From NCBI GenBank assembly GCA_963714695.1, contig CAVQPQ010000006.1:321971-385970 (forward strand): DNA of 64,000 nt, written 5' to 3'. Both the position numbers and the translations under genes were made by a program. Of the stretch, positions 1-64,000 are shown one piece after another. Numbering within the stretch: the first letter of the stretch is position 1; every line of letters begins with the position of its first letter. The notes beneath the pieces are model-generated. The model made no database searches. It was not told the origin of the DNA and saw nothing but the letters and a program-made list of their open reading frames with translations. Origin of the DNA: an uncultured Verrucomicrobiae bacterium (lineage in GTDB: Bacteria > Verrucomicrobiota > Verrucomicrobiia > Limisphaerales > UBA11358).

Positions 1-41
1 ACGAAAACCTCCGGCGAGCCGATATACACATAAGAGCAGTT

Positions 42-57
42 TGGCTTAGTTTTTGCT
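42..57 (+). promoter_or_regulatory. candidate sigma-54 type -24/-12 promoter
   Basis: TGGCTT-AGTTT-TTGCT. GG at 43-44 and GC at 55-56 have the 12-nt offset of the TGGCAC-N5-TTGCW consensus. About 85 nt upstream of the ORF at 141. Sequence match only. Confidence 0.3.
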
Positions 58-140
58 GAATTAAGCCGTTTATGAGCTGTATTTTGCCCTTGTCCATGTT
101 TAAGTGAATTAAGAATGCGAACAAAACTGTAGGAACAATT

Positions 141-533
141 ATGAAAACAAAATTAATTGTGATAACGCTTTTGGTGGCATTGCTTACGGCGGATTTGTTT
201 TGGAGTTTGCGTTCGGACGCTTTTTATAAATGGCTGGTTACGTTTATTTATTTTGTAATGCTGGTTGTGGCAACGTTTTTTGAAAGCAGATGGATTTCCA
301 AACAATCCGACCAACTGAAAGCACGTTATCATGCTACAAATATCTCGATGTGGATTTTCCTTTTCCTGGCAACTGTTTCGATAGTTCCAAACATTTTTCT
401 TGCAGGTGCAATTGACCAAACTGTGTTTTGGCCTGTAGTTATCATTTCCGCTTCACTTTTAGGTGCGACATTTTTTCGGCGTCATGAATTGTTACGCGAG
501 TTGGCTGAAAGAGAAACGTCGAAGGCAGTTTGA
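141..533 (+). CDS. small integral membrane protein, unknown function
   Basis: 130-aa ORF with about four hydrophobic segments. Visibly AT-rich compared with its neighbours. Ends 7 nt before the mcsA-like gene, so probably co-transcribed. Confidence 0.45.
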   Translation: MKTKLIVITLLVALLTADLFWSLRSDAFYKWLVTFIYFVMLVVATFFESRWISKQSDQLKARYHATNISMWIFLFLATVSIVPNIFLAGAIDQTVFWPVVIISASLLGATFFRRHELLRELAERETSKAV

Positions 534-539
534 AAATTT

Positions 540-1049
540 ATGCTGTGTTCCAATTGCAAAGAAAAAACGGCCACGGTGCATCTGACCAAGATCGTGGGGG
601 ACAAGATGCAGAAGCTGGATTTGTGCGAGGAATGCGCCAAGGCCAAGGGCGTGGACGATCCAAGTAGTTTCGCAAACGCGGATTTGATGCTCGGCCTCGG
701 CGCCTCCCAGGAAATCGAGCAGGCGGGCGGCGGGGTTGAAACCAAGTGTTCGCGTTGCGGGTTCACCCAGGCGGATTTCAAAAAATCGGGCCGGCTGGGC
801 TGCCCGGAATGTTACAAGGCTTTTGCCGAGGGCCTGGAAGGTTTGCTCAAGACGATGCACAAGGGCACGCGGCACGCGGGCAAGGTGCCGGAAGCGCTCC
901 GCGAATCACGCGAGCAGTCCGACCGGCTCAAATTGCTGCAAAAGAAACTGGACAAGGCCATCAAAGAGGAAAATTTCGAACAAGCTGCCCAATTGCGCGA
1001 TGAACTGAAACAACTGTCCCCGCGCGGAACGGGTTTGACGGTGACCTGA
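540..1049 (+). CDS. mcsA: McsA-like activator of protein arginine kinase (CxxC zinc-finger pairs plus UVR motif)
   Basis: CSNC...CEEC and CSRC...CPEC pairs, C-terminal UVR-like helix (EENFEQAAQLRDELKQL). Lies immediately upstream of mcsB. Confidence 0.8.
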   Translation: MLCSNCKEKTATVHLTKIVGDKMQKLDLCEECAKAKGVDDPSSFANADLMLGLGASQEIEQAGGGVETKCSRCGFTQADFKKSGRLGCPECYKAFAEGLEGLLKTMHKGTRHAGKVPEALRESREQSDRLKLLQKKLDKAIKEENFEQAAQLRDELKQLSPRGTGLTVT

Positions 1050-1052
1050 GCC

Positions 1053-2150
1053 ATGGACATCCATAAATTTCTCATTTCTCCCGCGGAGACCGCACAACGG
1101 CACGGCCCGCACGACCGGATTGTCATGTCCAGCCGCGTCCGGCTCGCACGCAATCTCAAGGATGCCGCATTTCCCGGCTGGGCAAAAAAGCCGGAGCGCA
1201 TCCGCGTGCTGGATTTGATTCGTCCGGCGGTTGAAAGTTTGCCGGAGATGAAGGATGCCTTTTCCGAGGCGATGGACAATCTCAGCGCGCTCGACAAACA
1301 GATCCTCGTCGAGCGGCATTTGATCAGCCGCGAACACGCCGCGAAAAGCTCCGGGAGCGGCCTGGTGCTGAACCGCGACGAAACTTTTTGCGTGATGATC
1401 AACGAGGAGGACCATTTGCGGATGCAGGCCCTCCGGCCCGGTTTGCAACTGCGGCAGGCGTGGAGCGCCATTGACCATCTGGATTCCGAGCTGGAGAAAA
1501 AACTCGATTACGCCTTCAACAACGAACTGGGCTACATGACCGCGTGTCCCACCAATCTCGGCACCGGCATTCGCGTCAGCGCCATGCTGCATCTGCCGGG
1601 GCTAGTTTTGGGCGAACAAATCAATCCCATCGTCCAATCCGTCAACAAGCTCGGCCTTGCCGTGCGCGGGCTTTACGGCGAAGGCACCGAGGCGCTCGGC
1701 AACGTTTTTCAGGTGTCGAATCAAATGACGCTCGGCGAAAACGAAATCACCATCGTCGAACGGCTGGACAAGGTTTTGTCCCAGATCATCGAGCACGAGG
1801 AAAACGCGCGGCAGACGCTTTTGGAAAAGCAGCCGAAGGTCGTCTATAACCACATTGGCCGCGCCTATGGCATTCTGGCCAACGCGCACAGCATTTCGTC
1901 GAAGGAAACCATGAACCTGCTGTCGCTCATGCGGCTGGGCGTGGAAATGGAACTTTTTCCCGGCGCCGAACGCGCCCTCGTGGACGAGCTGTTCATCCTG
2001 ACGCAGCCGGCGCATCTACAGAGAATGCTTTCGGACAAATTGTCCGCCGAGGAACGCGACCTGGTTCGCGCCGACATGCTCCGCGAACGCTTGAAAAACG
2101 TGGGCCGCCCGGTCGTAAAACATTTTGGCGCGGCGGGAACCGCGAATTAA
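1053..2150 (+). CDS. mcsB: protein arginine kinase McsB (ATP:guanido phosphotransferase family)
   Basis: 365 aa with phosphagen-kinase-like core motifs (NEEDHLRMQ, TACPTNLGTGIR, GLYGEGTEA). Gene order mcsA-mcsB-clpC. Confidence 0.9.
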   Translation: MDIHKFLISPAETAQRHGPHDRIVMSSRVRLARNLKDAAFPGWAKKPERIRVLDLIRPAVESLPEMKDAFSEAMDNLSALDKQILVERHLISREHAAKSSGSGLVLNRDETFCVMINEEDHLRMQALRPGLQLRQAWSAIDHLDSELEKKLDYAFNNELGYMTACPTNLGTGIRVSAMLHLPGLVLGEQINPIVQSVNKLGLAVRGLYGEGTEALGNVFQVSNQMTLGENEITIVERLDKVLSQIIEHEENARQTLLEKQPKVVYNHIGRAYGILANAHSISSKETMNLLSLMRLGVEMELFPGAERALVDELFILTQPAHLQRMLSDKLSAEERDLVRADMLRERLKNVGRPVVKHFGAAGTAN

Positions 2151-2272
2151 ATCGCTTTCCCGGCGTTTTCAGGGGAACGAGTGTTTACGCCCGCCCTCAC
2201 CTTTTATTTTCTCTTTCAGAGATTTCGCCGAAACAAAATTCCACGCTTTGAAACCATGAACCGGTGCGCAAT

Positions 2273-2350
2273 CCTGGGAGCGCCGGCGTCTCGCCGGCGT
2301 GTTCCGGTTTTCAACTCCCGACTGGCCGGCGGGACGCCGGCGCTCCCAGG
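2273..2350. repeat. palindromic element, family E (inverted pair of GGGAGCGCCGGCGTCNCGCCGGC units)
   Basis: CCTGGGAGCGCCGGCGTCTCGCCGGCG ... GCCGGCGGGACGCCGGCGCTCCCAGG. Same architecture at 32738-32817. Intergenic between mcsB and clpC. Confidence 0.8.
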
Positions 2351-2460
2351 AGATTCGGCTGGCCGGGACGAGGGCGGATGTCATGCTTGCATACATGATT
2401 TTGTGGCCGCACCCGAAAGCTTGGTTTCACATTCAATTATCCAAACTGTATTGGACAAAA

Positions 2461-2476
2461 TGGCATAACAGTTGCA
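2461..2476 (+). promoter_or_regulatory. strong sigma-54 type -24/-12 promoter candidate upstream of clpC
   Basis: TGGCAT-AACAG-TTGCA, one mismatch to TGGCAC-N5-TTGCA. GG at 2462-2463, GC at 2474-2475. The ATG codons at 2490 and 2505 lie just downstream. rpoN is encoded in this window. Confidence 0.55.
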
Positions 2477-2489
2477 TTATATTTCGAGT

Positions 2490-4991
2490 ATGAGCGACGA
2501 AGCCATGAGCAATTTTACGCCGCGCGCACAGCAAGTGCTCGCGCTGGCGCGCAAGGAAGCCGACCGGTTTAATCACAATTTCCTCGGCACCGAACACCTT
2601 TTGCTCGGCTTGATCAAATTGGGACAGGGCGTCGCCGTCAATGTGCTCCAAAAAATGGGCCTCGACCTCGAAACCGTCCGCATGGAAGTCGAGAAGCAGG
2701 TTGGCACCGGCCCCGACCAAAAGATGATCGGAAACATTCCCTACACCCCGCGCGTGAAAAAAGTCCTGGCGCTCGCCTCCAAGGAAGCCAAGGCGCTCAA
2801 TCATACCTATGTCGGCACCGAGCACATTTTGCTCGGCCTCCTCCGCGAAGGCGACGGCGTCGCCGCCAAGGTGCTCAAAAATCTCGACGTGGACATCGAG
2901 CAGACGCGGCAGGAAATTTTACGGGAGTTGGATCCGAATTTTACCGGCGAAGAATCGTCCGTTCCCGAGCAGGGAGAAAAATCGACAGCGCCGCCGCTGG
3001 AGAAAAAGGGCGAAGTCAAAACGCCCGCGCTCAAGGCGTTTGGCCGCAACCTCACAGAAATGGCACGCAAAGGCGACCTGGATCCGGTCATTGGCCGCAA
3101 AAACGAAATCGAGCGCGTCATCCAGATTCTCTGCCGCCGCACCAAGAACAATCCCGTTTTGCTCGGCGAAGCGGGCGTGGGCAAGACCGCCATCGTCGAA
3201 GGCCTGGCGCAGGAAATCGCCACCGGCAACGTGCCGGACATCTTGCGCGAAAAGCGCGTCGTCACCCTCGATCTCGCGCTCATGGTCGCGGGCACCAAAT
3301 ATCGCGGCCAGTTCGAGGAGCGCATCAAGGCCGTCATGGATGAAATCCGCCGCGCCAAAAACATCATTTTGTTCATTGACGAACTGCACACCATCGTTGG
3401 CGCCGGTTCTGCGGAAGGCACGATGGACGCCTCGAACATCATCAAACCCGCGCTCAGCCGCGGCGAGATGCAATGTGTCGGTGCCACCACCCTCAACGAA
3501 TACCGCAAATATATCGAGAAGGACGCCGCGCTCGAACGCCGTTTTCAAGCCGTCAAGGTCGAAGCCCCTTCGATTGACGAGGCGATTTTGATTCTGAAAG
3601 GCCTGCGCCGCAAATACGAAGACCATCACAAGGTCGAATTCACGGACAAAGCCGTCGAAACCGCTGTCAAATTGTCCGACCGTTACATCACCGACCGGTT
3701 TTTGCCGGACAAGGCCATTGACGTGATGGATGAATCCGGCTCCCGCGCGCGCATCGGCACGATGACGCGTCCGCCGGAAACCAAGGCGCTCGAGGTTGAA
3801 ATCGAGGAAATCAAAACCCAAAAGGAACGCGCCATCAAGAACCAGGATTTTGAAGGCGCCGCCTCCATGCGCGACAAGGAAAAGCAGGCCAAGGAAAAAC
3901 TGGAGTCCATGCTCGCCGCCTGGCGCGTCAGCCGCGAGGAAAAGCGCGTGGTTGTGGACGAGGATGACATTTTTCATGTCGTCGCCAAATGGACCGGCAT
4001 CCCCATCAAACGCATGGGCCAGGACGAAACTCAACGGTTACTCGCCATCGAAACCGAGATGGAAAAGGTCGTCGTTGGCCAGCGCGAAGCCGTTACAGCC
4101 ATTTGCAAGGCGCTGCGCCGCTCGCGGGCGGATTTGAAGGACCCGCGCCGGCCCATCGGCACGTTTTTGTTGCTCGGCCCCACCGGCGTCGGCAAAACCC
4201 TTCTGGCCCGGACCATGGCCGAGCAGATGTTCGGCGACTCCAAAGCGCTCGTCTCCCTAGACATGAGTGAGTACATGGAGAAATTCAATGTCTCACGCCT
4301 CATCGGCTCGCCGCCGGGCTACGTCGGTTACGAAGAAGGCGGCCAGCTCACCGAAAAAGTCCGCCGCAACCCCTACTCCGTTGTGCTCTTCGACGAAATT
4401 GACAAGGCGCACCCGGACGTGTGGAACATCCTGCTGCAGATTCTCGAAGACGGCAAACTGACCGACAACATCGGCCGCGTCGTCAACTTTCGCAACTGCA
4501 TCATCCTGATGACCTCCAACGTCGGCTCCGACGTCATCAAACGCGGGTCCACCCTCGGTTTCTCGCCCATCAGCGACGAGGCCACCTACGAAAAAATGCG
4601 CGAACGGACCATGGACGAGGCGAAGAAAACCTTCCGCCCCGAATTCCTGAACCGACTGGACGACTTGATTGTGTTCCGTTCATTCACCAAGCCCGACCTC
4701 ATCCAGATACTCAGTCTGGAAGTCGAGAAAGTGCTGGTACGGCTGCGCCATAAAAACATCCGGCTCGAACTGGATGACAAGGCGAAGGATTTTCTCGTGG
4801 AAAAAGGTTACGACCCGCAATACGGCGCTCGGCCCATGCGCCGCGCCGTGGAGCGTTTTCTCGAAGACCCGCTGGCCGAGGAAATCCTCAAGGGCAGTCT
4901 GCACGAAGGCGAACCCATCACCGTCACCGCCGACAAGGACAAGCTCGTGTTCAATCAAACCGCCGCCGCCGAAGGGGCTTTGTCTAGTTAG
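2490..4991 (+). CDS. clpC: ATP-dependent Clp protease ATP-binding subunit ClpC
   Basis: Double Clp-N repeats, two AAA+ modules ([16 protein letters not shown]) and a UVR-like linker. The ORF-track start (TTG 2472) lies inside the predicted promoter, so ATG 2490 or ATG 2505 is more likely. Confidence 0.9.
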
Positions 4992-5167
4992 CCGTCCGGC
5001 ATTCGGGGAGATGAGCGCCACGAGTCCACAATTTTTCCCGCGGATTGACGAAAGACAGCGCATCACGACTGTCGCTAAAGCTCACATGCCACAGGTATGC
5101 GGCATTCGACCTCGGTAACCGGTTGCGCACATCTGGAACCGGGTTCCTTCCGGCGAAAGGTTCACCC

Positions 5168-7174
5168 TTAAAACGCCTGGCCCAGCGACTGGAGCTTCGC
5201 CTTGGTTTGAAGGTCTTCGGGATCGAGCCGCAACGCTTCCTGATACCATTTCACGGCTTCGGCGGTCTGCCCCTGTTTCACCAGCGCATCGCCAAGGTTG
5301 GCGTAAAGATGCGGATTGCCGGGCATAAGGCGGACCGCTTCGCGATATTGCCCCACAGCCTCGTCATAGCGGTGTTGAATGAACAGAACGGTGGCGAGAT
5401 TGTTGTGCGCGCTGACGGAATCCGGATTCACCTTCAACGCCTGCTCAAAACTGTCAATAGCCCCGGCGTATTGTTTCCGGGCGGACAACGCCATGCCCAG
5501 ATTGTTGAGGACTTCGGCCTGGTTCGGGGTGATTTGCAGGACACGAAGATAATAATCCACGGCTTCATCCCACCGGCCGAAGTGGCTCATGGCGTTGCCC
5601 AAGTTGAAGAGGGCGTCAACATTACTGGGCTTGATCCGCAGTGATTCCTGGAAGCACTCCACAGCCTCCGGGAACGCTCCGTGTCTCGACATCCAGAAGC
5701 CAAGATTGTTGCAGGCCACGTAGTCGTTCCCCGCCACGGTCCGGGCGTGGCCGAAAAGTGTCCCGCTGTCGTGCCAATATCCCACTTGCACCCGCGTACG
5801 CCACGCACAGCCAACGAGCAGGATGGCCGCCAGAAAACCCGTCACCGCACCGGGCACGCGCCAGCGTGCGCCCATCTCACCGGCACCCCAGACCAGAATA
5901 ATGAAGATGCCGGTCAACGGCAGATACATGTACCGGTCGGCCATGGCCTGATCGCCAACCTGGACCAAGCCGATAACCGGGACCAGCATCACAACAAACC
6001 AGAACCAGCCGACCAGCATAAAAGGAAATTCCCGTCCCCATCGGAAGGCGGCGGCGCAAAAGGCGGCGAACAACAACACGGCACCCAACACCGGCCAGAA
6101 CGGCCAATGCCCCGGATGCGGATAGGGAATGGCGAGGGTCATCGGCCAGATGGTCTTGCCCAGATAGCGGGCGTAGGAAACGAACACGTTGTTAATCCGC
6201 TCCGAAACGGAAAGAACCGTCAACGTCCCAACCGCGCCGCTCTTTTGCTGCACGATAAATGTCACCACGCACGAAATCGCGCTCAACAGGAAAAACGGCC
6301 ATTTCTCGCGAAACAAGATTGAAAGTTGAGGGTTGAGAGTTGAGAACTGAGGGACGGGAATTCCGAATTTTGTCACCTGCCACCTGCCACCGGTCATTCT
6401 TCCGAGCGGCCACCAGTCCAGCAACAACATTACCATGGGCAGCGTCACCAACATCGGCTTGCTCATCAGGCCCAACATAAAGAATAACAGTGCCAGACTA
6501 TAATCGAGGGTCCAGTGTCGGGAGTCGAGGACTGGAACGACTCGTGCGCTCGATTCTCGACTCCCCGGCGTGGCAGAGCAAAACGAAGACGGACCGACTC
6601 CAGGCTGTTTTTGGACGTACCGCATATATGCCCACAACGAGAGCAGTCCGAAAAAGGCGCTTAAAACATCCTTGCGCTCCGCCACCCACGCCACAGATTC
6701 GACGTGCAACGGATGCAGGGCAAACAGCGCTGCGATGAGCGCGCTCCGCCGGGTCGCCGCCGCCGGTGTGGCTGGCACCTTTATGTTTTCACCGGGACGA
6801 AAGCTCATCAGACGCCGGAGCAATAAGAAAAGCAACAGCGTGTTCGCCAGATGAAACAACAGATTGGTGAAATGTGGGCCGGCGGGGCCGGGGCCGAACA
6901 ATTGCGCATCCAGCATCAGCGACAACCACGTCAGCGGATGCCAGTTGCTCACATCACCCGTGGTAAAGGCCCAGACGACGTTTGTCCCCTTCAAGCCGGA
7001 CAAGACGTGAGGGTTGGTTGCATAATAATACGGGTCATCCAGGCTTAGAAAACCGCAGTGAACAACCGGCCAATAGACCCCCAACGTCACCAACACCAGC
7101 AACAGACCAATGCCCGCCGGCCTGGAAAACCGGCTCCACCGTTCGGCATCCGTCTGGGGTTCATGCAAAATCAT
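5168..7174 (-). CDS. multi-pass membrane protein with DUF1736/TMTC-like glycosyltransferase region and C-terminal TPR repeats
   Basis: 668 aa. HPLHVESVAWVAERKDVL motif, many TM helices and about six TPR units at the C-terminus. Carries two in-frame repeat insertions (6318-6394 and 6519-6567). Confidence 0.7.
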   Translation of the reverse strand: MILHEPQTDAERWSRFSRPAGIGLLLVLVTLGVYWPVVHCGFLSLDDPYYYATNPHVLSGLKGTNVVWAFTTGDVSNWHPLTWLSLMLDAQLFGPGPAGPHFTNLLFHLANTLLLFLLLRRLMSFRPGENIKVPATPAAATRRSALIAALFALHPLHVESVAWVAERKDVLSAFFGLLSLWAYMRYVQKQPGVGPSSFCSATPGSRESSARVVPVLDSRHWTLDYSLALLFFMLGLMSKPMLVTLPMVMLLLDWWPLGRMTGGRWQVTKFGIPVPQFSTLNPQLSILFREKWPFFLLSAISCVVTFIVQQKSGAVGTLTVLSVSERINNVFVSYARYLGKTIWPMTLAIPYPHPGHWPFWPVLGAVLLFAAFCAAAFRWGREFPFMLVGWFWFVVMLVPVIGLVQVGDQAMADRYMYLPLTGIFIILVWGAGEMGARWRVPGAVTGFLAAILLVGCAWRTRVQVGYWHDSGTLFGHARTVAGNDYVACNNLGFWMSRHGAFPEAVECFQESLRIKPSNVDALFNLGNAMSHFGRWDEAVDYYLRVLQITPNQAEVLNNLGMALSARKQYAGAIDSFEQALKVNPDSVSAHNNLATVLFIQHRYDEAVGQYREAVRLMPGNPHLYANLGDALVKQGQTAEAVKWYQEALRLDPEDLQTKAKLQSLGQAF
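6318..6394. repeat. two tandem heptamer arrays separated by a 21-nt spacer, in frame inside the TPR gene
   Basis: ATTGAAA GTTGAGG GTTGAGA GTTGAGA ACTGAGG (6318-6352), then a spacer, then CACCTGC CACCTGC CACCGGT (6374-6394). Confidence 0.75.
6519..6567. repeat. palindromic element inside the TPR gene
   Basis: CGGGAGTCGAG (6519-6529) ... CTCGACTCCCCG (6556-6567) terminal inverted repeats. Read through in frame. Confidence 0.6.
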
Positions 7175-7186
7175 CGGCGGTATTGA

Positions 7187-8614
7187 CTAAACCACAATTT
7201 CCAATTCCTGCCAATGCGGAATCAGATCCTTTGCCCGCTTATGAACAAACTTCAATGTCGGCCAATAGAGATTGATTCCGCGACAATTTGAGGCGGATTT
7301 CTTTGAGGATCGAGATGGAAAATGAAAAATCGGTTTAAGAATTTCGGGCGTTGGTTTGGCCAGGACGCTGGCTGTCCCACAGGATCCCGCCAGATAGGCT
7401 TGTTGCGGCGTGCCCAGAAAGCGCCCTCCGCCATCGGCTGTCCCATAGCATATCAAGAGGCTGCGCAGTTCCAGTTTTTGCCAGAGGGCCGAGCGGATCA
7501 GTGCAAAGAGCCGGGTAAAGCTGTGGCTCCACTGGCCCAGGTGGGCGCAGAAACGCAGGAGCACATAGGCCAGGAGTGCCGTCCAGACTTGCCATTTGAC
7601 GGCGTTGGCGTTGTGGCCGAGGAAATCGGCCAGTTGCAGGGTCTGTTTGAGTTCCTTGAAAAAGACCTCGATGCTCCAGCGGCAGCGATAGAGGTCGGCG
7701 ATGGTCTGGGCGCTCCACTCCAGGTTGTTGGTCAGAAAGACCATTTCCCGCCATTGCCCGTCCACTTCGACGAGGGCGGTGACGCGGCGCAGTTCGACCG
7801 GATAAACGGCTTGCACCGCCGGATTGGTCAGGACGATCAGGTCATCCCGCAGAATGTTACCCTCCGTGCCGTCCTGAAACTTGCGCACGACCCGGCATTG
7901 CAAATTGTCCTTGGCGCGGGTGACCCAAAAGACGCCGCGCTGGGACAAGTCGGCGAGATGGGCAAAATCGAGGTAAGCCTTGTCGAAGATGACGATTTCA
8001 CCCGCTTGAACATTGGCGCAAAGCTCGCGTGCCCGCCGGTTGTCGTGCTCACCGGCGGTGGCCACGATGGCGCAGCGGGGCAGAAAGGTTTGCAGGTCGA
8101 GGCGGACATGACACTTGGCCGCAGCCTTGCGGCGGCGGTGCTTGGCCCAGTCCAGCGAGCGGGCCATCAGTTGGATGGTGGTGGAGTCCACGACATGGAT
8201 GAGGCGCTTGAAGCGGAAGGCGAACTTCGGGCGACGGTTGCCGCCGAAAGCGGGCTGCAAAGTTTGCAAATGTTCCAGCACCGCCCAGAACAGTTGCTCG
8301 GCCATTTTCGGATCGCGTCGGCGGTTGGCGTGCGAGAGCGTGTTTTTGGGCGGCGGCGTGGCCCCGCGCAGTGCCGACAACGACCCGGAGTGCAGCCGCA
8401 GGGCGTCGCAGACGTCATTGAGACCGAGGCTGTGGGTGAGTTGGGCATAAAGCAGACTGACGACGTGACTCCACGGACTGAAAGTGCGGGCTTGATCATC
8501 CACGCCGGTCTCGTGTGCCAGTCGCGGCACCAGATGCGGCGGAATGAAGTTGCAAAGTTGGCGCAACAGCGAGAATTTGCTGGCGGTTGGCTTGTGTCGT
8601 GTTTGATTTTTCAT
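7187..8614 (-). CDS. IS4-family DDE transposase
   Basis: 475 aa. Y-(2)-R-(3)-E-(6)-K signature present (YRCRWSIEVFFKELK). The last ~22 codons (7187-7252) run out of the element into flanking DNA. Confidence 0.85.
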   Translation of the reverse strand: MKNQTRHKPTASKFSLLRQLCNFIPPHLVPRLAHETGVDDQARTFSPWSHVVSLLYAQLTHSLGLNDVCDALRLHSGSLSALRGATPPPKNTLSHANRRRDPKMAEQLFWAVLEHLQTLQPAFGGNRRPKFAFRFKRLIHVVDSTTIQLMARSLDWAKHRRRKAAAKCHVRLDLQTFLPRCAIVATAGEHDNRRARELCANVQAGEIVIFDKAYLDFAHLADLSQRGVFWVTRAKDNLQCRVVRKFQDGTEGNILRDDLIVLTNPAVQAVYPVELRRVTALVEVDGQWREMVFLTNNLEWSAQTIADLYRCRWSIEVFFKELKQTLQLADFLGHNANAVKWQVWTALLAYVLLRFCAHLGQWSHSFTRLFALIRSALWQKLELRSLLICYGTADGGGRFLGTPQQAYLAGSCGTASVLAKPTPEILKPIFHFPSRSSKKSASNCRGINLYWPTLKFVHKRAKDLIPHWQELEIVV

Positions 8615-8691
8615 GCCTTACCTTGTGGCAAGGCCCAAACCCGCAAGCCAACCTTTTTTACACCTCAACCCTCATCCCTGTGAGTCAGCAG
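7253..8691 (-). mobile_element. IS4-family insertion sequence (about 1.44 kb)
   Basis: Flanked by a perfect 11-bp direct repeat TGAACAAACTT (7242-7252 and 8692-8702). The left boundary coincides with the homology boundary of the solo copy at 34834-34967. No convincing terminal inverted repeats seen by eye. Confidence 0.8.
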
Positions 8692-8730
8692 TGAACAAAC
8701 TTGATATGTGTATTCGCATTTTTCGCCCGA

Positions 8731-10161
8731 CTATTTCCCGATGCAAAACTGGCTGAAGATGGAGTCGAGCAGGTCTTCCGTCGTCGTTTTGCCGACGATT
8801 TCGCCAACGACGTTGACGGCGATGCGCAATTCCCCCGCCGCCAGTTCCAATGTCTCATCGGCACGCAACACCTCCAGCGTCCGTTGTGTGGCCGCGCAGG
8901 CGCGGGTGAGCGCATCCTGATGTCGCGAGTTGATCATTACCTGCAACATCTCCGCCCTGATTTCGCCCGACCATACCAATTCCTTGATGGCGTCCTTCAA
9001 CGCCTCAATCCCCTGCCCGCTCAAGCAGCAAACCTCCATGATCGGAGCGCCGAGCACCAGATCGGCTCGTCCAGCAGCATCCGGAGATTCGTGCCGGGAC
9101 GGTGCCCGGCGCTCCAAAGCCAATTCCAGTTTCCTCGGCAAATCCATTTTGTTGACAACCAGAATCCGTTTCTTGCCGGCGAACTCGGCGAAATACTTTT
9201 CATCGGCGGGCGTAAGCGGTTCGCTGGCGTCGAGCACGTGCAAAATGAATTCGGCCCGGGCCAGCGACTCGCGGCTGCGGCGCACGCCTTCCTGCTCAAT
9301 TTCATCGCCCGCTTCGCGCAAACCCGCCGTGTCAATGAACACCACCGGCAGGCCGCGGATGTTCGCTGTTTCCTCAATCGTGTCGCGCGTCGTGCCCGCA
9401 ATCGGCGAGACGATGGCGCGGTCGTGGCCGAGCAATTGGTTGAGCAGGCTGGATTTGCCCGCATTGGGCCGGCCCACGATGGCCGCACGGATGCCGCGTC
9501 GGAGAATTTGCCCTTCATTGGCCGTGCGCAATAGTTCATCCATGAACGCGACACCATGTTCCAGCCGTTTGAGCAGTTGCTCCTTCGTGTCAGGCGAAAT
9601 GTCCTCGTCGGGAAAATCAATGTGCGCCTCGACGTGCGCTAGCGTCTGCATCATCTCATCGCGCAAGGCGTTGATGCGCTGTGACAGTTTGCCGGCAAGC
9701 TGTTCGTTGGCAGCGGCGAGCGCGAGTTCCGTGCGCGAATGAATCAAATCCGCAACGGCCTCAGCCTGCGCAAGATCAATGCGTCCATTGAGAAAGGCGC
9801 GGCGGGTGAATTCGCCGGGCTCGGCCAGGTGCGCGCCGTTTTCCAAAAGCGTGTCAAGCACGAGCTTGGCGGGCAAAAGGCCGCCGTGACAGGTGATTTC
9901 CACCGTATCCTCGCGCGTGAACGTGCGCGGCGCTCGCAGGACGGCCAGCAACACTTCCTCCACGCTCCGGCCCTGCCGTACGATTTTGCCGAATTGAATC
10001 GTGTGCGTAGGCGCGGCGGATGGTTTCAACGAATTTTTGCCGACCGGCAGAAAACTTTTATCTGCAATGGCGAGCGCCTGCGGCCCTGAAAGGCGGACGA
10101 CGGCCAGCCCGCCTTCGCCAAGTGGCGTGGCAATTGCGGCAATGGTGTCTTCGAGAATCAT
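8731..10161 (-). CDS. mnmE: tRNA modification GTPase MnmE (TrmE)
   Basis: 476 aa, G-domain motifs (GRPNAGKSSL, DTAG, NKMD) and the characteristic C-terminal CIGK. Confidence 0.95.
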   Translation of the reverse strand: MILEDTIAAIATPLGEGGLAVVRLSGPQALAIADKSFLPVGKNSLKPSAAPTHTIQFGKIVRQGRSVEEVLLAVLRAPRTFTREDTVEITCHGGLLPAKLVLDTLLENGAHLAEPGEFTRRAFLNGRIDLAQAEAVADLIHSRTELALAAANEQLAGKLSQRINALRDEMMQTLAHVEAHIDFPDEDISPDTKEQLLKRLEHGVAFMDELLRTANEGQILRRGIRAAIVGRPNAGKSSLLNQLLGHDRAIVSPIAGTTRDTIEETANIRGLPVVFIDTAGLREAGDEIEQEGVRRSRESLARAEFILHVLDASEPLTPADEKYFAEFAGKKRILVVNKMDLPRKLELALERRAPSRHESPDAAGRADLVLGAPIMEVCCLSGQGIEALKDAIKELVWSGEIRAEMLQVMINSRHQDALTRACAATQRTLEVLRADETLELAAGELRIAVNVVGEIVGKTTTEDLLDSIFSQFCIGK

Positions 10162-10175
10162 CGGCCAAGAGTCTC

Positions 10176-10207
10176 ACGCAAAGTCGCAAAGACGCAAAGA
10201 TTGAAGT
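10176..10207. repeat. tandem octamer array
   Basis: ACGCAAAG TCGCAAAG ACGCAAAG ATTGAAGT, in the 45-nt gap upstream of the mnmE start. Confidence 0.7.
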
Positions 10208-10593
10208 TAGCGAGCCCACTGGGGCGCTCGATCTTGTTTGTCCATCCATTGAAAATCAACGAATCCATTTGAAGCTGTTAAATGATAATATGTTTTTACA
10301 GGACATGGTATTGATTCAACAAAATTAGTCAGGAAACGAATGTCATCTTCAGTTTGAACATCGCCCACTACGGAAAAGCATCCGCCGGAATCGGTGTATT
10401 GTCCAAATTTGACCTTCTGAAATCTTGTATCATCCTTGAGTTTTTCGCGCAATATTTTCGCTTGATTCTCGGCGAGCCTCAAATTGTGATATTGGTGCGT
10501 TGCCATCGGCCAATATACAAAAATGTAAAGTAGCGCGACGATGTCAATTACGAAGACAGCCTTTATCGGTTTTATTGGCGTCGTTTTAATCAT
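10207..10593 (-). CDS. hypothetical protein with N-terminal TM helix
   Basis: 128-aa ORF, markedly AT-rich relative to its surroundings. No recognisable domain. Confidence 0.4.
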   Translation of the reverse strand: MIKTTPIKPIKAVFVIDIVALLYIFVYWPMATHQYHNLRLAENQAKILREKLKDDTRFQKVKFGQYTDSGGCFSVVGDVQTEDDIRFLTNFVESIPCPVKTYYHLTASNGFVDFQWMDKQDRAPQWAR

Positions 10594-10784
10594 CTATTTT
10601 CAAACAAGCCAACAGTTGTCGGCCTGATTTTAGGCTTCACGGCCCTGTACATACAACCGCGCCTTTTCGTAACATTTCTCATGCAGATAATGCGGCAGTC
10701 CCGAGTCGGTGTCCAGCGGCAGTTGTTTCTTCCCCCCGTAAAATCCGCTTTCGCCGGCGGGGCGCGCGTGTTTAACTCGCCGGG

Positions 10785-11117
10785 ATGAACGTGGAGAACG
10801 TGGACCTTGGCATCTGGAGCAAGCTGACGAAAGTGGTCGTCGGCCTGGTCGTGCTGGCCATTTTGCTGCTCATGGGAATGTGTTATCTGCCGCTGATTCA
10901 ACAAAACGAGCGGATGCGGCGGGAAATTTTTCGGCTCGACGTCCAGCTCCAAAACGAAGAGGCGAAATCCAAACAGCTCAAGGCCGAGATTGACGCCCTG
11001 CGAAACGATCCGAAAACCGTTGAACGTTTGATGCGCGAAAAACTCGGTTACGCCAAGCCGGATGAAACGGTGGTGCGGTTTGAACCGGCCACAACAAACG
11101 CACCGGTACGGCAATAG
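10785..11117 (+). CDS. septum formation initiator family protein (FtsB/DivIC-like)
   Basis: 110 aa. One TM helix followed by a coiled coil and the typical ERLMREKLGYAKPDE tail. Confidence 0.7.
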   Translation: MNVENVDLGIWSKLTKVVVGLVVLAILLLMGMCYLPLIQQNERMRREIFRLDVQLQNEEAKSKQLKAEIDALRNDPKTVERLMREKLGYAKPDETVVRFEPATTNAPVRQ

Positions 11118-11129
11118 AATTTCCTGAGC

Positions 11130-11189
11130 GTAGGAGCCGACATAAGGAGGCTCTGACTTGAATTTGAGTCTCGTTACCTCGACTCCTAC
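11130..11189. repeat. palindromic element, family C
   Basis: GTAGGAGCCGACATAAGGAGGCTC ... GAGTCTCGTTACCTCGACTCCTAC. Related copies at 15130-15192 and 32247-32323. Lies between the convergent ftsB-like and frr genes. Confidence 0.8.
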
Positions 11190-11198
11190 AAAATCCGC

Positions 11199-11759
11199 TC
11201 AGACCGTCATGATTTCTTTTTCCTTGTGGGCCAGGTGCTGGTCAATCTTGGCGCTGTATTGATCGGTCAGCTTCTGCAAATCCTTCTCCGCCTGTTTTTC
11301 CTGGTCCTCGGTGATGCCGCTGTCGTGCGCGTGTTTTTTCAGCAGTTCCATCGCGTCGCGGCGCACGTGACGAACCGCCACGCGCCCGTCCTCGGCCATT
11401 TTCTTGGTAATCTTTACAAACTCCTGCCGCCGTTCCGTGCTCAATTCCGGAAACGCGATGCGGATGATTTTGCCCTGCACCGCCGGGTTCAGGCCGAGAT
11501 TCGCCTTTTGAATCGCCTTCTCGATCGGATGCGTCGAGTTGGCGTCCCACGGTTGGATGACCAGTTGCCGCGGCTCCGGCGTGGTGATGCCGGCCAGTTC
11601 GCGGATGCGCATCTGCGAGCCATAAACCTCCACGATGATGTTCTCGACCAGCGCCGCAGACGCCTTGCCGGTGCGCACGCCGGCGAACTCGTTCACGACC
11701 ACCTGCTCGGTCTTGATCATTTTCTCCTCTGCCTCCAATAAAATATCGTCGGGTGTCAT
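11199..11759 (-). CDS. frr: ribosome recycling factor
   Basis: 186 aa, typical Frr sequence throughout. Confidence 0.95.
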   Translation of the reverse strand: MTPDDILLEAEEKMIKTEQVVVNEFAGVRTGKASAALVENIIVEVYGSQMRIRELAGITTPEPRQLVIQPWDANSTHPIEKAIQKANLGLNPAVQGKIIRIAFPELSTERRQEFVKITKKMAEDGRVAVRHVRRDAMELLKKHAHDSGITEDQEKQAEKDLQKLTDQYSAKIDQHLAHKEKEIMTV

Positions 11760-11938
11760 AGTGTGAGCAGGTTAACAAGGCGAATGCGCGTGTCGAATGA
11801 AAATTGAGGCGTTTCGACGTTTCCATGGGAATCCGAAGGCGTCGCCGACAATGTGCCGAAGGGAAATGACGAATACCGAAATCCCTCCGGTTCGATGATG
11901 TCGGAGACTCGACGCTACCACCGTCCGTTGCTAACCTG

Positions 11939-13636
11939 TTGGCCGTGGCGGACATCGTTTTAACCACGCTCAACGCGAAATACATCCACGCCGCATTCGG
12001 CCTGCGCTACCTGCTGGCCAATCTTGGCGACCTGCAACCGCGTGCTTGCCTTGTCGAATTCGACATCAACCAACGTCCGCTCGACATCGTGGAAGTGCTG
12101 CTGGCACGTGATCCCAAAATCATCGGCTTTGGCGTTTACATCTGGAACGTCGAGCCAACTGCCGAGATCATCGCCGCCATCAAACGCGTCCGGCCGGACA
12201 TCAAAATCATCCTCGGTGGGCCGGAGGTCAGCTACGAAATCGAGGAACAACAAATCGTTCAACTCGCCGACCACGTCATCACCGGTGAGGCGGATTTGAA
12301 GTTCGCGGAGGTATGCCGGACGCTATTGGAGCACCAGCCTACGGCACGGCTGCTTGAAAACGCTGGAGTTCGAGCTTCAGCTCGTTCGGATGGCACACTA
12401 AAGTGCGAACTCCAACACGCCGGGTCGGAGACCGGCGCTCCGCTGCCCAAAATCATCCCCGCCGAACTGCCTGACTTTTCCAAAATCGTTCTCCCCTACG
12501 ACCTTTACACCGATGACGACATCGCGCACCGCATCATCTATGTCGAGGCGTCGCGTGGGTGTCCGTTCACGTGCGAGTTTTGCCTGTCGTCGCTAGACAT
12601 TCCGGTGCGGCAGGTTCCCCTGCCCGCTTTGCTCGAACAATTGCAGCGGCTGCTGAATCGCGGGGTGAAACAATTCAAATTCGTTGACCGCACATTCAAC
12701 CTCAACGTGGATATCAGCAAAACCATTCTCGAATTCTTTCTGGCGCGCCATCAGCCCGGCCATTTCTTCCATTTCGAAATGATTCCCGACCGGCTGCCGG
12801 AAGCGTTGCGCGAAACCATCGCCAAATTCCAGCCGGGCGCGCTGCAATTCGAGGTGGGCGTCCAGACGTTCAACGAAGAAGTCAGCGAGGCCATCAAACG
12901 CCGGCAGAATTATGAACGGTTGGAGGATAATTTTTATTTTCTGCGCCACGAGACTGGCGTCCACATCCACACCGATTTGATTGTCGGGCTGCCGGGCGAA
13001 ACGCTGGAGAGTTTCGCCGCCGGATTCGATCGGCTGGTTGCGCTCGGCCCCCAGGAAATCCAAGTGGGCATTTTGAAACGGCTGCGCGGCACGCCGATTA
13101 TCCGGCACGATGCCGACTGGCAGATGGTCTATAATCTGCAGCCGCCCTACGATGTTTTGCAAAACAAGCTGATTGATTTCGCAACCATGCAACGGCTACG
13201 CCGGTTTGCTCGCTATTGGGACATGGTCGGCAACAGCGGCAATTTTGTAGAGTCCACACAATTGATTTGGTCCGTAGGACGGACGTCGCGCCTGTCTCCA
13301 TCTAAACCTGAAAAGAATGAGACCGGCAAGATGCCTGGCCCACGTTCCCCCTTCCACGTCTTTCTGCATTTCAGCGACTGGCTGCACGCACGCACGCGCC
13401 GCACTGACAGCTTTGCGCTGGTGCGGCTGATGGAACTGCTCTTTGAATATCTGACCGGCGAGCTGAAGCTGGACGCGAAACCGGTGGCCGAAACCCTCTG
13501 GCGCGATTACCAGCGCGGCGGCCGCCACGACAAACCAACTTTCCTGAAGGATTTTCTACCCACGGAAGAAAAAGTGATCCCGCTGCGCAAAGCCAAAACC
13601 GCCCTGCCCAAGCGCCAGGCCCGACATTTGTTGTGA
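11939..13636 (+). CDS. B12-binding-domain radical SAM protein (DUF4080-type)
   Basis: N-terminal B12-binding-like domain and the CxxxCxxC motif (CPFTCEFC). Contains in-frame elements at 12364-12414 and 13275-13343. Start is TTG 11939 or GTG 11945. Confidence 0.85.
12364..12414 (+). repeat. palindromic element, family A, in frame in the radical SAM gene
   Basis: TGGAGTTCG...CGAACTCCA termini. Translated as [17 protein letters not shown]. Copies at 28392-28441 and 47858-47908. Confidence 0.85.
13275..13343 (+). repeat. palindromic element, family B, in frame in the radical SAM gene
   Basis: GTAGGACGGACGTCGCGCCTGTCTCCATCT...GAGACCGGCAAGATGCCTGGCCCAC. Translated as [23 protein letters not shown]. 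Same frame and orientation as the copy at 30022-30089. Confidence 0.8.
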
Positions 13637-13669
13637 AATGAATCCGCGTTCATCTGCGTAATCTGCGGC

Positions 13670-15532
13670 TTATTTTAGCAATTCTTTTTCCGTTTCTTCG
13701 TTCATCAACTTGTGTCTTGCCCGGAGCACGGCCAGGCCCACCACCGGCGGATACGCCTGGTCCGATTTCATCCGCGGCTCGATGTATTCGAGCACTTCAA
13801 ACAGCAGGTCGTTCGCTGTCTCGTAAGTCAGGCTGGTGCGCTGGGCGATGTAACGCGTCGCCCGGTCAATCAGCTTGAGGTTCGACGGCACGACCCAAAC
13901 CATGAAGTTGCCCATCACCCGCCCCAGCCGCACCATGGTGCAGGTCGAAAGTGCGTTCATCACCAGCTTCACCGCCACGCGCGTCACGCCGTCCAGAAGA
14001 AAATCCGTCTCCGGAACGGGAACGAAAACCATTGCGGATTTTGAAGATGGAACCTCCTCTCGTCGGCTGCTATAAAAATAAATCATGCCGACTTTTGCTC
14101 CGGCTTTTTGCGCGGCTTTGAATTGATCGGGGTAAAATTCGGCCGAGGTGATGCCAATTGCACAGTCGCCTTTAACCGGCGGACGAAATTTCAAGCCATC
14201 CAGACCGATTTTGAATTGCATCAGTTCCGCCTGCCTGATTTTGCGGATGGTTGCGAGTGTTTGCGACAACTTGTCCTTACCAACCAACTCCCCAACCTCC
14301 ATCGCATTCCAAGCAAGGCAGCAGGGTGCGCGCTTCAACAGGTATCGCCAGGCGGCGGGTGTTTCTTTCCGCGGCAAAAACAGGAACGCCCACGATTCTG
14401 CCGCAGTTGAGTCGCCGGCCTTGCGAAACGGCGGTGTGCAAAAAGTCGGCGAACGTTCCGTCGTATCCGTCAACACATCAAGGCCGAACCGGTCGGCAAA
14501 ATAATTCACCTTGTGACCGGCGCGATAGGCCGATTCCTCCAGCGCAACGAGTTTGGCCAGTTGCGCGAGCAAATCCGGCGATTTCAGAGCTGAGTGCAGT
14601 TCTTCCAGTTTGGCGAGGAATTGCACGGGAACATCCTTTGGAGTACGGTGACACGTCACCGCTTTTGAACCCGGCGTCATGACGCCGCAGTCCAAAATCA
14701 GCTCTTGCACCACCATTTCCAAAATGGTCAGCAGGACGCAAAGCTGGATTGAAGTGGCCTGCATCCGCGTCGAACCGGCAATGGCCATCGGGCCGGTCGT
14801 CAGATTGATTTTTTCGACGTGCGGGTCTTCGATGATTTCTCGGCTGCGTTCAACGTGCTGGCAAAGGATGTCGTCCGGGTTGTTATAGACGAAATAAACC
14901 TTCGCGCCCGAGTCCACGCCTTCCCACGCCGTACCGATGACGAAGGAGGTTTCGCCGCCTTCGGTGATGGCGAACACCACGTCACCCGGACGCACACCAC
15001 GGTCGCGAAGTTGTTTGCGCCCGAACGCGGCGAAATCTTCAAAGCCCTCGACCGATTTGATGAGCGCGTAATCACCGCCGGCCATCACGCTGAACGTGCG
15101 GTTTTCAAAATCTTCCGTATTTTTTTTGAAGGAGACGACGTAAGGAGTCTCTGTTTTTGTTCCAATTTGAGACTCACTACCTCGTCTCCTACTTTGCCGC
15201 CAGAAATCGCGCCAGACGGAATCAAGCAGTATGCTCAGGCGTCCGGTGGCGCCGCAGCCGGTAAAGAAAATCCGCCCGCCGTTTTTCAGCGAACGCAAAA
15301 CCGTTTCCTTGATTTCACCCGCCCGGCCCGATTCGACGAATTCGCGGTATTTGCGGATGACGTCGGCGTCCACGTCGAAAAGCAACCTGAGCGCGGCAGC
15401 GATGTCTTGTTTGGCCACGTCGCTCAGATTGGCCGTCACGGGATGCGACGCTTCGGTGACCAGCGCGCCCAGTTTGAACTGACCGCTGATTTTAAGAAAT
15501 TCTTCCGCACGTTTCCGGGAACCTTCGCTCAT
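13670..15532 (-). CDS. double SIS-domain protein, glucokinase-regulator / MurNAc-6-P etherase-like family
   Basis: 620 aa. N-terminal region with GRIFFTGCGATGRL is typical of MurQ/GCKR SIS domains. Carries in-frame elements at 14637-14696 and 15130-15192. Confidence 0.65.
   Translation of the reverse strand: MSEGSRKRAEEFLKISGQFKLGALVTEASHPVTANLSDVAKQDIAAALRLLFDVDADVIRKYREFVESGRAGEIKETVLRSLKNGGRIFFTGCGATGRLSILLDSVWRDFWRQSRRRGSESQIGTKTETPYVVSFKKNTEDFENRTFSVMAGGDYALIKSVEGFEDFAAFGRKQLRDRGVRPGDVVFAITEGGETSFVIGTAWEGVDSGAKVYFVYNNPDDILCQHVERSREIIEDPHVEKINLTTGPMAIAGSTRMQATSIQLCVLLTILEMVVQELILDCGVMTPGSKAVTCHRTPKDVPVQFLAKLEELHSALKSPDLLAQLAKLVALEESAYRAGHKVNYFADRFGLDVLTDTTERSPTFCTPPFRKAGDSTAAESWAFLFLPRKETPAAWRYLLKRAPCCLAWNAMEVGELVGKDKLSQTLATIRKIRQAELMQFKIGLDGLKFRPPVKGDCAIGITSAEFYPDQFKAAQKAGAKVGMIYFYSSRREEVPSSKSAMVFVPVPETDFLLDGVTRVAVKLVMNALSTCTMVRLGRVMGNFMVWVVPSNLKLIDRATRYIAQRTSLTYETANDLLFEVLEYIEPRMKSDQAYPPVVGLAVLRARHKLMNEETEKELLK
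14637..14696. repeat. palindromic element, family F, in frame in the SIS gene
   Basis: Contains nested palindromes GGTGACACGTCACC and CGGCGTCATGACGCCG between TTTGGAGT / AGTCCAAA ends. Translated on the minus strand as LDCGVMTPGSKAVTCHRTPK. Confidence 0.7.
15130..15192. repeat. palindromic element, family C, in frame in the SIS gene
   Basis: AGGAGACGACGTAAGGAGTCTC ... GAGACTCACTACCTCGTCTCCTAC. Translated on the minus strand as ...GSESQIGTKTETPYVVS... Confidence 0.8.
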
Positions 15533-15595
15533 CGCATTTGAGTTAAAGACATTGTCAACGCGCTGTCACGCCGATAGCTTTAAGCCGGGCCATAT

Positions 15596-18409
15596 ATGAC
15601 ACCCAATCAACAACTGGCCACGTTGAGGGCGGCGGTTTGCAACGTCGCTTTTGACAACCTGACGCGCCAGGCCTACGCCACGGATGCGTCCGTTTACCAG
15701 ATCGAGCCGCTGGCCGTGGCGTTTCCCGGCAGCGCGCACGATGCCAGCGCCATCATCCAGGCGGCGGCGCAGGCAGGTGTATCGGTCATTCCGCGCGGCG
15801 CGGGAACAAGTCTTTCCGGCGGAGCCATCGGCGACGGGGTCGTCGTTGATTTCGCGCGCTACAACCGCAACATTTACGATCTTAACCTGGAACGCAAAAC
15901 CGTCCGGGTCGGCGCGGGCGTGGTGCTGGACCAGTTGAACGATTTTCTTCGTCCGCATAAATTATGTTTTGGCCCGGATGTGGCGACCAGTTCGCGCGCG
16001 ACGCTGGGCGGCATGATTGCCAACGACTCGTCCGGCGCGCACGCGCCGGTTTATGGCACGACGGCGGATCACGTCAGCGTGCTGGAAATTTTAACCAGCG
16101 ACGGGCGCGTCGTGAGAGTCGGTTCCGGCCAGGACTCGCTGCCGAGACAGCGCAACCTGGTGGAAAGTTTGACTTCGCTGAACGAGCTGCAAATTACCGA
16201 GCGCTTTCCGCCGGGCCTCCTGAAACGCTGGCCCGGATACGCACTGGCCCGGGCGATGCGCGAGCCGGGGAATCTGGCTCATGTCATCGCCGGCAGCGAA
16301 GGCACGCTCGCCGCAATCATTTCCGCCGAACTGAAAATTGTCTCCCTGCCGGAGAAGCGTGGGGTGGGATTGTTGTACTTTGCGTCCGTGGCCGAAGCAA
16401 TGCAGGCAACGGTCGAGTTGCTTGACCTGAAACCGGCGGCGATTGAACACATTGATCGTCTGTTGTTGGACCAAACCCGCGGCCAGCTCGAGTTTCAGGC
16501 GGCGCGTGAATTGCTCGAACTCGACACCAAGCCGTGCGAGGCGATTTTAATCGTCGAATTTTTCGAGGATGTTGACGCGCGGCTGGCGCGGCTGGCAAAA
16601 CGCAAATTGGGTTTGCGCATGCGCATTTTGGAAACCCCGGACGAAGCCGTACTCGTATGGTCGCTGCGCAAGACGGGATTGTCGCTTTTGACCGGTTGCA
16701 AGGGCGCCGCCAAACCCGTGACCTTCATCGAAGACGCGGCGGTGCGGCCAAAGGACCTGCCGGCCTACGCCACCGAGCTCCAGAAGATGATGCGGCGGCT
16801 GGGATTGAACGCTTCTTTTTACGGTCACGCCGCGGCGGGACTGCTGCACGTGCGGCCGGTGCTGGATTTGCACAAAGCGGAGGATTTGAAGAAATACCGG
16901 ATGATTGCCGACGAAGTGGCTGCGCTCGTGTTGCAGTTCAAAGGAACGCTGTGCGGCGAACACGGCGTGGGCATTGCGCGCACCGAGTATCTCAAGCAAC
17001 AGGTGGGCGAAGAAGTTTACCAGCTCATGCGGCAAATCAAGCAGTGCTTCGATCCGTTTAATTTGTTTAATCCGGGAAAAATCATCTCCGACGGCCGCTA
17101 TAAAATAGACAGCAACCTGCGCCTGGGCGCCGGCTATTCCCTGAAAGTGCCGTTTGAACCGGTGCTGGCGTTTTCCGCCAAGGACGGGTCGTTCACCGCC
17201 AATCTGGAGCAATGCAACGGCTGCGGCGGCTGCCTCAAACTGACGCCGAGCATGTGCCCCACGTACATGGCCACCGGCGAGGAAATCATGTCCACCCGCG
17301 GACGCGCCAACGCGATTCGCGCCGCGCTGGAGCTGCGCGGCATCAATGGCGACCCGCTCCGGTCGGCGGAACTCGAAATCGCGTTGAGCAATTGTCTGTC
17401 CTGCAAAGCCTGCACCGTGGAATGCCCTTCCAACGTGAACCTGACACTGCTGAAAGCTGAATTACAGCACGCGCGCATCCGCCGGCGTGGATTGACCCTG
17501 CACGAACGGCTGTTCAGTTCCGTGGATCAACTGGGCCGGTTGGGCTGCAAGATGCCGCGCGTGGCCAATGTGTTGTTGAATACTCCGTTTCTGAGCCGCG
17601 TGCTGGGCCTTTCCACCAAACGATGGTTGCCTTATTTCGCGCTGGAGCGGTTCGACCATTGGTTTGCCAAACGTCCGCCTTTTCGGGCGGCCTATCGTGG
17701 CCGCGTCATGCTTTGGGACGATACGTTCGTGCGCTATTACGAACCTCACGTCGGCATGGCTGCCGTCAAGGTGCTCGAAGCCGCGGGCTTTGAAGTTGTG
17801 CTGCCAACGCTGCGCAAGTGTTGCGGACGGCCCGCCTTCAGCCAGGGCAACCTCGACGAAGCCGCGCAACTGGGACGCCATAATCTCGCGCTGCTGAACA
17901 GCGACAAAAGCAACACGCCGATCATTTTTCTCGAACCGTCATGTTACTCGATGTTCGCGCAGGATTATCACGAATTGAAACTGCCGGACGCGGAGCGCGT
18001 GGCCGCCCGCTGTATTTTGTTTGAGCAATTTATCGAGAATTTGTTGAGCGAGCAGCCCAATGCGCTGATTTTCAACGACCATCCCACGCGCCTGATGATT
18101 CATGTGCATTGCCACGCCAAGTCACTCGCCAATTCAGATTACATGTACCAACTGGCCACCCGGATGCCGCAGCGGACGGTGACGATGCTCGAGGCGGGCT
18201 GCTGCGGCATGGCGGGTGCGTTCGGAATGTTGGAATCGAAATACAAACTTTCGGTGAAGGTCGCGGAACCGCTCATTCAAGTCATCCGGAGCCAGCCGTT
18301 CGGGAACATCGTGGTGGCGTCGGGCATAAGCTGCCGCCATCAAATCCAGCACCTCACACCCGTCCGCACACTCCACATGGCGGAAGTGCTGGCCGAGGCG
18401 CTGGTGTAA
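15596..18409 (+). CDS. FAD-linked oxidase fused to a (Fe-S)-binding / CCG-domain module (GlcD-GlcF-like, D-lactate/glycolate oxidase type)
   Basis: 937 aa. N-terminal FAD-binding PCMH domain, two CxxCxxCxxxCP ferredoxin-like motifs and C-terminal cysteine-rich repeats. Confidence 0.85.
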   Translation: MTPNQQLATLRAAVCNVAFDNLTRQAYATDASVYQIEPLAVAFPGSAHDASAIIQAAAQAGVSVIPRGAGTSLSGGAIGDGVVVDFARYNRNIYDLNLERKTVRVGAGVVLDQLNDFLRPHKLCFGPDVATSSRATLGGMIANDSSGAHAPVYGTTADHVSVLEILTSDGRVVRVGSGQDSLPRQRNLVESLTSLNELQITERFPPGLLKRWPGYALARAMREPGNLAHVIAGSEGTLAAIISAELKIVSLPEKRGVGLLYFASVAEAMQATVELLDLKPAAIEHIDRLLLDQTRGQLEFQAARELLELDTKPCEAILIVEFFEDVDARLARLAKRKLGLRMRILETPDEAVLVWSLRKTGLSLLTGCKGAAKPVTFIEDAAVRPKDLPAYATELQKMMRRLGLNASFYGHAAAGLLHVRPVLDLHKAEDLKKYRMIADEVAALVLQFKGTLCGEHGVGIARTEYLKQQVGEEVYQLMRQIKQCFDPFNLFNPGKIISDGRYKIDSNLRLGAGYSLKVPFEPVLAFSAKDGSFTANLEQCNGCGGCLKLTPSMCPTYMATGEEIMSTRGRANAIRAALELRGINGDPLRSAELEIALSNCLSCKACTVECPSNVNLTLLKAELQHARIRRRGLTLHERLFSSVDQLGRLGCKMPRVANVLLNTPFLSRVLGLSTKRWLPYFALERFDHWFAKRPPFRAAYRGRVMLWDDTFVRYYEPHVGMAAVKVLEAAGFEVVLPTLRKCCGRPAFSQGNLDEAAQLGRHNLALLNSDKSNTPIIFLEPSCYSMFAQDYHELKLPDAERVAARCILFEQFIENLLSEQPNALIFNDHPTRLMIHVHCHAKSLANSDYMYQLATRMPQRTVTMLEAGCCGMAGAFGMLESKYKLSVKVAEPLIQVIRSQPFGNIVVASGISCRHQIQHLTPVRTLHMAEVLAEALV

Positions 18410-18417
18410 TCGGCGCG

Positions 18418-19341
18418 TCATCCGCCAATATCTTTCAACGCGCCGCGCAGGTCCGGGAATTGGTATTCGAAACCCGATTCCAAGAACCGTTTGGGCGCGC
18501 AACGGCACCCATTGAGGATGAGCGACGGTTCAGTCTGAATCAGCCGGGATATGACCTTTACCGCCCAGGCGGGAGCCGGCGGGCACCACGGACGATAAAA
18601 GTTGTGCCGGAGCGCACGCATGAATTCCGAATTGGTTGCCGGATTGGGCGCAACGGCGTTGTAAGTGCCGGCCAGATAATTGCCAGGCTCGATGGCTTGC
18701 AGGAACATTTGCATCAGGTCCGCGAGCTGAATCCAACTGATGTATTGTTTGCCGTTCCCCGCCGCGCCGCCGAGAAACCACCTCGTCAAATTGGCCAGCA
18801 CGGGCAAGGCCCCGCCATCACGGCCCAGCACCAGACCGATTCGAAACAAAATGCGGCGGGTGTGGAGTGAATCCGCTGCATGGAAGGCTTGTTCCCAAAG
18901 ACGGCAGACTTCCGCAAGTGAATCCCGGCCATTGGGAGTTGTTTCGTCGCACCACTGATCGCCGCAATCACCGTAGAAACCAACGGCGCCCGCCTGCACC
19001 CAGACGCGCGGCGGTTGTTTGACCTGGCCGATGGCCGCGGCGATGGCACGCACCGGGTTGACGCGCGATTCAGTGATTTCACGAAGGTTTTCCCGCGTGT
19101 GCCGGCAATTTATGTTGCGCCCGGCCAGATTCACCACGGCTTCCGCTCCATCCAAACAATTTATCCACTCGCCGACGTTTTCCCCATCCCACTCCACCTC
19201 CTTGACCTGCTTATCTTCGTCACTTTTGCGCAGCGCGCGGGTCAGCACCACCACCTCGTAATTGCGCCGGACCAATTTCTTCGCGAGCGCCTGCCCCAAA
19301 AAACCGCTGCCACCCGCCAGCACGACACTCTTTTTATTCAT
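18418..19341 (-). CDS. TIGR01777-type NAD-dependent epimerase family protein (YfcH-like, DUF1731 C-terminus)
   Basis: Rossmann motif LAGGSGFLG right after the internal Met (MNKKSVV). The longer ORF-track start at 19461 would overlap the upstream gene, so 19341 is preferred. Confidence 0.8.
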   Translation of the reverse strand: MNKKSVVLAGGSGFLGQALAKKLVRRNYEVVVLTRALRKSDEDKQVKEVEWDGENVGEWINCLDGAEAVVNLAGRNINCRHTRENLREITESRVNPVRAIAAAIGQVKQPPRVWVQAGAVGFYGDCGDQWCDETTPNGRDSLAEVCRLWEQAFHAADSLHTRRILFRIGLVLGRDGGALPVLANLTRWFLGGAAGNGKQYISWIQLADLMQMFLQAIEPGNYLAGTYNAVAPNPATNSEFMRALRHNFYRPWCPPAPAWAVKVISRLIQTEPSLILNGCRCAPKRFLESGFEYQFPDLRGALKDIGG

Positions 19342-19343
19342 GG

Positions 19344-19778
19344 TCAATCTTTGTTGGCGGGCAATTCCAATGTCAATTGGGGCGCATTGCTGTCCGTAAG
19401 CGGATTGTTTCCAAAATGCGCGGATCCCACGCTTCCAAGCCACTTTTGAATCAACTGACACACGTCTGCCAAATTCAAGCGTTCATGTTCGCGGGGATAT
19501 TTTTCGAGGTTGGTCAGCGCCAGCTTGAATAGCGCGGCGGCGGGACGCAGTCGGTCTTTTTGCAGGTGGACAAATGCGCCGGCGAGCTGGATGAGGCCCT
19601 TGTAAAACGCGCCGTTGGGTCCGTTTTTGTCCTGGAGCCACAATTCCTCGAGCACGTCGTGCGCCTCGAAAAACAACCCGCGGTTGAAGCAATCGAAATA
19701 ACCAAGGTAATGCGGGTCGAGTTCCTGTCCGCTGAAGGACCCGATAAGGGCGCCGATTCGTGTGCTCTTGTGGCTCAC
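19344..19778 (-). CDS. DUF309 domain protein
   Basis: 144 aa with FNRGLFFEAHDVLEELW...YKGLIQLAGAFVH, typical of DUF309. Confidence 0.7.
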   Translation of the reverse strand: MSHKSTRIGALIGSFSGQELDPHYLGYFDCFNRGLFFEAHDVLEELWLQDKNGPNGAFYKGLIQLAGAFVHLQKDRLRPAAALFKLALTNLEKYPREHERLNLADVCQLIQKWLGSVGSAHFGNNPLTDSNAPQLTLELPANKD

Positions 19779-19791
19779 AATTCAAGGATAG

Positions 19792-19823
19792 AGTCCAAAG
19801 TCCAAAGCCCAAAGCCCAAAGTC
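19792..19823. repeat. tandem heptamer array (single arm)
   Basis: AGTCCAA AGTCCAA AGCCCAA AGCCCAA AGTC, 14 nt upstream of the DUF309 gene start. Confidence 0.8.
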
Positions 19824-20057
19824 GGGTATTTAAAGTGGGCGCGTCACTTTCCGCGCGCCGCAATTGTTGTGCGGACGGGCGGCGGGCAGAGGACTGCCGG
19901 CTCAGCCAATTCAATACACCAGCACCGCCGCGTCCGGCGCCGACTACACCACGTCATTAAATTTTCGCTCCACGTTGACATGATCTACATGAGCGACAAT
20001 GAAGCCTTCCGCTCTCAGTTCAAGCCGGGGAACCGCTCTAACCGGAGTCATGTTTCT

Positions 20058-22532
20058 TCACTTGCCCCAGTCCTTGTCCTTTGCCTGTCGGTAGAGTGTA
20101 GCAAGTTGTGCCGGGGTGACGAAGACCATGTTCGGGTCGCGCTGCTCATAGATGCGAGCAAGGTCATCCGGGCCAAAGAGCCAGCAGTTGACCCAGCCAT
20201 GAACAAATGCAGGGCGGCGCGTGCCAACTTGCTCGCGGACATCCCGGAGGAAACCGTCTTTACCGTAAGCGCTGCCCGTCACGGCGCGAAAGACCGGCAT
20301 GCCTTCAGGCAACGTGTATGTCAAATCGTCAATGCCCCAACGGTCTAAATCACGGCTCATGTCTGCAAAAATGGAATGGCAAAAGGGCAATCCCTTCGCG
20401 TAACGGTCCAGAATGACATCGCTGCCGCGTTCCGTACGCACCGTGCGCATCCCCATCGGCTGCATCAAGCGCGCTGTCCAGTCAAGAAAACCCGCAAAAA
20501 CGCGATCACGGTCGGTGAAGGCGAGGCCGTAATATTCCGGTCGTGTGTAAGCCGCGCCGGAAACGTCGGCGATAAATTCCGTTTGCGGCGAGGCATGTTC
20601 GTAATACCACTGTGCCACCGCGGGCATCAGTTCTCGAATCGATGGTCCCATGCCAAATGCCAGCGGGAATTTGCCGAATGAAGGGTGATTGAAATATTTC
20701 TCATAGAAATCGATCCAGATGTTTTGGTTGTCGCCGTCGGACATGACCAGTGCGATGTAAATGGAGTTTTTATCCAACCGTGGCGGAGGTGGCTGTTTCG
20801 GCTGGTCCATTCGGTCCAGGCGCACGCCGCTCATGACACAAGCATTGCCCAGATAATCGGAAGCCACGACTCCTTTGGCATAACGACTCGCGAACGCGAC
20901 TCCGTCCGGTTCACCCAGTCCATAACCGTCGCCCCAAGCAGGAATCGCAGGATAGCCGAGCATTGCCGTGTTCGGATCCATCTCCGCGAAAATCTCCGCC
21001 ATGAGTCGGCATTCAGCGAGTTTGTCGGCACCCGGCTCGTATTCGTCCAGTGGCCCGACAATCCAGAAGATCACTCCCCGCCACTGCAAATCATAGGCGA
21101 AGGTGCAGTTTTGTAGGAGAGAAGGATGCTCGTATTGGCACAGATGGCAGCTCAACTGGTTTTTATAGGTTGTCCAGACCCAGCGCATTCCCTCGCTATA
21201 AGTTTTGAACCGACCGCGCAGGTCAATCTTCACAGGAATTCCGAGTTTCTTCGCCAGTTCCGGGCTGGTAATGATTAGGTTTTCACAAGCCGCCACGTTC
21301 ACCGCGAGCGAATCGCCGCGAAACAGTTCCGGGTCGGGGATGATGGCGCCTTTATAATTGTTGGAAAACTGTTGGAAAAGATGCGTCCAATTTGTCACAA
21401 CCTCGTAACTATCTATATACCTTTTTTCTTTATGCCAGTCGAGCCAGAATTGATCCTCGCCATTGCGATTCAACCAGATTCGTGGCTGTTCCCGGCTGGT
21501 CAGGCCTTGCAGGCAGGTGAGCGCAATGCGTTCTTCGGGTTTCAGGGGCGCAACGTCCACCACCAAAAGATGTCGTGCCGGCAGACTCGATTTGGGCAGA
21601 AAGGAATTGCCCCAAGAACGTGGCGTGACAGAGAAGGGCAGATTTTCTGGAAATGGTTTTGGTTTCTGAATCGTATCCAGCGCCTGAAGTCGTTCACGAA
21701 AGTTCTCCGTTGTGATCTGACCCTTTTCCAGCAGGCACCATAGAACACCTCGGACCAGTAACTGCTCCGCAAAATACCTGTTCAAATCGTCCAACTCCTG
21801 TGCGACCTGCCCGATCCAAACATCGCGTGCGCTATGGAACGCTGCGCAACGATGGCGGATTAATGCCGCTGCCGGATGCTGCTCATTGCCAACGCCGATG
21901 TTGACCAGGGGCATGACTTCATCTTCAGGCGCGAGACTGCGCGGGTCGAGCCACTGATAGTTGCCGTCGTGATTTGGCAACATGCTCTCGGTGAGACCCA
22001 GTGGATGCCCCGGGACGGAAACGAGAGGGTTTTTCTCTTTGGCAAACGGCCCGCCGAAACCGCCCGTTCCAATGCCTTTGGCGTTGTGATCGAAGAAGCT
22101 GACGTGGCCGAGGTCCTGCCACTTGCCATCAACCTTGTCGCACGGATGACAGAATGGAACACCATTCATCACGAGGCATCCACCGGCCGCATGATATGCC
22201 CGGATGGTATTGAAGGCGGGTTTGGGAAATCCGTTTCCGCAGGCCATCACCAGCACCGAAAAACGCTGCGCATTGAAAACGGCGCGATCCGCCAATTCTG
22301 CTGCTGAAAGGGGCTTGGCCTCGATGCCATATTGCCGCAGGAGATCAACGATACTGGAAGGCGGCAATGCGGGTGTCCCGCCAACTGGAACCAATCCTTT
22401 TTCAACGAGAACTGCGACGCGCGGTGGGACTGCACTCCTTTCCGTCGTGTTTGTCGTTTGGGAAAATCCTGTGAAAATTGGGCAAAGAAAAACCACCAAT
22501 CCCATTCGGAGCAACCAGGCTGTCTTGGTCAT
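20058..22532 (-). CDS. large secreted protein, possibly GxGYxYP-family putative glycoside hydrolase
   Basis: 824 aa with an N-terminal signal peptide. The C-terminal region resembles the GxGYxYP family (SGAAYTRPEYY). The assignment is tentative. Confidence 0.45.
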   Translation of the reverse strand: MTKTAWLLRMGLVVFLCPIFTGFSQTTNTTERSAVPPRVAVLVEKGLVPVGGTPALPPSSIVDLLRQYGIEAKPLSAAELADRAVFNAQRFSVLVMACGNGFPKPAFNTIRAYHAAGGCLVMNGVPFCHPCDKVDGKWQDLGHVSFFDHNAKGIGTGGFGGPFAKEKNPLVSVPGHPLGLTESMLPNHDGNYQWLDPRSLAPEDEVMPLVNIGVGNEQHPAAALIRHRCAAFHSARDVWIGQVAQELDDLNRYFAEQLLVRGVLWCLLEKGQITTENFRERLQALDTIQKPKPFPENLPFSVTPRSWGNSFLPKSSLPARHLLVVDVAPLKPEERIALTCLQGLTSREQPRIWLNRNGEDQFWLDWHKEKRYIDSYEVVTNWTHLFQQFSNNYKGAIIPDPELFRGDSLAVNVAACENLIITSPELAKKLGIPVKIDLRGRFKTYSEGMRWVWTTYKNQLSCHLCQYEHPSLLQNCTFAYDLQWRGVIFWIVGPLDEYEPGADKLAECRLMAEIFAEMDPNTAMLGYPAIPAWGDGYGLGEPDGVAFASRYAKGVVASDYLGNACVMSGVRLDRMDQPKQPPPPRLDKNSIYIALVMSDGDNQNIWIDFYEKYFNHPSFGKFPLAFGMGPSIRELMPAVAQWYYEHASPQTEFIADVSGAAYTRPEYYGLAFTDRDRVFAGFLDWTARLMQPMGMRTVRTERGSDVILDRYAKGLPFCHSIFADMSRDLDRWGIDDLTYTLPEGMPVFRAVTGSAYGKDGFLRDVREQVGTRRPAFVHGWVNCWLFGPDDLARIYEQRDPNMVFVTPAQLATLYRQAKDKDWGK

Positions 22533-22622
22533 GCCGCGAGATTAGCTGGTTTCAATCTGCCAGCAAGTCCGGCATACATGCTTCGCGTTGACAACTTCCC
22601 CAGCCTGCGACACTCTGCGCGC

Positions 22623-23534
22623 ATGGCAAAACCTGCTTTGGGACGCGGTCTCGGCGCGTTGCTGGGCGGCACTCCGGTTTTAACCCAACCGGCACCCGTC
22701 GCAGATCCCGCACCCGCGCCCGACACGCGCGAGCGCGTGCAGCGCGTGCCGCTGGACCGCATCCGCCCGTGTCCGCTGCAACCGCGCAAGGATTTTTCCG
22801 CCGAGGCATTGAGTGAACTGGCCGATTCCATCCGCGAACAGGGTATCGTACAGCCGCTTATTGTGCGCGAACGGGGCGGTTTTTTTGAATTGATTGCCGG
22901 TGAACGCCGCTGGCGCGCGGCGCAATTGCTGCAACTCGCCGAAGTGCCCGTCATCGCCCGCGAAGCCGACGACCGCGCGGTGCTGGAACTGGCGCTCATC
23001 GAAAATCTCCAGCGCGAAAATCTCAATGCCATCGAGGAAGCGCATGGTTACGAACAGTTGGCCGGGCAATTCCAGCTCACGCAGGAGGAAATCGCCGTCA
23101 AAGTCGGCAAAAGCCGCGCGGTGGTGGCCAACGCGATGCGGCTGCTGAAGCTGCCACAAGCCGTCCAGAATTTTGTCTGCGAAGGGCGGCTGTCTGTCGG
23201 CCATGCCAAAGTCATTCTAGGTCTGGCCGATGAAAAAAATCAAAAGCTCGCGGCCGAGCGCGTCATCAAGCAGGGCCTGAATGTCCGGCAAACCGAAGGG
23301 CTGGTCGCCAAGCTGCAAAAGCGTCCGCACAAATCCACGCTCCAGCCGGAAACAGTCGCTCCGCCAGGTTCCGATCCGCACGTGGCGGATTTGGAAGCAC
23401 GTTTGCGCGAGGTGTTCGCGACGAAAGTGCAACTCCGCTATGCGGAAGGCAAGGGATCGGTGGAAATCACCTTTTTCAGCGACGAAGAACTGGAACGCAT
23501 TTTGCAGATCTTAGGGGTGACGAGTGGCGGGTGA
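22623..23534 (+). CDS. parB: chromosome partitioning protein ParB
   Basis: Starts MAKPALGRGLGALLG. ParB box (QPRK...), HTH region, C-terminal dimerisation segment. The ORF-track start at 22332 is an upstream extension. Confidence 0.9.
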   Translation: MAKPALGRGLGALLGGTPVLTQPAPVADPAPAPDTRERVQRVPLDRIRPCPLQPRKDFSAEALSELADSIREQGIVQPLIVRERGGFFELIAGERRWRAAQLLQLAEVPVIAREADDRAVLELALIENLQRENLNAIEEAHGYEQLAGQFQLTQEEIAVKVGKSRAVVANAMRLLKLPQAVQNFVCEGRLSVGHAKVILGLADEKNQKLAAERVIKQGLNVRQTEGLVAKLQKRPHKSTLQPETVAPPGSDPHVADLEARLREVFATKVQLRYAEGKGSVEITFFSDEELERILQILGVTSGG

Positions 23535-23542
23535 TAAAGAAA

Positions 23543-23570
23543 GGTGACAGGTGACAGGTGACAGGTGACA
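23543..23570 (+). repeat. (GGTGACA)x4 tandem heptamer array, left arm of cassette
   Basis: Four perfect units starting 8 nt after the parB stop. Reverse complement of the array at 23969-23996. Confidence 0.9.
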
Positions 23571-23965
23571 AGAAAGAAAGCAAACCGGCAGATTCTTACG
23601 ATCGGTTGGAGTCTTTCGGCATCTACCAACTCGCCCGCCAGCTTTTCGGTGATTTTTGGAATGATTCAGGAATACTAAGCAAAGATTTTCGCGGACGAGA
23701 ATTGGTCAAACAACAGGTCCGCAGCCTGGATTCCGTTTGTGCGAATATGGAGGAAGGTTTTGGCCGTGGTTTTGGTAAGGAATTACCGCAACATCTAAAA
23801 ATCTCCCGTAGCGAAGCAAGAGAAAGTCGAGGCCGATACGAACGGTGCAATCGCCTGCTTCCGCCTGAAACCATTGCACAACGGGTTTCCGCCCTGAGCC
23901 GCATTATCGGCGGTCTGAGCAAAACCATTCAAACCATTGAGAGTCGCGCCCGCCGGCAGCCTTGA
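23558..23965 (+). CDS. four-helix-bundle protein (23S rRNA intervening-sequence protein family, TIGR02436/PF05635-like)
   Basis: 135 aa. Family pattern seen in YQLARQL...FRGRELVKQQVRSLDSVCANMEEGFGR...L.ISRSEARESRG. The GTG start lies inside the left heptamer array. Confidence 0.75.
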   Translation: MTGDKKESKPADSYDRLESFGIYQLARQLFGDFWNDSGILSKDFRGRELVKQQVRSLDSVCANMEEGFGRGFGKELPQHLKISRSEARESRGRYERCNRLLPPETIAQRVSALSRIIGGLSKTIQTIESRARRQP

Positions 23966-23968
23966 TCT

Positions 23969-23996
23969 TGTCACCTGTTACATGTCACTTGTCACC
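23969..23996 (+). repeat. TGTCACC-type heptamer array, right arm of cassette
   Basis: TGTCACC TGTTACA TGTCACT TGTCACC, the inverted complement of (GGTGACA)x4 with three substitutions. Ends 5 nt before the def start. Confidence 0.9.
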
Positions 23997-24001
23997 CCAT
24001 C

Positions 24002-24580
24002 ATGATTCTTGAAGTCATCAAATACGGCCATCCTGCCCTCCGGCAAAAAGGCGCGCGCATCGAAAAAATCACGCCGGAAATCAAAAAACTGATTGCCGAC
24101 ATGTTCGAGACAATGCATGCCAGCCATGGCATCGGACTGGCGGCGCAGCAGGTCGGCCGGGCGCTGCAACTCACGGTCGTTGATGTGCGCGAGGCCAAGG
24201 ACCGTCCGTCCTGGCTGGAATTGGACGGCCAGCCCGCCAACGTGAATGAATTCATGCCGCTGATTCTGATCAATCCGGAACTCAAACCGGGCGGTGAGCC
24301 GGCCACCGGCGGCGAGGGCTGCCTGAGTTTCCCGGAAATTTTCGCGGAAATTACGCGTCCCGAATTGGTGGATGTGAAGGCGTTGAACGAAAATGGCAAA
24401 CCGGTTGAATTCCGGTGCGGCGGCCTGCTGGCGCGCGCCGTTCAGCATGAAACGGATCACTTGAACGGCATTTTGTTCATTGACCGGATGAGCCGTAAAA
24501 CCAAGGAAGGGCTGCGGCCGGAACTGGACGAATTGCAGGCCAAAACCAAGGCTGAGCTGGAATCAGCGGGCAAACGGTGA
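24002..24580 (+). CDS. def: peptide deformylase
   Basis: GIGLAAQQVG, EGCLSFP and QHETDHL motifs. Confidence 0.95.
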   Translation: MILEVIKYGHPALRQKGARIEKITPEIKKLIADMFETMHASHGIGLAAQQVGRALQLTVVDVREAKDRPSWLELDGQPANVNEFMPLILINPELKPGGEPATGGEGCLSFPEIFAEITRPELVDVKALNENGKPVEFRCGGLLARAVQHETDHLNGILFIDRMSRKTKEGLRPELDELQAKTKAELESAGKR

Positions 24581-24581
24581 C

Positions 24582-26090
24582 TCAATAAACCTTCCGCAAG
24601 TTGGATGGCAGGATGTTGAGTTCGGTGCGGTATTTGGCGACGGTGCGACGGGCGATGGTGATGCCTTTGTCGGCGAGCATTTTCACGACTTCCTGATCGG
24701 CCAACGGTTTGGCCGCGTCTTCGTTTTTGAAAATTTCGGTGATCATGTCCTTGACGCTGGTGTTGGACACGTCGGTGCCTGTGGCGGTCTGCAGGCCGGC
24801 GGTGAAAAAATATTTTAACTCAAACACGCCTTGGGGCGTCTGGATGTATTTGCCGGAAACAGCGCGGCTGACCGTGGTTTCGTGAACGCCCACCACCTCG
24901 GCAACCTGCGCCATCGTCAGCGGTTTCAGGTATGCGACGCCTTTGTCCATGAAATCGCGCTGGCGTTTCATGATTTCCTTCCCGATGTTCAGGATCGTCT
25001 GCTGCCGCTGGTGCAGGCTCTTGATCAAAAATTTTCCGGCGCGGATTTTTTCGCGGATGTAGTTTTTGACTTCGGCGGAATTTCCGCCCTGCGACATCAG
25101 GTCTTTATAGACGTTGCTGATGCGCAAATGCGGAATGTGCTCGTCGTTGGTCGTGACGACCAGCTCGCCGCCAACCTTTTGCACGAACACTTCTGGCAGG
25201 ACGTATTGATTCGCGTCCGGCAAAAAGGCGCGTCCGGGGCGCGGTTCCAAACGCCCGATGCGGCCCATTGCCTCCTGCACTTCGTCAACGGTGCAACCCG
25301 CTGCGCGCGCGATTTCCGGAATGCGCCGTTTGCCCAGCGCGTCCATCGAATCGCGCACAATGCGATATTCGAGCATCTCCTGCCGGCCGGCGCGTTCGAG
25401 TTGAAGCATCAGGCATTCGCGCAAATCCCGCGCGCCGACGCCGGGCGGATCAAAGGACTGAACCACTTTGAGCACCTCGATTATCTTTTCCGGCGGCACC
25501 CCGGCCGAGGCTGACATTTCCTCGACCGTCGCCTTGAGATAGCCGTAATCGTCAATGTTGCCGACAATCAACTCCGCGATGCCGTGCTGCTCATCCGTCA
25601 AATCGGTTTCCCGCGCCTGATCCATCAACATCTGGGTGAAGGAGGTTCCCGCCGCGAGCGAATCGAACATGAACTGGCGCTTTTCCTCCTCCTCGGCGGT
25701 CTGGCGGATGGGAACGTTCGTGGCCGAAAAATGATCGCGCCATTCCTGGTCCAGTTGCACGAGCTTGTCGAATTCCGCCTGAAAATCGTCCACCGGTTCT
25801 TCGGCCTCTTTTTCCGAGACGGCATCGGCCCGCAGGTCTTCCGGCGGCTCGGCGGGATCGGGTGATGCGGACACTTCATCGGAATCCCGTTCCGACTGGT
25901 CACGCAAATCCAATTCCTCCGCCGCCATTTCTTCGAGCACGGGATTTTGCTGCAATTCCTGTTCGACGAGCGCCTGGAGTTCGAGGGTCGGAGCCTGCAG
26001 CAACGCCAGCGATTGCTGGAGTTGCGGCGCCAGCACCAACGACTGCGTCAGGCGCGTGGACAAATGCAAACCTTGAACCATTTCGTTCAA
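24582..26090 (-). CDS. rpoN: RNA polymerase sigma-54 factor
   Basis: 502 aa, glutamine/leucine-rich N-terminus, acidic linker, C-terminal HTH and RpoN box (ARRTVAKYR). Confidence 0.95.
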   Translation of the reverse strand: MNEMVQGLHLSTRLTQSLVLAPQLQQSLALLQAPTLELQALVEQELQQNPVLEEMAAEELDLRDQSERDSDEVSASPDPAEPPEDLRADAVSEKEAEEPVDDFQAEFDKLVQLDQEWRDHFSATNVPIRQTAEEEEKRQFMFDSLAAGTSFTQMLMDQARETDLTDEQHGIAELIVGNIDDYGYLKATVEEMSASAGVPPEKIIEVLKVVQSFDPPGVGARDLRECLMLQLERAGRQEMLEYRIVRDSMDALGKRRIPEIARAAGCTVDEVQEAMGRIGRLEPRPGRAFLPDANQYVLPEVFVQKVGGELVVTTNDEHIPHLRISNVYKDLMSQGGNSAEVKNYIREKIRAGKFLIKSLHQRQQTILNIGKEIMKRQRDFMDKGVAYLKPLTMAQVAEVVGVHETTVSRAVSGKYIQTPQGVFELKYFFTAGLQTATGTDVSNTSVKDMITEIFKNEDAAKPLADQEVVKMLADKGITIARRTVAKYRTELNILPSNLRKVY

Positions 26091-26133
26091 GATAATGCGG
26101 TTTTATTGCGACTACAAGCAAAAAATCGAAAAG

Positions 26134-26149
26134 TGGCACGACTTTCGCT
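26134..26149 (+). promoter_or_regulatory. candidate sigma-54 type -24/-12 promoter upstream of hpf
   Basis: TGGCAC-GACTT-TCGCT. GG at 26135-26136 and GC at 26147-26148 are correctly spaced, with one mismatch in the -12 TTGC. About 60 nt upstream of the hpf ATG. Confidence 0.35.
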
Positions 26150-26210
26150 GTACAGGCCAAAATTCAAGGAAAAACTGGATTTTTTTGCCCGGCGATTGCA
26201 TCTTGTTGTC

Positions 26211-26576
26211 ATGAAGTTGATTCTTTCGACGCATAACATCAAGCTGACCAGGGCCATCGAGAACCATGTCGTGAAACAACTGGAGAAACTCGACCATTTT
26301 GACCAGCGCACCATTGACGCCCGGGTGACGCTCGAACACGATCATACCCGCGCCACGGCAAAACAATTTTGCTGCTCCGTTCGCCTGGGCGTGCGCGGAC
26401 CAGATCTTTTTGCCGAAGACGTCGAAAGCGACCTTTACGCGGCCATTGACAAGGTCACCAAAAAAATCGCGCAGCAAATCCGCAAACGCCACAACAAGTG
26501 GAAGGCCCGCAAACACAAGGTTGCTGCGCGCAGCAAGCAGACCCGCCAAAATGCCGGGGATGCCGAATCCGAGTAA
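26211..26576 (+). CDS. hpf: ribosome hibernation promoting factor (sigma-54 modulation protein family)
   Basis: Internal Met start MKLILSTHNIKLTRAIENHV... Typical HPF/RaiA fold sequence with a basic tail. Confidence 0.85.
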   Translation: MKLILSTHNIKLTRAIENHVVKQLEKLDHFDQRTIDARVTLEHDHTRATAKQFCCSVRLGVRGPDLFAEDVESDLYAAIDKVTKKIAQQIRKRHNKWKARKHKVAARSKQTRQNAGDAESE

Positions 26577-26652
26577 GTGTTGAGCGTTGATTCGCCGGTC
26601 GTTAAATCGTATTTAACCGGTACGACGATTTGACGATGAGCGTTCAACCAAA

Positions 26653-27903
26653 ATGATTCTTCGCGCCCGCACACTTTTGCCGGTCTCGCAACCGCCCATT
26701 GACAATGGCGCGGTGCTGGTTTCTGGAAATCGCATTCGCGCGGTGGGTTTCTGGCTGGATTTGCGGACGCGTGCGAATGAAAAAATTCTCGACCTCGGCG
26801 AAGTCATCCTGCTTCCCGGCCTCATCAACGCCCACTGCCACCTCGACTACACCGACATGGCGGGAATGCTGCCGCCGCCGAAAACATTCACCGACTGGAT
26901 CCCGCTCATCCTTTCCGCCAAATCCGGCTGGGGCTATTCCGACTACCTGCGTTCCTGGCTGAACGGCGCGCGGATGCTGGAGCGCACCGGCACCACCACG
27001 GTCGCCGACATTGAAATCGTGCCCGACCTTTTGCCGGACATTTGGGACGCCACGCCGCTGCGGGTCTTTTCGTTCCTCGAAATGACCGGCATCCGTGCCC
27101 GGCGCAATCCCACAGAAGTGCTCCATGAAGCTGTCGAAAAAATGGATTCACTTTCGCACCCGCGCTGCTCCGCCTCGCTTTCGCCGCACGCCCCCTACTC
27201 CACCGTGCCCGCGCTGCTGGAACTCAGCGCCGAAGCCGCGCGCGAACGCGGGCAGCGGCTGTGCGTTCATGTGGCGGAATCCGCGGAGGAGTTTGAAATG
27301 TTCATGCGCGCGAGCGGCCAAATGTACAACTGGCTGCAGCGCAATGAACGTGATTTGTCCGATTGCGGCCTCGGCTCGCCGATCCAGCACCTCGCCCGCC
27401 ACCAGACGCTCGGCAATAATCTGCTCGCCATCCACGTCAACTGCCTCGCGCGCGGCGATGCCGCGTTGCTGGGCCGGCGCGGCGTTCACGTGGTTCATTG
27501 CCCGCGCAGCCACGATTATTTCCGCCACCCGCCGTTTTTGCGCAAACGACTGGCCAACGCCGGCGTCAATCTCTGCCTCGGCACCGACAGCCTGGCCACC
27601 GTTCGCAAAACCAGGAAACAAAACCCCGAACTCAGCATGTTCGACGAAATGCGCGAGTTGGCAGCCAACGATCCAAAACTTCCGCCAGTGGAAATAGTGC
27701 GCATGGCCACGGTCAACGGCGCGCACGCGCTAGGCCGGGCCGGCCAGATCGGTGAGCTTTCTGAAAATGTCCTGGCCGATTTGATTGCCATCCCCGCCAG
27801 CGCAAAACCCAGCGAGGCTTGCGAAGCCGTGCTGGCTCACGACGGCCCGGTGAGCGCCAGCATGATTGACGGGGATTGGGTCATTCCACCGCAAAGCTCG
27901 TGA
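26653..27903 (+). CDS. amidohydrolase family protein (chlorohydrolase/nucleoside deaminase-like)
   Basis: 416 aa. PGLINAHCHLDYT metal-binding motif and HV..S/HC motifs. The exact substrate cannot be called. Confidence 0.75.
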   Translation: MILRARTLLPVSQPPIDNGAVLVSGNRIRAVGFWLDLRTRANEKILDLGEVILLPGLINAHCHLDYTDMAGMLPPPKTFTDWIPLILSAKSGWGYSDYLRSWLNGARMLERTGTTTVADIEIVPDLLPDIWDATPLRVFSFLEMTGIRARRNPTEVLHEAVEKMDSLSHPRCSASLSPHAPYSTVPALLELSAEAARERGQRLCVHVAESAEEFEMFMRASGQMYNWLQRNERDLSDCGLGSPIQHLARHQTLGNNLLAIHVNCLARGDAALLGRRGVHVVHCPRSHDYFRHPPFLRKRLANAGVNLCLGTDSLATVRKTRKQNPELSMFDEMRELAANDPKLPPVEIVRMATVNGAHALGRAGQIGELSENVLADLIAIPASAKPSEACEAVLAHDGPVSASMIDGDWVIPPQSS

Positions 27904-29108
27904 ACAATTTCGACCGGGAATTGACTGAACGACTTGAAGCCTTGAGTGCACAAGGCTTGCGCCGCGAACTGCGCCGTGTGGATTCGCCAACCGGCACGCG
28001 CATCCAAATCGGCTGCCGGATGCTGCTGAATTTTTCATCCAACGATTATCTCGGCCTTGCCAACGATCCAGTTTTAAAAGATGCGGCAATCAAAGCCGTG
28101 GAAAAATTCGGCGCTGGTGCCGGCGCGTCCCGGTTGATTTGTGGTTCGCTCGCGCCGCATCATAAACTGGAAGAGGCCCTCGCCAGTTTCAAAAACGCCG
28201 ATGCCGCGCTGAGTTTCTCGACCGGCTACGCCACCGCCATTGGTACCATCTGCGCGTTGCTCGGCAAAGATGACGTGATTGTCTTGGACAAACTCGTTCA
28301 CGCCTGCATCGTGGACGCCGCCCGGCTCAGCGGCGCGAAAATCCGTGTCTTCGCCCACAACGATTTGGATGACCTGGAGAAAATTCTCCGTTGGAGTTCA
28401 ACCTTTAGGCTGCCTGTCAACACGCTGAAGCGTGAACTCCAACCACCGCGCACGCTCATCGTAACTGAAAGTATTTTTTCGATGGACGGCGATGTTGCGC
28501 CATTGCGCGAAATCGTGGCGCTCAAGGAAAAATACGGCGCGTGGCTGATGGTGGACGAGGCGCACGCCACCGGGCTTTACGGAAAAAACCGTCGCGGCCT
28601 GACGGAAGAATCCGGCGTGAGCGGCCAGATCGAAGTTCAAATGGGGACGCTGGGCAAGGCGGTGGGGGCTTCGGGCGGTTACATTTGCGGCTCGCGTCCA
28701 TTGATTGATTTTCTCATCAACCGCGCCCGCAGTTTCATTTTCAGCACCGCGCCCGTCCCGGCCGCCGCCGCCGCCGCCACCGCCGGCATTCGCCTTATTC
28801 AATCGAAAGCTGGAGCCGACCGCCGGGACAGACTTTTTGAGCGTATCAACGAATTGAATCCGCAATCCGCAATCCGCAATCCGCGATTAAAGAGCGCCAT
28901 CATCCCGGTTCTAATCGGCGACGAATCTAAAGCGGTTGCGGCTTCCGCCGCGTTGCGCGAGCGGGACATTTTTGTTCCCGCGATTCGTTATCCGACCGTG
29001 GCCCGTGGCAAGGCGCGTTTGCGTGTAACCGTGACCGCTAACCACACAACCGAAGAGATCAAACTGCTCGCCGCCACGCTGAACGAAATCGTAAATCGTA
29101 AATCGTAA
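27900..29108 (+). CDS. bioF: 8-amino-7-oxononanoate synthase
   Basis: LNFSSNDYLGL and the SMDGD...DEAHATG...GTLGKA PLP-lysine region. GTG 27900 overlaps the upstream stop (GTGA) and gives an N-terminal length like known BioF. ATG 27876 is the alternative start. Confidence 0.85.
   Translation: MNNFDRELTERLEALSAQGLRRELRRVDSPTGTRIQIGCRMLLNFSSNDYLGLANDPVLKDAAIKAVEKFGAGAGASRLICGSLAPHHKLEEALASFKNADAALSFSTGYATAIGTICALLGKDDVIVLDKLVHACIVDAARLSGAKIRVFAHNDLDDLEKILRWSSTFRLPVNTLKRELQPPRTLIVTESIFSMDGDVAPLREIVALKEKYGAWLMVDEAHATGLYGKNRRGLTEESGVSGQIEVQMGTLGKAVGASGGYICGSRPLIDFLINRARSFIFSTAPVPAAAAAATAGIRLIQSKAGADRRDRLFERINELNPQSAIRNPRLKSAIIPVLIGDESKAVAASAALRERDIFVPAIRYPTVARGKARLRVTVTANHTTEEIKLLAATLNEIVNRKS
28392..28441 (+). 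repeat. palindromic element, family A, in frame in bioF
   Basis: TGGAGTTCA...TGAACTCCA. Translated as WSSTFRLPVNTLKRELQ. Confidence 0.85.
28857..28884 (+). repeat. (AATCCGC)x4 tandem heptamer array inside bioF
   Basis: Four perfect units followed by GATTAA. Translated as NPQSAIRNPR. A related array lies at 29422-29442 in bioA. Confidence 0.85.
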
Positions 29109-29113
29109 ATCAA
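29086..29113 (+). repeat. (AAATCGT)x3 + AAATCAA heptamer array spanning the bioF stop codon
   Basis: Encodes the last residues (EIVNRKS*) of BioF. Inverted counterpart at 31127-31154. Confidence 0.85.
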
Positions 29114-29121
29114 AAACCGAG

Positions 29122-30648
29122 ATGCACCCGCTCGCCAAACTTGATCATGAGTTCGTCTGGCATCCCTTTACCCAGATGCGCGACTGGCTGAAGCGCGATC
29201 CGGTGGTCATTGTCGCGGGCAAAGGCGCGGTTTTGCGCGACGTGCATGGACGTGAATATCTCGATGCAAATTCTTCCATCTGGACGAATCTGCACGGCCA
29301 TAATCATCCGAAGATCAACACCGCCATCCAGCGGCAACTTAAAAAAATCGCACACTCCTCGGCACTCGGCTTGGCAAATGAACCAGCGAGCCTGTTGGCG
29401 GAAAAACTGCTCCGGGCAGCCAATCCGCAATCCGCAACTCCGATTAATCGCGAGCACGCGACGAAAGTCGGTGTCGAGAATCGCAAATTCACAAAAGTAT
29501 TTTTCAGCGATGATGGTTCGACGGCACTCGAAGTAGCCCTCAAGCTCGCCTACGAATTTACGCGGCGCACCCGGAGTGGGGACAACCGGCCCGCAAGTCG
29601 CCGTCGAAGCGAACCACGTTTTTTCTCCCTCGAACGCGCGTATCACGGCGACACTGTCGGCGCGGTTTCGGTTGGCCACATAGATTTGTTTCACAAAAGT
29701 TATTCCGGTTTGCTGTTCAAGACGGACAAGGTCATGTCGCCATATTGCTATCGGTGTCCGTTCAATCGCGCAAAGCCGGAGCGCGCCGACGCCCGTGAAT
29801 ATCGCAAATGCGACTGGGAATGCGTTGGCTTGGTGGAAAAGAAATTCGCCGCGCAAAAACGAAAGGGAAATTCCTACGCGGCGTTCGTCTTCGAGCCGTT
29901 GATTCAAGGCGCTGCCGGAATGATCCCGCAGCCGTCCGGCTGGCTGCGGCGGGCAACCGAAATCGCCCGCGGCCACGGCGCGCTGCTCATCGCGGACGAA
30001 GTCATGACCGGATTTGGCAGAGTAGGACAGACATCTTGCCTGTCTCCATCTTCAAAACAAATTAGAGACAGGTTGGAAGCCTGTCCTACGTTGTTTGCCT
30101 GTCAGCATGAAAATGTGCAGCCGGATTTTCTGTGCCTGGCCAAGGGCCTGACCGGCGGTTACCTGCCCATGGCGGCGACCTTGACGACGCAAAAAGTATT
30201 CGATGCCTTTCTGGGCGAATACGGCGAATTTAAAACCTTTTTCCACGGCCACAGTTACACGGCCAATCAGCTCGGCGCGGCGGCGGCACTGGCGAGCCTG
30301 GATATTTTGCAAAACGACAAATCCATTCGCACGCGGAAAAATCTCGAAAAGAATTTGCACGACGAATTGCAGACGCTCTGGTCGTTGCCCAACGTCGGCG
30401 ACATCCGGCAGGTTGGTTTGATTGCCGGCATCGAGCTGGTGAGGAACTGGCGGACGCGCGAGCCGTTTGATTTGCGCGAACGCGCGGGCATTCGCGTTTG
30501 CGAGGCAATGGCGCGGCGCGGCGTGCTCACGCGGCCCGTTGGCAACGTCATCGTGCTGATGCCGCCCTATTGTACGACGCCAACGCAAGTTGGGAGGATG
30601 GTGCGCGTCGTTTTTGATTCAATCCGCGAAGTTTTTGGCCGCCGGTAG
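29122..30648 (+). CDS. bioA: adenosylmethionine-8-amino-7-oxononanoate aminotransferase
   Basis: 508 aa, class-III aminotransferase motifs (ADEVMTGFGR, CLAKGLTGG). About 70-80 aa longer than typical BioA because of repeat-derived insertions. Confidence 0.9.
   Translation: MHPLAKLDHEFVWHPFTQMRDWLKRDPVVIVAGKGAVLRDVHGREYLDANSSIWTNLHGHNHPKINTAIQRQLKKIAHSSALGLANEPASLLAEKLLRAANPQSATPINREHATKVGVENRKFTKVFFSDDGSTALEVALKLAYEFTRRTRSGDNRPASRRRSEPRFFSLERAYHGDTVGAVSVGHIDLFHKSYSGLLFKTDKVMSPYCYRCPFNRAKPERADAREYRKCDWECVGLVEKKFAAQKRKGNSYAAFVFEPLIQGAAGMIPQPSGWLRRATEIARGHGALLIADEVMTGFGRVGQTSCLSPSSKQIRDRLEACPTLFACQHENVQPDFLCLAKGLTGGYLPMAATLTTQKVFDAFLGEYGEFKTFFHGHSYTANQLGAAAALASLDILQNDKSIRTRKNLEKNLHDELQTLWSLPNVGDIRQVGLIAGIELVRNWRTREPFDLRERAGIRVCEAMARRGVLTRPVGNVIVLMPPYCTTPTQVGRMVRVVFDSIREVFGRR
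29422..29442 (+). repeat. AATCCGC AATCCGC AACTCCG heptamer array inside bioA
   Basis: Followed by ATTAATCG, as in the bioF copy. Translated as NPQSATP. Confidence 0.8.
30022..30089 (+). repeat. palindromic element, family B, in frame in bioA
   Basis: GTAGGACAGACATCTTGCCTGTCTCCATCTTCAAAACAAATTAGAGACAGGTTGGAAGCCTGTCCTAC. Translated as VGQTSCLSPSSKQIRDRLEACPT, between GFGR and LFAC. Confidence 0.9.
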
Positions 30649-30705
30649 GGACGCACTTGCCGCCCGCCCAGGCTGACCGGCAGGTCGGCCCTGCCAAAAA
30701 ACGGT

Positions 30706-31119
30706 TCAAATTTTTGTTTCCGCGAGTTCGAGCAAACGCGCGAACTGTTCACGCGTGACTGGGGAAACCGATAACCGCGATTGTTTAACCAGCTTCATCT
30801 CTTGCAGAATTGTGTCGGCCTTGATCTGCGCCAGCGTCACCGGCCTGGCCAGGGCTTTGACTGTTACAAGGTCCACGGCCAACCAGTCGCCCTCGTCCGC
30901 TGTCGGGTCGGGATAAAATTCCTTGTCCACGCGCGCGATGCCAACGACGGATTTTTCCCCGCCACTGTGATAAAAGAGGATGGAGTCGCCGGCCTTCATC
31001 GCGCGGAGGTTGTTGCGCGCCGCGAAATTTCGCACCCCCATCCAGACCGTATGGCCGTCCTTTACAAACGCCCGCCACGAGTAGGCTACAGGTTCCGATT
31101 TCACCAGCCAGTGGTTCAT
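30706..31119 (-). CDS. EVE (PUA-like, DUF55) domain protein
   Basis: 137 aa. HWLVKSEP...W.GVRN..ARNNLR.M..GD..LFYHS is typical of EVE domains. Confidence 0.8.
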   Translation of the reverse strand: MNHWLVKSEPVAYSWRAFVKDGHTVWMGVRNFAARNNLRAMKAGDSILFYHSGGEKSVVGIARVDKEFYPDPTADEGDWLAVDLVTVKALARPVTLAQIKADTILQEMKLVKQSRLSVSPVTREQFARLLELAETKI

Positions 31120-31126
31120 GTAAATT

Positions 31127-31154
31127 ATTTGCGATTTGCGATTTGCGATTTACG
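31127..31154 (+). repeat. (ATTTGCG)x3 + ATTTACG heptamer array
   Basis: Inverted complement (with A/G differences) of the AAATCGT array at 29086-29113. Sits in the 43-nt divergent gap between the EVE gene and yggS. Confidence 0.85.
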
Positions 31155-31162
31155 ATAACAGC

Positions 31163-31870
31163 ATGAATTTGGCCGACAATCTCGAAAAAGTCCAACAACG
31201 CATTCGCGCCGCGTGTGACCGCGCCGACCGCGAACCAAATTCCGTCACGTTGCTGGCAGTTTCCAAGACGCATCCACCCGAGACCATCAAGGCCGCGGCT
31301 GATTGCGGCCAGGTCTTTTTCGGTGAAAACAAGGTTCAGGAAGCGAAGGCGAAAATCCCGCTGTGTCCGGGCAAATTACGCTGGCATTTCATCGGCCATT
31401 TGCAGTCGAACAAATGCCGCGACGCGGTCGAGCTGTTTGAAATGATTCAGAGCGTGGATAGCCTGTCGCTCGCGCAGGAAATCAACAAACGCGCCGAACA
31501 GGCGGCGAAGCGGATGCCGGTCCTGTTGGAAGTGAACGTGGCGGGCGAAGCGAGCAAGTTCGGTTACCAACCCGAAAGATTGCTGGCAGAACTCAAAGAA
31601 CTCAATGCGCTGCCACGGCTGGAAATTCACGGTTTGATGACCGTTCCGCCGTGGTCGCCGGAAGCGGAAGCCTCGCGTCCACACTTTCGCCGGCTGCGTG
31701 AACTAAAGGAACGCGCCGGGCAGGTGCTCGGCGCTCCGCTGTCGCATCTGAGCATGGGCATGAGCGGCGATTTTGAGATCGCGATTGAGGAGGGCGCGAC
31801 GATAGTGCGCGTTGGCAGCGCTTTATTTGGGCCGCGCACGAAGGCCAAGCCGCGCGCGGAAGAAAACTGA
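31163..31870 (+). CDS. yggS: YggS-family pyridoxal-phosphate homeostasis protein
   Basis: LLAVSKT (PLP lysine), HFIGHLQSNK and SMGMSGD motifs. The internal Met at 31163 is preferred over the ORF-track start at 31136, which lies in the repeat. Confidence 0.9.
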   Translation: MNLADNLEKVQQRIRAACDRADREPNSVTLLAVSKTHPPETIKAAADCGQVFFGENKVQEAKAKIPLCPGKLRWHFIGHLQSNKCRDAVELFEMIQSVDSLSLAQEINKRAEQAAKRMPVLLEVNVAGEASKFGYQPERLLAELKELNALPRLEIHGLMTVPPWSPEAEASRPHFRRLRELKERAGQVLGAPLSHLSMGMSGDFEIAIEEGATIVRVGSALFGPRTKAKPRAEEN

Positions 31871-31908
31871 ATTTTGATGCAATTTTCCGCGGATGCCTTA
31901 CGTTAGCT

Positions 31909-32238
31909 GTGATGACCATTGATTCATTCAAACGCGAAATTGCCACCGCCGTCAAAACCTACGACAAATTCGTGGTCTGCTTGGAAAAAACGCCGGTGGA
32001 TTTTGAAGTGTCGCTGACCTCCCTGATGGGGAAGGCGATCAAGGCCTATGAAAGCCGCGGGCCGGGTCTGCGCCACGGCATCGCGCTGGACAATCAGGTG
32101 ACGATTATTTTGAGCCAGGGCGACGAGGCGCGCCCGTTGTGCGGCATTTATTTCAACCTCCATTCGCCCTACCAGAATAACGCATTGCCCAAAACGGTGA
32201 AACCATTAACCGAGAAGGCGCAGAAGGCGGAAGACTGA
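31909..32238 (+). CDS. hypothetical protein
   Basis: 109-aa ORF downstream of yggS on the same strand. No recognisable domain. Confidence 0.4.
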   Translation: MMTIDSFKREIATAVKTYDKFVVCLEKTPVDFEVSLTSLMGKAIKAYESRGPGLRHGIALDNQVTIILSQGDEARPLCGIYFNLHSPYQNNALPKTVKPLTEKAQKAED

Positions 32239-32246
32239 ATTTTGAA

Positions 32247-32323
32247 GGAGCCGAGGCGACGAGGCTGATTTTGGTAGAAAACCAGAATTGTTCCAGAACA
32301 AAGCCTCCTTACGTCGCTCCTAC
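32247..32323. repeat. palindromic element, family C (long-loop copy)
   Basis: AGGAGCCGAGGCGACGAGGC ... GCCTCCTTACGTCGCTCCTAC. Intergenic. Confidence 0.7.
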
Positions 32324-32329
32324 AGGAAA

Positions 32330-32689
32330 TCATTGATCGCGCACTTCGTCACCGACCTGGGCTTCGCCGGTAACCAGATCGGCGACGGTGTTGTTGTCAC
32401 GCTGCGGGCCGGTGATTTTGACTTCGCCAGCTTTCATGCCGTCGCGATACAGAAAAAGACTTTGCTCCTGTTTTGGCATCTGGCCGGGGGGGAAACTCAG
32501 CACTACAAAACGTCCGGCGGCATTGTATGAAACCACCCTGGCGGTGAGTGAATTGTCCGGAGTGACAATGGTCTGCGGCACAACGGCGACGGGTGTGGCG
32601 GGTTTGGCGTTGGGCGCGGGCTGGTGATACGCACAACCGGCTGCCAGCATTCCAACTATGACCAGTGTAAACGGTGTGAGCGATTTCAT
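32330..32689 (-). CDS. putative lipoprotein
   Basis: 119 aa, signal peptide with lipobox (MLAAGC). Confidence 0.5.
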   Translation of the reverse strand: MKSLTPFTLVIVGMLAAGCAYHQPAPNAKPATPVAVVPQTIVTPDNSLTARVVSYNAAGRFVVLSFPPGQMPKQEQSLFLYRDGMKAGEVKITGPQRDNNTVADLVTGEAQVGDEVRDQ

Positions 32690-32737
32690 GGAGACAGTTA
32701 AGCGCGTGCCGGCGCTCAGGTCAATTCACGATTCTGA

Positions 32738-32817
32738 CTTGGGAGCGCTGCCGTCCCGGCTGCGAGTTGATAGATGGACTTTTCGAGAGTTGCCGGCGGG
32801 ACGCCGGCGCTCCCAGG
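32738..32817. repeat. palindromic element, family E
   Basis: CTTGGGAGCGCTGCCGTCCCGGC ... GCCGGCGGGACGCCGGCGCTCCCAGG. Same architecture as 2273-2350. Confidence 0.8.
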
Positions 32818-33204
32818 TTATTCCGTGATTACGGTGTCGTCGTGCTCGTAGGCCGGCGCGCAGCAGCACAGCAACCGCAACGGTTCGGCGCCGGTGTTCC
32901 ACAGCTTGTGTTTGCATCCCGGCGCTATGGCGATGGCGTCGCCAGGTTTCACGTCACGCGTTTCGCCGGCGATGCGGATCCGCCCCGCGCCATGCGTGAT
33001 GTAATAAATCTCCTCGGTCTGGACGTGATAATGTTCCTGAGTGCTCGTGCCGACCGGAACGCGTGCCTCGGCCAGGCTTTGGTTGCGGATAATGGAATTG
33101 CGATGCGCCAGCAATTCACGGATTTCCGAGCCGTCCTTCGTGATGAACGACGGCGCTTCATTGAGATTTTTGATGTCCATGCGTTTAAATGAGTATGCAT
33201 TCAT
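32818..33204 (-). CDS. cupin domain protein
   Basis: 128 aa, cupin motifs (HYH...E.YY...G.G, PG..H...N.G). Confidence 0.75.
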   Translation of the reverse strand: MNAYSFKRMDIKNLNEAPSFITKDGSEIRELLAHRNSIIRNQSLAEARVPVGTSTQEHYHVQTEEIYYITHGAGRIRIAGETRDVKPGDAIAIAPGCKHKLWNTGAEPLRLLCCCAPAYEHDDTVITE

Positions 33205-33225
33205 ACCGCGAAACCTGCGAAGAAA

Positions 33226-33357
33226 AATGACTAAATCCTAAATCCGAATGACGAAAGAAATCCCAATGACCGAATAACGAATTAATCGTCCGGGGAAATG
33301 ATTTGTCATTGGGATTTCGTCATTCTTTAGTCATTTGGCCTTCGTCATTAGTCATTT
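33226..33357. repeat. long imperfect hairpin element, family G (GTCATT/AATGAC-rich)
   Basis: AATGACGAAAGAAATCCCAATGAC pairs with GTCATTGGGATTTCGTCATT, with further AATGAC / GTCATT units at both ends. Related copies at 49413-49546 and 50141-50254. Confidence 0.85.
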
Positions 33358-33363
33358 CCCCTC

Positions 33364-34284
33364 TCAAAACCCCTCCGGCACTCCAAATATTTTTGCCCAA
33401 TTGGCCTGGCCCAGCACCACCCCGATGATGATCAAAGCCATGGCCGTCCAAAACGTGGGCGTGACCGGCTCCTGCAAAAAGAACCACGCCCAGCCCATCG
33501 TGCTCAACGGAATGAGATTGTTGAACAGCATGACCTGGCTCGTGCGCCAATGCCGGAGCGCGTCATTCCAGAGCGCATAGGCAATCACGCCGCCGAACAC
33601 GATGCAAAACGCCAGCACACCCAGAATTCCGCCGGTGATGGGAATGCCGCGCGTGAAATAAATCTCGGCCAGCCCAAACGGCATGAGCGCAATCCCCGAC
33701 ATCCACATCGTGTGCGCCGCGACCTCCGCCCCGCTCAAAGTGGCGCTGAGAATTCGCATTTGATGGCTGAATGTCGCCCACAAAATGCTCGCGGCCAGTC
33801 CAAGAAACTCGCCGAACAGGTCCATTTTTGCCGTTTGCAGCGCCGGCCAGAACAAAACCAGCACGCCGGCCAGCGCGAGCAACGCCGCTCCGTAACGCCG
33901 CGCACTGGCCCACGTCCGCTGCGGCCGTTCTTCCCACAACAACGTCCACACGGGCGACGCGCCGAGATACAACGCCACGTGCGAAGCGGCGGTCAGGCGC
34001 AAGGCCCAGTTAAAGGCGACGATATATATCGACAGACACAACCCACCGCGCCACCACAACTGCCGGCGCAGTCCGGAGGTCAACGGGCGATATTCACCGA
34101 GCCACGAAGTGAAGCGCAGCACCGCCAGCAAAAGCAGCCCGGCCAGGAGAAAGCGGATGCCGCCGGTCCAGATGGGCGGCCACGCGGCAACCAGCCACTT
34201 GGTCCCCGCGTTATTGCCGCCCCACAGAAAAATCACGAACAGCAAGCTGGCGGCGGTAACAGCGTTATTTTTTGGATGCGACAC
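33364..34284 (-). CDS. DMT-superfamily (EamA-like) transporter
   Basis: 306 aa, about ten TM helices in two EamA-type halves. Confidence 0.85.
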   Translation of the reverse strand: MSHPKNNAVTAASLLFVIFLWGGNNAGTKWLVAAWPPIWTGGIRFLLAGLLLLAVLRFTSWLGEYRPLTSGLRRQLWWRGGLCLSIYIVAFNWALRLTAASHVALYLGASPVWTLLWEERPQRTWASARRYGAALLALAGVLVLFWPALQTAKMDLFGEFLGLAASILWATFSHQMRILSATLSGAEVAAHTMWMSGIALMPFGLAEIYFTRGIPITGGILGVLAFCIVFGGVIAYALWNDALRHWRTSQVMLFNNLIPLSTMGWAWFFLQEPVTPTFWTAMALIIIGVVLGQANWAKIFGVPEGF

Positions 34285-34404
34285 CCGGCGAGTAAGCCAA
34301 TGCGCAGGCGCGTTGCCAATAAAATTTATTCCAGCAGGTGGGGCGAGACTACTAGTGAGCCGTAATCACTCGATTTGGCAAAGGCGCTTCGAAAACTTCA
34401 AATT

Positions 34405-34867
34405 TTACTTGAACACCTGTTTCTCATTATCGAAAAAAACATCCTTTCCCTTTACCTCAACTTTATTAAACAAATTTGTTTCTTGCTCCATTTTTGTGTA
34501 TTTTAGAATGAAGACTGCATTTTGGGGATATTCCGGCAAATCCCATTGAGCAGCGCGCAAAAAAAAATGCGATATTTTTATTATTCCCAACACCAAGTGA
34601 TATTTCTTTGGCATATGGAGAACCCACAATTAGCCCCAAAAGCCCCCTAATTAGTCCTGGGTGCGATTGCTCAATGGCTTGAATGCTATTGGCGACTGGG
34701 ACATATTTTAGCTTGAGGAAAATTCGCGTGTGACTCCAATGCACGTTTTGAACCGTTACGCGGCTTGTGTCGGAGATGGGAAATATTTCAACAACTACTC
34801 GTGAGTATAGACCATTTATTAATGATTCAACATCAATGTCGGCCAATAGAGATTGATTCCGCGACAA
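34405..34867 (-). other. AT-rich islet with two overlapping ORFs joined through an A9/T9 homopolymer
   Basis: ORFs 34466-34867 and 34405-34629 (different frames) both cross the A9 run at 34559-34567. Loss of one A/T would fuse them. The only Met start of the longer ORF lies inside the IS fragment, so the gene may be 5'-truncated. Confidence 0.3.
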
Positions 34868-34967
34868 TTTGAGGCGGATTTCTTTGAGAATCGAGATGGA
34901 AAATGAAAAATCGGTTTAAGAATTTCGGGCGTTGGTTTGGCCAGGACGCTGGCTGTCCCACAGGATC
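34834..34967 (-). mobile_element. solo terminal fragment of the IS4-family element
   Basis: 134 nt matching 7253-7386 with one mismatch. Begins exactly at the IS terminus and stops abruptly at the rhodanese ATG. Confidence 0.9.
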
Positions 34968-35340
34968 ATGGATCATTCACCCGGTTTTCTGAATCTGGTC
35001 AACGACGCCAAACGGCGCGTCAACGAAGTCAGCGTGGCCGAGGCGCGCGCCCCGCCTAGCCGCCAATCGCAAGGCCGTGCTGCTGGACGTGCGCGAGGAC
35101 AACGAATGGCTGTCGGGCCATGCCGCCGAGGCCGTGCACTTGGGCAAGGGAATTCTGGAACGCGATCTGGAGAAGCTGTATCCCGACCCGAAGACGGAAA
35201 TTATCATGTATTGCGACGGCGGCTTCCGGTCGGCGCTCACGTGCGATGCGGCGCAGAAGATGGGTTATCGCAACGTCCACTCGCTCATCGGCGGTTACAA
35301 AGGGCTGGTGACCGCCGGCTGGCCGATGAAAAGCGGGTGA
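34968..35340 (+). pseudogene. rhodanese-domain gene with an apparent +1 frameshift
   Basis: Frame 1 gives MDHSPGFLNLVNDAKRRVNEVSVAEARA. A second frame continues RLAANRKAVLLDVREDNEW...CDGGFRS... The switch is at GCCCCGCC (about 35050-35056), where one C fewer would restore a single ORF. Confidence 0.65.
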
Positions 35341-35526
35341 CAGGGCGTGAACCGGACTTTTCGGGTGCAGCCGCGACATCATGTCAACGATGTCCATGCC
35401 TCGTGCCGTGAGGGCGATCCTAAACATCAACTCCACTGAAAACACAGCGAAACCACGGCCCAAGTTGCCGCTTGTGTTCGCCAGCCGCCATTCGCCAAGA
35501 TTCGCGCCAATCAAACGTTACCGGTT

Positions 35527-37203
35527 ATGAATCATAACACCCCATTCGGCCAGGCGGCGGTGCTCGCCGCCACGATGATCGCGCTTGCCCCACTGGCCCG
35601 GGGTGTCGAAACTTCAACCAACATGCCCGCCTGGCTTGAACACACGGTCTTCTACGAAATTTATCCGCAGTCATTCCGCGACTCGAATGGCGACGGCATC
35701 GGCGACTTGCGCGGCATCACGGAAAAACTACCCTACCTGCACGACCTCGGCGTCACCGGCATCTGGTTGAATCCTTGTTTCGAGTCGCCCTTCCGCGATG
35801 CCGGCTACGACATCTCCGATTTCTACAAGGTTGCGCCGCGCTACGGTTCCAACGACGACCTGCGCGCGCTGTTTGCCGAGGCGCGCCGGCTCGGCATCCG
35901 CGTGATGCTCGATCTTGTCGCCGGCCACACCTCCGACCAGCACCCCTGGTTCCAAGCGTCGCAGCGGCACGAGCGCAATCGCTACACCGACTGGTATATC
36001 TGGACGGATAGCGTGTGGACCTGGACCGCGCCCGGGCAGCAGGTGGTGGTCGGCGGCGCCGAGCGCGACGCCAATTACATCCCCAACTTTTTCCATTTCC
36101 AGCCGGCCCTGAACTACGGCTTCGCCAAACCGGATCCCAAAGCGCCGTGGCAACAGCCGATTGACGCGCCCGGCCCGCGCGCCGTGCGCGAGGAACTCAA
36201 GAACATCATGCGCTTCTGGTTCGACCTTGGCGCGAGCGGTTTCCGCGTGGACATGGCCGGTTCGCTCGTGAAAAACGATCCGGATGGCAAGGCCACCGCC
36301 GCGCTCTGGCACGAGTTCCGCCAATGGATGGACCGCGAGTATCCTGACTGCGCGCTGGTCTCGGAATGGTCACAACCCCAGGTCGCCATTCCCGCCGGGT
36401 TCCACATGGATTTCCTGCTGCCGTTCGCCAAGCCCGGCTACAAGGCGCTGTTTCGCGCCGATGGCGACGCCAGGCCAATCTTTGATCGCAGCGGCAAGAC
36501 CAGCATCAAGATGTTTCTCGACGAATTCGAGCCGCTCCTCGCGGCGACCAAAGGCAAAGGTTATATCGCCATCCCCAGCGGCAACCACGACACGGTGCCG
36601 CGGCTCGGCAACGGACGCGATGCGCGCGAGGTCAACGTGGCGATGGCTTTTCTACTTACGATGCCCGGCGTGCCATTCATTTATTACGGAGACGAAATCG
36701 GCATGCACTCGCTGAACGGTCTGCCATCCAAAGAGGGCGGTTACGGTCGCACCGGCGCGCGCACGCCGATGCAATGGGACGCCTCCACCAACTCCGGCTT
36801 TTCCACCGCCCCGGCGGAAAAACTATATCTGCCAATTGATCCCGCCGCCGACCGGCCAACAGTCGCCGCACAACTGGCCGATCCGGCGTCGAGCCTCAAC
36901 ACCACGCGCACGCTGATCGCCTTGCGCAAAGCGCACACCGCGCTCGGAGCCAGCGGCGACTACGAAACCGTGTTCGTTCCACCAAATCGCTGGCCGTTCG
37001 TCTTTCGCCGCGCGAAGGATGGCGAAGAAATTCTTGTCGCGCTCAACCCGACTGCGACGGCTTGCGAAGCCACCCTGCCCCACAAAATCAAGGCGAGCGA
37101 GATGCAGTCGCTGGCCGGCGTAGCAACCGCGTTCCGCCGCGACGGCAACGCTTGGCGTGTCGTCCTGCCCCCGGCGAGCTTCGCCGTGGTGAAGATGAAA
37201 TAG
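35527..37203 (+). CDS. secreted GH13 alpha-amylase-family glycosidase
   Basis: Signal peptide plus GH13 regions (GVTGIWLNP, RVMLDLVAGH, GFRVDMA, SEW, PSGNHD). Confidence 0.9.
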   Translation: MNHNTPFGQAAVLAATMIALAPLARGVETSTNMPAWLEHTVFYEIYPQSFRDSNGDGIGDLRGITEKLPYLHDLGVTGIWLNPCFESPFRDAGYDISDFYKVAPRYGSNDDLRALFAEARRLGIRVMLDLVAGHTSDQHPWFQASQRHERNRYTDWYIWTDSVWTWTAPGQQVVVGGAERDANYIPNFFHFQPALNYGFAKPDPKAPWQQPIDAPGPRAVREELKNIMRFWFDLGASGFRVDMAGSLVKNDPDGKATAALWHEFRQWMDREYPDCALVSEWSQPQVAIPAGFHMDFLLPFAKPGYKALFRADGDARPIFDRSGKTSIKMFLDEFEPLLAATKGKGYIAIPSGNHDTVPRLGNGRDAREVNVAMAFLLTMPGVPFIYYGDEIGMHSLNGLPSKEGGYGRTGARTPMQWDASTNSGFSTAPAEKLYLPIDPAADRPTVAAQLADPASSLNTTRTLIALRKAHTALGASGDYETVFVPPNRWPFVFRRAKDGEEILVALNPTATACEATLPHKIKASEMQSLAGVATAFRRDGNAWRVVLPPASFAVVKMK

Positions 37204-37219
37204 CGAGTCACGGCGACAG

Positions 37220-37253
37220 AAAACCCGGAACCAGGCGACTGGTTCCGGGTTTT
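37220..37253. terminator. bidirectional Rho-independent terminator
   Basis: AAAACCCGGAACC-aggcgact-GGTTCCGGGTTTT: a 13-bp stem with an A-run before and a T-run after. Lies between the convergent GH13 gene and eno. Confidence 0.8.
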
Positions 37254-37258
37254 GAATC

Positions 37259-37315
37259 TGTAGCGGCGCTCTATGAGTGTCGCCATTTTTGCGGCGGTCA
37301 AAGACCGCCGCTACA
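37259..37315. repeat. palindromic element, family H
   Basis: TGTAGCGGCG ... CGCCGCTACA termini with an internal GCGGCGGTCAAAGACCGCCGC hairpin. Partial relatives near 55846-55872 and 58834-58870. Confidence 0.7.
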
Positions 37316-37320
37316 ATAAT

Positions 37321-38628
<1,308 letters not shown>

Positions 38629-38735
38629 TTAAACTTCAAAATCCGAAGCGGATATGGTAAAAGTTGCACGCAGCGAGTCAAGAAGGCGTTGTTTAGAATT
38701 CTCCGTGAAAGGCGGCCAGCGGGAAAATCCGCCGT

Positions 38736-39818
38736 TTAATTGAAGCGGCCCCGGGTATGTTCGTATTCCCGCTCGTCCTCGAGTTTCTTTCGCACAAGCA
38801 CCAGTGTGGCATAGGTCAATTCCCGCATTTCTTCCCCTTGCGTCCCAACCTCTTTTTCAAGTTCGACGATTCGCTTTTCATAAGCGCGAATGCGCTCCTG
38901 GAAGGGCAATTGGAGGGCCGCCAGCCGCGATTCAAATTCGGTGAGGGCATGCTGTGCCTTTTGTTGCCTTTCCATCAGGGCATTTCGTTGTGCGTACAAG
39001 CCTTGAACCAGGCTTTGTTTGGCGAACTCAGCCAGCTCGGGCATGATTTTCTCCCGGAGCATCTGTCCCTGCCGCCCCGCCATCGCCTCGGCCACGAGGG
39101 CGCGCTGTTTCCAATCTTCGGCGGATAATGAATCCGCCGCCACACCCTCCGTCAACGCCGGCAGTGTGGACAGAGAATGACCCGCACGCACGTCGGAACC
39201 CGCCATGCCTTTACGCCAGAACAGAAACACCAGAAAGCCCGACAGCGCGATGATCACGGTGAGCGATCCGACGATCCACCACACGATCTGAACCGGAGTT
39301 TGAGCGGCTTCCACCGTTGGTCGTGGCATGGGCTGGGCTGTTTTCGCTGCAGGCCGGGCTGGTGCCGGTGGCAGGAGCCGCGCCTCATTCGTTATCGGTT
39401 GAACAACTGGCGGATTGGATTGAGGGCCGGACTGGGTATCAGCCAAAATTTTGATCTGGTTTGTGGTCGTGAGAACAATCTCCGGCTTTCCCTGAAAATC
39501 TGTGATGCGTCCGGACACTTCAACTTCCTTGTCCTGATAACTCTTCAAATCGGGAAAATTGTTCGTGTCGCTTCCCTTGATCACACAAGTGAGTGGAGAG
39601 TCGGGGTATCTCTGGTTCAAATTCAAGAACACGATGGTCGGGCGGAGGGTGACCTGGGCCACGCGGTCGGTCACAATGACTTCCTGGTTCAGATAATTGG
39701 TGGCTGCCGCAGCCGGGATTCTCGGCGGCACATTGGTCTGGGCAGAAACGCCGGCCACCCACGCCAAAGTCCAGGCGCCAGCCATCATCAGCCCGCGGCA
39801 AAGTTTCAAACATCGCAC
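38736..39818 (-). CDS. hypothetical single-pass membrane protein (exported beta-rich domain, Pro-rich linker, TM helix, cytoplasmic coiled coil)
   Basis: 360 aa, signal peptide, one central TM helix (IVWWIVGSLTVIIALSGFLVFLFW), heptad-rich C-terminal half. Confidence 0.5.
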   Translation of the reverse strand: MRCLKLCRGLMMAGAWTLAWVAGVSAQTNVPPRIPAAAATNYLNQEVIVTDRVAQVTLRPTIVFLNLNQRYPDSPLTCVIKGSDTNNFPDLKSYQDKEVEVSGRITDFQGKPEIVLTTTNQIKILADTQSGPQSNPPVVQPITNEARLLPPAPARPAAKTAQPMPRPTVEAAQTPVQIVWWIVGSLTVIIALSGFLVFLFWRKGMAGSDVRAGHSLSTLPALTEGVAADSLSAEDWKQRALVAEAMAGRQGQMLREKIMPELAEFAKQSLVQGLYAQRNALMERQQKAQHALTEFESRLAALQLPFQERIRAYEKRIVELEKEVGTQGEEMRELTYATLVLVRKKLEDEREYEHTRGRFN

Positions 39819-40028
39819 GACTTCATCATGGCGCGCTAATCCGGTTCACGCAATCCCAGGTTTTTGGCAAACCCCATTTACGCCGGTGTCCGCCGCTGGC
39901 CACGGTCGCGCGTGGCAGGCCGGAGCAGCGTTGTGATTTCCTGGCTTTGGACCCCTTGGCCGCAACCAAAATTAACTGGATTTAGTAGCTGGACAAATTG
40001 CACGATATCTCCATACTATCGCCCACAT

Positions 40029-40253
40029 ATGAAAGAGATACTTAGTCTTCCATCCGCCACATTAAAACGCATCATCGCGTTGAGGGAAAAAATCGAGAAG
40101 TTGCAATCGCAGCTTCAAGCCGTCGTCACCAACTCCTCTTCGCTTGGAAAAGCGGCTCCTAAAAAACGCACCATGAGTCTCGCGGCCCGCCGGAAAATTG
40201 CCGCCGCCGCCAGGGCGCGCTGGGCCAGAGTCAGGGCCGAGAAAAAAGCGTAG
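40029..40253 (+). CDS. small basic hypothetical protein
   Basis: 74-aa ORF from an internal ATG, with a coiled-coil N-terminus and an Arg/Ala-rich tail. Confidence 0.3.
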   Translation: MKEILSLPSATLKRIIALREKIEKLQSQLQAVVTNSSSLGKAAPKKRTMSLAARRKIAAAARARWARVRAEKKA

Positions 40254-40407
40254 CCAGTAACTGCCCGGGTGATTTTCTCCGTCGCCAGTCGGAGAGTTAA
40301 GCCGCGGCCTCAATTTCCGAAATGTTAAGCAGCCATCCGCTGCAGGTGGTGTATTATCTAGCCGGAACGACGCAGTTAAACGCGACGGGCCGGCAACGAC
40401 TTGCAGT

Positions 40408-40434
40408 GCAGGACAGGTGTCGCGCCTGTCCCAC
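40408..40434. repeat. half-copy of palindromic element family B
   Basis: GCAGGACAGGTGTCGCGCCTGTCCCAC. Intergenic. Confidence 0.6.
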
Positions 40435-40503
40435 TGGTAGGTTACAATTTCCGTTCCAAAATATACTTCTCCGCCTGACCGGGCTGCAATAAGGTTATCA
40501 CCG

Positions 40504-41481
40504 ATGAACCCGATTAAACCGGTGACAACTCGTCCGTTGGAAATCAACGTGGTCGAACCCATCAGCCCGGCGCTGGAGCGGGTGAAGGGCATGTTGTTCC
40601 GGCCATTCGATCTGGGCAAATGGTTCGTCATCGGCTTTTGCGCGTGGCTGGCTTGTTTGGGGGAAAGTGGAGGGTCTGGTTTCCATGTCCCCGGCGGCAG
40701 TGGACGCAGTGGCGGCGGTGAAAACTTCCGGCATGAGTTCGAGCACGCCAAAGACTACATCTTGAATAATCTGGGTTGGATTGTTCCATTGGCGGCGGTG
40801 GTGGTGGTCGTTGGTTTGGGACTTTGGCTGCTCTTCCTGTGGCTCAACAGCCGGGGCAAATTCATGTTCCTCCATTGCGTGGCGCTCGACAAGGCAGAGG
40901 TCGCAAAACCGTGGAGCCAGTTCGCGATCGAGGGAAACAGCCTGTTCCTGTTTCGGCTGGGGCTGGGACTGTTCGGCTGGGTGCTCACCTTGCCGCTGGT
41001 GGTGATAATTGCCGTGATGATTTTCAGGATGGTGCAACATGGCGAGCCTGACGTCGGCGGCATATTCGGCGCGGTTGGCCTTGGGCTGGTGCTGATTACG
41101 GTGGCCGTGGTGTTTGCCATCATCCACAAATTCACCACGGATTTTGTGGTGCCGATCATGTTTCTGCGGCGCACCCGGTGCCTGACCGCCTGGAAAGAGT
41201 TGTGGACGCTGCTTTCGTTCCATGCGGGCCAGTTCATCCTGTATCTTCTATTCTCCATCGTGCTGGCGATGGCGATTGGCATGATGGTTGTGATGGCCAT
41301 GATCGTAACGTGCTGTTTCTGTTGCATGATGCTCCTGCCGTACGTGGGCACGGTGGTGGTGTTGCCCGTGCTAGTGTTCAAGCGGTCGTACTCGCTCTAT
41401 TTTCTGGCGCAGTTTGGCCGGGAGTACGATGTGTTCCCGCCAACCGCTCCGCCAGCTCCAGCCACGCCGCCAGCAATATGA
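40504..41481 (+). CDS. polytopic membrane protein, unknown function
   Basis: 325 aa, five to six TM helices, Cys-rich last helix, Pro-rich tail. Confidence 0.55.
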   Translation: MNPIKPVTTRPLEINVVEPISPALERVKGMLFRPFDLGKWFVIGFCAWLACLGESGGSGFHVPGGSGRSGGGENFRHEFEHAKDYILNNLGWIVPLAAVVVVVGLGLWLLFLWLNSRGKFMFLHCVALDKAEVAKPWSQFAIEGNSLFLFRLGLGLFGWVLTLPLVVIIAVMIFRMVQHGEPDVGGIFGAVGLGLVLITVAVVFAIIHKFTTDFVVPIMFLRRTRCLTAWKELWTLLSFHAGQFILYLLFSIVLAMAIGMMVVMAMIVTCCFCCMMLLPYVGTVVVLPVLVFKRSYSLYFLAQFGREYDVFPPTAPPAPATPPAI

Positions 41482-41530
41482 GGCAGCTTTGCGATTGCCA
41501 ATCGCCGGCTGGCCTGTTATTCATTTCCCC

Positions 41531-41597
41531 GGCAATGGAGTTTGCCATTCCCGCATGGGAAAACCGCCTGACTGTATCAGCGCTGATGACTCCTACC
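41531..41597 (+). promoter_or_regulatory. fluoride riboswitch (crcB RNA motif)
   Basis: GGCAAUGGAGUUUGCC ... AAACCGCC ... GCUGAUGACUCCUACC matches the conserved crcB-motif core, including the GGAGU/ACUCC pseudoknot. An extra small hairpin UCCCGCAUGGGA is inserted after P1. Located 40 nt upstream of crcB. Confidence 0.85.
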
Positions 41598-41636
41598 GAT
41601 GCCCGTTAATTCGCGGTCATTGGCAGGAGTATTTTT

Positions 41637-42029
41637 ATGCTGATGTATCTTTGGGTGGCAATCGGCGGCGCGCTCGGCACGGTCGCGCGCTTCTGGCTCA
41701 ACGGGGTCGTCTCGCGGCATTTCGGCGAAACCTTTCCGTGGGGTACGATGCTCATCAACGTCACCGGCTCTTTCATCATCGGCTTCTTCGCGTCGCTCAC
41801 CGGAACGGAAGGCCGCTGGCTGATGTCACCGGCGTTCCGCATTTTTTTCATGATTGGCATTTGCGGCGGTTACACCACCTTTTCTTCGTTCAGCCTGCAA
41901 ACGCTGAATCTGGCCAACGAAGGTGAATGGTTGCGGGCGGGCGCGAATATCCTGCTTTCGGTTGTTCTGTGTCTGGCTGGTGTGTGGCTCGGCTGGCTGC
42001 TGGCTAGTAATTTTAACCAAATGAAATAA
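41637..42029 (+). CDS. crcB: fluoride ion channel CrcB/FluC
   Basis: 130 aa, GG.LG...R and TF.VN..GSF.IG motifs. Confidence 0.9.
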   Translation: MLMYLWVAIGGALGTVARFWLNGVVSRHFGETFPWGTMLINVTGSFIIGFFASLTGTEGRWLMSPAFRIFFMIGICGGYTTFSSFSLQTLNLANEGEWLRAGANILLSVVLCLAGVWLGWLLASNFNQMK

Positions 42030-42033
42030 AATC

Positions 42034-42384
42034 ATGCACCTACCTCACGATGCCATGTTGCTCCGGATTTTCCTCGGCGAAAGCGACCGCTGGGAACACA
42101 AACCGCTCTATGAAGCCATCGTCCTCAAGGCCCGTGAGATGCAGATGGCCGGTGCCACCGTGCTGCGCGGGCCGATGGGCTTCGGCAAGACCAGTCATCT
42201 GCACACGGCAAAAATCCTCCGGCTTTCCATGGACCTGCCGCTGATCATCGAAATCGTGGACAGCGAGGAAAAAATCAACGCCTTCCTGCCCGTGCTCGAC
42301 AAAATGATGGGCGGCGGCCTCGTCACACTGGAAAAGGTGAAGGTGATTGATTACCGCGCCAACCCGGATTTGCCGGCACAGTAA
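42034..42384 (+). CDS. DUF190 (PII-like) protein
   Basis: 116 aa with LRIFLGESDRW..KPLYEAIV...AGATVLRG..GFG. This family is commonly linked to crcB. Confidence 0.85.
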   Translation: MHLPHDAMLLRIFLGESDRWEHKPLYEAIVLKAREMQMAGATVLRGPMGFGKTSHLHTAKILRLSMDLPLIIEIVDSEEKINAFLPVLDKMMGGGLVTLEKVKVIDYRANPDLPAQ

Positions 42385-42450
42385 AAATCGTCCTCCTCGT
42401 CGTCCTCGTAATCGTAATCGAACAAAATCGAGGACGAGCACGAAAATTTT

Positions 42451-43680
42451 ATGACGGAAAATATATGGTTTATCGCGGCTATCTGGATGGGACTGGCGTT
42501 CATCGCCAGCTTGATTTCCATCCGCGTCGGCATTTCCGTGGCGTTAATCGAAATTGTCGTCGGCGTCGCCGCCGGCAACATTCACTTCGCCGGCGGCCAA
42601 CACATCTTGCAAACAACGGATTGGGTCAATTTTCTGGCGATGCTGGGCAGCGGCGTGCTGACGTTTCTGGCCGGGGCGGAAATTGACCCGATTTCGCTGC
42701 GTGCCAATCTTCGCGCGAGCATGGCCATCGGCATTGCGGCGTTTCTCCTGCCGTTCGCCGGCGTGTGGCTGTTCGCGCAATTCGTGCTCGGCTGGCCGCT
42801 GCACCAAGCGCAAATCGCCGGAATCGCGCTCTCCACGACTTCCGTGGCCGTGGTCTATGCCGTGATGATTGAGACGCGGCAGAGTGAAACCGCGTTGGGA
42901 AAGATGATTCTGGCGGCGTGCTTCATCAACGACCTTGGCACGGTGCTGGCGCTGGGACTCATCTTCGCCAATTTCAGCCTCTGGCTGCTGGTGTTCGTCG
43001 TCGTCACATGCGTGATGCTTTGGTTCATGCCCAAGTGGACCGAGCTCATCGTCGTGCGCATGGGTGCAACGCGCGTGAGCGAGCCGGAAATCAAATTCAT
43101 TTTCTTCGTGCTGTTCTTCCTGGGCGGCCTGGCCTCCACCGCCAAAAGCGAAGCCGTCCTGCCGGCTTATCTTATCGGCCTGGTCGTGGCCGGCGTGTTC
43201 CTGCGCGACAAAACGCTCGTTCACCGGATGCGGAGCATCGCTTTTGCGGTGTTCACGCCGTTTTACTTCATTCGCGCCGGCTCGTTCGTGTCGCTGCCGG
43301 CGCTTTGGACGGCGCTCGGCGTCATCGTGGTTTTGCTGGCGCTTAAGATTGTTACCAAATATGTCAGCGTGTTGCCGCTCTCGCGGATGTTTTTCATGCG
43401 CACACGCGAGGCCAATTACACCACCCTGCTCATGTCCACAGGGCTGACCTTCGGCACGATTTCGGCGCTGTTTGGGTTGCAAAACAATATCATTGACCAG
43501 AAACAGTATTCGATTCTGGTCACGGTCGTCATCCTGAGCGCGTTTGTGCCGACACTCATCGCGCAAAAATTTTTCCAGCCCACGATTGAAACGATGGTCG
43601 AATGGGGCAAGATTTATAGTGAACGCATCAATCGCAGAAAAAAAATCCCGACATCGGATGCCGGGGCAACCGGAAAGTGA
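42451..43680 (+). CDS. cation:proton antiporter (CPA family, Na+/H+ exchanger-like)
   Basis: 409 aa, 11-12 TM helices, typical Na_H_Exchanger N-terminal pattern. Confidence 0.85.
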   Translation: MTENIWFIAAIWMGLAFIASLISIRVGISVALIEIVVGVAAGNIHFAGGQHILQTTDWVNFLAMLGSGVLTFLAGAEIDPISLRANLRASMAIGIAAFLLPFAGVWLFAQFVLGWPLHQAQIAGIALSTTSVAVVYAVMIETRQSETALGKMILAACFINDLGTVLALGLIFANFSLWLLVFVVVTCVMLWFMPKWTELIVVRMGATRVSEPEIKFIFFVLFFLGGLASTAKSEAVLPAYLIGLVVAGVFLRDKTLVHRMRSIAFAVFTPFYFIRAGSFVSLPALWTALGVIVVLLALKIVTKYVSVLPLSRMFFMRTREANYTTLLMSTGLTFGTISALFGLQNNIIDQKQYSILVTVVILSAFVPTLIAQKFFQPTIETMVEWGKIYSERINRRKKIPTSDAGATGK

Positions 43681-43687
43681 GGCAACC

Positions 43688-44113
43688 ATGTTTCAAAAAA
43701 TACTGGTCGGTTACGATGGCTCAAAAGGCGGGCGTGCCGCGCTCGAACGCGCCGCCGTCGCCGCCAAACATTACAACGCTCTACTGACCGCGCTCTGGGT
43801 GCGCCAGCCCCTGCCCCAACACGCCGACTTGCCCGGCGAATCCGAGGGCGAATCCGAAGCCGCTGCCGATTATTTCGAGGAACGCAAGCGCGAAGTCGGG
43901 GAGTTGGCAAAACGATTTGGCATCGCTATCGCCTGCGAAAGCCGCGCCGGTCATGCGGCCAAAGTCATCGTGAACTTCGCCAAGGATGGGGGCTACAACC
44001 TCGTCGTCGTGGGCCACAGCGATCATTCCGAATTATGGGGCCGGTTGCTTGGCGACACCGCGGATCGCATCAGCGACCACGCCCATTGCAGCGTGCTGAT
44101 CGTGAAGCAATGA
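43688..44113 (+). CDS. universal stress protein (UspA family)
   Basis: MFQKILVGYDGS... and C-terminal VVVGHSDHS...GDTADRISDHAHCSVLIV. The internal Met start is preferred. Confidence 0.85.
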   Translation: MFQKILVGYDGSKGGRAALERAAVAAKHYNALLTALWVRQPLPQHADLPGESEGESEAAADYFEERKREVGELAKRFGIAIACESRAGHAAKVIVNFAKDGGYNLVVVGHSDHSELWGRLLGDTADRISDHAHCSVLIVKQ

Positions 44114-44256
44114 AATCCAGTAGTTCTTTGCGAATTGATCGAAGGCCTCGCCACCGGCCATTACGATCCGCACAAGAAATTTGATTTGCGATTGCTCGAT
44201 CTTGACCGTCGCATCCAACATCTGCCCGTGTCGGAAACATTTCACCCCCTTGAGCA

Positions 44257-44718
44257 ATGAGTGCGAACCCGAAACTGCCGTTAAATGAGCCGCAACAACG
44301 GCGGCTCACCGTCACGCTCGCCGGTTTGGAAAAACATCTGGCCGAACTGCGGGAACGACTGGAACGCGGCCCGGCTGACTTGCGACTCACCCATTACCAA
44401 GACGCAATCAGCGCCGACGAAGCTCCGTCGCTGCTGCCCGCCGTGTGCCAGGCGGAGGCGCAATTGCGGAAGATGGCCGATGAATTACGCCTGCCGGTGC
44501 AAAGTGAACCGGTGCGCCGGGCGGTGGAGGTGGGATTGGAACTAGCGAGCATCAATCTCTACGAGTGCCGGCCGGAAAGCGGGCTTGCCGGCTACGGCCA
44601 TGTCGCACCCATGACCGCCGATTATCTGGAGCGCGAAATTCCGAAGCTCGACGCGGCGGTGCGATCATTGATCGTCTTGCTGCAACATTCGCCAGCGCCC
44701 ATGAACTCCGGGAAATGA
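44257..44718 (+). CDS. hypothetical helical protein
   Basis: 153-aa ORF with no recognisable domain. Confidence 0.45.
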   Translation: MSANPKLPLNEPQQRRLTVTLAGLEKHLAELRERLERGPADLRLTHYQDAISADEAPSLLPAVCQAEAQLRKMADELRLPVQSEPVRRAVEVGLELASINLYECRPESGLAGYGHVAPMTADYLEREIPKLDAAVRSLIVLLQHSPAPMNSGK

Positions 44719-44860
44719 TGATGTTTTACTGCACCCATTTCTTGCTTTTGGCTGCGAGGGGGTTAAACTTTAAGCAGGCAATGGGGTTTGCCTCCCGCAC
44801 GCGGAAAAACGCCTTCCGGCTAATAACTCCTACCAAAACAAAATGAAATGGTAGTGGGTT

Positions 44861-45622
44861 ATGAAAATGCTCATCATATCCGACGTTCACGGAAACTGGC
44901 CCGCACTCCGCGCTGTTTTGGAAGCCGAACCGAACGTTAATCAAATCTTCTGTCTTGGCGATCTGGTCAATTACGGCCCGCTGCCGGTCGAATGCGTCGC
45001 ATGGGCGAAGCAAATTTCTTCGGAAGCAATTATTTTGCAGGGCAACCATGACCACGCTTTGGGATCAAACACTGATCCGCACTGCTCGGCGCCTTATGAG
45101 ACATGCGCGGCGGCGATGCAGAAGATTACCGGACGGATGCTTGGGCCGGACCTCAAGCAATTCCTCGCCGGACTTCAACCGATTCGGCGGTTTCAAATAG
45201 GCAAGACGAACTGTTTCGCCTGCCATGCCTCGGCCAAAGACCCGCTTTACCATTATATGCCGCCCAATGCGGCGGTGACATTATGGGAATCCGAATTGAT
45301 TGTGGCACAACACCCGGATTTTCTGTTTTGCGGCCACACACATCTGCCGGTGAAAACCCGTTTTCGCCGCACGCTCGTCGTCAATCCCGGCAGTGTCGGC
45401 CAACCGAAGGATGGCGATCCCCGCGCGGCATACGCGATTTGGGAAGATGGCGAAGTCACGCTTCGCCGCGCGGCCTATGACGTGGAAGAAACCATCCGCG
45501 CGTATGCTGGATTGGGATTGGAGCCGCACATCGAACATAGCTTGTGCGAAGTGCTGCGAACCGGCGGAAATCTGCCGGTGAAACATTATCAATCGCTAAA
45601 AACACAACCGACACATGGATAA
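44861..45622 (+). CDS. metallophosphoesterase (YfcE/MJ0936-like)
   Basis: ISDVHGN, GDLVNYGP, GNHD and GHTH motifs. Confidence 0.85.
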   Translation: MKMLIISDVHGNWPALRAVLEAEPNVNQIFCLGDLVNYGPLPVECVAWAKQISSEAIILQGNHDHALGSNTDPHCSAPYETCAAAMQKITGRMLGPDLKQFLAGLQPIRRFQIGKTNCFACHASAKDPLYHYMPPNAAVTLWESELIVAQHPDFLFCGHTHLPVKTRFRRTLVVNPGSVGQPKDGDPRAAYAIWEDGEVTLRRAAYDVEETIRAYAGLGLEPHIEHSLCEVLRTGGNLPVKHYQSLKTQPTHG

Positions 45623-45995
45623 ACCCGACCAGCTCGACGAATTGTTCCGCCTGCAAAAGCAATTGAACCAGCGCATCGGTGTGGACACTGACCGGATGAC
45701 GGATGCCGAACGGCAGCAATGGCTGCTGCACTACTGTCGCGCGATGAGCCAGGAAGTCGCCGAACTGACCGACCGCGTTCCGTGGAAGTGGTGGGCAAAG
45801 TATCAGACGTTTGACCGGCAGAATGCGCGGGTCGAAGTCGTTGACCTCTTCCATTTCCTGATTTCCGCCGCGCAAGTGCTGGGTTTGAATGCGGACGAGA
45901 TTTTCGAAGCCTACACGAAAAAGCACCAAGTCAACCTCGACCGCCAGGAATCCGGCTACACCGTGAAAGACGAAAGTGATAACAAACACATCTGA
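45615..45995 (+). CDS. dimeric (all-alpha) dUTPase / MazG-like nucleotide pyrophosphohydrolase family protein
   Basis: 126 aa. Pattern A...E..E......WKWW...........E..D..HF is typical of the dUTPase_2 family. The start overlaps the upstream stop by 8 nt (ATGGATAA). Confidence 0.7.
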   Translation: MDKPDQLDELFRLQKQLNQRIGVDTDRMTDAERQQWLLHYCRAMSQEVAELTDRVPWKWWAKYQTFDRQNARVEVVDLFHFLISAAQVLGLNADEIFEAYTKKHQVNLDRQESGYTVKDESDNKHI

Positions 45996-46099
45996 GCATG
46001 GTTCAGGCTGACGACATACTTGACCGCATCTCCAAGCTCGCCATCGGAATTTCCACCGGTTTCTCCTTGAAGCCGCCGCCGCAGTGCCGCACATTTCCC

Positions 46100-46197
46100 G
46101 CCGCCAGGGCCCATGGAATGTGGACTTACGAACCCCGCCAGGGCCGGAAGGCAGCAACGGTAGTTTGCTCCGTATCTGCCGTGGTCACCCTGGCATT
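46100..46197 (+). ncRNA. ffs: signal recognition particle RNA (small 4.5S type)
   Basis: CAGGGCC-GGAA-GGCAGCA matches the conserved domain IV apex (consensus CAGGUCC-GGAA-GGAAGCA). The outer stem GCCAGGG (46103-46109) pairs with CCCUGGC (46188-46194), and CCAUGG pairs with CCGUGG. Positioned directly upstream of dnaX. The ends are approximate. Confidence 0.7.
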
Positions 46198-46274
46198 TTT
46201 TAATTTTGAGTTTTTAATTTTGAGTTTTAAGTTCCTCTGCTTCAACTTAAAACTTAAAATTTAAAACTAAAAAT
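46195..46274. repeat. inverted heptamer-array hairpin (TTTTGAG/TTTTAAG versus CTTAAAA)
   Basis: TTTTTAA TTTTGAG TTTTTAA TTTTGAG TTTTAAG - loop - CTTAAAA CTTAAAA TTTAAAA CTAAAAA. Lies between the SRP RNA and dnaX. Confidence 0.85.
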
Positions 46275-46277
46275 TCC

Positions 46278-48056
46278 GTGTCTTATCAAGTCATCGCCAG
46301 AAAATACCGCCCGCAGCGGTTTGCCGACGTGGTCGGGCAGGAACACGTTACCCAGACGCTCGCCAACGCCATCGAGCAGAAACGCATCGCGCACGCCTAC
46401 CTGTTCTGCGGCCCGCGCGGCACGGGCAAGACCACCATCGCCCGCATTTTTGCCAAATGCCTGAATTGCACCGGCGGCCCGAAAACCGCCTTCGACGACC
46501 TGGATTCGCGCTGCATTGAAATTGCCGAGGGCCGCTCGCTCGACGTTCTGGAAATTGACGGCGCCAGCAACAACGGCGTCGAGCAGGTCCGCGAACTCCG
46601 CGAAACGTGCAAGTACGCGCCCGCCAATTCACAGTTCAAAATCTACATCATTGACGAGGTCCACATGCTCTCGACGGCGGCGTTCAACGCGCTGCTCAAG
46701 ACACTCGAAGAGCCGCCGGCGCACGTGAAGTTCATGTTCGCCACGACCGACCCGGAGAAGGTTTTGCCAACCATCCTTTCGCGCTGCCAGCGATTCGACC
46801 TGCGCCGGATTCCCTCCGCGCTCATCACCAAACACCTCGCCCACGTCGCAAAACAGGAAAAGGTAAAAATTGACGAGGCGGCGCTCCACGCCATCGCCCG
46901 CGGCGCGGATGGCGGCATGCGCGACGCCGAATCCACGCTCGACCAGTTGATTAGTTTTTGCGGCGACAAAATCGAGGAAGCCGACGTGCTTTCCATGTTC
47001 GGTCTGGCCGCGCAAAGCCAGATTCTCGGTTTGAGCCAGGCCGTCCTGGCCGGTGAAATCCAGACCGCGCTTACCGAACTAAGCGAACTCGCGCAAAACG
47101 GCAAAGACCTTGGCCGCCTGCTCTCCGACCTGTTGAATCATTTCCGCAACCTGCTCATTTTCCAGGTGGCGCGCGGCGATCTGAACTTGCTCGAAGTGTC
47201 CGAAGCCGAAGTCGCGGCGTTGAAAGAACAGTCAGGGCTGGCCGACACTGCGACCCTCACGCGAATCCTCGAAGTGCTGACCGATGCCGAACTTCGGCTG
47301 CGCGACATTTCATCCAAGAAAATCCTGCTGGAAGTCGCGATGCTCAAGGCCATCGAGGCGCGCAACGCCGTCAGCCTCGATGCCGTCCTGAAACATCTCA
47401 ACCAATTGCGCGGCGGCCAAAGTAGCGCGGGCATCCCGCCGGCGCCTGCGGCATCCGTCCCGGTAGAGCGCCGGGCCCCGGCCCGGCTCGAAACGGAGGG
47501 GCCAAAAACCGTCCACCCGCTGGCCGGGGCGGTGCCCGGCGCTCCTGCTGCTTTGGCCGAAACATCGCCGGTGTCGGACAATCTGGCCGGGTTGTGGACC
47601 AGGCTGATTGAAGCCGTTGGTCGCGTCAGCCCTTTCACGCGGAGTTATCTCGTGGACGCCAATCCGGTTTCGTTCGACAAAAACCTGCTCACGATTGGCT
47701 TCGATCCCGAATTTGCCGACCATCTCGGCCTGGTGGACAACGCACGCAACCACACGTTGCTCCAGACCAAACTGGCCGAACTCGGCCACGCAGACGCGCA
47801 GATCAAATTCGTAAAAGTTGAAGCGTCTGCGGCAACCACGAAGCAAAACGAGGGCGTTGGAGTTCAAGCTTCAGCTTGTTCGGCAGACACGTTAAAGCGT
47901 GAACTCCAACCAGCCAAACCAGTTGCGGCGACGGCACCCGCCGCAAAGGGAAAACCGGTGTCCGCCCCCTTCAACAAAAATGATTTCAAAAACGACCCAT
48001 TGATTCAAAAAGCTCTGGAAATTTTCAAAGGCCAGATTGTGGAAGTCCGCGCCTGA
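46278..48056 (+). CDS. dnaX: DNA polymerase III subunit gamma/tau
   Basis: 592 aa, Walker A GPRGTGKTT, zinc module CxxC, SRC motif. In-frame family A element at 47858-47908. Confidence 0.95.
   Translation: MSYQVIARKYRPQRFADVVGQEHVTQTLANAIEQKRIAHAYLFCGPRGTGKTTIARIFAKCLNCTGGPKTAFDDLDSRCIEIAEGRSLDVLEIDGASNNGVEQVRELRETCKYAPANSQFKIYIIDEVHMLSTAAFNALLKTLEEPPAHVKFMFATTDPEKVLPTILSRCQRFDLRRIPSALITKHLAHVAKQEKVKIDEAALHAIARGADGGMRDAESTLDQLISFCGDKIEEADVLSMFGLAAQSQILGLSQAVLAGEIQTALTELSELAQNGKDLGRLLSDLLNHFRNLLIFQVARGDLNLLEVSEAEVAALKEQSGLADTATLTRILEVLTDAELRLRDISSKKILLEVAMLKAIEARNAVSLDAVLKHLNQLRGGQSSAGIPPAPAASVPVERRAPARLETEGPKTVHPLAGAVPGAPAALAETSPVSDNLAGLWTRLIEAVGRVSPFTRSYLVDANPVSFDKNLLTIGFDPEFADHLGLVDNARNHTLLQTKLAELGHADAQIKFVKVEASAATTKQNEGVGVQASACSADTLKRELQPAKPVAATAPAAKGKPVSAPFNKNDFKNDPLIQKALEIFKGQIVEVRA
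47858..47908 (+). repeat. palindromic element, family A, in frame in dnaX
   Basis: TGGAGTTCAAGCTTCAGCTTGTTCGGCAGACACGTTAAAGCGTGAACTCCA. Translated as GVQASACSADTLKRELQ. Confidence 0.9.
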
Positions 48057-48174
48057 GTTTCACCCTTTTGCGCTTTCTCCTGTCCAACGGGAGAAGTTCG
48101 CATTTTGCTTGCCACCGCCGTCCGAATTCTGACGGCAGTTCGGAGGGTTCAGGGAGATTTTGGCGCGAGGTTTC

Positions 48175-48867
48175 TTACCGCAGCCAATCGGTCAATTCCC
48201 GCAATGAAGCAACCTCGAGGGTGATCGCCAAACAGTCAGGGCGCGGCTGGCGGCGGGGATTAAACCAGCACGTGTCCAAGCCGTACCAGGCAGCGCCTTG
48301 TATATCGGAAACCCAGTTGTCGCCGATCATCAGGACTTCACTTTTTGGCGGATTTCCCAGTCGAGCAAATGCGGCATCAAAGTATTCTTTCGCCGGTTTG
48401 GCGAAGCCGATTTCTTCCGAGATGATGATGGCCGATATTTGGCCGCGGATCGCGGAGCGGGCCAGCCGGGCGCGTTGAACCGCCTGCAAGCCGTTCGTCA
48501 AAATGGCCATCCGATAATTCCGCCGCAGGGCATTCAGCATATCGCAAGCGCCGGCAATCAATTCAGAACATTCGGCCAGGCATTCGAGATAGACATCGCT
48601 GAAGCCGGCCGGCTCGTGTGTTATGCCGATTACTTCGAATAACAATTCAAAGCGCTGCACCTTAAGCTCGTCCGGAGTAGTCAATCCTTTCTCCAGGCTT
48701 TGCCACACCTTCTGGTTGATGTCGCGATAAGCCGTCAGAAAGTCGGGTTTGAAGGGAAGGCGGCACCGCTGGAATGCCCGGACGAGCGCCACCGCTTCTG
48801 CCCGCTCGTAGTCAAACAAGGTGCCGTCGGCGTCGAAGAGCAGCCATTGATAGCGTGGCATTCGCAA
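48175..48867 (-). CDS. HAD-superfamily hydrolase (YjjG-like nucleotidase subfamily)
   Basis: LLFDADGTLFDY motif I and later HAD motifs (ILTNG, GDN...D). Confidence 0.8.
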   Translation of the reverse strand: MRMPRYQWLLFDADGTLFDYERAEAVALVRAFQRCRLPFKPDFLTAYRDINQKVWQSLEKGLTTPDELKVQRFELLFEVIGITHEPAGFSDVYLECLAECSELIAGACDMLNALRRNYRMAILTNGLQAVQRARLARSAIRGQISAIIISEEIGFAKPAKEYFDAAFARLGNPPKSEVLMIGDNWVSDIQGAAWYGLDTCWFNPRRQPRPDCLAITLEVASLRELTDWLR

Positions 48868-49100
48868 ATAAATATCATTTCAGCCGCAGGTGCAAATCCT
48901 TATGCAACCACCCTGGTCGGGAGGGCGTTGCGGTTCCGCTGCGATGTCTCCGCGTATAAAAATGATTCCGCGTGTTTCGTGTGATTCCCGGCAAATGCTC
49001 CTTCGTTCCGGCGCGACCAGTGAGCCCTTTTAATCCCCGGCCATCTGCGGGCAAACTCTTTCGGGTTGGAAATTTTCGCGCGCTCCTTTAAGCTGCTGGC

Positions 49101-49412
49101 ATGTCCAGTATCGGAAAATTGATGAAACAGGCTGCTCGCATGCAGCAGCAAATGGAACAGGTGCAGGCGCAACTCGCCGCGCGCACCGTCGAGGCCACCA
49201 GCGGCGGCGGCGCGGTCAAAATCGCCGCCAAATGCGACGGCACCATTGCCTCGGTGAAAATTGACCCGCAGGCGCTCAATCCGTCTGACGCGCAATTGCT
49301 CGAAGACATGATTATGACCGCCGCCAACCAGGCGCTCGGCCAGGCCAAGGAAATTTCCAACGCCGAAATGGGCAAGGTCACCGCCGGCCTAAACTTGCCG
49401 GGACTGATGTAA
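49101..49412 (+). CDS. ybaB: nucleoid-associated protein YbaB/EbfC
   Basis: 103 aa. Pattern MMKQAQ.MQ......Q.......V...SGGG.V. Confidence 0.9.
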   Translation: MSSIGKLMKQAARMQQQMEQVQAQLAARTVEATSGGGAVKIAAKCDGTIASVKIDPQALNPSDAQLLEDMIMTAANQALGQAKEISNAEMGKVTAGLNLPGLM

Positions 49413-49546
49413 AATGACGAATGACGAAACCCTGATGACTAAAAAATGCCAAATGCCGAATTTCAAAATACCCGTGGCTGCCGGGAATAATTCGTCATTG
49501 GGTTTTAGTCATTCTTTCGTCATTCGAGCTTAGTCATTCGTCATTC
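49413..49546. repeat. long imperfect hairpin element, family G
   Basis: Starts AATGACG AATGACG and ends GTCATTC GTCATTC. Fills the entire ybaB-recR gap to the nucleotide. Confidence 0.85.
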
Positions 49547-49547
49547 C

Positions 49548-50156
49548 ATGTCCGTTCTTCCCGAATCCATTATCGCGCTGATTTCCGCGCTGAGCAAGCT
49601 GCCCGGCGTCGGGCCGCGTTCCGCGGAGCGCATCGCCTTGCATCTGGTCCAGGCTGATTCGGCGGAGGTGAAACAACTGGCGGATATCATTGTTCACGCC
49701 CGCGAGAAAATTCATTTTTGCACCGCCTGCGGCGCATTGACCGAAAAATCCCCCTGCCCGATCTGTGACGATGCCCGGCGCGATGTGTCGTTGGTGTGCG
49801 TGGTCGAGCACGCGGTGGACATTTTGAGCGTTGAAAAATCCGGCGCCTACCGCGGCAAATTTCACGTGCTTGGCGGAAAAATATCCCCGCTCGACGGCGT
49901 GGAGCCGGAGGACCTGCGCATCGCTGAATTGGAAAAACGGCTGGCGCGCGAGCCGGTCAGAGAAATCATCATTGCGCTGGGCACGGACGTGGAAGGCGAC
50001 GCGACGAGTTTCTATCTGGCCAAACGGCTGGCGCGCGAAGGACTTAAAATTTCCCGCATCGCCTATGGTTTGCCCGCAGGGAGCGGTTTGGAATTTGCTG
50101 ACGAACTGACTTTGAGCCGCGCACTGGAGGGGCGGCGAGAAATGACCGGCGAATGA
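49548..50156 (+). CDS. recR: recombination protein RecR
   Basis: 202 aa, HhH motif (LPGVGPRSAERIA), C4 zinc finger, Toprim domain. Confidence 0.95.
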   Translation: MSVLPESIIALISALSKLPGVGPRSAERIALHLVQADSAEVKQLADIIVHAREKIHFCTACGALTEKSPCPICDDARRDVSLVCVVEHAVDILSVEKSGAYRGKFHVLGGKISPLDGVEPEDLRIAELEKRLAREPVREIIIALGTDVEGDATSFYLAKRLAREGLKISRIAYGLPAGSGLEFADELTLSRALEGRREMTGE

Positions 50157-50254
50157 CCCATGACGAAACCATAATGACCAAATGGCGTATGGATTGTGTT
50201 TCGTCATTTGAGCTTGGTCATTCCTTCGTCATTCGGATTTAGGCATTAGACATT
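50141..50254. repeat. long imperfect hairpin element, family G
   Basis: AATGACCGGCGAATGACCCATGACGAAACC ... TTTCGTCATTTGAGCTTGGTCATTCCTTCGTCATTCGG. Its first 16 nt encode the RecR C-terminus. Confidence 0.8.
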
Positions 50255-50281
50255 AACGGCCTCGACATACCACGACGAACA

Positions 50282-50884
50282 ATGAATCTTTCCAAAATAG
50301 TCGCCTTTGACCTGGGCAAGGTGCTGGTGGATTTCGATTACTCGATTGCCGCCCGCAAGGTCGCCGCGCGCAGCGCCCGCGCCGTTGAGCAGCTCCGTTC
50401 CTTCCTGGAAAGCTCGCCGTTGCTCGTCCAGTATGAAACCGGCCGGTTGACCCGGGAGGAATTTTTTGCGGAAATCTGCCGGGCCACCGGTTTTCAGGGA
50501 ACCCTCGCGGAATTTGGCGACTTTTTCGCGGACATTTTCACGGAAATTCCAGCGATGATTGAACTGCACGCCGGGCTGCGCCGGCGCGGCATCCCGACCT
50601 ATATTTTCTCGAATACCAACGACCTGGCGGTCGAGCACATTCGCCGGAACTTTCCGTTCTTTCGCAATTTTGACGGCTACATTTTCTCTTACGAGGTCAA
50701 AGCCATGAAGCCCGACGCCAAAATTTATGAGGCGTTGGAGAAACTCACCGGACGGCGCGGCGCGGAAATCCTTTACCTGGATGACCGTCCGGAAAATGTC
50801 GCGGGCGGCGCGGCGCGCGGCTGGCGCACAATTCTGCACGAGACCCCGGAAAAAACGCGGGCGGCCCTCGAACAAATCGTCTGA
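50282..50884 (+). CDS. HAD-superfamily hydrolase, subfamily IA
   Basis: VAFDLGKVLVDFD motif I, SNTN motif II, K...DD motifs III/IV. Confidence 0.8.
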   Translation: MNLSKIVAFDLGKVLVDFDYSIAARKVAARSARAVEQLRSFLESSPLLVQYETGRLTREEFFAEICRATGFQGTLAEFGDFFADIFTEIPAMIELHAGLRRRGIPTYIFSNTNDLAVEHIRRNFPFFRNFDGYIFSYEVKAMKPDAKIYEALEKLTGRRGAEILYLDDRPENVAGGAARGWRTILHETPEKTRAALEQIV

Positions 50885-50941
50885 TTGTTGGGTGCGCCGC
50901 TGCTTTGGCGCGCGGCGGTGCGGCAGCACCGCCCTGCCATT

Positions 50942-51220
50942 TTAATTCAAACGCGGCTTGACCGGCTTGACCGGCTTGAGGCCGACCTCGTGGGCGATAT
51001 CGTCGAACTCATCGTGGCTGACGGTTTCGAGCTGCTTGCCGCGCGCCTTGAGCTTTTCGTTGATTTTGATGGCTTTTTCGGTCATCTGCTCGTGCGTTTC
51101 TTCCGTGCCACCGACGAGCGCAAAGTTCGGCCCGGTTGTCAGCCGTTTGTGGCCGTCGGAGTCCAACCCGACACCGAGCATGATTGCCTTGCGTTTTTTC
51201 TTTTGGGGCGCGTTCGCCAT
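50942..51220 (-). CDS. hypothetical small protein
   Basis: 92-aa ORF with a basic N-terminus and no recognisable domain. Confidence 0.4.
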   Translation of the reverse strand: MANAPQKKKRKAIMLGVGLDSDGHKRLTTGPNFALVGGTEETHEQMTEKAIKINEKLKARGKQLETVSHDEFDDIAHEVGLKPVKPVKPRLN

Positions 51221-51405
51221 GGATCCAAGCTAAGTGCGGCTGCGGTTGCGGTCAAGCGCGCGGCGGCTGAACTTATGCAAAATATCAACGTTCGCATCGC
51301 CAATCAGCCCCCACAGTCAACGGGATGCCGCTCGATCCTTGACTGTAAGGGAGCGATCTTTAAAGTGTTCCAGCCTGTTCAAAACAATTTTAATCGGCAT
51401 GCGCT

Positions 51406-54021
51406 TTGAATTCCATGAATAGTCGGTGGGCAGCCATCGTCGCGGCATCTCTGGTGGCTTTTGCCAGCCTCGTGATCACTTGGCAGTTTAGGCATTACGA
51501 TAGAGGAGAGAAAGCACCGTATGAGTCCTTGGCGCAGTCCTTTCGGCGAGTAAACAAACTAGCAAAAACTTCTAATATCGTGGCCAGGGAACAGGAATAT
51601 ATTCCGGCCTCAGGAATCTGCCGGTATTATGATTTGGTTTTGCCAAAGAATGCACAAGTTTTCATAACGGACATGATCGGCACCAACAACCCCCATATGG
51701 GTCTTTTTGTTTGGATGACCTATTACCTCTTTCCCCGTGAAATTGGGACGAGCTTGGATCATAAAACACGATTAATTACTGATGGCTTTCTCGGCCAGAC
51801 ATCCGAGTCCGATCATGAAATTCTTACCAATGGATTCGATGTGAGGTGTGACCATCTTTCAGGGGACAGCGTGTCCGTGAAAGCACTGAGGGATCTTCCC
51901 TTGAAGTTTCCAACCAATCCAGCTTGGTTTAACTCCAACTCCGACAAGGCCATAGCGTTTCTGCTGCCCTTGTTGACGGCGTTGGCGGGGATGTGGCTGT
52001 TTCGCTTTATGTTTCTCACTCTGAGCGAGCAGATGCCATTACTGGAACAACTGGCATACAGCCTGGGCTTGGGAATGATGGCTGTGGGAGCACTCACGCT
52101 GGGCGTCAAATTGTGCGGTTTTTCAGGGCGAGATTTAATCCTCTCTGTGACTGCTGTGAGCGGCATCGCTGAAATGTGGCGCAACCGCAAGCCTTATTTG
52201 ACCGGGATTATCGGTGGCTGCCGGAATACAGTTTGTAGTCCCGGCAAATTGGCCTTCTTTGTGAGCGGACTATTTGTGTTCCTGATTCTTTTCCGGCGGG
52301 CCGGTTTGCAAGGACCTGTGGAAGCCGATGCGATAAAGGTGTGGTTACTCAAAGCAAAAATAATCCATCTTTATAGCGGGAGCGAGCTTGTACAATGGTT
52401 TTCCAATCCTCGTCTGACGGGTGCGCATCTGGACTATCCGACACTCGTACCCTCGCTGCATGCCGCCACGTATGACTCGCTCGGGCATGTGGACGAATTT
52501 GTCACCAAGTTCTGGCCCGCCTGGATGCTGCTGTTTCTTCTGCTCGCCCTGGCCTCGCTTAACCGGGCCGGGAACAATTGGCGGCATGTCTCTTCCTTCG
52601 CTCTTTTGGGTTTATTGCTGTTGCCGGTTATCCAAGTTTTTGTCCAATTCGAAGGCAGCACGATGCCGATGATCTTTTTCACTGTTCTGGGATTTGTGCA
52701 ATGCGCCTTCTGGCTGGTTGGAAAAGATCGTGCCCGACTCGGCTTGGGGCTGACATTTTTGTTTGGCGGAGCCATGACGCATTTCGAGGGCTTTATTTTT
52801 CTAACGATGGTGGGAAGCTGGATGATGATGATGCCTTCGACACGGCCCTCATTCAAACCGTCGCCACGCCTCTGGCGGGTGCTGGTGTTTTGTTTTCTGG
52901 CAGCCCTGCCCTTCGCCTGTTTGCGCGTCCAGATTCCTTCTTTGAACATCGAGTCGGGTTGGGCTGGTTATGCCCTGCACAATCCCGGCAACACGCTTTT
53001 GAACTGGCCCGGCCTTTTTATGTTCCTGCTCGCCGGAGGGTTTTTGAACTCAGATTTTGCATACTGGAGTGGTGAAGGTGGACGGTATCATTGGATCGGC
53101 AGATGGGATGGTTTTTCATCATTATATAATCATTCTACCCTCGGTCTGGCGTGGCTTTGCTTGTTGCTGACGGTGGCACTCTGGTTTGCCATTCCCGCCC
53201 GGCGCCAAGTCATCATCTGGATGCTCGCGATGCTCGTCGGCGCCTTGGTTGCATTCAGCGGAGTATTTGCCAGTTTTGTCAACATCACCAGTACCCTGGC
53301 CCAAATTGTTAATTACGTCAGGGACGACATCGCTGGACGATATCTTATGCCAATGTTGTTGGCTTGGTTTGCCACGATGATAACCCTGTTTTTTGCCGAT
53401 CCGCCATCAACCACCACTACTAACCGGGGCCTCCCCGCGTTGAAACACGGTTATTGGTTTGCCGTTGGCGCGATTTTGATCATGGCTTTGGGAGTATTTT
53501 TTTTGCCGAACAATAAACCTTCTTTGCTGGAAAATCCGTTGTCAAGTGCGCCTGCTTCAAGTTCCCTGAACAATTCCGAAACCAACTCGCCCGAAAATCC
53601 CGATCCCGACCTACAAGCGAGAATGAAACTTGCCATCCAGTTAATTATGGCTGGAAAGTTTGCCGAAGCTCTTCAAGAGGATCGCGAGTCGGTCCGCCTC
53701 CATCCCAATAACCCTCTTGCATTAAACAATCTGGCCTTGAACTTGGCAGCAAACCCGCGGCGGGAATTGCGTAATGGCAAGGAAGCGGTGCAACTGGCCA
53801 GCCAAGCGGTCGAGCTGACTGGCCAGCAAGACCCGGTTTTCATAGTGACCTTGGCCGTTGCCTATGCCGAAGACGGCCAGTTTGCCAAAGCCATTGGAAC
53901 GGCTAAAAGGGGGCGTGACACCGCCTTGTTGACTTGCCAGTTGAACGTGGCCGCGCTAAACGAACAATTGTTAAAACGATACTCTGCCGGCAAAGCGGCT
54001 GGCTTGATGAATGGACCATAG
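51406..54021 (+). CDS. large polytopic membrane protein with C-terminal TPR repeats (glycosyltransferase-like topology)
   Basis: 871 aa, more than 12 TM helices and a TPR tail similar to the partial CDS at the window end. Lower GC than its neighbours. Alternative start at 51415. Confidence 0.65.
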   Translation: MNSMNSRWAAIVAASLVAFASLVITWQFRHYDRGEKAPYESLAQSFRRVNKLAKTSNIVAREQEYIPASGICRYYDLVLPKNAQVFITDMIGTNNPHMGLFVWMTYYLFPREIGTSLDHKTRLITDGFLGQTSESDHEILTNGFDVRCDHLSGDSVSVKALRDLPLKFPTNPAWFNSNSDKAIAFLLPLLTALAGMWLFRFMFLTLSEQMPLLEQLAYSLGLGMMAVGALTLGVKLCGFSGRDLILSVTAVSGIAEMWRNRKPYLTGIIGGCRNTVCSPGKLAFFVSGLFVFLILFRRAGLQGPVEADAIKVWLLKAKIIHLYSGSELVQWFSNPRLTGAHLDYPTLVPSLHAATYDSLGHVDEFVTKFWPAWMLLFLLLALASLNRAGNNWRHVSSFALLGLLLLPVIQVFVQFEGSTMPMIFFTVLGFVQCAFWLVGKDRARLGLGLTFLFGGAMTHFEGFIFLTMVGSWMMMMPSTRPSFKPSPRLWRVLVFCFLAALPFACLRVQIPSLNIESGWAGYALHNPGNTLLNWPGLFMFLLAGGFLNSDFAYWSGEGGRYHWIGRWDGFSSLYNHSTLGLAWLCLLLTVALWFAIPARRQVIIWMLAMLVGALVAFSGVFASFVNITSTLAQIVNYVRDDIAGRYLMPMLLAWFATMITLFFADPPSTTTTNRGLPALKHGYWFAVGAILIMALGVFFLPNNKPSLLENPLSSAPASSSLNNSETNSPENPDPDLQARMKLAIQLIMAGKFAEALQEDRESVRLHPNNPLALNNLALNLAANPRRELRNGKEAVQLASQAVELTGQQDPVFIVTLAVAYAEDGQFAKAIGTAKRGRDTALLTCQLNVAALNEQLLKRYSAGKAAGLMNGP

Positions 54022-54057
54022 CAGAAACTCTTTTAACAGCCCGCGTTTTGAATTCCA

Positions 54058-54363
54058 TGAATAATCGTTGGGTGACCCTTGTCAGCGCATCACTGGTGGC
54101 TTTCGCCATCTTCGTGATATCATGGCAGGTTGGGCATTATGACAAAACAGACAATTCATTTTCGTCCATATACCAATGAGGAGGCCGGGGGACGATACCT
54201 GCTCCCAATGTTGTTGGCTTGGTTCGCCACGCTGATGACCCTGTTCTTTGCGGAGCTTCCTTCATCCACATCCATTTCTCTAAGCCCAGGCGCTCAACCG
54301 CCTCTTGCGCCGGCGAAAAAACATCGAAAAAACAAGACCGGCAAGCAGCGGCAACTGATGTGA
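54058..54363 (+). pseudogene. collapsed tandem paralogue of the preceding membrane/TPR gene
   Basis: 54044-54148 resembles 51401-51505 (upstream leader plus the first ~35 codons). 54180-54275 resembles 53325-53415 (GRYL.PMLLAWFAT...LFFA). About 1.8 kb is missing in between, the two pieces are in different frames, and there is a stop at 54177. Confidence 0.65.
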
Positions 54364-54432
54364 TTGCCTCGCCAGAGTTCATTGGCACAAATTTGCACGG
54401 AGCGCGGACAACCCGCGCCAAGTTTTTCGCCG

Positions 54433-55140
54433 TCAATCGTTCGTACCGCGAACCGGCACGGTCAGCGGCCGGCCATTGTCTGATGCTCCGAGTTTCAGAA
54501 GAAACGGCGCGGCAATTTTCGCCCATTCTTCCGCCATTGGATAACCCGAAGCGGAACCGCCAAAACAGCTTTGCAGCATGCCGGTGTTGATGATGCCGGG
54601 ATTGAGCGGAACGGTGGCCATGCCCGGCGGAAGTTCCTGCGCCAGCGATTGCGTAAGCCCTTCAATCGCCCACTTGGTGGCGCAATAAGGCGCAACTTCC
54701 GCGTCGGTCGAGCGTCCCCAGCCGGAACTGAAATTCACGATGACGCCGCTCTGGCGTTTGACCATGGCCGGCACAATATGGCGGATGATATTCGCCGTCC
54801 CTTTGAGGTTCACGTCAACGACCTGCGAAAATTCCTGCGCGCTGATTTCCCAGAGCGGCGCATTGCGGTTGATGAGGCCGGCGTTGTTCAGCAACACATC
54901 CGGCGCGCCGTGGGATATCAAAATCCGTTTCGCCCACGTGGCGACCTGTCCGTCGCTGGCCACGTCCACAACCGCAAAATCATGCGGCGTACCAAATCGT
55001 TTTTGCAATTGCCCGATTTCCTTTTCCGAACGTCCGCAGCCCAGCACGGTGTGGCCGAGCCGGATAAATTCCTCCGCCAGCGCACGGCCCAGTCCGCGCG
55101 AGACACCGGTGATGAGAATCGTCTTTTGGATTGGAGACAT
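54433..55140 (-). CDS. SDR-family oxidoreductase
   Basis: TGVSRGLG cofactor motif, NNAG, YxxxK (YCATK). Confidence 0.9.
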   Translation of the reverse strand: MSPIQKTILITGVSRGLGRALAEEFIRLGHTVLGCGRSEKEIGQLQKRFGTPHDFAVVDVASDGQVATWAKRILISHGAPDVLLNNAGLINRNAPLWEISAQEFSQVVDVNLKGTANIIRHIVPAMVKRQSGVIVNFSSGWGRSTDAEVAPYCATKWAIEGLTQSLAQELPPGMATVPLNPGIINTGMLQSCFGGSASGYPMAEEWAKIAAPFLLKLGASDNGRPLTVPVRGTND

Positions 55141-55387
55141 GATTCAGATTTAACCCAAAGACTTAATGCGGCCAAGCCGCAAACTTCAGTCAAAAATTCC
55201 GCGGGCGCTTTCATTCGTGGCAACATCATTCACTGCCGTTGATGCCGACGGCGTGGAGTGTCGGCCATTTAGGGGTTGAACCAAACTAAACGAATAGGAC
55301 ACCGGGATTCAGGCCTCAAATAAAGCGTGGTTGAACTCAAAGAAATCTTGACGCATTTGCCACAACAATCCAAATAATAGGCCAGAT

Positions 55388-55840
55388 ATGAAGACCGGAC
55401 TCAAAATGGTCCTGTTGACGCTGGTGTTCGCGGCCCTCGTGTCCCGGGCGCAGGCTCAAACTTACAGCATTGACTGGTATAAAATCGCCGGTGGCGGCGG
55501 CACCAGCACCGGCGGCGTGTATGCCGTCAGCGGCACCATCGGCCAGCATGATGCCGGCGGACCGATGACCGGCAGCAGTTATTCGCTCACCGGCGGGTTC
55601 TGGAGTTTGATTGCCGTCGTGCAAACGACCGGCCTGCCCAACCTGACCATCACGGTTGTCGGACCGAACAGCGTGGTGGTGTCCTGGCCGAACACGGGCA
55701 GTTACACGCTTCAGACCAACAACAACCTGAATACATCGAACTGGCTGGGTTACGGCGGCAACATCAACACCGCCAACGGCACAAACAGCGTGACCATCAC
55801 GCCGCCGATCGGGAATCTGTTTTTCCGTTTGAAGCAATAA
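55388..55840 (+). CDS. small secreted protein
   Basis: 150 aa, signal peptide, Gly/Thr-rich beta-type sequence. Confidence 0.5.
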   Translation: MKTGLKMVLLTLVFAALVSRAQAQTYSIDWYKIAGGGGTSTGGVYAVSGTIGQHDAGGPMTGSSYSLTGGFWSLIAVVQTTGLPNLTITVVGPNSVVVSWPNTGSYTLQTNNNLNTSNWLGYGGNINTANGTNSVTITPPIGNLFFRLKQ

Positions 55841-55923
55841 TCCACGTAGCGGCGTCTCGGCAGAGCGCCGCCATATTCTTGAAATCAGCATGGCGGGTGC
55901 ATGCTGAAGCCGTATCCATGGCG

Positions 55924-56054
55924 CAGGACAGGCATCGCGCCTGTCTCTAAAATCATAAAACCACGGCATTTCGATGAAGGGGTGCCGCCACGAATTTCCA
56001 CCCATCAGCGAGTGAAATGGATGAAGATGGAGACAGGCGCGACGCCTGTCCTAC
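55924..56054. repeat. family B element with expanded (~80 nt) central loop
   Basis: CAGGACAGGCATCGCGCCTGTCTC (55924-55947) and GAGACAGGCGCGACGCCTGTCCTAC (56030-56054) are the two hairpin halves seen contiguously in the 68-nt copies. Confidence 0.6.
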
Positions 56055-56447
56055 GGTCCGCGCTCCGGTTTCACGTTCTGGGATTGAACTTGGATTCGCG
56101 CGCGGTTCCCATAATTTTTCATCAAACAGGCTCGCTAATGTTGGAATTCAGCGCCGGCCATACTTGCATTTCCCTGAACAAAACTCCTTGCCCATCGCCT
56201 TGCCAGCTTAAAACATCAATTGTTTTTGTGGAATCAGAATTATGCCGCAGGTCAAAACGGTGTCTGGTAAAACTGTAATTCGGGAAATTGATGCCGAAGT
56301 GTTGGATGGGATTGGGCGGTCCGTCTTCAGCACAGACAATCTATCCCCTCGAACCGGCGCCACTATTCCCTGCTCCGCCCGCGCCAATTTGTGCGCCCGT
56401 TTTCATCCACAGCTTGAAATTTCGAGAATCCCGTTAATGCCATTACC

Positions 56448-57458
56448 ATGAAGATCAAAACCGACAGCCGCAAGCTCCTCACCGCCATTGCCATTGGTTT
56501 CTGGTTTTCTGCGGCCGCAGCCGCGCCGGCGTTTGTGGGCCGCCTCTCGGCGACGCTCACTCGAGGCGGGCAAACGCAGACCTTCATCTATATCGCCGGC
56601 ACGAACACGCTGCGCATCGAGCGCGGCGAGACGAACTGGCCGCACGCGCGGAATCTGGTGGACCGCGAGACCGGCGCGGTCACACTGCTCTTTCCGCACA
56701 ACCGCAGCTTTATGCGGCTGAAAAGTTCCGGCACGAACACCGCTGCCCCGGCCCCGGCCATGCTGGAAATGCCGCCGGGCGGTTTGCCACCGGGCATCGG
56801 TCCGCAAGCGGCAGTCACACCCGGAGTGCCCGCCGGCCTGCCGCCCGGAATCGGTCCAACGAACCTTCCGGGAATGCCCGTCATGCCGAACCTGCCTGCT
56901 GCCGGCCGAATGCCCGCACCGCCCGGAGGTTTGCCCTCCGGCATTGGCCCGCAAGCACAAACACCGATGGCATCCGGCGTTCCGGCTGTGACCCTGCCGC
57001 CCGGAATCGGTCCGCAATCCGTTGGCGCGCCCGGCGTTCCGGCCATGTCCGGCATGACGGGCGGCATGCCGATGATGCCCATGATGCCGATGGAAAAAGC
57101 CGAGCTTAAGGCGACCGGTGAAATAACGAATCTTCTTGGTTACGCCTGCGCCCGTTATGAAATCAAACAGCGCGGCGAGGTGATGGAAATCTGGGCCACG
57201 GACCAGTTGCTGCCGTATCAGCCGTGGCGGCAGAACCAGCCGCCGCGCTTCGGCCCGCAGACGCTCGAGGAGCAGTGGGGCGAACTGGTGAAGGCGAAGA
57301 AATTATTTCCGCTGCTGGCCACGTTGAAGTTTGAGCACGGCCCGGAACAGTTGCATTTTGAAGTCAAATCCGTCACGCCGGAGAAGATTGAAGACCGGAA
57401 CGGCGCGCTGTTTCAACCGCCCGCCGATTATCGGGAAATCAAGTCATTGCCATTTTGA
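56448..57458 (+). CDS. secreted protein, DUF4412-like ends with a Pro/Gly/Met-rich insert
   Basis: 336 aa, signal peptide. Four LP(P/S)GIGP(Q/T) repeats followed by MPMMPMMPM. The domain call is tentative. Confidence 0.5.
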   Translation: MKIKTDSRKLLTAIAIGFWFSAAAAAPAFVGRLSATLTRGGQTQTFIYIAGTNTLRIERGETNWPHARNLVDRETGAVTLLFPHNRSFMRLKSSGTNTAAPAPAMLEMPPGGLPPGIGPQAAVTPGVPAGLPPGIGPTNLPGMPVMPNLPAAGRMPAPPGGLPSGIGPQAQTPMASGVPAVTLPPGIGPQSVGAPGVPAMSGMTGGMPMMPMMPMEKAELKATGEITNLLGYACARYEIKQRGEVMEIWATDQLLPYQPWRQNQPPRFGPQTLEEQWGELVKAKKLFPLLATLKFEHGPEQLHFEVKSVTPEKIEDRNGALFQPPADYREIKSLPF

Positions 57459-57512
57459 CCGGACGTATTGAACCACAAACCAAACAACCCACACGAAAAG
57501 GAAACCAGACAC

Positions 57513-58697
57513 ATGAAAACCAACCGCACATTCAAAAGTCAACTCGCCGCCGCTTTGCTGCTCGCGGCGAGTCAACTCTTCACCGCCCGTGCCTTGGGCA
57601 ACCCACCGCAACCCGGCACGCCCACGCAAATCGAAATGCCCACGCCCATTTCCTACGCGCCGTTCACCATCAAAGCGCCGGGGTCGTATTATCTGACGGG
57701 GAATCTTACCGTGCATTCCGGCAACGCCATCACCATCGCCACCAACGGCGTGACGCTGGATTTGAACGGCTTCACCATCTCCTCCACCGCCCCCAGCGCG
57801 GCGGGCACGGCGATTTTGCTGAACAACGGGTTGCACAATATCACCATCCTGAACGGATTCATCCAGAGCGGCGTGACGGACAACGGCAGCGGCGTTTATC
57901 AAGGCAGCGGCTTCGCCTCTGGAATTTCTTGGCTCGTCAACGCACCTGTCAATGTACTGACGAACGTGGTGGTCACCAAGGTGTCCGTTATGGGTGTTTT
58001 AGATAATGGCATTTTCCTCGGTATTGGAAACGGGACGATAGTGGAAGCTTGCACGGTGACGACTGCGGGAGGCTATGGCATTGTCGCCAGCATCGTTAAA
58101 GACTCGGTGGCGAACGACTGTGGCAGCGACGGCATTTATGGCGATCAAGCGGTTGATTGCCGGGGAACATCCTTTGATAATGACGGTATTGAAACCACCG
58201 ACTCCGCGCAGAATTGTGTCGGCGTAAGCACCGGCGCCATGGGTATTTACACCTCTACCGCGCAGAACTGTCGCGGCTTTAGCAGTAGTGGCACGGGTCT
58301 TACCGCCGATACCGCGCTGAACTGTGAAGGCGATAGTGGCAGTAACTGTGGATTGGCAGCATATCAGGCGCTGAACTGTGACGGCGGCAGCGAAAGCGGC
58401 ACAGGTCTTAGCGCCTTAAATTTTGCGCAGAATTGTTACGGATCGAGTAGCAGTGGCACGGGTCTTTTCGCCCAATGGATTGCGCAGAATTGTTACGGCT
58501 ATAGCTACAGTAGCACAGCAATGGATGTCCTTTACATGGCCAACTTTAGCGTGGGCATCAGCTCATCCGGCACGGGGTTGTCCGCTTTCATCGCCAACTC
58601 TTGCTGGGGCTCTGGCAGCACGGGGTTGACTGCCACTTATGGCAACTTCTGCTTTGGCAGTACGGTTTCCGTGACCACCAAATACAACATGCCGTAA
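57513..58697 (+). CDS. secreted parallel beta-helix-like repeat protein with Cys-containing ~19-aa repeats
   Basis: The internal Met gives a signal peptide (MKTNRTFKSQLAAALLLAASQLF). The N-terminal half is beta-helix-like and the C-terminal half carries about 8 repeats of AQNC.G.S.SGTGL. Confidence 0.55.
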   Translation: MKTNRTFKSQLAAALLLAASQLFTARALGNPPQPGTPTQIEMPTPISYAPFTIKAPGSYYLTGNLTVHSGNAITIATNGVTLDLNGFTISSTAPSAAGTAILLNNGLHNITILNGFIQSGVTDNGSGVYQGSGFASGISWLVNAPVNVLTNVVVTKVSVMGVLDNGIFLGIGNGTIVEACTVTTAGGYGIVASIVKDSVANDCGSDGIYGDQAVDCRGTSFDNDGIETTDSAQNCVGVSTGAMGIYTSTAQNCRGFSSSGTGLTADTALNCEGDSGSNCGLAAYQALNCDGGSESGTGLSALNFAQNCYGSSSSGTGLFAQWIAQNCYGYSYSSTAMDVLYMANFSVGISSSGTGLSAFIANSCWGSGSTGLTATYGNFCFGSTVSVTTKYNMP

Positions 58698-58870
58698 ACG
58701 GCCAAACGAAGCATTCCGAACGCGAGTTATGCGACAACTCCGGCGGAATGAGCGGCAAACATTTCACCGGCGGTCCGAAAGTTTGGGTCGCCGGTTTTTG
58801 TTTTCCAGCGATTCCGTTCGTGAGATCTGTGTAGTCGCCCTGACTTGGCGCGCGGCGACACCGCTACGCT

Positions 58871-59854
58871 TCAATCGCGCGGATTGAATTTTGATTCGCG
58901 CGCGAGCTGCTCCCACAATTTCTTTTCCGCATCGGTAACCTTGGCCGGCACGGCGATTTTGGTGACGATCAGCAAATCTCCGCGCGCGCCGTCGCGGGTC
59001 GGCAGGCCGCGGGCGCGCACGCGAAGCTTTTGCCCGTTTTGCGTGCCGGCCGGAATTTTGATCTTCACCCGGCCATCCAGCGCGGGCACGGAAAGGTTCG
59101 CGCCCAGTACGGCCTCCCATGGCGCCAACTCGGCTTCGTAAATCAAATTGTGATCCTCGACCTCGAAGTCGGGGTGTTTGGCCAGCCGCACGCGCAAATA
59201 CAAATCACCCGCCGCGCCGCCGCCCGCGCCGGTTTCACCGCGCCCGGCAATCCGCAATTTCTGTCCTTCGGTCACACCGGGCGGGATTTTGACCTGGTGT
59301 GTTTCCGTCTTGACCGAGCGACCAACATTGTGACGCACATTGACCGTGCGCACCGAGCCGTGCATGGCCTCATTAAGCGTGACCAGAATGTCGCCCTCGA
59401 TGTCGCGTCCGCGCTCGGCGAATTCATCATCCGCAAAATCCGCGGACTGGTCAAAACCACCCGCACCTCCGCGCATCCGCGATCCAAAAAGCTGTTCAAA
59501 GAAATCACTGAAGCCCGTGCCGCCAAAATGGGCCTCAAATTCGTTCCCCCCGGCGCGGCGCCCGCGAAAAGTCTGGCCGCCGGAGAAATGTTCCCAGCCG
59601 GACGGCGGACGAAAATCCGCGCCGGACTTCCAATTTGCGCCCAGTTCGTCGTATTTTTTCCGCGTGGCCGGGTCGCTCAAGACTTCGTAGGCCTCGTTGA
59701 TTTCCTTGAATTTTTCCTCGGCCTTCTTTTTGTCCTTGGCAACATCGGGATGATATTGCCGCGCGAGTTTGCGGAAGGATTTTTTCAGCTCATCGGCGCT
59801 CGCCGTGCGCAGCACACCGAGGATTTCGTAATAATCTTTGTATTGAACAGACAT
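58871..59854 (-). CDS. cbpA: J-domain chaperone, CbpA type (no zinc-finger domain)
   Basis: J domain with HPD (YHPDVAK), G/F region and DnaJ C-terminal domains. No CxxCxGxG repeats. Confidence 0.9.
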   Translation of the reverse strand: MSVQYKDYYEILGVLRTASADELKKSFRKLARQYHPDVAKDKKKAEEKFKEINEAYEVLSDPATRKKYDELGANWKSGADFRPPSGWEHFSGGQTFRGRRAGGNEFEAHFGGTGFSDFFEQLFGSRMRGGAGGFDQSADFADDEFAERGRDIEGDILVTLNEAMHGSVRTVNVRHNVGRSVKTETHQVKIPPGVTEGQKLRIAGRGETGAGGGAAGDLYLRVRLAKHPDFEVEDHNLIYEAELAPWEAVLGANLSVPALDGRVKIKIPAGTQNGQKLRVRARGLPTRDGARGDLLIVTKIAVPAKVTDAEKKLWEQLARESKFNPRD

Positions 59855-59934
59855 AGGAACGGCCTTGCTGAAAGGCGGCTTTCAAAAGGATGTGCCCGCT
59901 TGCGAATTTTGTCAAAATTTTGCGGGCGGCGGTT

Positions 59935-61461
59935 CTACTTCAGCTTTTTGGCGTTATTCACAGTGAGATAGTGCGTACCGGCGAAATCGCCGTCGCGCCG
60001 CCAGACTCGGAGCAGGATTTGGTCGCCTTTGGCCTGCCAGCCCAGCCTGACCGCGTCGGCGGCGTTCCTCACGGGCTGGCGGTTGATTTCCACAATCACA
60101 TCACCGCGCTGCAAACCGGCCTCGGCGGAATTGGAATCCTGATCAACATTAATCATCAACGCGCCTTGGAGATCGTCCGGCATGTCGAGCTGCTGGCGCA
60201 CGCCCTGGTTTAAATCCTGCACGGTTACGCCATTGAGCGCGTCGGTTTTGGAGTTGTCGAACCTGGTACCGGTTCGAACCCCTCCCGGTTTTTCCGCATC
60301 CAGCGGCAGTCCGACAAGCTTGACCGTGATGACATTGGTCCGTCCATCGCGGAACAATTTTACCGTTGCCAGGCTTCCGGGAGAACAATCGGCCACTGAC
60401 AATATCAGGCTGTGAGCATCGCTGACTTCCTTGTCGTTGAAGGCGACAATGACATCGCCGGATTTAAAGCCGGCTTTTTCCGCCGGAGTGCCGGGCGTGA
60501 CATCGTCCACCAACGCGCCGTTTTGAACCGGAAGATTAAATTGCTTCGCGAGACCGGCGTCCAGGCTTTGCATGCTGATGTCGAGATAACCGCGCGCGAC
60601 CTTGCCGTCGCCGTTGATGAGCCGTTCCATGACGTGCCTCGCCAGGTTGATGGGCACGGCGAAACCGATGCCCTGGTTGCCGCCACTGCGGCTGATGATC
60701 GCCGTGTTGATGCCGACCAACCGGCCTTGGGCGTCCACCAGCGCGCCGCCGGAATTACCAGGGTTGATCGCCGCGTCGGTCTGGATGAAATCCTGATATT
60801 GGTTGAACCCGGCGAGGCCGTTGCGGCCCAGCGCACTGACAATGCCCATCGTCACAGTCTGGCCCAGACCGTAAGGATTGCCGATGGCAAGAACGATGTC
60901 GCCAATTTCCAACTGGTCGCTGTCGGCGAGCGTAAGGGCGGGCAGATTTTTCGCGTCAATTTTCAAAACCGCCACGTCCGTCGGGGGATCGGTGCCGATG
61001 ATTTTGGCGGCATTCTCCGTTTTATTTTCCCCAAAAGAGACTTTGATTTCGTCCGCGCCATCCACCACATGGTTGGCGGTCAAAATATAGCCGTCCGGAG
61101 AAACAATGACTCCGGAGCCAAGATTTTGTTCCCGGCGTATGCGTTTCCGGTCGTCGTTCGGGAACTGGTTGCCGAAAAGTTGCCGGAAAACCGGATCGTT
61201 GAGCAGCGGATTGCGCACCAGCCGTTCATGCACAATGCGCGTGGAGTAAATGTTGACGACCCCCGGCGCGGCTTTTCTGACAACGGGGGTGAAGCTGGCA
61301 CCGAACCGGGCATCGCGGTTGACGGGCGTGGCATCAACCTGGGCCGCCGGTCCGGTTTCCGTGCCCCACGAGGTGAGGTGAAAAAGACTAATGATGACCA
61401 GCGCAGCCGCAATTAACGACAAAAACCCGACCAGTGACCTTGCAAACCACTTCATAACCAT
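59935..61461 (-). CDS. periplasmic serine endoprotease, HtrA/DegP/DegQ family (two PDZ domains)
   Basis: Catalytic motifs (TANHVV, D, GNSGGAL) plus two PDZ regions. The internal Met start (MVMKWFARS, TM anchor) is preferred because the long ORF start overlaps the upstream gene. Confidence 0.9.
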   Translation of the reverse strand: MVMKWFARSLVGFLSLIAAALVIISLFHLTSWGTETGPAAQVDATPVNRDARFGASFTPVVRKAAPGVVNIYSTRIVHERLVRNPLLNDPVFRQLFGNQFPNDDRKRIRREQNLGSGVIVSPDGYILTANHVVDGADEIKVSFGENKTENAAKIIGTDPPTDVAVLKIDAKNLPALTLADSDQLEIGDIVLAIGNPYGLGQTVTMGIVSALGRNGLAGFNQYQDFIQTDAAINPGNSGGALVDAQGRLVGINTAIISRSGGNQGIGFAVPINLARHVMERLINGDGKVARGYLDISMQSLDAGLAKQFNLPVQNGALVDDVTPGTPAEKAGFKSGDVIVAFNDKEVSDAHSLILSVADCSPGSLATVKLFRDGRTNVITVKLVGLPLDAEKPGGVRTGTRFDNSKTDALNGVTVQDLNQGVRQQLDMPDDLQGALMINVDQDSNSAEAGLQRGDVIVEINRQPVRNAADAVRLGWQAKGDQILLRVWRRDGDFAGTHYLTVNNAKKLK

Positions 61462-61507
61462 TGGGAAATGGACAGCCCCCCGACTTGGATGTTCAAAACA
61501 CCCGCCG

Positions 61508-62431
61508 CTATTTGGACGGCTGCGGCTGTGACTGCTGCAATTTTGCCGCGTCCTCGGGTTTGATGACTTCAATCTTCGCGCCTTTTTTCATTTCCTCCTG
61601 CGAAGGCACTTTGATGATGTCGCTGGTGAGCGGCGGATTGGCGGAAGCTGCCGGCGCGGGCGGCGGCTGATGATCGATGGACACCAGTTCCACTTCAAAA
61701 GTCAAAACGGAATTCGGCTGGATGCCGGGGCGCCCCCGCTCGCCGTAAGCGAGTTCCGACGGCACAAACAACTGCCACTTGGAACCCACCTTCATCTGCA
61801 TGAGCGCTTCCGTCCAACCGCGAATAACATTGCCGACCGCAAGTTGCACGGGATGACCGGCCTTGGCGGAACTGTCAAATTCCTTGCCGTCAATGAACGT
61901 GCCGCGGTAGTTCACAGTTACCATGTCGTTCGTGATGGGTGTGGCGCCGCTGCCGTTGGTGATCACTTTATATTGCAGGCCGTCCGGCAGGGTGACAATG
62001 CCGGGCTTGGTTTTGTTTTCAGCCAGAAAGGCCTCGCCTTCCTTTTTATTCTTCTCCGCCAATTCCTGCCGCCTTTTTTCCTGTTTGGCGCCAACCTCCT
62101 TTTGGAGCTGGGTCAACGTGCTGCCCATTTCCTGCTCGGTCATCAACATTGGGCCGCCCGCTTGAGCGTCCTTCAACCCGCGAATCAGCCATTCGTTATC
62201 CACATCCATCTCCTGCTGCTTCCAGCGGGAGCCAAACATCATGCCAATCGCATAACTGCTGCGCGACTTTTCGTCGCTGAATACATTTGTGCCGGCCAGC
62301 GTCTGAGAGGCGGGAGTCTGGCTGGCGATGGCGTTGGTTTTGGCAGGGGTGGCGCCGGGTATTGTCTGCGAGGCCCGGCACATCAGCCCGGCGCTCAGGG
62401 AAAAAATAATTGCTAGTGTAATTGTCTTCAT
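61508..62431 (-). CDS. FKBP-type peptidyl-prolyl cis-trans isomerase (FkpA/Mip-like)
   Basis: Signal peptide, N-terminal dimerisation helices, C-terminal FKBP domain (VNYRGTFIDGKEFDSS...). Confidence 0.9.
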   Translation of the reverse strand: MKTITLAIIFSLSAGLMCRASQTIPGATPAKTNAIASQTPASQTLAGTNVFSDEKSRSSYAIGMMFGSRWKQQEMDVDNEWLIRGLKDAQAGGPMLMTEQEMGSTLTQLQKEVGAKQEKRRQELAEKNKKEGEAFLAENKTKPGIVTLPDGLQYKVITNGSGATPITNDMVTVNYRGTFIDGKEFDSSAKAGHPVQLAVGNVIRGWTEALMQMKVGSKWQLFVPSELAYGERGRPGIQPNSVLTFEVELVSIDHQPPPAPAASANPPLTSDIIKVPSQEEMKKGAKIEVIKPEDAAKLQQSQPQPSK

Positions 62432-62554
62432 AGAATTGGTTTTGTCGGGGATTATAGGCGTTTGAACTCAAATTGCAATCCTGTTTTACCCCTAAACCCA
62501 CGGCAAAAAGTTTGACAAGCGCGGATGGAACTTTAGATTGCGTGCGCATTTGAT

Positions 62555-62630
62555 GGGGTCGTAGCTCAGTTGGTAGAGCGCCTGAATGGCATTCAGGAGG
62601 TCAGGGGTTCGAACCCCCTCGGCTCCACCA
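62555..62630 (+). tRNA. tRNA-Ala (anticodon GGC)
   Basis: Cloverleaf readable by eye: acceptor GGGGUCG/CGGCUCC with the G3:U70 alanine identity pair, anticodon stem CCUGA/UCAGG, loop AUGGCAU, T-arm GGGGUUCGAACCCC, encoded CCA. Confidence 0.9.
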
Positions 62631-63491
62631 TTTTGAAGATTGTGCAGAAATATCGGTCGTGCTGCGCACGGCAACGGTGTTTTCAGCCAATGAATCAAAT
62701 GGTTTTTTGAAAGCAACGGTTAAGGTTTGAGCGCGTAATAAGCGGTTCGAGCCAACCTTTTGAAGAAATGATTTCATTTCTAACCAGTTGTCGCTAGAAA
62801 CTGTTTTTTCAGCCTGATTTGCCTCTAAAATCCAGTTCCGTAAGGGTTCGAGCCGATTGGTTTTGCTCTTTTCCAAAACAGCAATCTGCTCCTCCAATTC
62901 AACTTTTTTCGGAACGAGTGGATTTTTGAGTTCCTTGAATTCCACTATGTCCAATGAGCCGTCGGCAAAGCCGTCGTTAATCCGGTTAATCCTGGCTTTG
63001 ACGGCTGCCAAATCGGTTGTGAGCCGGTCAATCTGCGCCTGCTTTGCCGTCGAGACCTCCGTTTCCCATGTTTCCACTCTGGCGAGAAACTTCTCCTTCC
63101 ATTCGTCGGGAATGATGACAAGTTGGGCGTTTCGCTTCACTTCCTCGGTAAATTTTTCTTGGCGAACGAAGCTGCGGGCTTCGCATTTCTGTGTTTTGCT
63201 CTTGTGAGAGCAACGGTAGTAATAAAAACGAAGTCCGCTCTTTTTGATGTGCCGTTCGCCGGTGATGGAATAACCGCACAGGTCACAGGTCGCAAAATTG
63301 AGGAAAAGAAACTTTGTTTCCTCGCGGTGGTGACGCGGTTTGCCGACAGTCACCAGCGCCTTTTGAATATCATCAAAAGTCTTTTTTGAGATCATCGGCA
63401 CATGCGAGCCTTGGTGCAATTCCCCCTTGTGGACGAAAGGATGTGTTCTGCAACGACTTGTCTCCCAACTTGGTTTGAACCTGTATATTCT
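62601..63491 (-). pseudogene. N-terminally truncated large serine recombinase (recombinase-domain end, zinc ribbon and coiled coil only)
   Basis: HPFVHKGELHQGSHVPMISKKTFD, the CDLCGY...YYYRCSH zinc-ribbon and a long coiled coil are present. The resolvase catalytic domain is absent, and the open frame begins right after a stop at 63492. The 3' end of the ORF runs into the tRNA gene. Confidence 0.65.
62625..62669 (+). repeat. direct repeat copy 1 (tRNA 3' end plus 39 nt)
   Basis: CCACCATTTTGAAGATTGTGCAG...GTGCTGCGCAC. 40 of 45 nt identical to 63602-63646. Confidence 0.85.
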
Positions 63492-63601
63492 TTACGTTAA
63501 AGAAATGTTGCTGCATTCGCAGCCGAAGCTTTTCAAGGAAAACTGGGTTACCCGTGTTAAACTGCTAAAAGGACACCTGTCCTTTAACGGTATAAAAGAC
63601 A

Positions 63602-63646
63602 CCACCATTTTGAAGATTGTGCAGCAAGGCCGTTCGTGCTGCGCAC
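63602..63646 (+). repeat. direct repeat copy 2
   Basis: CCACCATTTTGAAGATTGTGCAG...GTGCTGCGCAC. See 62625-62669. Confidence 0.85.
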
Positions 63647-63813
63647 CTCGAGTGGTTTCGGCTCGTAGCGCATTCCCAAATCCAACAATCTGGAAATGTT
63701 TTTGGCCATCACTCTGGCTGGGACGATTGTGGCGTGCCGGGGTGCCGCAAACGGCGGGTTGTGCCTTATATTTTTTGCGCGGGAGGCGCAATCGCGCAAA
63801 ACGCGATGGAATA

Positions 63814-64000
63814 TTAGTGCTTCAACGTTTGAACGCCTTCGTGAAACGGTTTTCCCACCCGATACATTTCCAGCAGTCGCTGGTTTCTCTCAGCCAGCTT
63901 CTGGTTTCCGGCAGTGAGGGCAAGGTCTCTCGCTTTTTCGGCGGTGCCGATCGCATCCTCAAAGCGCCCGGCTTCAGCGTAGGCGGCGGCCAGCGTACCA
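63814..64000 (-). CDS. C-terminal end of a TPR-repeat protein (partial, continues beyond the window)
   Basis: The minus-strand frame is open to the window edge and reads ...GTLAAAYAEAGRFEDAIGTAEKARDLALTAGNQKLAERNQRLLEMYRVGKPFHE...*. It resembles the tail of the 871-aa protein. Not in the ORF track because no start lies in the window. Confidence 0.5.
   Translation of the reverse strand, partial: GTLAAAYAEAGRFEDAIGTAEKARDLALTAGNQKLAERNQRLLEMYRVGKPFHEGVQTLKH

What the first reader, a model, noticed from the sequence alone, without database searches (positions are those of the whole stretch)
6318..50254. A class of short tandem heptanucleotide arrays with locus-specific unit sequence, frequently arranged as inverted pairs
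At least ten loci carry 3-5 tandem 7-nt units. The unit sequence differs between loci but the architecture recurs:
- 6318-6352: GTTGAGA type, paired with 6374-6394 (CACCTGC)
- 19792-19823: AGTCCAA/AGCCCAA
- 23543-23570 and 23969-23996: GGTGACA and its complement
- 28857-28884 and 29422-29442: AATCCGC
- 29086-29113 (AAATCGT) versus 31127-31154 (ATTTGCG)
- 46195-46274: TTTTGAG/TTTTAAG versus CTTAAAA
- the AATGACG / GTCATTC ends of the family G hairpins
A period-8 relative sits at 10176-10207. The arrays occur in intergenic gaps, at gene termini and inside coding regions. A conserved period with a non-conserved unit sequence does not look like decay of a single repeat family. It suggests either a generating mechanism (for example replication or recombinase slippage with a 7-nt step) or selection for register-tolerant stems. 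I do not recognise this as a described element class.
Basis: seen in the sequence. Interest (0 to 1): 0.65.

Follow-up and report, generated by a model that had tools for sequence, protein, structure and literature searches.

The report
Four-copy heptanucleotide repeat modules, Verrucomicrobia
This soil verrucomicrobial genome and its whole order (Limisphaerales) are peppered with about 30-base modules of four tandem 7-base units, which sit just before start codons, form the arms of hairpins, and are even read in frame inside housekeeping enzymes; they are a new branch of a known but still unexplained kind of bacterial repeat.

Summary
The arrays are real. Exact period-7 arrays of at least 2.5 copies: 6 in the window, 0 in 30 shuffles, with periods 8-15 nearly absent. 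The excess recurs in 1.2 Mb from 80 related Limisphaerales MAGs and in 0.64 Mb of unrelated metagenome contigs.

Parts of the description fail. Units come from a restricted repertoire shared between loci and genomes. Only about a quarter to a third of arrays have an inverted partner. Two of the listed pairs are not inverted.

Arrays are typically 4.0-4.7 units long. They lie 0-15 nt upstream of start codons. They form the arms of hairpins and of a cassette carrying a 23S-rRNA-IVS-type gene. They are also translated in frame in fixed loop "slots" of BioF, BioA and other proteins. In those slots arrays, hairpins and an 18-36-nt mini-element replace one another quickly.

The class is already described: heptanucleotide simple-sequence repeats, cyanobacterial STRRs, Beggiatoaceae TAACTGA repeats, and Geobacter elements of four heptanucleotide repeats.

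My reading is that these are dispersed 4x7 repeat modules, homogenised in 7-nt register. Most are selfish or neutral, and a conserved leader subset is probably functional. The generating mechanism is unresolved. This is a new variant of a known kind.

The parts
6318..6352 (-). Five degenerate heptamer units (CTCAACY on the - strand), read in frame (..PQFSTLNPQLS..) inside ORF 5168-7174, which has a TPR C-terminal domain.
6374..6394 (-). About 3 units of GGTGGCA type on the - strand, in the same ORF. It is not complementary to the 6318 array.
10176..10207 (-). Octamer array (ACGCAAAG x3.1), 14 nt upstream of the mnmE start codon (10161, - strand).
19792..19823 (-). AGTCCAA/AGCCCAA x4.6, 13 nt upstream of the GTG of a DUF309 gene (19344-19778, -). 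Position, unit family and copy number are kept in L002, L004, L008, L020 and L202.
23542..23570 (+). (AGGTGAC)x4.1: the left arm of the stem around the IVS-protein gene. It contains that gene's GTG start and Shine-Dalgarno-like AGGTGA.
23558..23965 (+). ORF of the PF05635 family (23S rRNA intervening-sequence protein, a four-helix bundle), enclosed by the two arms.
23967..23996 (+). Degenerate (NNGTCAC)x4.1: the right arm, complementary to 23542-23570.
28390..28443 (+). In-frame hairpin ('hairpin A', ..SSTFRLPVNTLKRELQPP..) in BioF slot R1. In other genomes the same slot holds heptamer arrays.
28857..28884 (+). (AATCCGC)x4.0 in BioF slot R2, translated as NPQSAIRNPR.
29086..29111 (+). (AAATCGT)x3.7. 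It encodes the last residues and the stop of BioF (..EIVNRKS*) and ends 10 nt before the bioA ATG.
29421..29437 (+). Left part of an (AATCCGC) array in BioA, interrupted by the mini-element.
29438..29473 (+). 36-nt mini-element CTCCGATTAATCGCGAGCACGCGACGAAAGTCGGTG (12 codons, ..TPINREHATKVGV..) inserted in the array.
31127..31156 (+). (ATTTGCG)x3 + ATTTACG + AT. This is a leader array 6 nt before the likely ATG (31163) of the yggS-like gene, and the complement of the AAATCGT family.
33226..33349 (-). Hairpin with degenerate AATGAC/GTCATT heptamer-like arms, between the EamA stop and the cupin-gene start.
38610..38632 (-). Degenerate A/T-rich period-7 tract abutting the enolase start codon.
46202..46233 (+). 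Left arm (TTTTGAG/TTTTTAA units) of the hairpin that immediately follows the SRP RNA (46102-46198).
46244..46275 (+). Right arm (AACTTAA/AAATTTA units). It ends 2 nt before the dnaX GTG (46278).
49413..49545 (+). Hairpin with AATGACG/GTCATTC-type arms that fills the ybaB-recR spacer. It ends 2 nt before the recR ATG.
50213..50234 (+). GTCATTC-type units in the recR-HAD hydrolase spacer (weak periodicity).

Best explanation
The arrays are one kind of small dispersed repeat module that is typical of the whole order Limisphaerales (Verrucomicrobiota). Each module is about 27-33 nt, made of four (4.0-4.7) tandem heptanucleotides drawn from a limited repertoire of related units (AAATCGT, AATCCGC, AAAGCGG, ACTCCGC, AGTCCAA, AACATCC, CCCTCGA, GGTGACA and others).

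Shown:
- The modules occupy fixed 'slots': operon spacers that end 0-15 nt before a start codon, and surface loops of proteins, where they are read in frame as hydrophilic peptides.
- In the loop slots, arrays of different unit, in-frame hairpins and an 18-36-nt mini-element replace one another on a short evolutionary time scale.
- Two modules of complementary unit form the arms of long stems. Examples are the hairpin after the SRP RNA, a 250-nt composite hairpin in a relative, and the cassette that carries an IVS-protein gene.
- The arrays are the preferred host of the mini-element.

Inferred:
- The units of an array are kept alike by a copy-number-neutral process in 7-nt register. Candidates are slipped-strand or template-switch conversion, or contraction and re-expansion by three units.
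- Modules spread between already occupied slots.
- Most copies are selfish or neutral passengers, filtered by what a leader or a protein loop tolerates.
- A conserved subset probably has a post-transcriptional role, as a single-stranded protein-binding platform or as pairing partners. This subset is the AAATCGT/ATTTACG family before bioF, bioA and yggS, and the AGTCCAA array before the DUF309 gene.

What sets the 7-nt step and the four-unit length is not known, here or in any of the published cases.
For: - Period-7 excess in the window and in two independent samples.
- Array lengths peak at 27-31 nt and almost none exceed 34 nt, in coding regions and in spacers.
- Arrays recur at the same positions around bioF/bioA in 80 genomes, with different units. 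They are in frame, flanked by conserved protein sequence. Slot R1 is a 14-residue insertion relative to solved BioF structures.
- Restricted repertoire: identical units in 2.4% of array pairs from different genomes and sites, against 0.065% for random heptamers. For different sites of one genome the figure is 8.2%, 5 of 61.
- The same array lies in many contexts: DNA and RNA contig depth is 10-1000 times the flanks, with discordant flanking sequence.
- Slot turnover in 120 BioF orthologues: 6 x 4 occupants, 18 of 24 combinations seen. The same occupant is found in 91% of pairs at least 97% identical, in about 48% at 93-97%, and at chance level below that.
- Only +/-3-unit length variants occur in frame.
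- Slot polymorphism between close relatives.
- The mini-element sits inside arrays at three sites. It occurs in more than 120 metagenome contigs with a lag-7 signal in its flanks. In coding regions it is 55 sense against 5 antisense.
- The IVS-protein cassette has a stem of about 26-28 pairs with 4 compensatory pairs. Hairpins fold with z-scores of -4 to -7.
- Leader arrays: 48 of 76 non-CDS arrays lie 30 nt or less from a start codon. The yggS leader array keeps its 30-31-nt span in most of the 46 genomes compared, by eye roughly 40 counting degenerate copies, down to about 72% protein identity.
- Published precedents.
Against: - No enzyme or mechanism of spread was identified.
- The within-genome sharing statistic rests on 5 of 61 pairs.
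- Many of the arrays counted are orthologous (the bioF/bioA neighbourhood), so counts are not independent.
- Slot shuffling could instead come from homologous recombination between lineages carrying old alleles.
- Gene calls outside BioF and the window are my own codon-usage calls.
- No whole genome was available, so copy numbers per genome are unknown.
- No experimental or read-level evidence bears on function. The RNA data are metatranscriptome contigs, which can contain DNA.
- A purely mutational origin by polymerase slippage is not excluded for the birth of arrays.
Confidence: 0.6

Rival explanations
1. The arrays are plain microsatellites. Replication slippage with a preferred 7-nt step (the hypothesis of Mrazek et al. 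2007) creates them in place from local sequence. They have no function and do not spread between loci.
For: - Heptanucleotide repeats are the commonest long simple-sequence repeat class in repeat-rich prokaryotes (PMC4679880 citing Mrazek 2007).
- +/-3-unit variants occur in frame.
- Unit variants shift position inside otherwise constant arrays between close relatives.
- In one relative (L204) the BioA site carries about 1.4 native copies of AATCCGC, which could seed an array.
Against: - The length ceiling at about 4.7 units is sharp. There is one array of 10.9 copies and nothing else above 34 nt.
- The same units recur at unrelated loci and in many genomes, 37 times random expectation.
- Array sequences reach very high depth in metagenomes.
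- Occupants of a slot are replaced wholesale, including by hairpins.
- Arrays inside essential reading frames are perfectly homogeneous, which stepwise +/-1-unit slippage cannot produce.
- The leader array keeps a constant length across the order.
Confidence: 0.15
2. The arrays are primarily functional cis-elements. Four heptamers form a platform for a single-strand RNA-binding protein (S1, cold-shock or CsrA type, as proposed for TAACTGA repeats). Alternatively, complementary arrays form regulated long-range RNA duplexes that act as RNase III sites or occlude start codons. On this view the copies in genes are by-products.
For: - 48 of 76 non-CDS arrays end 30 nt or less before a start codon, with a peak at 5-15 nt.
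- The yggS leader array and its flank are conserved, with fixed length, across the order.
- The trio of AAATCGT before bioF and bioA and its complement before yggS is conserved.
- The stem of the IVS-protein cassette shows compensatory changes.
- Similar positions and proposals exist for TAACTGA and Nostoc heptamer repeats.
- (AGGTGAC)n supplies a Shine-Dalgarno-like motif and a GTG start.
Against: - Units differ between leaders, so one sequence-specific factor cannot read them all.
- 96 of 157 arrays are inside coding regions.
- Loop slots turn over at chance level beyond about 7% protein divergence.
- G.U pairs show no excess on the sense transcript, and mismatches repeated in every unit are left uncompensated.
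- Short operon spacers force any spacer element to lie near a start codon.
Confidence: 0.2
3. The arrays are contingency loci. Changes in copy number switch genes on and off by frameshift or by promoter spacing (phase variation).
For: Heptanucleotide tracts do this in Haemophilus (hmw1A) and in E. coli neuO (titles). A 7-nt unit shifts the reading frame.
Against: - The host genes are housekeeping enzymes (BioF, BioA, DnaX).
- Among 120 BioF orthologues and 80 loci, every array keeps the frame, and the only length variants are +/-3 units.
- No 7-nt indels appear in metagenome contigs.
- Four copies is too few for frequent slippage.
Confidence: 0.02
4. All arrays are fragments of one known MITE or REP consensus, or are assembly artefacts.
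For: Some arrays are arms of longer hairpin elements.
Against: - There are many unrelated units, and no common flanking consensus.
- No Rfam family other than SRP RNA, tRNA and fluoride riboswitches was found in the window.
- The arrays are present in short-read MAGs, long-read MAGs, JGI contigs and RNA contigs from many studies.
Confidence: 0.03

Closest known systems
Geobacter metallireducens 'H4' elements: four tandem heptanucleotide repeats (GGGACCG/GGACCGG) at 49 sites, plus families of 5 x MTYCTGA and 4 x an octanucleotide (Aklujkar et al. 2009, PMC2700814)
   Same: Exactly four tandem 7-nt units per element. Many dispersed copies. [quoted passage not shown] An octamer relative exists. 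Function unknown (annotated as putative regulatory elements).
   Different: One GC-rich unit per family in a deltaproteobacterium. GGGACCG is absent here. No report of orthologous-slot turnover, in-frame translation analysis, hairpin arms or embedded mini-elements.
Cyanobacterial STRR / tandem heptameric repeats, and the small dispersed repeats (SDR) embedded in them (Mazel et al. 1990 and Elhai et al. 2008 from my own knowledge, papers not held; bioRxiv 10.1101/2022.06.06.494920)
   Same: Several heptamer unit families per genome. Dispersed. Near start codons or promoters. Function unsettled. Very small (about 20-30 nt) elements sit inside heptamer arrays or hairpins. That matches the 18-36-nt element found here inside arrays or as hairpin loops.
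   Different: Different phylum. The STRR1-3 units are absent. Cyanobacterial arrays can be much longer. Here the length is clamped at about 4 units and many copies are translated inside conserved enzymes.
TAACTGA direct repeats of marine Beggiatoaceae, some cyanobacteria and Bacteroidetes (MacGregor 2015, PMC4679880)
   Same: Heptamer, 2-6 copies, mostly a few nucleotides upstream of start codons. The forward orientation has stops in all three frames, as (AAATCGT)n does here. The reverse orientation is translatable. A post-transcriptional role has been proposed.
   Different: A single unit sequence, almost only intergenic. TAACTGA repeats are absent here.
Long simple sequence repeats with 5-11-nt units (Mrazek, Guo and Shah 2007, as summarised in PMC4679880)
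   Same: A statistical excess of tandem repeats in which heptanucleotides are the commonest class. A 7-nt polymerase contact was proposed as the cause.
   Different: That work is a genome-statistics category. It noted that units in multiples of three dominate in coding regions, whereas here 7-nt arrays are common in coding regions. No Verrucomicrobia case turned up in my literature searches, which do not cover most subscription journals.
Rickettsia palindromic elements (Ogata et al. 2000, 2002; reviewed in PMC10969869)
   Same: Selfish repeats inserted in frame into unrelated housekeeping genes at positions compatible with the fold. The hairpins here in BioF, BioA, DnaX and MnmE behave in the same way.
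   Different: Rickettsia palindromic elements are about 100-150-bp palindromes, not tandem heptamers. Alternative occupants swapping in one slot have not been reported for them.
Intervening sequences of 23S rRNA that carry a PF05635 ORF inside a stem (own knowledge of Leptospira and Coxiella IVSs)
   Same: An ORF of the same family is enclosed by a long stem (window 23542-23996).
   Different: Here the cassette lies between protein genes (parB-like and def), not in rRNA. The arms are heptamer arrays. Processing by RNase III is untested.

Membership tests
Long simple sequence repeats, heptanucleotide class (Mrazek 2007) | Tandem repeats of a 5-11-nt unit that are longer or more frequent than expected for the genome's composition | tested here: met
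   6 against 0 in shuffles; 95 against 2 for period 8 in relatives; 20 against 2 in the second sample
Long simple sequence repeats, heptanucleotide class (Mrazek 2007) | Copy-number variability produced by slippage | tested here: inconclusive
   Only +/-3-unit in-frame variants were seen, along with shifting unit variants at constant length. No read-level data.
Cyanobacterial STRR | Tandem heptanucleotide units in several families, many dispersed copies per genome | tested here: met
   Depth over the arrays. Per-genome copy number was not measured.
Cyanobacterial STRR | STRR1-3 unit sequences (CCCCAGT, TTGGTCA, CAACAGT; from memory) and a cyanobacterial host | tested here: not met
   0 tandem occurrences in 2.03 Mb. 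The host is Limisphaerales.
TAACTGA direct repeats | Unit TAACTGA | tested here: not met
   0 occurrences
TAACTGA direct repeats | Position a few nucleotides upstream of start codons, forward orientation not translatable | tested here: met
   Met for the AAATCGT family and other leader arrays. Not met for the arrays inside genes.
Geobacter H4 elements | Four tandem heptanucleotide repeats at many intergenic and intragenic sites | tested here: met
   Length peak at 27-31 nt; 96 of 157 arrays inside coding regions
Geobacter H4 elements | Consensus GGGACCG/GGACCGG with conserved flanks alignable by BLAST | tested here: not met
   0 occurrences; flanks are unrelated
MITE / REP | Terminal inverted repeats around a non-coding core, target-site duplication, and a cognate transposase or RAYT | tested here: inconclusive
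   Composite hairpins with array arms exist. Solo arrays have no inverted repeats. Target-site duplications were not examined. The one transposase in the window (IS4-type, 7187-8614) shows no link to the arrays.
Phase-variable contingency loci | Frame- or spacing-changing copy-number polymorphism in surface or modification genes | tested here: not met
   All arrays are in frame in housekeeping genes, with +/-3-unit variants only
Small dispersed repeats of Nostoc (for the embedded mini-element) | A dispersed element of about 20-30 nt found inside tandem heptamer repeats or hairpins, at non-orthologous sites | tested here: met
   There is no sequence relation to the Nostoc elements, so the match is 'works like', not membership.

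The most novel reading that the evidence does not exclude
A dedicated, still unknown mechanism writes and replaces about 30-nt modules (four copies of a 7-nt template), hairpins and mini-elements at fixed slots, including inside essential genes. It might be a reiterative, template-copying polymerase or reverse transcriptase, possibly linked to the Avd-like IVS-protein cassettes. The result would be a natural cassette-exchange system that makes hypervariable loops in housekeeping proteins and standardised leaders before genes. The same process would underlie the unexplained heptamer repeats of cyanobacteria, Geobacter and Beggiatoaceae.
Probability: 0.12. Interest if true: 0.85.

Novelty: new variant of a known kind. 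Interest (0 to 1): 0.6.

Why it matters
Tandem heptanucleotide repeats have been noted since 1990 in cyanobacteria, and later in Geobacter and Beggiatoaceae. Nobody knows what sets the 7-nt step, how they spread or what they do.

This lineage adds a fourth, unrelated phylum with an unusually clean data set:
- module length is clamped at four units;
- the unit repertoire is limited;
- leader copies are conserved next to loop copies that turn over fast;
- a mini-element uses the arrays as its landing pad;
- hundreds of metagenome-assembled relatives allow turnover to be timed against protein divergence.

Together these make the open question testable by comparative genomics. They also show that conserved enzymes (BioF, BioA, DnaX, MnmE) tolerate continual in-frame replacement of loop segments by repeat DNA. 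That is relevant for annotation, for MAG assembly (contigs break at the arrays) and for protein-loop engineering.

Tried and rejected
1. Excess of direct partners: arrays with a same-unit direct partner within 1.5 kb numbered 22, against about 20 in permuted controls, so there is no excess. Inverted partners numbered 23 against about 10.
2. RNA-level selection on stems: G.U on the sense transcript 29, A.C 43, other mismatches 42 in 26 hairpins. There is no asymmetry.
3. Phase variation was rejected.
4. The idea that inverted arrays 340-430 nt apart always enclose an IVS-protein gene is wrong. In L037 both arrays lie inside one 359-residue protein.
5. The hairpin after the SRP RNA does not match the simple intrinsic-terminator pattern.
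6. The mini-element region has no significant fold (z = -0.2).
7. Copy-number variation could not be read from Logan contigs. Contigs break at the arrays and no 7-nt indels were listed.
8. Elhai 2008 and Mrazek 2007 are not held. What I say about them rests on citing papers or on memory.
9. My strict classifier for 'mini-element inside an array' was too stringent (14 of 117). The lag-7 autocorrelation of the flanks (0.37-0.39 against about 0.26) is the usable result.
10. A BirA-operator reading of (TCGTAAA)n before bioF was considered and dropped. It was not tested, and the same family also precedes yggS.

Full report

TRF finds 51 tandem repeats in the window, and about 20 of them have period 7 at the coordinates given. 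Exact arrays of at least 2.5 copies number 6 for period 7, against 0 in 30 dinucleotide-preserving shuffles. At 3 or more copies the count is 4 against 0. Periods 8-15 give 0-1. A mismatch-tolerant count gives 7 for period 7, 0-3 for other periods and 0 in shuffles. A 50-kb stretch of E. coli K-12 has none. The core observation is solid and far above chance.

**What organism is this, and is the feature general?**

The window carries ordinary chromosomal genes:
- clpC, mnmE, frr, rpoN, def, bioF, bioA, eno, dnaX, ybaB and recR;
- the SRP RNA, two fluoride riboswitches and one tRNA.

Near-identical DNA occurs in soil and peat metagenomes. A scan of one genome per species with the BioF protein returned 80 loci. 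Nearly all are MAGs labelled Verrucomicrobiota, Limisphaerales or Pedosphaera, with at most 81% protein identity to the window's BioF.

In these 1.22 Mb, exact arrays of 3 or more copies number 95 for period 7, against 22, 17, 19 and 2 for periods 6, 5, 4 and 8. In a second sample of 0.64 Mb, fetched for a different reason and masked around the bait, the counts are 20 against 2 for period 8. The excess is therefore a property of the order, not of this window. It also appears in short-read MAGs, long-read MAGs, JGI contigs and RNA contigs, so it is not an assembly artefact.

**Anatomy of the arrays**

- *Length.* Exact array lengths are bimodal. There is a tail at 19-20 nt, which is made of pieces of imperfect arrays, and a peak at 27-31 nt (4.0-4.4 units). 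Almost nothing exceeds 34 nt; one array has 10.9 copies. This holds in coding regions and in spacers.
- *Units.* Units are not free. A few related families dominate: AAATCGT, AATCCGC, AAAGCGG, ACTCCGC, AAATCGC, AATTCAA, AGTCCAA, AACATCC, CCCTCGA and GGTGACA.
- *Unit sharing.* Two arrays from different genomes and different sites have the identical unit in 2.4% of pairs, against 0.065% for random heptamers. Different sites of the same genome share the unit in 8.2% of pairs (5 of 61, small numbers). The same site in different genomes shares it in 7.7%.
- *Within the window.* AATCCGC occurs in bioF and in bioA. GGTGACA-type units occur at 23542, 23967 and 6374. AAATCGT and its complement occur at 29086 and 31127.
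- *Dispersal.* Metagenome and metatranscriptome contig depth over (AATCCGC)4 is 81-469 in DNA runs and 770-1290 in RNA runs. The flanks sit at roughly 6-40 in the DNA runs and 0-40 in the RNA runs. Many contigs share the array but not its flanks.

So 'locus-specific unit' is not correct.

**Where the arrays sit: leaders**

Of 76 arrays outside coding regions, 48 end within 30 nt of a start codon, with a peak at 5-15 nt. Many of these are orthologous, so the count is not independent. In the window:
- (AAATCGT)3.7 supplies the last residues and the stop of BioF and ends 10 nt before the bioA ATG.
- (ATTTGCG/ATTTACG)4.3 ends 6 nt before the yggS-like ATG.
- AGTCCAA x4.6 lies 13 nt before the DUF309 GTG.
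- The octamer array lies 14 nt before mnmE.
- A degenerate A/T-rich tract abuts the eno start.
- The right arm of the hairpin after the SRP RNA ends 2 nt before dnaX.
- The ybaB-recR hairpin ends 2 nt before recR.
- (AGGTGAC)4 contains the GTG of the IVS-protein gene.

(AAATCGT)n has TAA in all three frames, like the TAACTGA repeats of Beggiatoaceae. The yggS leader array is conserved in position and in its 30-31-nt span in most of the 46 genomes compared, by eye roughly 40 counting degenerate copies, down to about 72% protein identity. It shows point changes but no indels, while the sequence further upstream differs completely between genomes. Close relatives differ only in which unit variant sits at which position: GGGA in the window, GAAA in L202. 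The DUF309 leader behaves likewise. Sense AAATCGT before bioF and bioA, with its complement before yggS, is a conserved trio.

**Where the arrays sit: inside genes**

96 of 157 arrays in the first sample lie inside predicted coding regions. For BioF this is certain. The arrays are flanked on both sides by conserved protein sequence in the same frame. (AATCCGC)4 is read as NPQSAIRNPR.

Across 80 genomes, arrays recur at the same positions: the bioF start, two internal sites R1 and R2, the stop, and three sites in bioA. Their units differ. At R1 and R2 a given genome carries one of three things: a heptamer array, a strong in-frame hairpin, or a short sequence with no repeat (only one genome, at R1). 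In the window, R1 holds hairpin 28390-28443, with a fold energy of -24.6 kcal/mol and z = -4.2. R1 is a 14-residue insertion relative to solved BioF structures.

On the sense strand these arrays are rich in A and C (66%). That fits selection for hydrophilic loop peptides, and it explains the orientation bias without invoking RNA function.

Other hairpin families of the window are also in frame in DnaX, MnmE and BioA, and they share peptides with the BioF slot alleles.

**Turnover in the slots**

Among 120 BioF orthologues (74-100% identity):
- R1 holds one of six occupants: two hairpins and four array families.
- R2 holds one of four occupants.
- 18 of the 24 combinations occur.

Pairs that are at least 97% identical in the conserved columns share the occupant in 91% of cases. 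Pairs at 93-97% share it in about 48%. Below 93% sharing is at chance level.

Length variants of an array in frame differ by exactly three units, which is seven residues: KNIQH[PTSNIQH]RKR against KNIQHRKQ, and KSEI[GNRKSEI]P against KSEIP.

Spacers show the same slot behaviour:
- Downstream of the SRP RNA, relatives carry an ATTTACG-type array in an insert of 99 nt. The window has 86 nt there, the TTTTGAG/TTTTTAA hairpin.
- The parB-def spacer holds the IVS-protein cassette in six genomes. It holds an AATGAC-type hairpin in a relative with 88% BioF identity.
- The amidohydrolase-bioF junction is empty in the window. In that same relative it holds a 250-nt composite hairpin with (ATTTNCG)n and (TCGTAAA)4 arms, -115.8 kcal/mol.

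**Inverted pairs**

6318/6374 are unrelated units, and 28857/29422 are direct repeats. The real ones are these:
- 23542/23967. The stem has about 26-28 pairs around the PF05635 ORF. In five genomes, 4 pairs show compensatory changes at the variable positions of the unit.
- 46202/46244. Arms of 32 nt, 91% complementary, z = -6.8.
- The AATGAC-type hairpins.

Across all the data, inverted partners within 1.5 kb number 23 against about 10 in a permuted control, clustered at 40-77 nt and at 335-425 nt. Direct partners show no excess. With imperfect arms allowed, about 29 short hairpins are found among 184 arrays. So a quarter to a third of arrays are hairpin arms, and most are solo.

In these hairpins, G.U pairs on the sense transcript (29) are not commoner than A.C (43). 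Several hairpins inside coding regions carry the same mismatch in every unit. Each arm is therefore homogenised on its own, faster than pairing is restored. That argues against stems as the general reason the arrays exist.

**A mini-element that lives in the arrays**

The window's BioA array parses as AATCCGC AATCCGC AA[36 nt]TC... The same 36-nt insert (CTCCGATAAATCGCGAGCACGCGACGAAAGTCGGTG) sits in an (AATCCGC)4.3 array in BioF slot R2 of three genomes, and at the BioF stop of a fourth. A 21-nt version sits in an (AACATCC)n array in slot R1 of another.

It is found inside heptamer arrays, often degenerate CAACGYC types and sometimes as two copies per array. It is also found as the loop of hairpins with locus-specific stems. 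Its flanks show lag-7 autocorrelation of 0.37-0.39, against about 0.26 at other lags.

About half of the copies lie in predicted coding regions: 55 sense and 5 antisense. They use only the two frames without a stop, read as TPINRE[HQ]A or NSDKSRA. Further inserts nested inside the element occur. As far as I recall, this matches the behaviour reported for the small dispersed repeats of Nostoc (Elhai et al. 2008). That paper is not held, so the comparison is a lead from memory.

**What it most likely is**

The arrays are dispersed repeat modules of four heptanucleotides. They are one component of a dense landscape of small repeats (arrays, hairpins, mini-element) that occupy and exchange fixed slots in Limisphaerales genomes.

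Shown: the period excess, the clamped length, the restricted and shared repertoire, in-frame translation, slot turnover, use as hairpin arms, hosting of the mini-element, and conservation of some leader arrays.

Inferred:
- Units are homogenised by a copy-number-neutral process in 7-nt register.
- Modules are copied between occupied slots.
- Most copies are selfish or neutral and are filtered by what the position tolerates.
- The conserved leader family has a post-transcriptional role.

Not explained: why 7, why 4, and how arrays inside an essential frame stay perfectly homogeneous when only +/-3-unit steps are viable (note 7).

**Comparison with what is known**

- Heptanucleotide repeats are the commonest class of long simple-sequence repeats in repeat-rich prokaryotes. 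A 7-nt polymerase contact was proposed as the cause (Mrazek et al. 2007, as summarised in PMC4679880).
- Cyanobacteria have STRR/heptamer repeats near start codons and promoters, and their function is unsettled.
- Marine Beggiatoaceae have TAACTGA repeats just upstream of start codons.
- Geobacter metallireducens has an element of exactly four tandem heptanucleotide repeats at 49 intergenic and intragenic sites, plus 5 x 7 and 4 x 8 families (PMC2700814). This is the closest precedent.
- In-frame selfish repeats are known from Rickettsia.

None of the published units occurs here. I found no paper describing such repeats in Verrucomicrobia, though the searches do not cover most subscription journals.

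The lineage is new. So are the multi-unit repertoire with clamped length, the slot turnover inside conserved enzymes, the array-borne mini-element, and the IVS-protein cassette with array arms.

**Verdict**

This is a new variant of a known kind, of moderate to high interest, because it offers a tractable comparative system for a repeat class that has lacked a mechanism for more than thirty years.

Noticed in passing
window 29438-29473; L002, L003, L004, L006, L008; L081-L200: An 18-36-nt mini-element (core TCCGATAAATCGCGAGCA) is dispersed in more than 120 soil and peat metagenome contigs. It sits inside heptamer arrays or as hairpin loops. About half of the copies are in frame in predicted proteins (TPINRE[HQ]A or NSDKSRA).
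   Followed up: yes
window 28390-28443 (BioF), 47856-47910 (DnaX), 30022-30089 (BioA), 55922-56055, 9044-9115 (MnmE), 47466-47544 (DnaX), 2272-2351, 32737-32818: At least three families of strong hairpin repeats. Several are inserted in frame in housekeeping proteins and share peptides between genes (for example ..TLKRELQP.. in BioF and DnaX, and ..DRLEACPTL in BioA and in BioF of relatives).
   Followed up: partly
window 23558-23965: A PF05635 gene (23S rRNA intervening-sequence protein, four-helix bundle, Avd-like) lies between a parB-like gene and def. It is enclosed by a stem of about 26-28 pairs. It is present at this site in six genomes and absent in a close relative (L202).
   Followed up: partly
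window 41522-41602 and 44768-44839: Two fluoride riboswitch aptamers (Rfam RF01734, 44.7 and 47.9 bits) lie 3 kb apart, each upstream of + strand genes.
   Followed up: no
window 7187-8614 (-): A DDE transposase (PF01609 with DUF4372, IS4-like) lies next to the ORF that carries the 6318/6374 arrays. No link to the arrays was found.
   Followed up: no
window 30706-31119 (-): An EVE-domain gene lies between bioA and the yggS-like gene. It is absent from relatives L202, L204 and L206, yet the sequence GGTTCATGTAAA at its start is conserved in them.
   Followed up: partly
window 540-4991: A gene with a UVR motif, an ATP:guanido phosphotransferase (McsB-like) and a ClpC-type AAA+ gene lie in a row. 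This is the mcsA-mcsB-clpC arrangement, better known from Firmicutes.
   Followed up: no
window 28761-28785: A GCC x8.3 trinucleotide run in bioF encodes a conserved poly-alanine stretch (PAAAAAATA) that is present in all orthologues. It is coding conservation, not a repeat element.
   Followed up: partly
L046 7209-7284: The only long heptamer array seen: (GATGTTC)x10.9, inside a predicted ORF.
   Followed up: no
window 19000-34000 in runs X1-X7: Logan contigs of metagenomes systematically break at the arrays and hairpins, because these are repeated in the community. MAGs of this group are therefore likely to be fragmented at such sites.
   Followed up: partly

What the first reader, a model, noticed from the sequence alone, without database searches (positions are those of the whole stretch)
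30022..30089. 68-nt palindromic element translated in frame inside the conserved GFGR-TG-LFAC segment of BioA
The family B element has GTAGGACAG...CTGTCCTAC termini and two internal hairpins. It sits inside bioA and is read through as VGQTSCLSPSSKQIRDRLEACPT.
From memory of E. coli BioA ([36 protein letters not shown]), the insertion falls between GFGR(T)G and LFAC, about 20 residues before the PLP-binding lysine. That is conserved core, not an obviously permissive loop.
The second in-frame copy (13275-13343, in the radical SAM gene) has the same orientation and the same reading frame: [10 protein letters not shown]... versus VGQTSCLSPS...
This parallels Rickettsia palindromic elements, which also persist in frame in essential genes. 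Because the element is a strong hairpin of bypass-like size, removal or ribosomal bypass is a formal alternative. The absence of stop codons in the used frame argues for simple translation.
Basis: partly seen in the sequence, partly recalled or inferred. Interest (0 to 1): 0.65.

Follow-up and report, generated by a model that had tools for sequence, protein, structure and literature searches.

The report
Mobile hairpin repeat translated inside BioA
A 68-base copy of a mobile hairpin repeat (a GTAG-type REP doublet) sits in frame inside the biotin-synthesis gene bioA and is read through as an extra surface loop. In related soil bacteria the same codon carries dozens of different repeats, so this loop is a recurrent landing site and not a fixed part of the conserved core.

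Summary
Window 30022-30089 is a 68-nt palindrome (GTAGGACAG...CTGTCCTAC). It lies in frame in a 508-aa bioA and replaces the Thr-Gly-Lys turn between GFGR and LFAC with 23 residues.

It is one copy of a dispersed GTAG-headed REP doublet (REPIN-like) family. In related metagenome contigs the same repeat unit flanks a RayT-like tyrosine transposase gene. About half of the sampled doublets lie in frame inside long ORFs, including hisC, pheS, argS, uvrC and purM.

Translation is the best reading. All 80 orthologues plus the window keep the frame without stops, whatever they carry at this site. The AlphaFold model (pLDDT 91) has an intact BioA fold, with the insert as a low-confidence excursion.

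Eight of 80 Limisphaerales species have the empty site. The others carry about 40 unrelated inserts of 6-120 nt at the same codon, even in genes 96% identical elsewhere.

BioA has two more such loops and BioF has one. The repeat arms evolve more slowly than synonymous sites in the flanks.

The kind is already known: intragenic GTAG REPs of Opitutus terrae and Rickettsia RPEs. The multi-family hot spot and its turnover appear to be new.

The parts
30022..30089 (+). 68-nt REP doublet (REPIN-like) in frame in bioA. Left arm 30022-30046, spacer 30047-30064, right arm 30065-30089. The canonical unit carries one more base (C...G) on each side; here these are A at 30021 and G at 30090.
   Evidence: sequence, uniqueness, fold; C at position -1 in 68% of family copies
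29122..30648 (+). bioA (adenosylmethionine-8-amino-7-oxononanoate transaminase), 508 aa, intact. D292, R300 and K341 flank the insert (residues 301-323).
   Evidence: AlphaFold pLDDT 91.4; TM 0.94 to 3du4_A
29422..29493 (+). BioA hypervariable loop 1 (residues about 101-124). Length is 0-66 aa across orthologues, and the peptides are repeat-derived.
   Evidence: pLDDT 64-65
29572..29619 (+). BioA hypervariable loop 2 (residues about 151-166). Length is 0-22 aa across orthologues.
   Evidence: pLDDT 71
13274..13343 (+). Second in-frame doublet of the same family (70 nt, more decayed), inside the DUF4080 domain of a B12-binding radical SAM protein (ORF 11939..13636).
55923..56054 (.). 132-nt long form of the same family: two inverted REP units with an 82-nt spacer. 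The right unit is identical to the 23-nt family consensus.
   Evidence: a size class of about 131 nt is common in metagenomes
40408..40434 (.). Solo REP unit of the family (GCAGGACAGGTGTCGCGCCTGTCCCAC), just upstream of the DUF7544 gene 40504..41481.
28395..28448 (+). In-frame element of a different repeat family (copies at 12361-12421 and 47855-47915) in bioF (27876..29108). It is read as SSTFRLPVNTLKRELQPP and lies at BioF's own hypervariable loop.

Best explanation
The 68 nt are one copy of a GTAG-headed REP doublet (REPIN-like element). Two inverted 25-nt units (consensus CGTAGGACAGGCGTCGCGCCTGTCTC) are separated by an 18-nt spacer.

The family is dispersed through Limisphaerales (Verrucomicrobiota) genomes and is presumably mobilised by a RayT-type tyrosine transposase.

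This copy lies in bioA at the turn that follows the conserved GFGR motif. It replaces Thr-Gly-Lys with 23 residues, a net gain of 20 aa. It is transcribed and translated with the gene, and it forms a flexible loop on an otherwise intact and functional BioA.

The site is one of three permissive loops of this clade's BioA. In different species these loops are occupied by different palindromic or short tandem repeats.

Turnover is rapid. It is best explained by three things together: a very high flux of repeats of which only in-frame, stop-free insertions in tolerant loops survive; clustering of new repeats at sites that already hold one; and exchange of short DNA patches between related lineages.

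While in the gene the element stays a 'live' repeat: its arms are held at the nucleotide level while the spacer drifts.

Shown: identity, family, frame, lineage specificity, hot spot, arm conservation. Inferred: mobilisation by RayT in this genome, actual translation, tolerance by the enzyme, and the cause of the hot spot.
For: Family:
- Four loci of the unit lie in the 64-kb window.
These held 95 inverted doublets with size modes of about 70 and 131 nt.
- In L094 and L200 an ORF of about 217 aa lies between two doublets. It matches NCBIfam 'REP-associated tyrosine transposase' (E 5.6e-18) and Pfam Y1_Tnp (24.6 bits, gathering score 23). It has thousands of homologues, many named RayT by JGI.

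Intragenic habit:
- 44 of 95 doublets (46%) lie in open frames with at least 80 codons on each side. The figure for random 70-nt windows of the same contigs is 53.5%.
- Hosts confirmed above curated cutoffs are hisC, pheS, argS, uvrC and purM.

Insertion and lineage specificity:
- Empty sites (TGK, TGS, TGN or TGT) occur in 8 of 80 species-level relatives.
- 82 of 97 diverse BioA representatives have three residues at the site.

Translation:
- All 80 orthologues and the window have an intact frame. Every insert is a multiple of 3 nt and free of stops.
- Spacer length differences among orthologous copies are 3-nt steps.
- A metatranscriptome contig of a relative joins the bioA left flank to its own, different insert.

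Functional gene:
- bioA scores TIGR00508 443.8 bits against a cutoff of 405.
- The AlphaFold model has pLDDT 91.4. Low confidence is confined to the three variable loops and a Cys-rich segment.
- TM is 0.94 and rmsd 2.3 A to B. subtilis BioA.

Hot spot and turnover:
- About 40 unrelated insert sequences occupy the codon.
- Pairs that are 96.3% (L008/L009) and 95.4% (L029/L036) identical elsewhere carry unrelated inserts. Their flanking DNA is 97-100% identical except for the last 15-30 nt on the left.
- L029 equals L031 at loop 1, but L031 equals L036 at this loop.
- Nested or clustered units occur in L066, L049 and L091.

Arm constraint, in 11 orthologous copies:
- Third-codon-position identity is 84% in the arms against 64% in the flanks, and 50 of 55 pairs show arms above flanks.
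- Compensatory changes occur: GTAG/CTAC to GCAG/CTGC, and to GTGG/CCAC.
Against: - There is no RNA or protein evidence from this organism. The metatranscriptomes held only relatives and other copies of the element.
- No RayT gene lies in the window or in the 80 bioA loci. The link to a transposase therefore rests on other contigs of unknown exact taxonomy, and the NCBIfam score (65) is below the curated cutoff (80).
- No target motif or target-site duplication was found, so the insertion mechanism is not shown.
- The element does not look like a clean insertion. Nine native bases (Thr-Gly-Lys) are missing or overwritten, and 68 nt is not a multiple of three.
- A selection filter alone may not explain different occupants in genes that are 96% identical.
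- The neighbour-joining tree used to map inserts is not a robust phylogeny.
Confidence: 0.8

Rival explanations
1. Active targeting. The codon is a true landing pad. Palindromic elements of several families home to it, for example by inserting next to or into an existing hairpin or REP, or through microhomology with the native GGC-AGG-ACA-GGC sequence. The hot spot would then be mutational and not the product of a selection filter.
For: - Unrelated inserts occur in orthologues that are 95-96% identical.
- Only 8 of 80 sites are empty.
- Clustered or nested units occur at one site (L091, L066, L049).
- The REP head GTAGGACAGGC read in its second open frame encodes G-R-T-G, the native motif. In L012, L016 and L020 it overlaps those codons.
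Against: - No conserved target motif or duplication appears around 95 doublets.
- Empty sites share no hairpin (MFE -1.5 to -10 kcal/mol).
- Simple tandem heptamer repeats with no transposase-like ends occupy the same site.
- All length variation in BioA is confined to three loops that AlphaFold also marks as low-confidence. A selection filter predicts exactly that.
- Mosaic patterns point to recombination that shuffles existing alleles.
Confidence: 0.3
2. The hairpin has a selected function of its own at the DNA or mRNA level inside bioA, for example in mRNA stability, pausing or supercoiling. That function, not mere tolerance, is why it is kept.
For: - The arms are more conserved than synonymous sites of the flanking gene, and 5 of 24 predicted pairs show compensatory changes.
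- Most inserts of 60 nt or more at the site fold strongly, at -37 to -83 kcal/mol.
Against: - Eight species have no insert, and many have short non-hairpin inserts.
- Insert sequence, length and stability differ widely between close relatives.
- The same arm conservation is expected for any member of a repeat family kept uniform by its transposase or by gene conversion.
- The same family sits in many unrelated genes.
Confidence: 0.12
3. The insert is removed before or during translation, by RNA excision or by ribosomal bypass of the hairpin, so the protein lacks it.
For: The element is a strong hairpin of about the size of the phage T4 gene 60 gap. There is no direct RNA or protein evidence from this organism.
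Against: - All 73 insert-bearing genes (72 orthologues plus the window) keep a length divisible by three and have no stop codon, across about 40 unrelated sequences.
- Spacer indels come in 3-nt steps.
- The frame containing TAG is never used in 44 intragenic copies.
- No stop codon follows a take-off site.
- A relative's transcript contig retains its insert.
Confidence: 0.03
4. This bioA is an inactivated or redundant copy, and the insertion is tolerated because the gene no longer matters.
For: Only 64 kb of the genome is visible, so a second bioA elsewhere cannot be excluded.
Against: - The ORF is intact in 80 species, with catalytic Asp, Arg and Lys invariant.
- The bioF-bioA arrangement is conserved.
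- The score is above the curated TIGR00508 cutoff, and the predicted BioA fold is confident.
- The same insert has been inherited across orthologues with about 18% flank divergence.
Confidence: 0.02
5. The segment is an assembly artefact: repeat-induced chimerism in a metagenome-assembled genome.
For: Repeats of this kind are known to break or mis-join short-read assemblies.
Against: Contigs from four runs of four different studies span both junctions with 0-1 differences. Orthologous copies occur at the same codon in ten other assemblies.
Confidence: 0.01

Closest known systems
GTAG-tagged REPs / REPINs mobilised by RAYT (RayT) tyrosine transposases, including the intragenic GTAG REP dimers described in Opitutus terrae (Di Nocera et al. 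2013, PMC3733652; Bertels & Rainey 2011, PMC3116915)
   Same: - A 5' GTAG head followed by a short imperfect palindrome.
- Inverted doublets that fold into a longer hairpin.
- Many dispersed copies.
- The same unit flanking a RayT-like gene.
- Di Nocera et al. list about 70 intragenic GTAG REPs in the verrucomicrobium O. terrae, more than half of them dimers encoding 20-30 aa. One example is VGPALAAGREQRARLPAAGERPPY, which begins VG like the insert here.
   Different: - The unit sequence is a different family, and bioA is not among the hosts listed.
- Here roughly half of the sampled doublets are intragenic, close to the random expectation. REPs are described as mostly extragenic.
- I did not find in the papers read any report of many unrelated families occupying one codon, or of arm conservation inside a coding sequence.
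Rickettsia palindromic elements (RPEs; Ogata et al. 2000, as cited in PMC3733652)
   Same: Palindromic repeats inserted in frame in housekeeping genes that stay functional. They add a peptide segment in a tolerant part of the protein.
   Different: - There is no sequence relationship. RPE-4 and RPE-6 belong to the CGTC-tagged superfamily, not the GTAG one.
- The host is an obligate intracellular alphaproteobacterium with a reduced genome. The hosts here are free-living soil Verrucomicrobiota with many co-resident repeat families.
BIMEs / REP clusters of enterobacteria, and REPs as insertion targets for IS elements
   Same: Repeats accumulate next to each other at the same locus. Different species or strains differ in what occupies an orthologous site.
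   Different: Those sites are intergenic. Here the site is a codon inside an enzyme, so every occupant must also be an open reading frame of length 3n.
Translational bypass of phage T4 gene 60
   Same: A hairpin-forming segment of 50-70 nt inside a coding sequence.
   Different: There is no stop codon at a take-off site and no matched take-off and landing codons. The frame is open through the segment in every orthologue.

Membership tests
GTAG-type REP / REPIN-RAYT system | Short (20-40 bp) imperfect palindrome with a conserved 5' GT[AG]G head | tested here: met
   The unit is CGTAGGACAGGCGTCGCGCCTGTCTC and folds at -14.8 kcal/mol. Orthologous copies vary GTAG to GTGG or GCAG, with a matching change in the partner arm.
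GTAG-type REP / REPIN-RAYT system | Many dispersed copies in the genome | tested here: met
   Four loci lie in the 64-kb window. The copy number in this particular genome is unknown.
GTAG-type REP / REPIN-RAYT system | Two units in inverted orientation forming one longer hairpin (REPIN) | tested here: met
   There are 95 doublets against 42 singletons, with size modes of about 70 and 131 nt. The bioA copy folds at -31.6 kcal/mol as one hairpin.
GTAG-type REP / REPIN-RAYT system | A RAYT (Y1 HUH transposase) gene flanked by the same REPs | tested here: inconclusive
   Met on contigs L094 and L200: the ORF between two doublets matches NF047646 at E 5.6e-18 (65 bits, below the cutoff of 80) and PF01797 at 24.6 bits (gathering score 23). 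Not shown for the window's own genome: none was found in the window or in L001-L080.
GTAG-type REP / REPIN-RAYT system | Predominantly extragenic location | tested here: not met
   46% of doublets lie inside long open frames, against 53.5% of random windows. This feature is descriptive and does not define the family mechanistically: intragenic GTAG REPs are documented.
Rickettsia palindromic elements (RPE) | Sequence membership in one of the Rickettsia RPE families (CGTC tag for RPE-4/6) | tested here: not met
   The head is GTAG, not CGTC, and the host is verrucomicrobial. It behaves like an RPE but is not one.
[quoted passage not shown] | Terminal inverted repeats with a target-site duplication | tested here: not met
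   78 of 94 doublets with both flanks available show no direct flank repeat, and there is no consistent duplication.
Programmed translational bypass (T4 gene 60 type) | A stop codon after the take-off codon, matching take-off and landing codons, and a non-coding gap | tested here: not met
   The frame is open through the element here and in all orthologues, and lengths are all multiples of 3.
Intein | A protein-splicing domain of 130 aa or more with conserved N- and C-terminal splice residues | tested here: not met
   The insert is 23 aa with no Pfam or NCBIfam domain. HMM matches to BioA simply break at residues 303/304 and resume at 323/324.
BioA (adenosylmethionine-8-amino-7-oxononanoate transaminase) for the host gene | TIGR00508 equivalog score above the cutoff, a class III aminotransferase fold, and the PLP lysine and aspartate | tested here: met
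   The score is 443.8 bits against a cutoff of 405. TM is 0.94 to 3du4_A. D292 is invariant and K341 is conserved in 90% or more of the sequences in a diverse alignment.

The most novel reading that the evidence does not exclude
Permissive loops of Limisphaerales housekeeping enzymes, with the GFGRTG|LFAC turn of BioA as the clearest case, may act as genuine landing pads. Unrelated palindromic repeat families would be preferentially inserted, clustered and exchanged there, so each loop behaves like a rapidly turning-over cassette. REPIN populations in this lineage would then live about as readily inside coding sequences as outside them, while staying under nucleotide-level constraint. That would overturn the 'extragenic' view of REPINs. 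It would also make repeat insertion a major source of loop evolution in the proteins of a free-living bacterium.
Probability: 0.3. Interest if true: 0.8.

Novelty: new member of a known kind. Interest (0 to 1): 0.6.

Why it matters
On its own, the element is one more in-frame REP doublet, a kind already recorded in Opitutus terrae and, by analogy, in Rickettsia.

The context is what matters. In this soil lineage a REPIN-like family is about as frequent inside genes as random positions are. Its hosts include tRNA synthetases, UvrC and purine and histidine synthesis enzymes.

One codon of BioA has been occupied by some 40 different repeats in 80 species, and the occupant changes between genes that are 96% identical.

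This gives a natural, replicated experiment on three questions:
- which enzyme loops tolerate 5-40 extra residues;
- how selfish repeats persist under the double constraint of hairpin and reading frame;
- how much of protein length variation in such genomes comes from mobile repeats.

There is also a practical consequence. Gene callers and HMM cutoffs split or under-score such genes. BioF here scores 421.7 bits against a cutoff of 426.45.

Tried and rejected
- **First AlphaFold run.** It used 51 close homologues (77-87% identical) and gave pLDDT 40.7, which is unusable. A diverse alignment solved this.
- **RNA evidence.** Two metatranscriptome runs held only 4% of the words. The laid contigs came from relatives or from other copies of the element, so mRNA retention in this organism is not shown.
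- **RayT motif search.** Negative in the window and in the 80 bioA loci.
- **Target motif, target-site duplication and palindrome extension.** Around 95 doublets only a C at position -1 was found, which is part of the unit itself.
- **Hairpin at the empty site.** I looked for a shared hairpin that could attract insertions; there is none.
- **Rfam.** No family matches at the element.
- **Second bioA.** None in the window.
- **Insert families.** Automatic clustering and Fitch counting on a neighbour-joining tree gave 47 states and at least 57 changes. I treat this as indicative only: two loci (L002, L044) were misclassified as empty by the looser pattern, and the tree is weak.
- **Intein, MITE and bypass readings.** All rejected on defining features (see the membership test).
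- **Position of the loop.** Its distance from the active site and dimer interface could not be measured because model coordinates are not exposed.
Full report
**1. The observation**

The terminal pattern occurs once in the window and never in 100 shuffles.

With 10 nt of flank on each side it folds as one long hairpin of -38.2 kcal/mol, z = -5.9. Each 25-nt arm can also fold on its own.

The element lies in ORF 29122..30648 (+) and is read as VGQTSCLSPSSKQIRDRLEACPT. The ORF is bioA: TIGR00508 scores 443.8 bits against a cutoff of 405. It lies directly downstream of bioF (27876..29108).

Aligned to B. subtilis BioA (3dod), the 23 residues stand where that enzyme has Thr-Gly-Lys, between GFGR and (M/L)FAC.

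Contigs from four metagenome runs of four different studies span both junctions with 0-1 differences and show no empty-site form. The segment is therefore not an assembly artefact.

**2. What the element is**

The window holds three more loci of the same unit:
- 13274-13343, a 70-nt doublet in a radical SAM gene;
- 55923-56054, a 132-nt doublet with a long spacer, whose right unit equals the 23-nt family consensus;
- 40408-40434, a solo unit.

The unit is GTAG followed by a 9-bp stem, with consensus CGTAGGACAGGCGTCGCGCCTGTCTC. This is the anatomy of GTAG-tagged REPs.

In those loci I found 95 inverted doublets and 42 singletons, with doublet lengths clustering near 70 and 131 nt.

In L094 and L200 two doublets flank an ORF of about 217 aa. 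It carries HVHVLV and YVQENP motifs. It matches NCBIfam 'REP-associated tyrosine transposase' (E 5.6e-18; 65 bits, below the curated cutoff of 80) and Pfam Y1_Tnp (24.6 bits against a gathering score of 23). It has more than 5,000 homologues, many named RayT by JGI, from Opitutales, Pirellulales and neighbouring phyla.

The family therefore meets the structural definition of a REPIN/RAYT system. No RayT gene is visible in the window itself or in the 80 bioA loci.

Around the doublets there is no target motif and no target-site duplication. The only signal is a C at position -1, which belongs to the unit. No Rfam family covers the element.

**3. It is a lineage-specific insertion**

The 120 closest BioA proteins (77-87% identical, from Limisphaerales/Verrucomicrobiota MAGs) all carry extra residues at this position, but of many different kinds.

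In 80 species-level genomes the site is empty in eight: L010, L013, L019, L035, L043, L047, L052 and L058. These read TGK, TGS, TGN or TGT followed directly by (L/T/I/H)F(A)(C/S/G).

Among 97 diverse BioA representatives in which the site could be located, out of the 150 best representatives of a library clustered at 50% identity, 82 have exactly three residues there. Inserts occur only in sequences with the Limisphaerales-type flanks.

**4. Is it translated?**

There is no RNA or protein evidence from this organism. The metatranscriptomes that share words with the region contain relatives and other copies of the element.

One metatranscriptome contig does join a relative's bioA left flank to that relative's own insert, of a different, TCAACCC-repeat type (loose end at 30017).

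The comparative evidence is strong:
- All 80 orthologues and the window have an intact bioA frame. Every insert is a multiple of three bases and free of stops, across about 40 unrelated sequences from 6 to 120 nt.
- Among 12 aligned copies of the window-type insert, spacer length differs only by 3-nt steps.
- In 44 intragenic doublets of the family, the frame that would read the TAG within GTAG is never used.

None of this would be required if the segment were excised or bypassed.

**5. Is the gene functional, and where is the insert?**

A first AlphaFold run with only close homologues failed, at pLDDT 40.7. With a diverse alignment the model reached pLDDT 91.4 and pTM 0.92. It superposes on B. 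subtilis BioA with TM 0.94 (normalised to the target) and rmsd 2.3 A.

Low confidence is confined to four stretches:
- residues 101-120;
- residues 151-160;
- residues 211-230, a Cys-rich segment that is also present in the Methanocaldococcus enzyme;
- residues 301-320, which are the insert.

The residues on either side score 91-98.

The insert begins one residue after Arg300 and nine after Asp292. From my own knowledge of E. coli BioA numbering, these correspond to Arg253 and to the PLP-binding Asp245. The insert ends 17 residues before the PLP lysine, K341.

I could not measure solvent exposure because model coordinates are not exposed.

**6. The site is a hot spot, not a one-off**

At the DNA level the inserts in the 80 genomes belong to many families:
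- several GTAG- or GTGG-headed REP doublets with heads GACAGGC, CGCAGGC, GCCGGGC, CCGCGC, CTGCGAAC and GAGACGACG;
- other palindromes, for example GGGAGGGCGAGCGTCC... and TTTGGAGTTCCGCC...;
- inverted arrays of 7-8-nt repeats;
- plain tandem heptamers.

Most inserts of 60 nt or more fold at -37 to -83 kcal/mol. Many have matches at other, non-orthologous places in the fetched loci, so they are dispersed repeats. Some types, such as TGVTCHVDD..., have none and may be old, decayed inserts.

The same family as in the window occurs at this site in its other open frame (gGT AGG ACA GGC = G-R-T-G) in L012, L016 and L020.

Outside three variable regions the 81 proteins align without gaps. All length variation lies at query residues about 103-114 (0-66 aa), 151-160 (0-22 aa) and 303-321. 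These are the AlphaFold low-confidence loops. BioF has one such loop of its own, with 8-48 aa of unrelated repeat-derived peptides.

**7. Turnover and mosaicism**

Orthologues that are 96.3% (L008/L009) and 95.4% (L029/L036) identical outside the loops carry unrelated inserts here.

Their flanking DNA is 97-100% identical, except for the 15-30 nt immediately left of the insert. There, synonymous differences cluster: 4 in 15 nt for the first pair and 7 in 30 nt for the second.

L029 and L031 share the loop-1 insert while L036 differs. At the present site L031 and L036 share the insert while L029 differs. L031 and L036 share a nearly identical insert although their right flank is only 78% identical over 120 nt.

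These conflicts are best explained by exchange of short patches between lineages, on top of repeated insertion.

Clustered or nested units also occur at a single site. There are three REP units at the radical SAM site in L091, and nested palindromes in L066 and L049. This shows that occupied sites acquire further repeats.

Whether insertion is actively targeted, or merely filtered by selection from a large flux, remains open. I put active targeting at about 0.3.

**8. The element stays 'alive' inside the gene**

I compared 11 orthologous bioA copies of the window-type insert: the window, L001, L004-L006 and L201-L206 (the last six fetched).

The arms are 91% identical on average, and 84% at third codon positions. 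The 480 nt of flanking coding DNA are 82% and 64% identical by the same measures. The arms exceed the flanks in 50 of 55 pairs. The spacer drifts.

The terminal pairs change together: GTAG/CTAC becomes GCAG/CTGC in L006 and GTGG/CCAC in L201 and L206. RNAalifold counts 5 of 24 pairs with a compensatory change.

The sample is small. Even so, the arms are constrained beyond what the protein needs. The cause could be hairpin or transposase-recognition constraints, or homogenisation with other family copies.

**9. How general this is**

Of the 95 doublets, 44 (46%) lie in open frames with at least 80 codons on each side. For 4,000 random 70-nt windows in the same contigs the figure is 53.5%. The family therefore hardly avoids genes.

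Five hosts were confirmed above curated cutoffs: hisC, pheS, argS, uvrC and purM. Others I read by eye as ileS, dnaE, an Hsp70-type chaperone, protoporphyrinogen oxidase, prmC and hrpB. Two long frames (L088, L145) look like antisense artefacts.

**10. Comparison with what is known**

Di Nocera et al. 2013 (PMC3733652) defined GTAG- and CGTC-tagged REP superfamilies. [quoted passage not shown] More than half of these are dimers or groups encoding 20-30 aa, and many lie in DNA replication and repair genes. The authors equated R. conorii RPE-4/6 with CGTC REPs. bioA is not in their list.

The finding is thus a new member of a known kind. It works like an RPE but is not one.

In the papers I read I did not find the following: occupation of one codon by dozens of unrelated repeats; rapid turnover between near-identical genes; a near-random distribution of doublets with respect to genes; or nucleotide-level conservation of arms within a coding sequence. 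My literature search was limited.

**11. Verdict**

The exceptions are the claim that the site is non-permissive core and the weight given to the shared frame.

The element itself is of moderate interest. The hot-spot context raises the interest of the finding.

Noticed in passing
window 28395-28448 (in bioF 27876..29108): bioF carries an in-frame element of another repeat family (copies at 12361-12421 and 47855-47915; left arm decayed), read as SSTFRLPVNTLKRELQPP. The orthologous BioF loop holds 8-48 aa of unrelated repeat-derived peptides in 70 relatives. BioF scores 421.7 bits, just under the TIGR00858 cutoff of 426.45.
   Followed up: partly
window 12361-12421 and 13274-13343 (ORF 11939..13636): The B12-binding radical SAM/DUF4080 gene carries two in-frame repeats of two different families. 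In a metagenome orthologue (L091) the second site holds three REP units instead of two.
   Followed up: partly
window 29088-29116 and 31128-31156: Inverted arrays of the heptamer ATCGTAA / TTTGCGA bracket the bioA-EVE gene pair, with 2011 nt between the arms. They overlap the C-terminus of BioF (…EIVNRKS) and the N-terminus of the YggS-like gene (MRFAIYD…). The same heptamer peptide (IYDLRFTIYD…NRKL) fills BioA loop 1 in other species.
   Followed up: no
window 29740-29820 (BioA residues about 208-234): There is a Cys-rich segment, YCYRCPFNRAKPERADAREYRKCDWEC, with four Cys in two pairs. It is absent from B. subtilis BioA but present in the Methanocaldococcus enzyme (6zhk). AlphaFold confidence here is only 66-70. 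It may be a metal-binding knuckle.
   Followed up: no
L094 about 11186-11984 and L200 about 6977-7790: A RayT-like gene is flanked by two doublets of the window's REP family. The whole stretch is one open frame of 980 aa, because the doublets are read through. In the protein database many RayT homologues appear fused to D-Tyr-tRNA deacylase (PF02580+PF01797). These are probably gene calls that run through an in-frame REP.
   Followed up: partly
window 2272-2351 and 32792-32817: Another palindromic family (TCCTGGGAGCGCCGGCGTCTCGCCGGC / its complement, 96% complementary arms). Its peptide signature (SAGVPPA…) fills the bioA site in L018 and loop 1 in L001.
   Followed up: no
window 7241-7386 and 34822-34967: A 146-nt direct repeat, 97% identical, with copies 27.6 kb apart. 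It is AT-richer than the surroundings and was not identified.
   Followed up: no
window 58206-58529: Five tandem copies of a 48-nt unit spaced 54-57 nt apart (one gap of 108 nt), inside ORF 57468..58697. This is a repeat-containing protein.
   Followed up: no
window 41522-41602 and 44768-44839; 46102-46198; 62555-62627: Two fluoride riboswitches, the small SRP RNA and a tRNA, all above Rfam gathering scores.
   Followed up: no
window 33216-33366, 49413-49545, 50152-50254, 46202-46275, 23543-23996: Several intergenic palindromes built from inverted arrays of 7-8-nt repeats (AATGACG…, AATTTTGAG…, GGTGACA…). These are the same kind of sequence that fills the bioA site in L011, L042, L056, L064, L073 and L078.
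   Followed up: no
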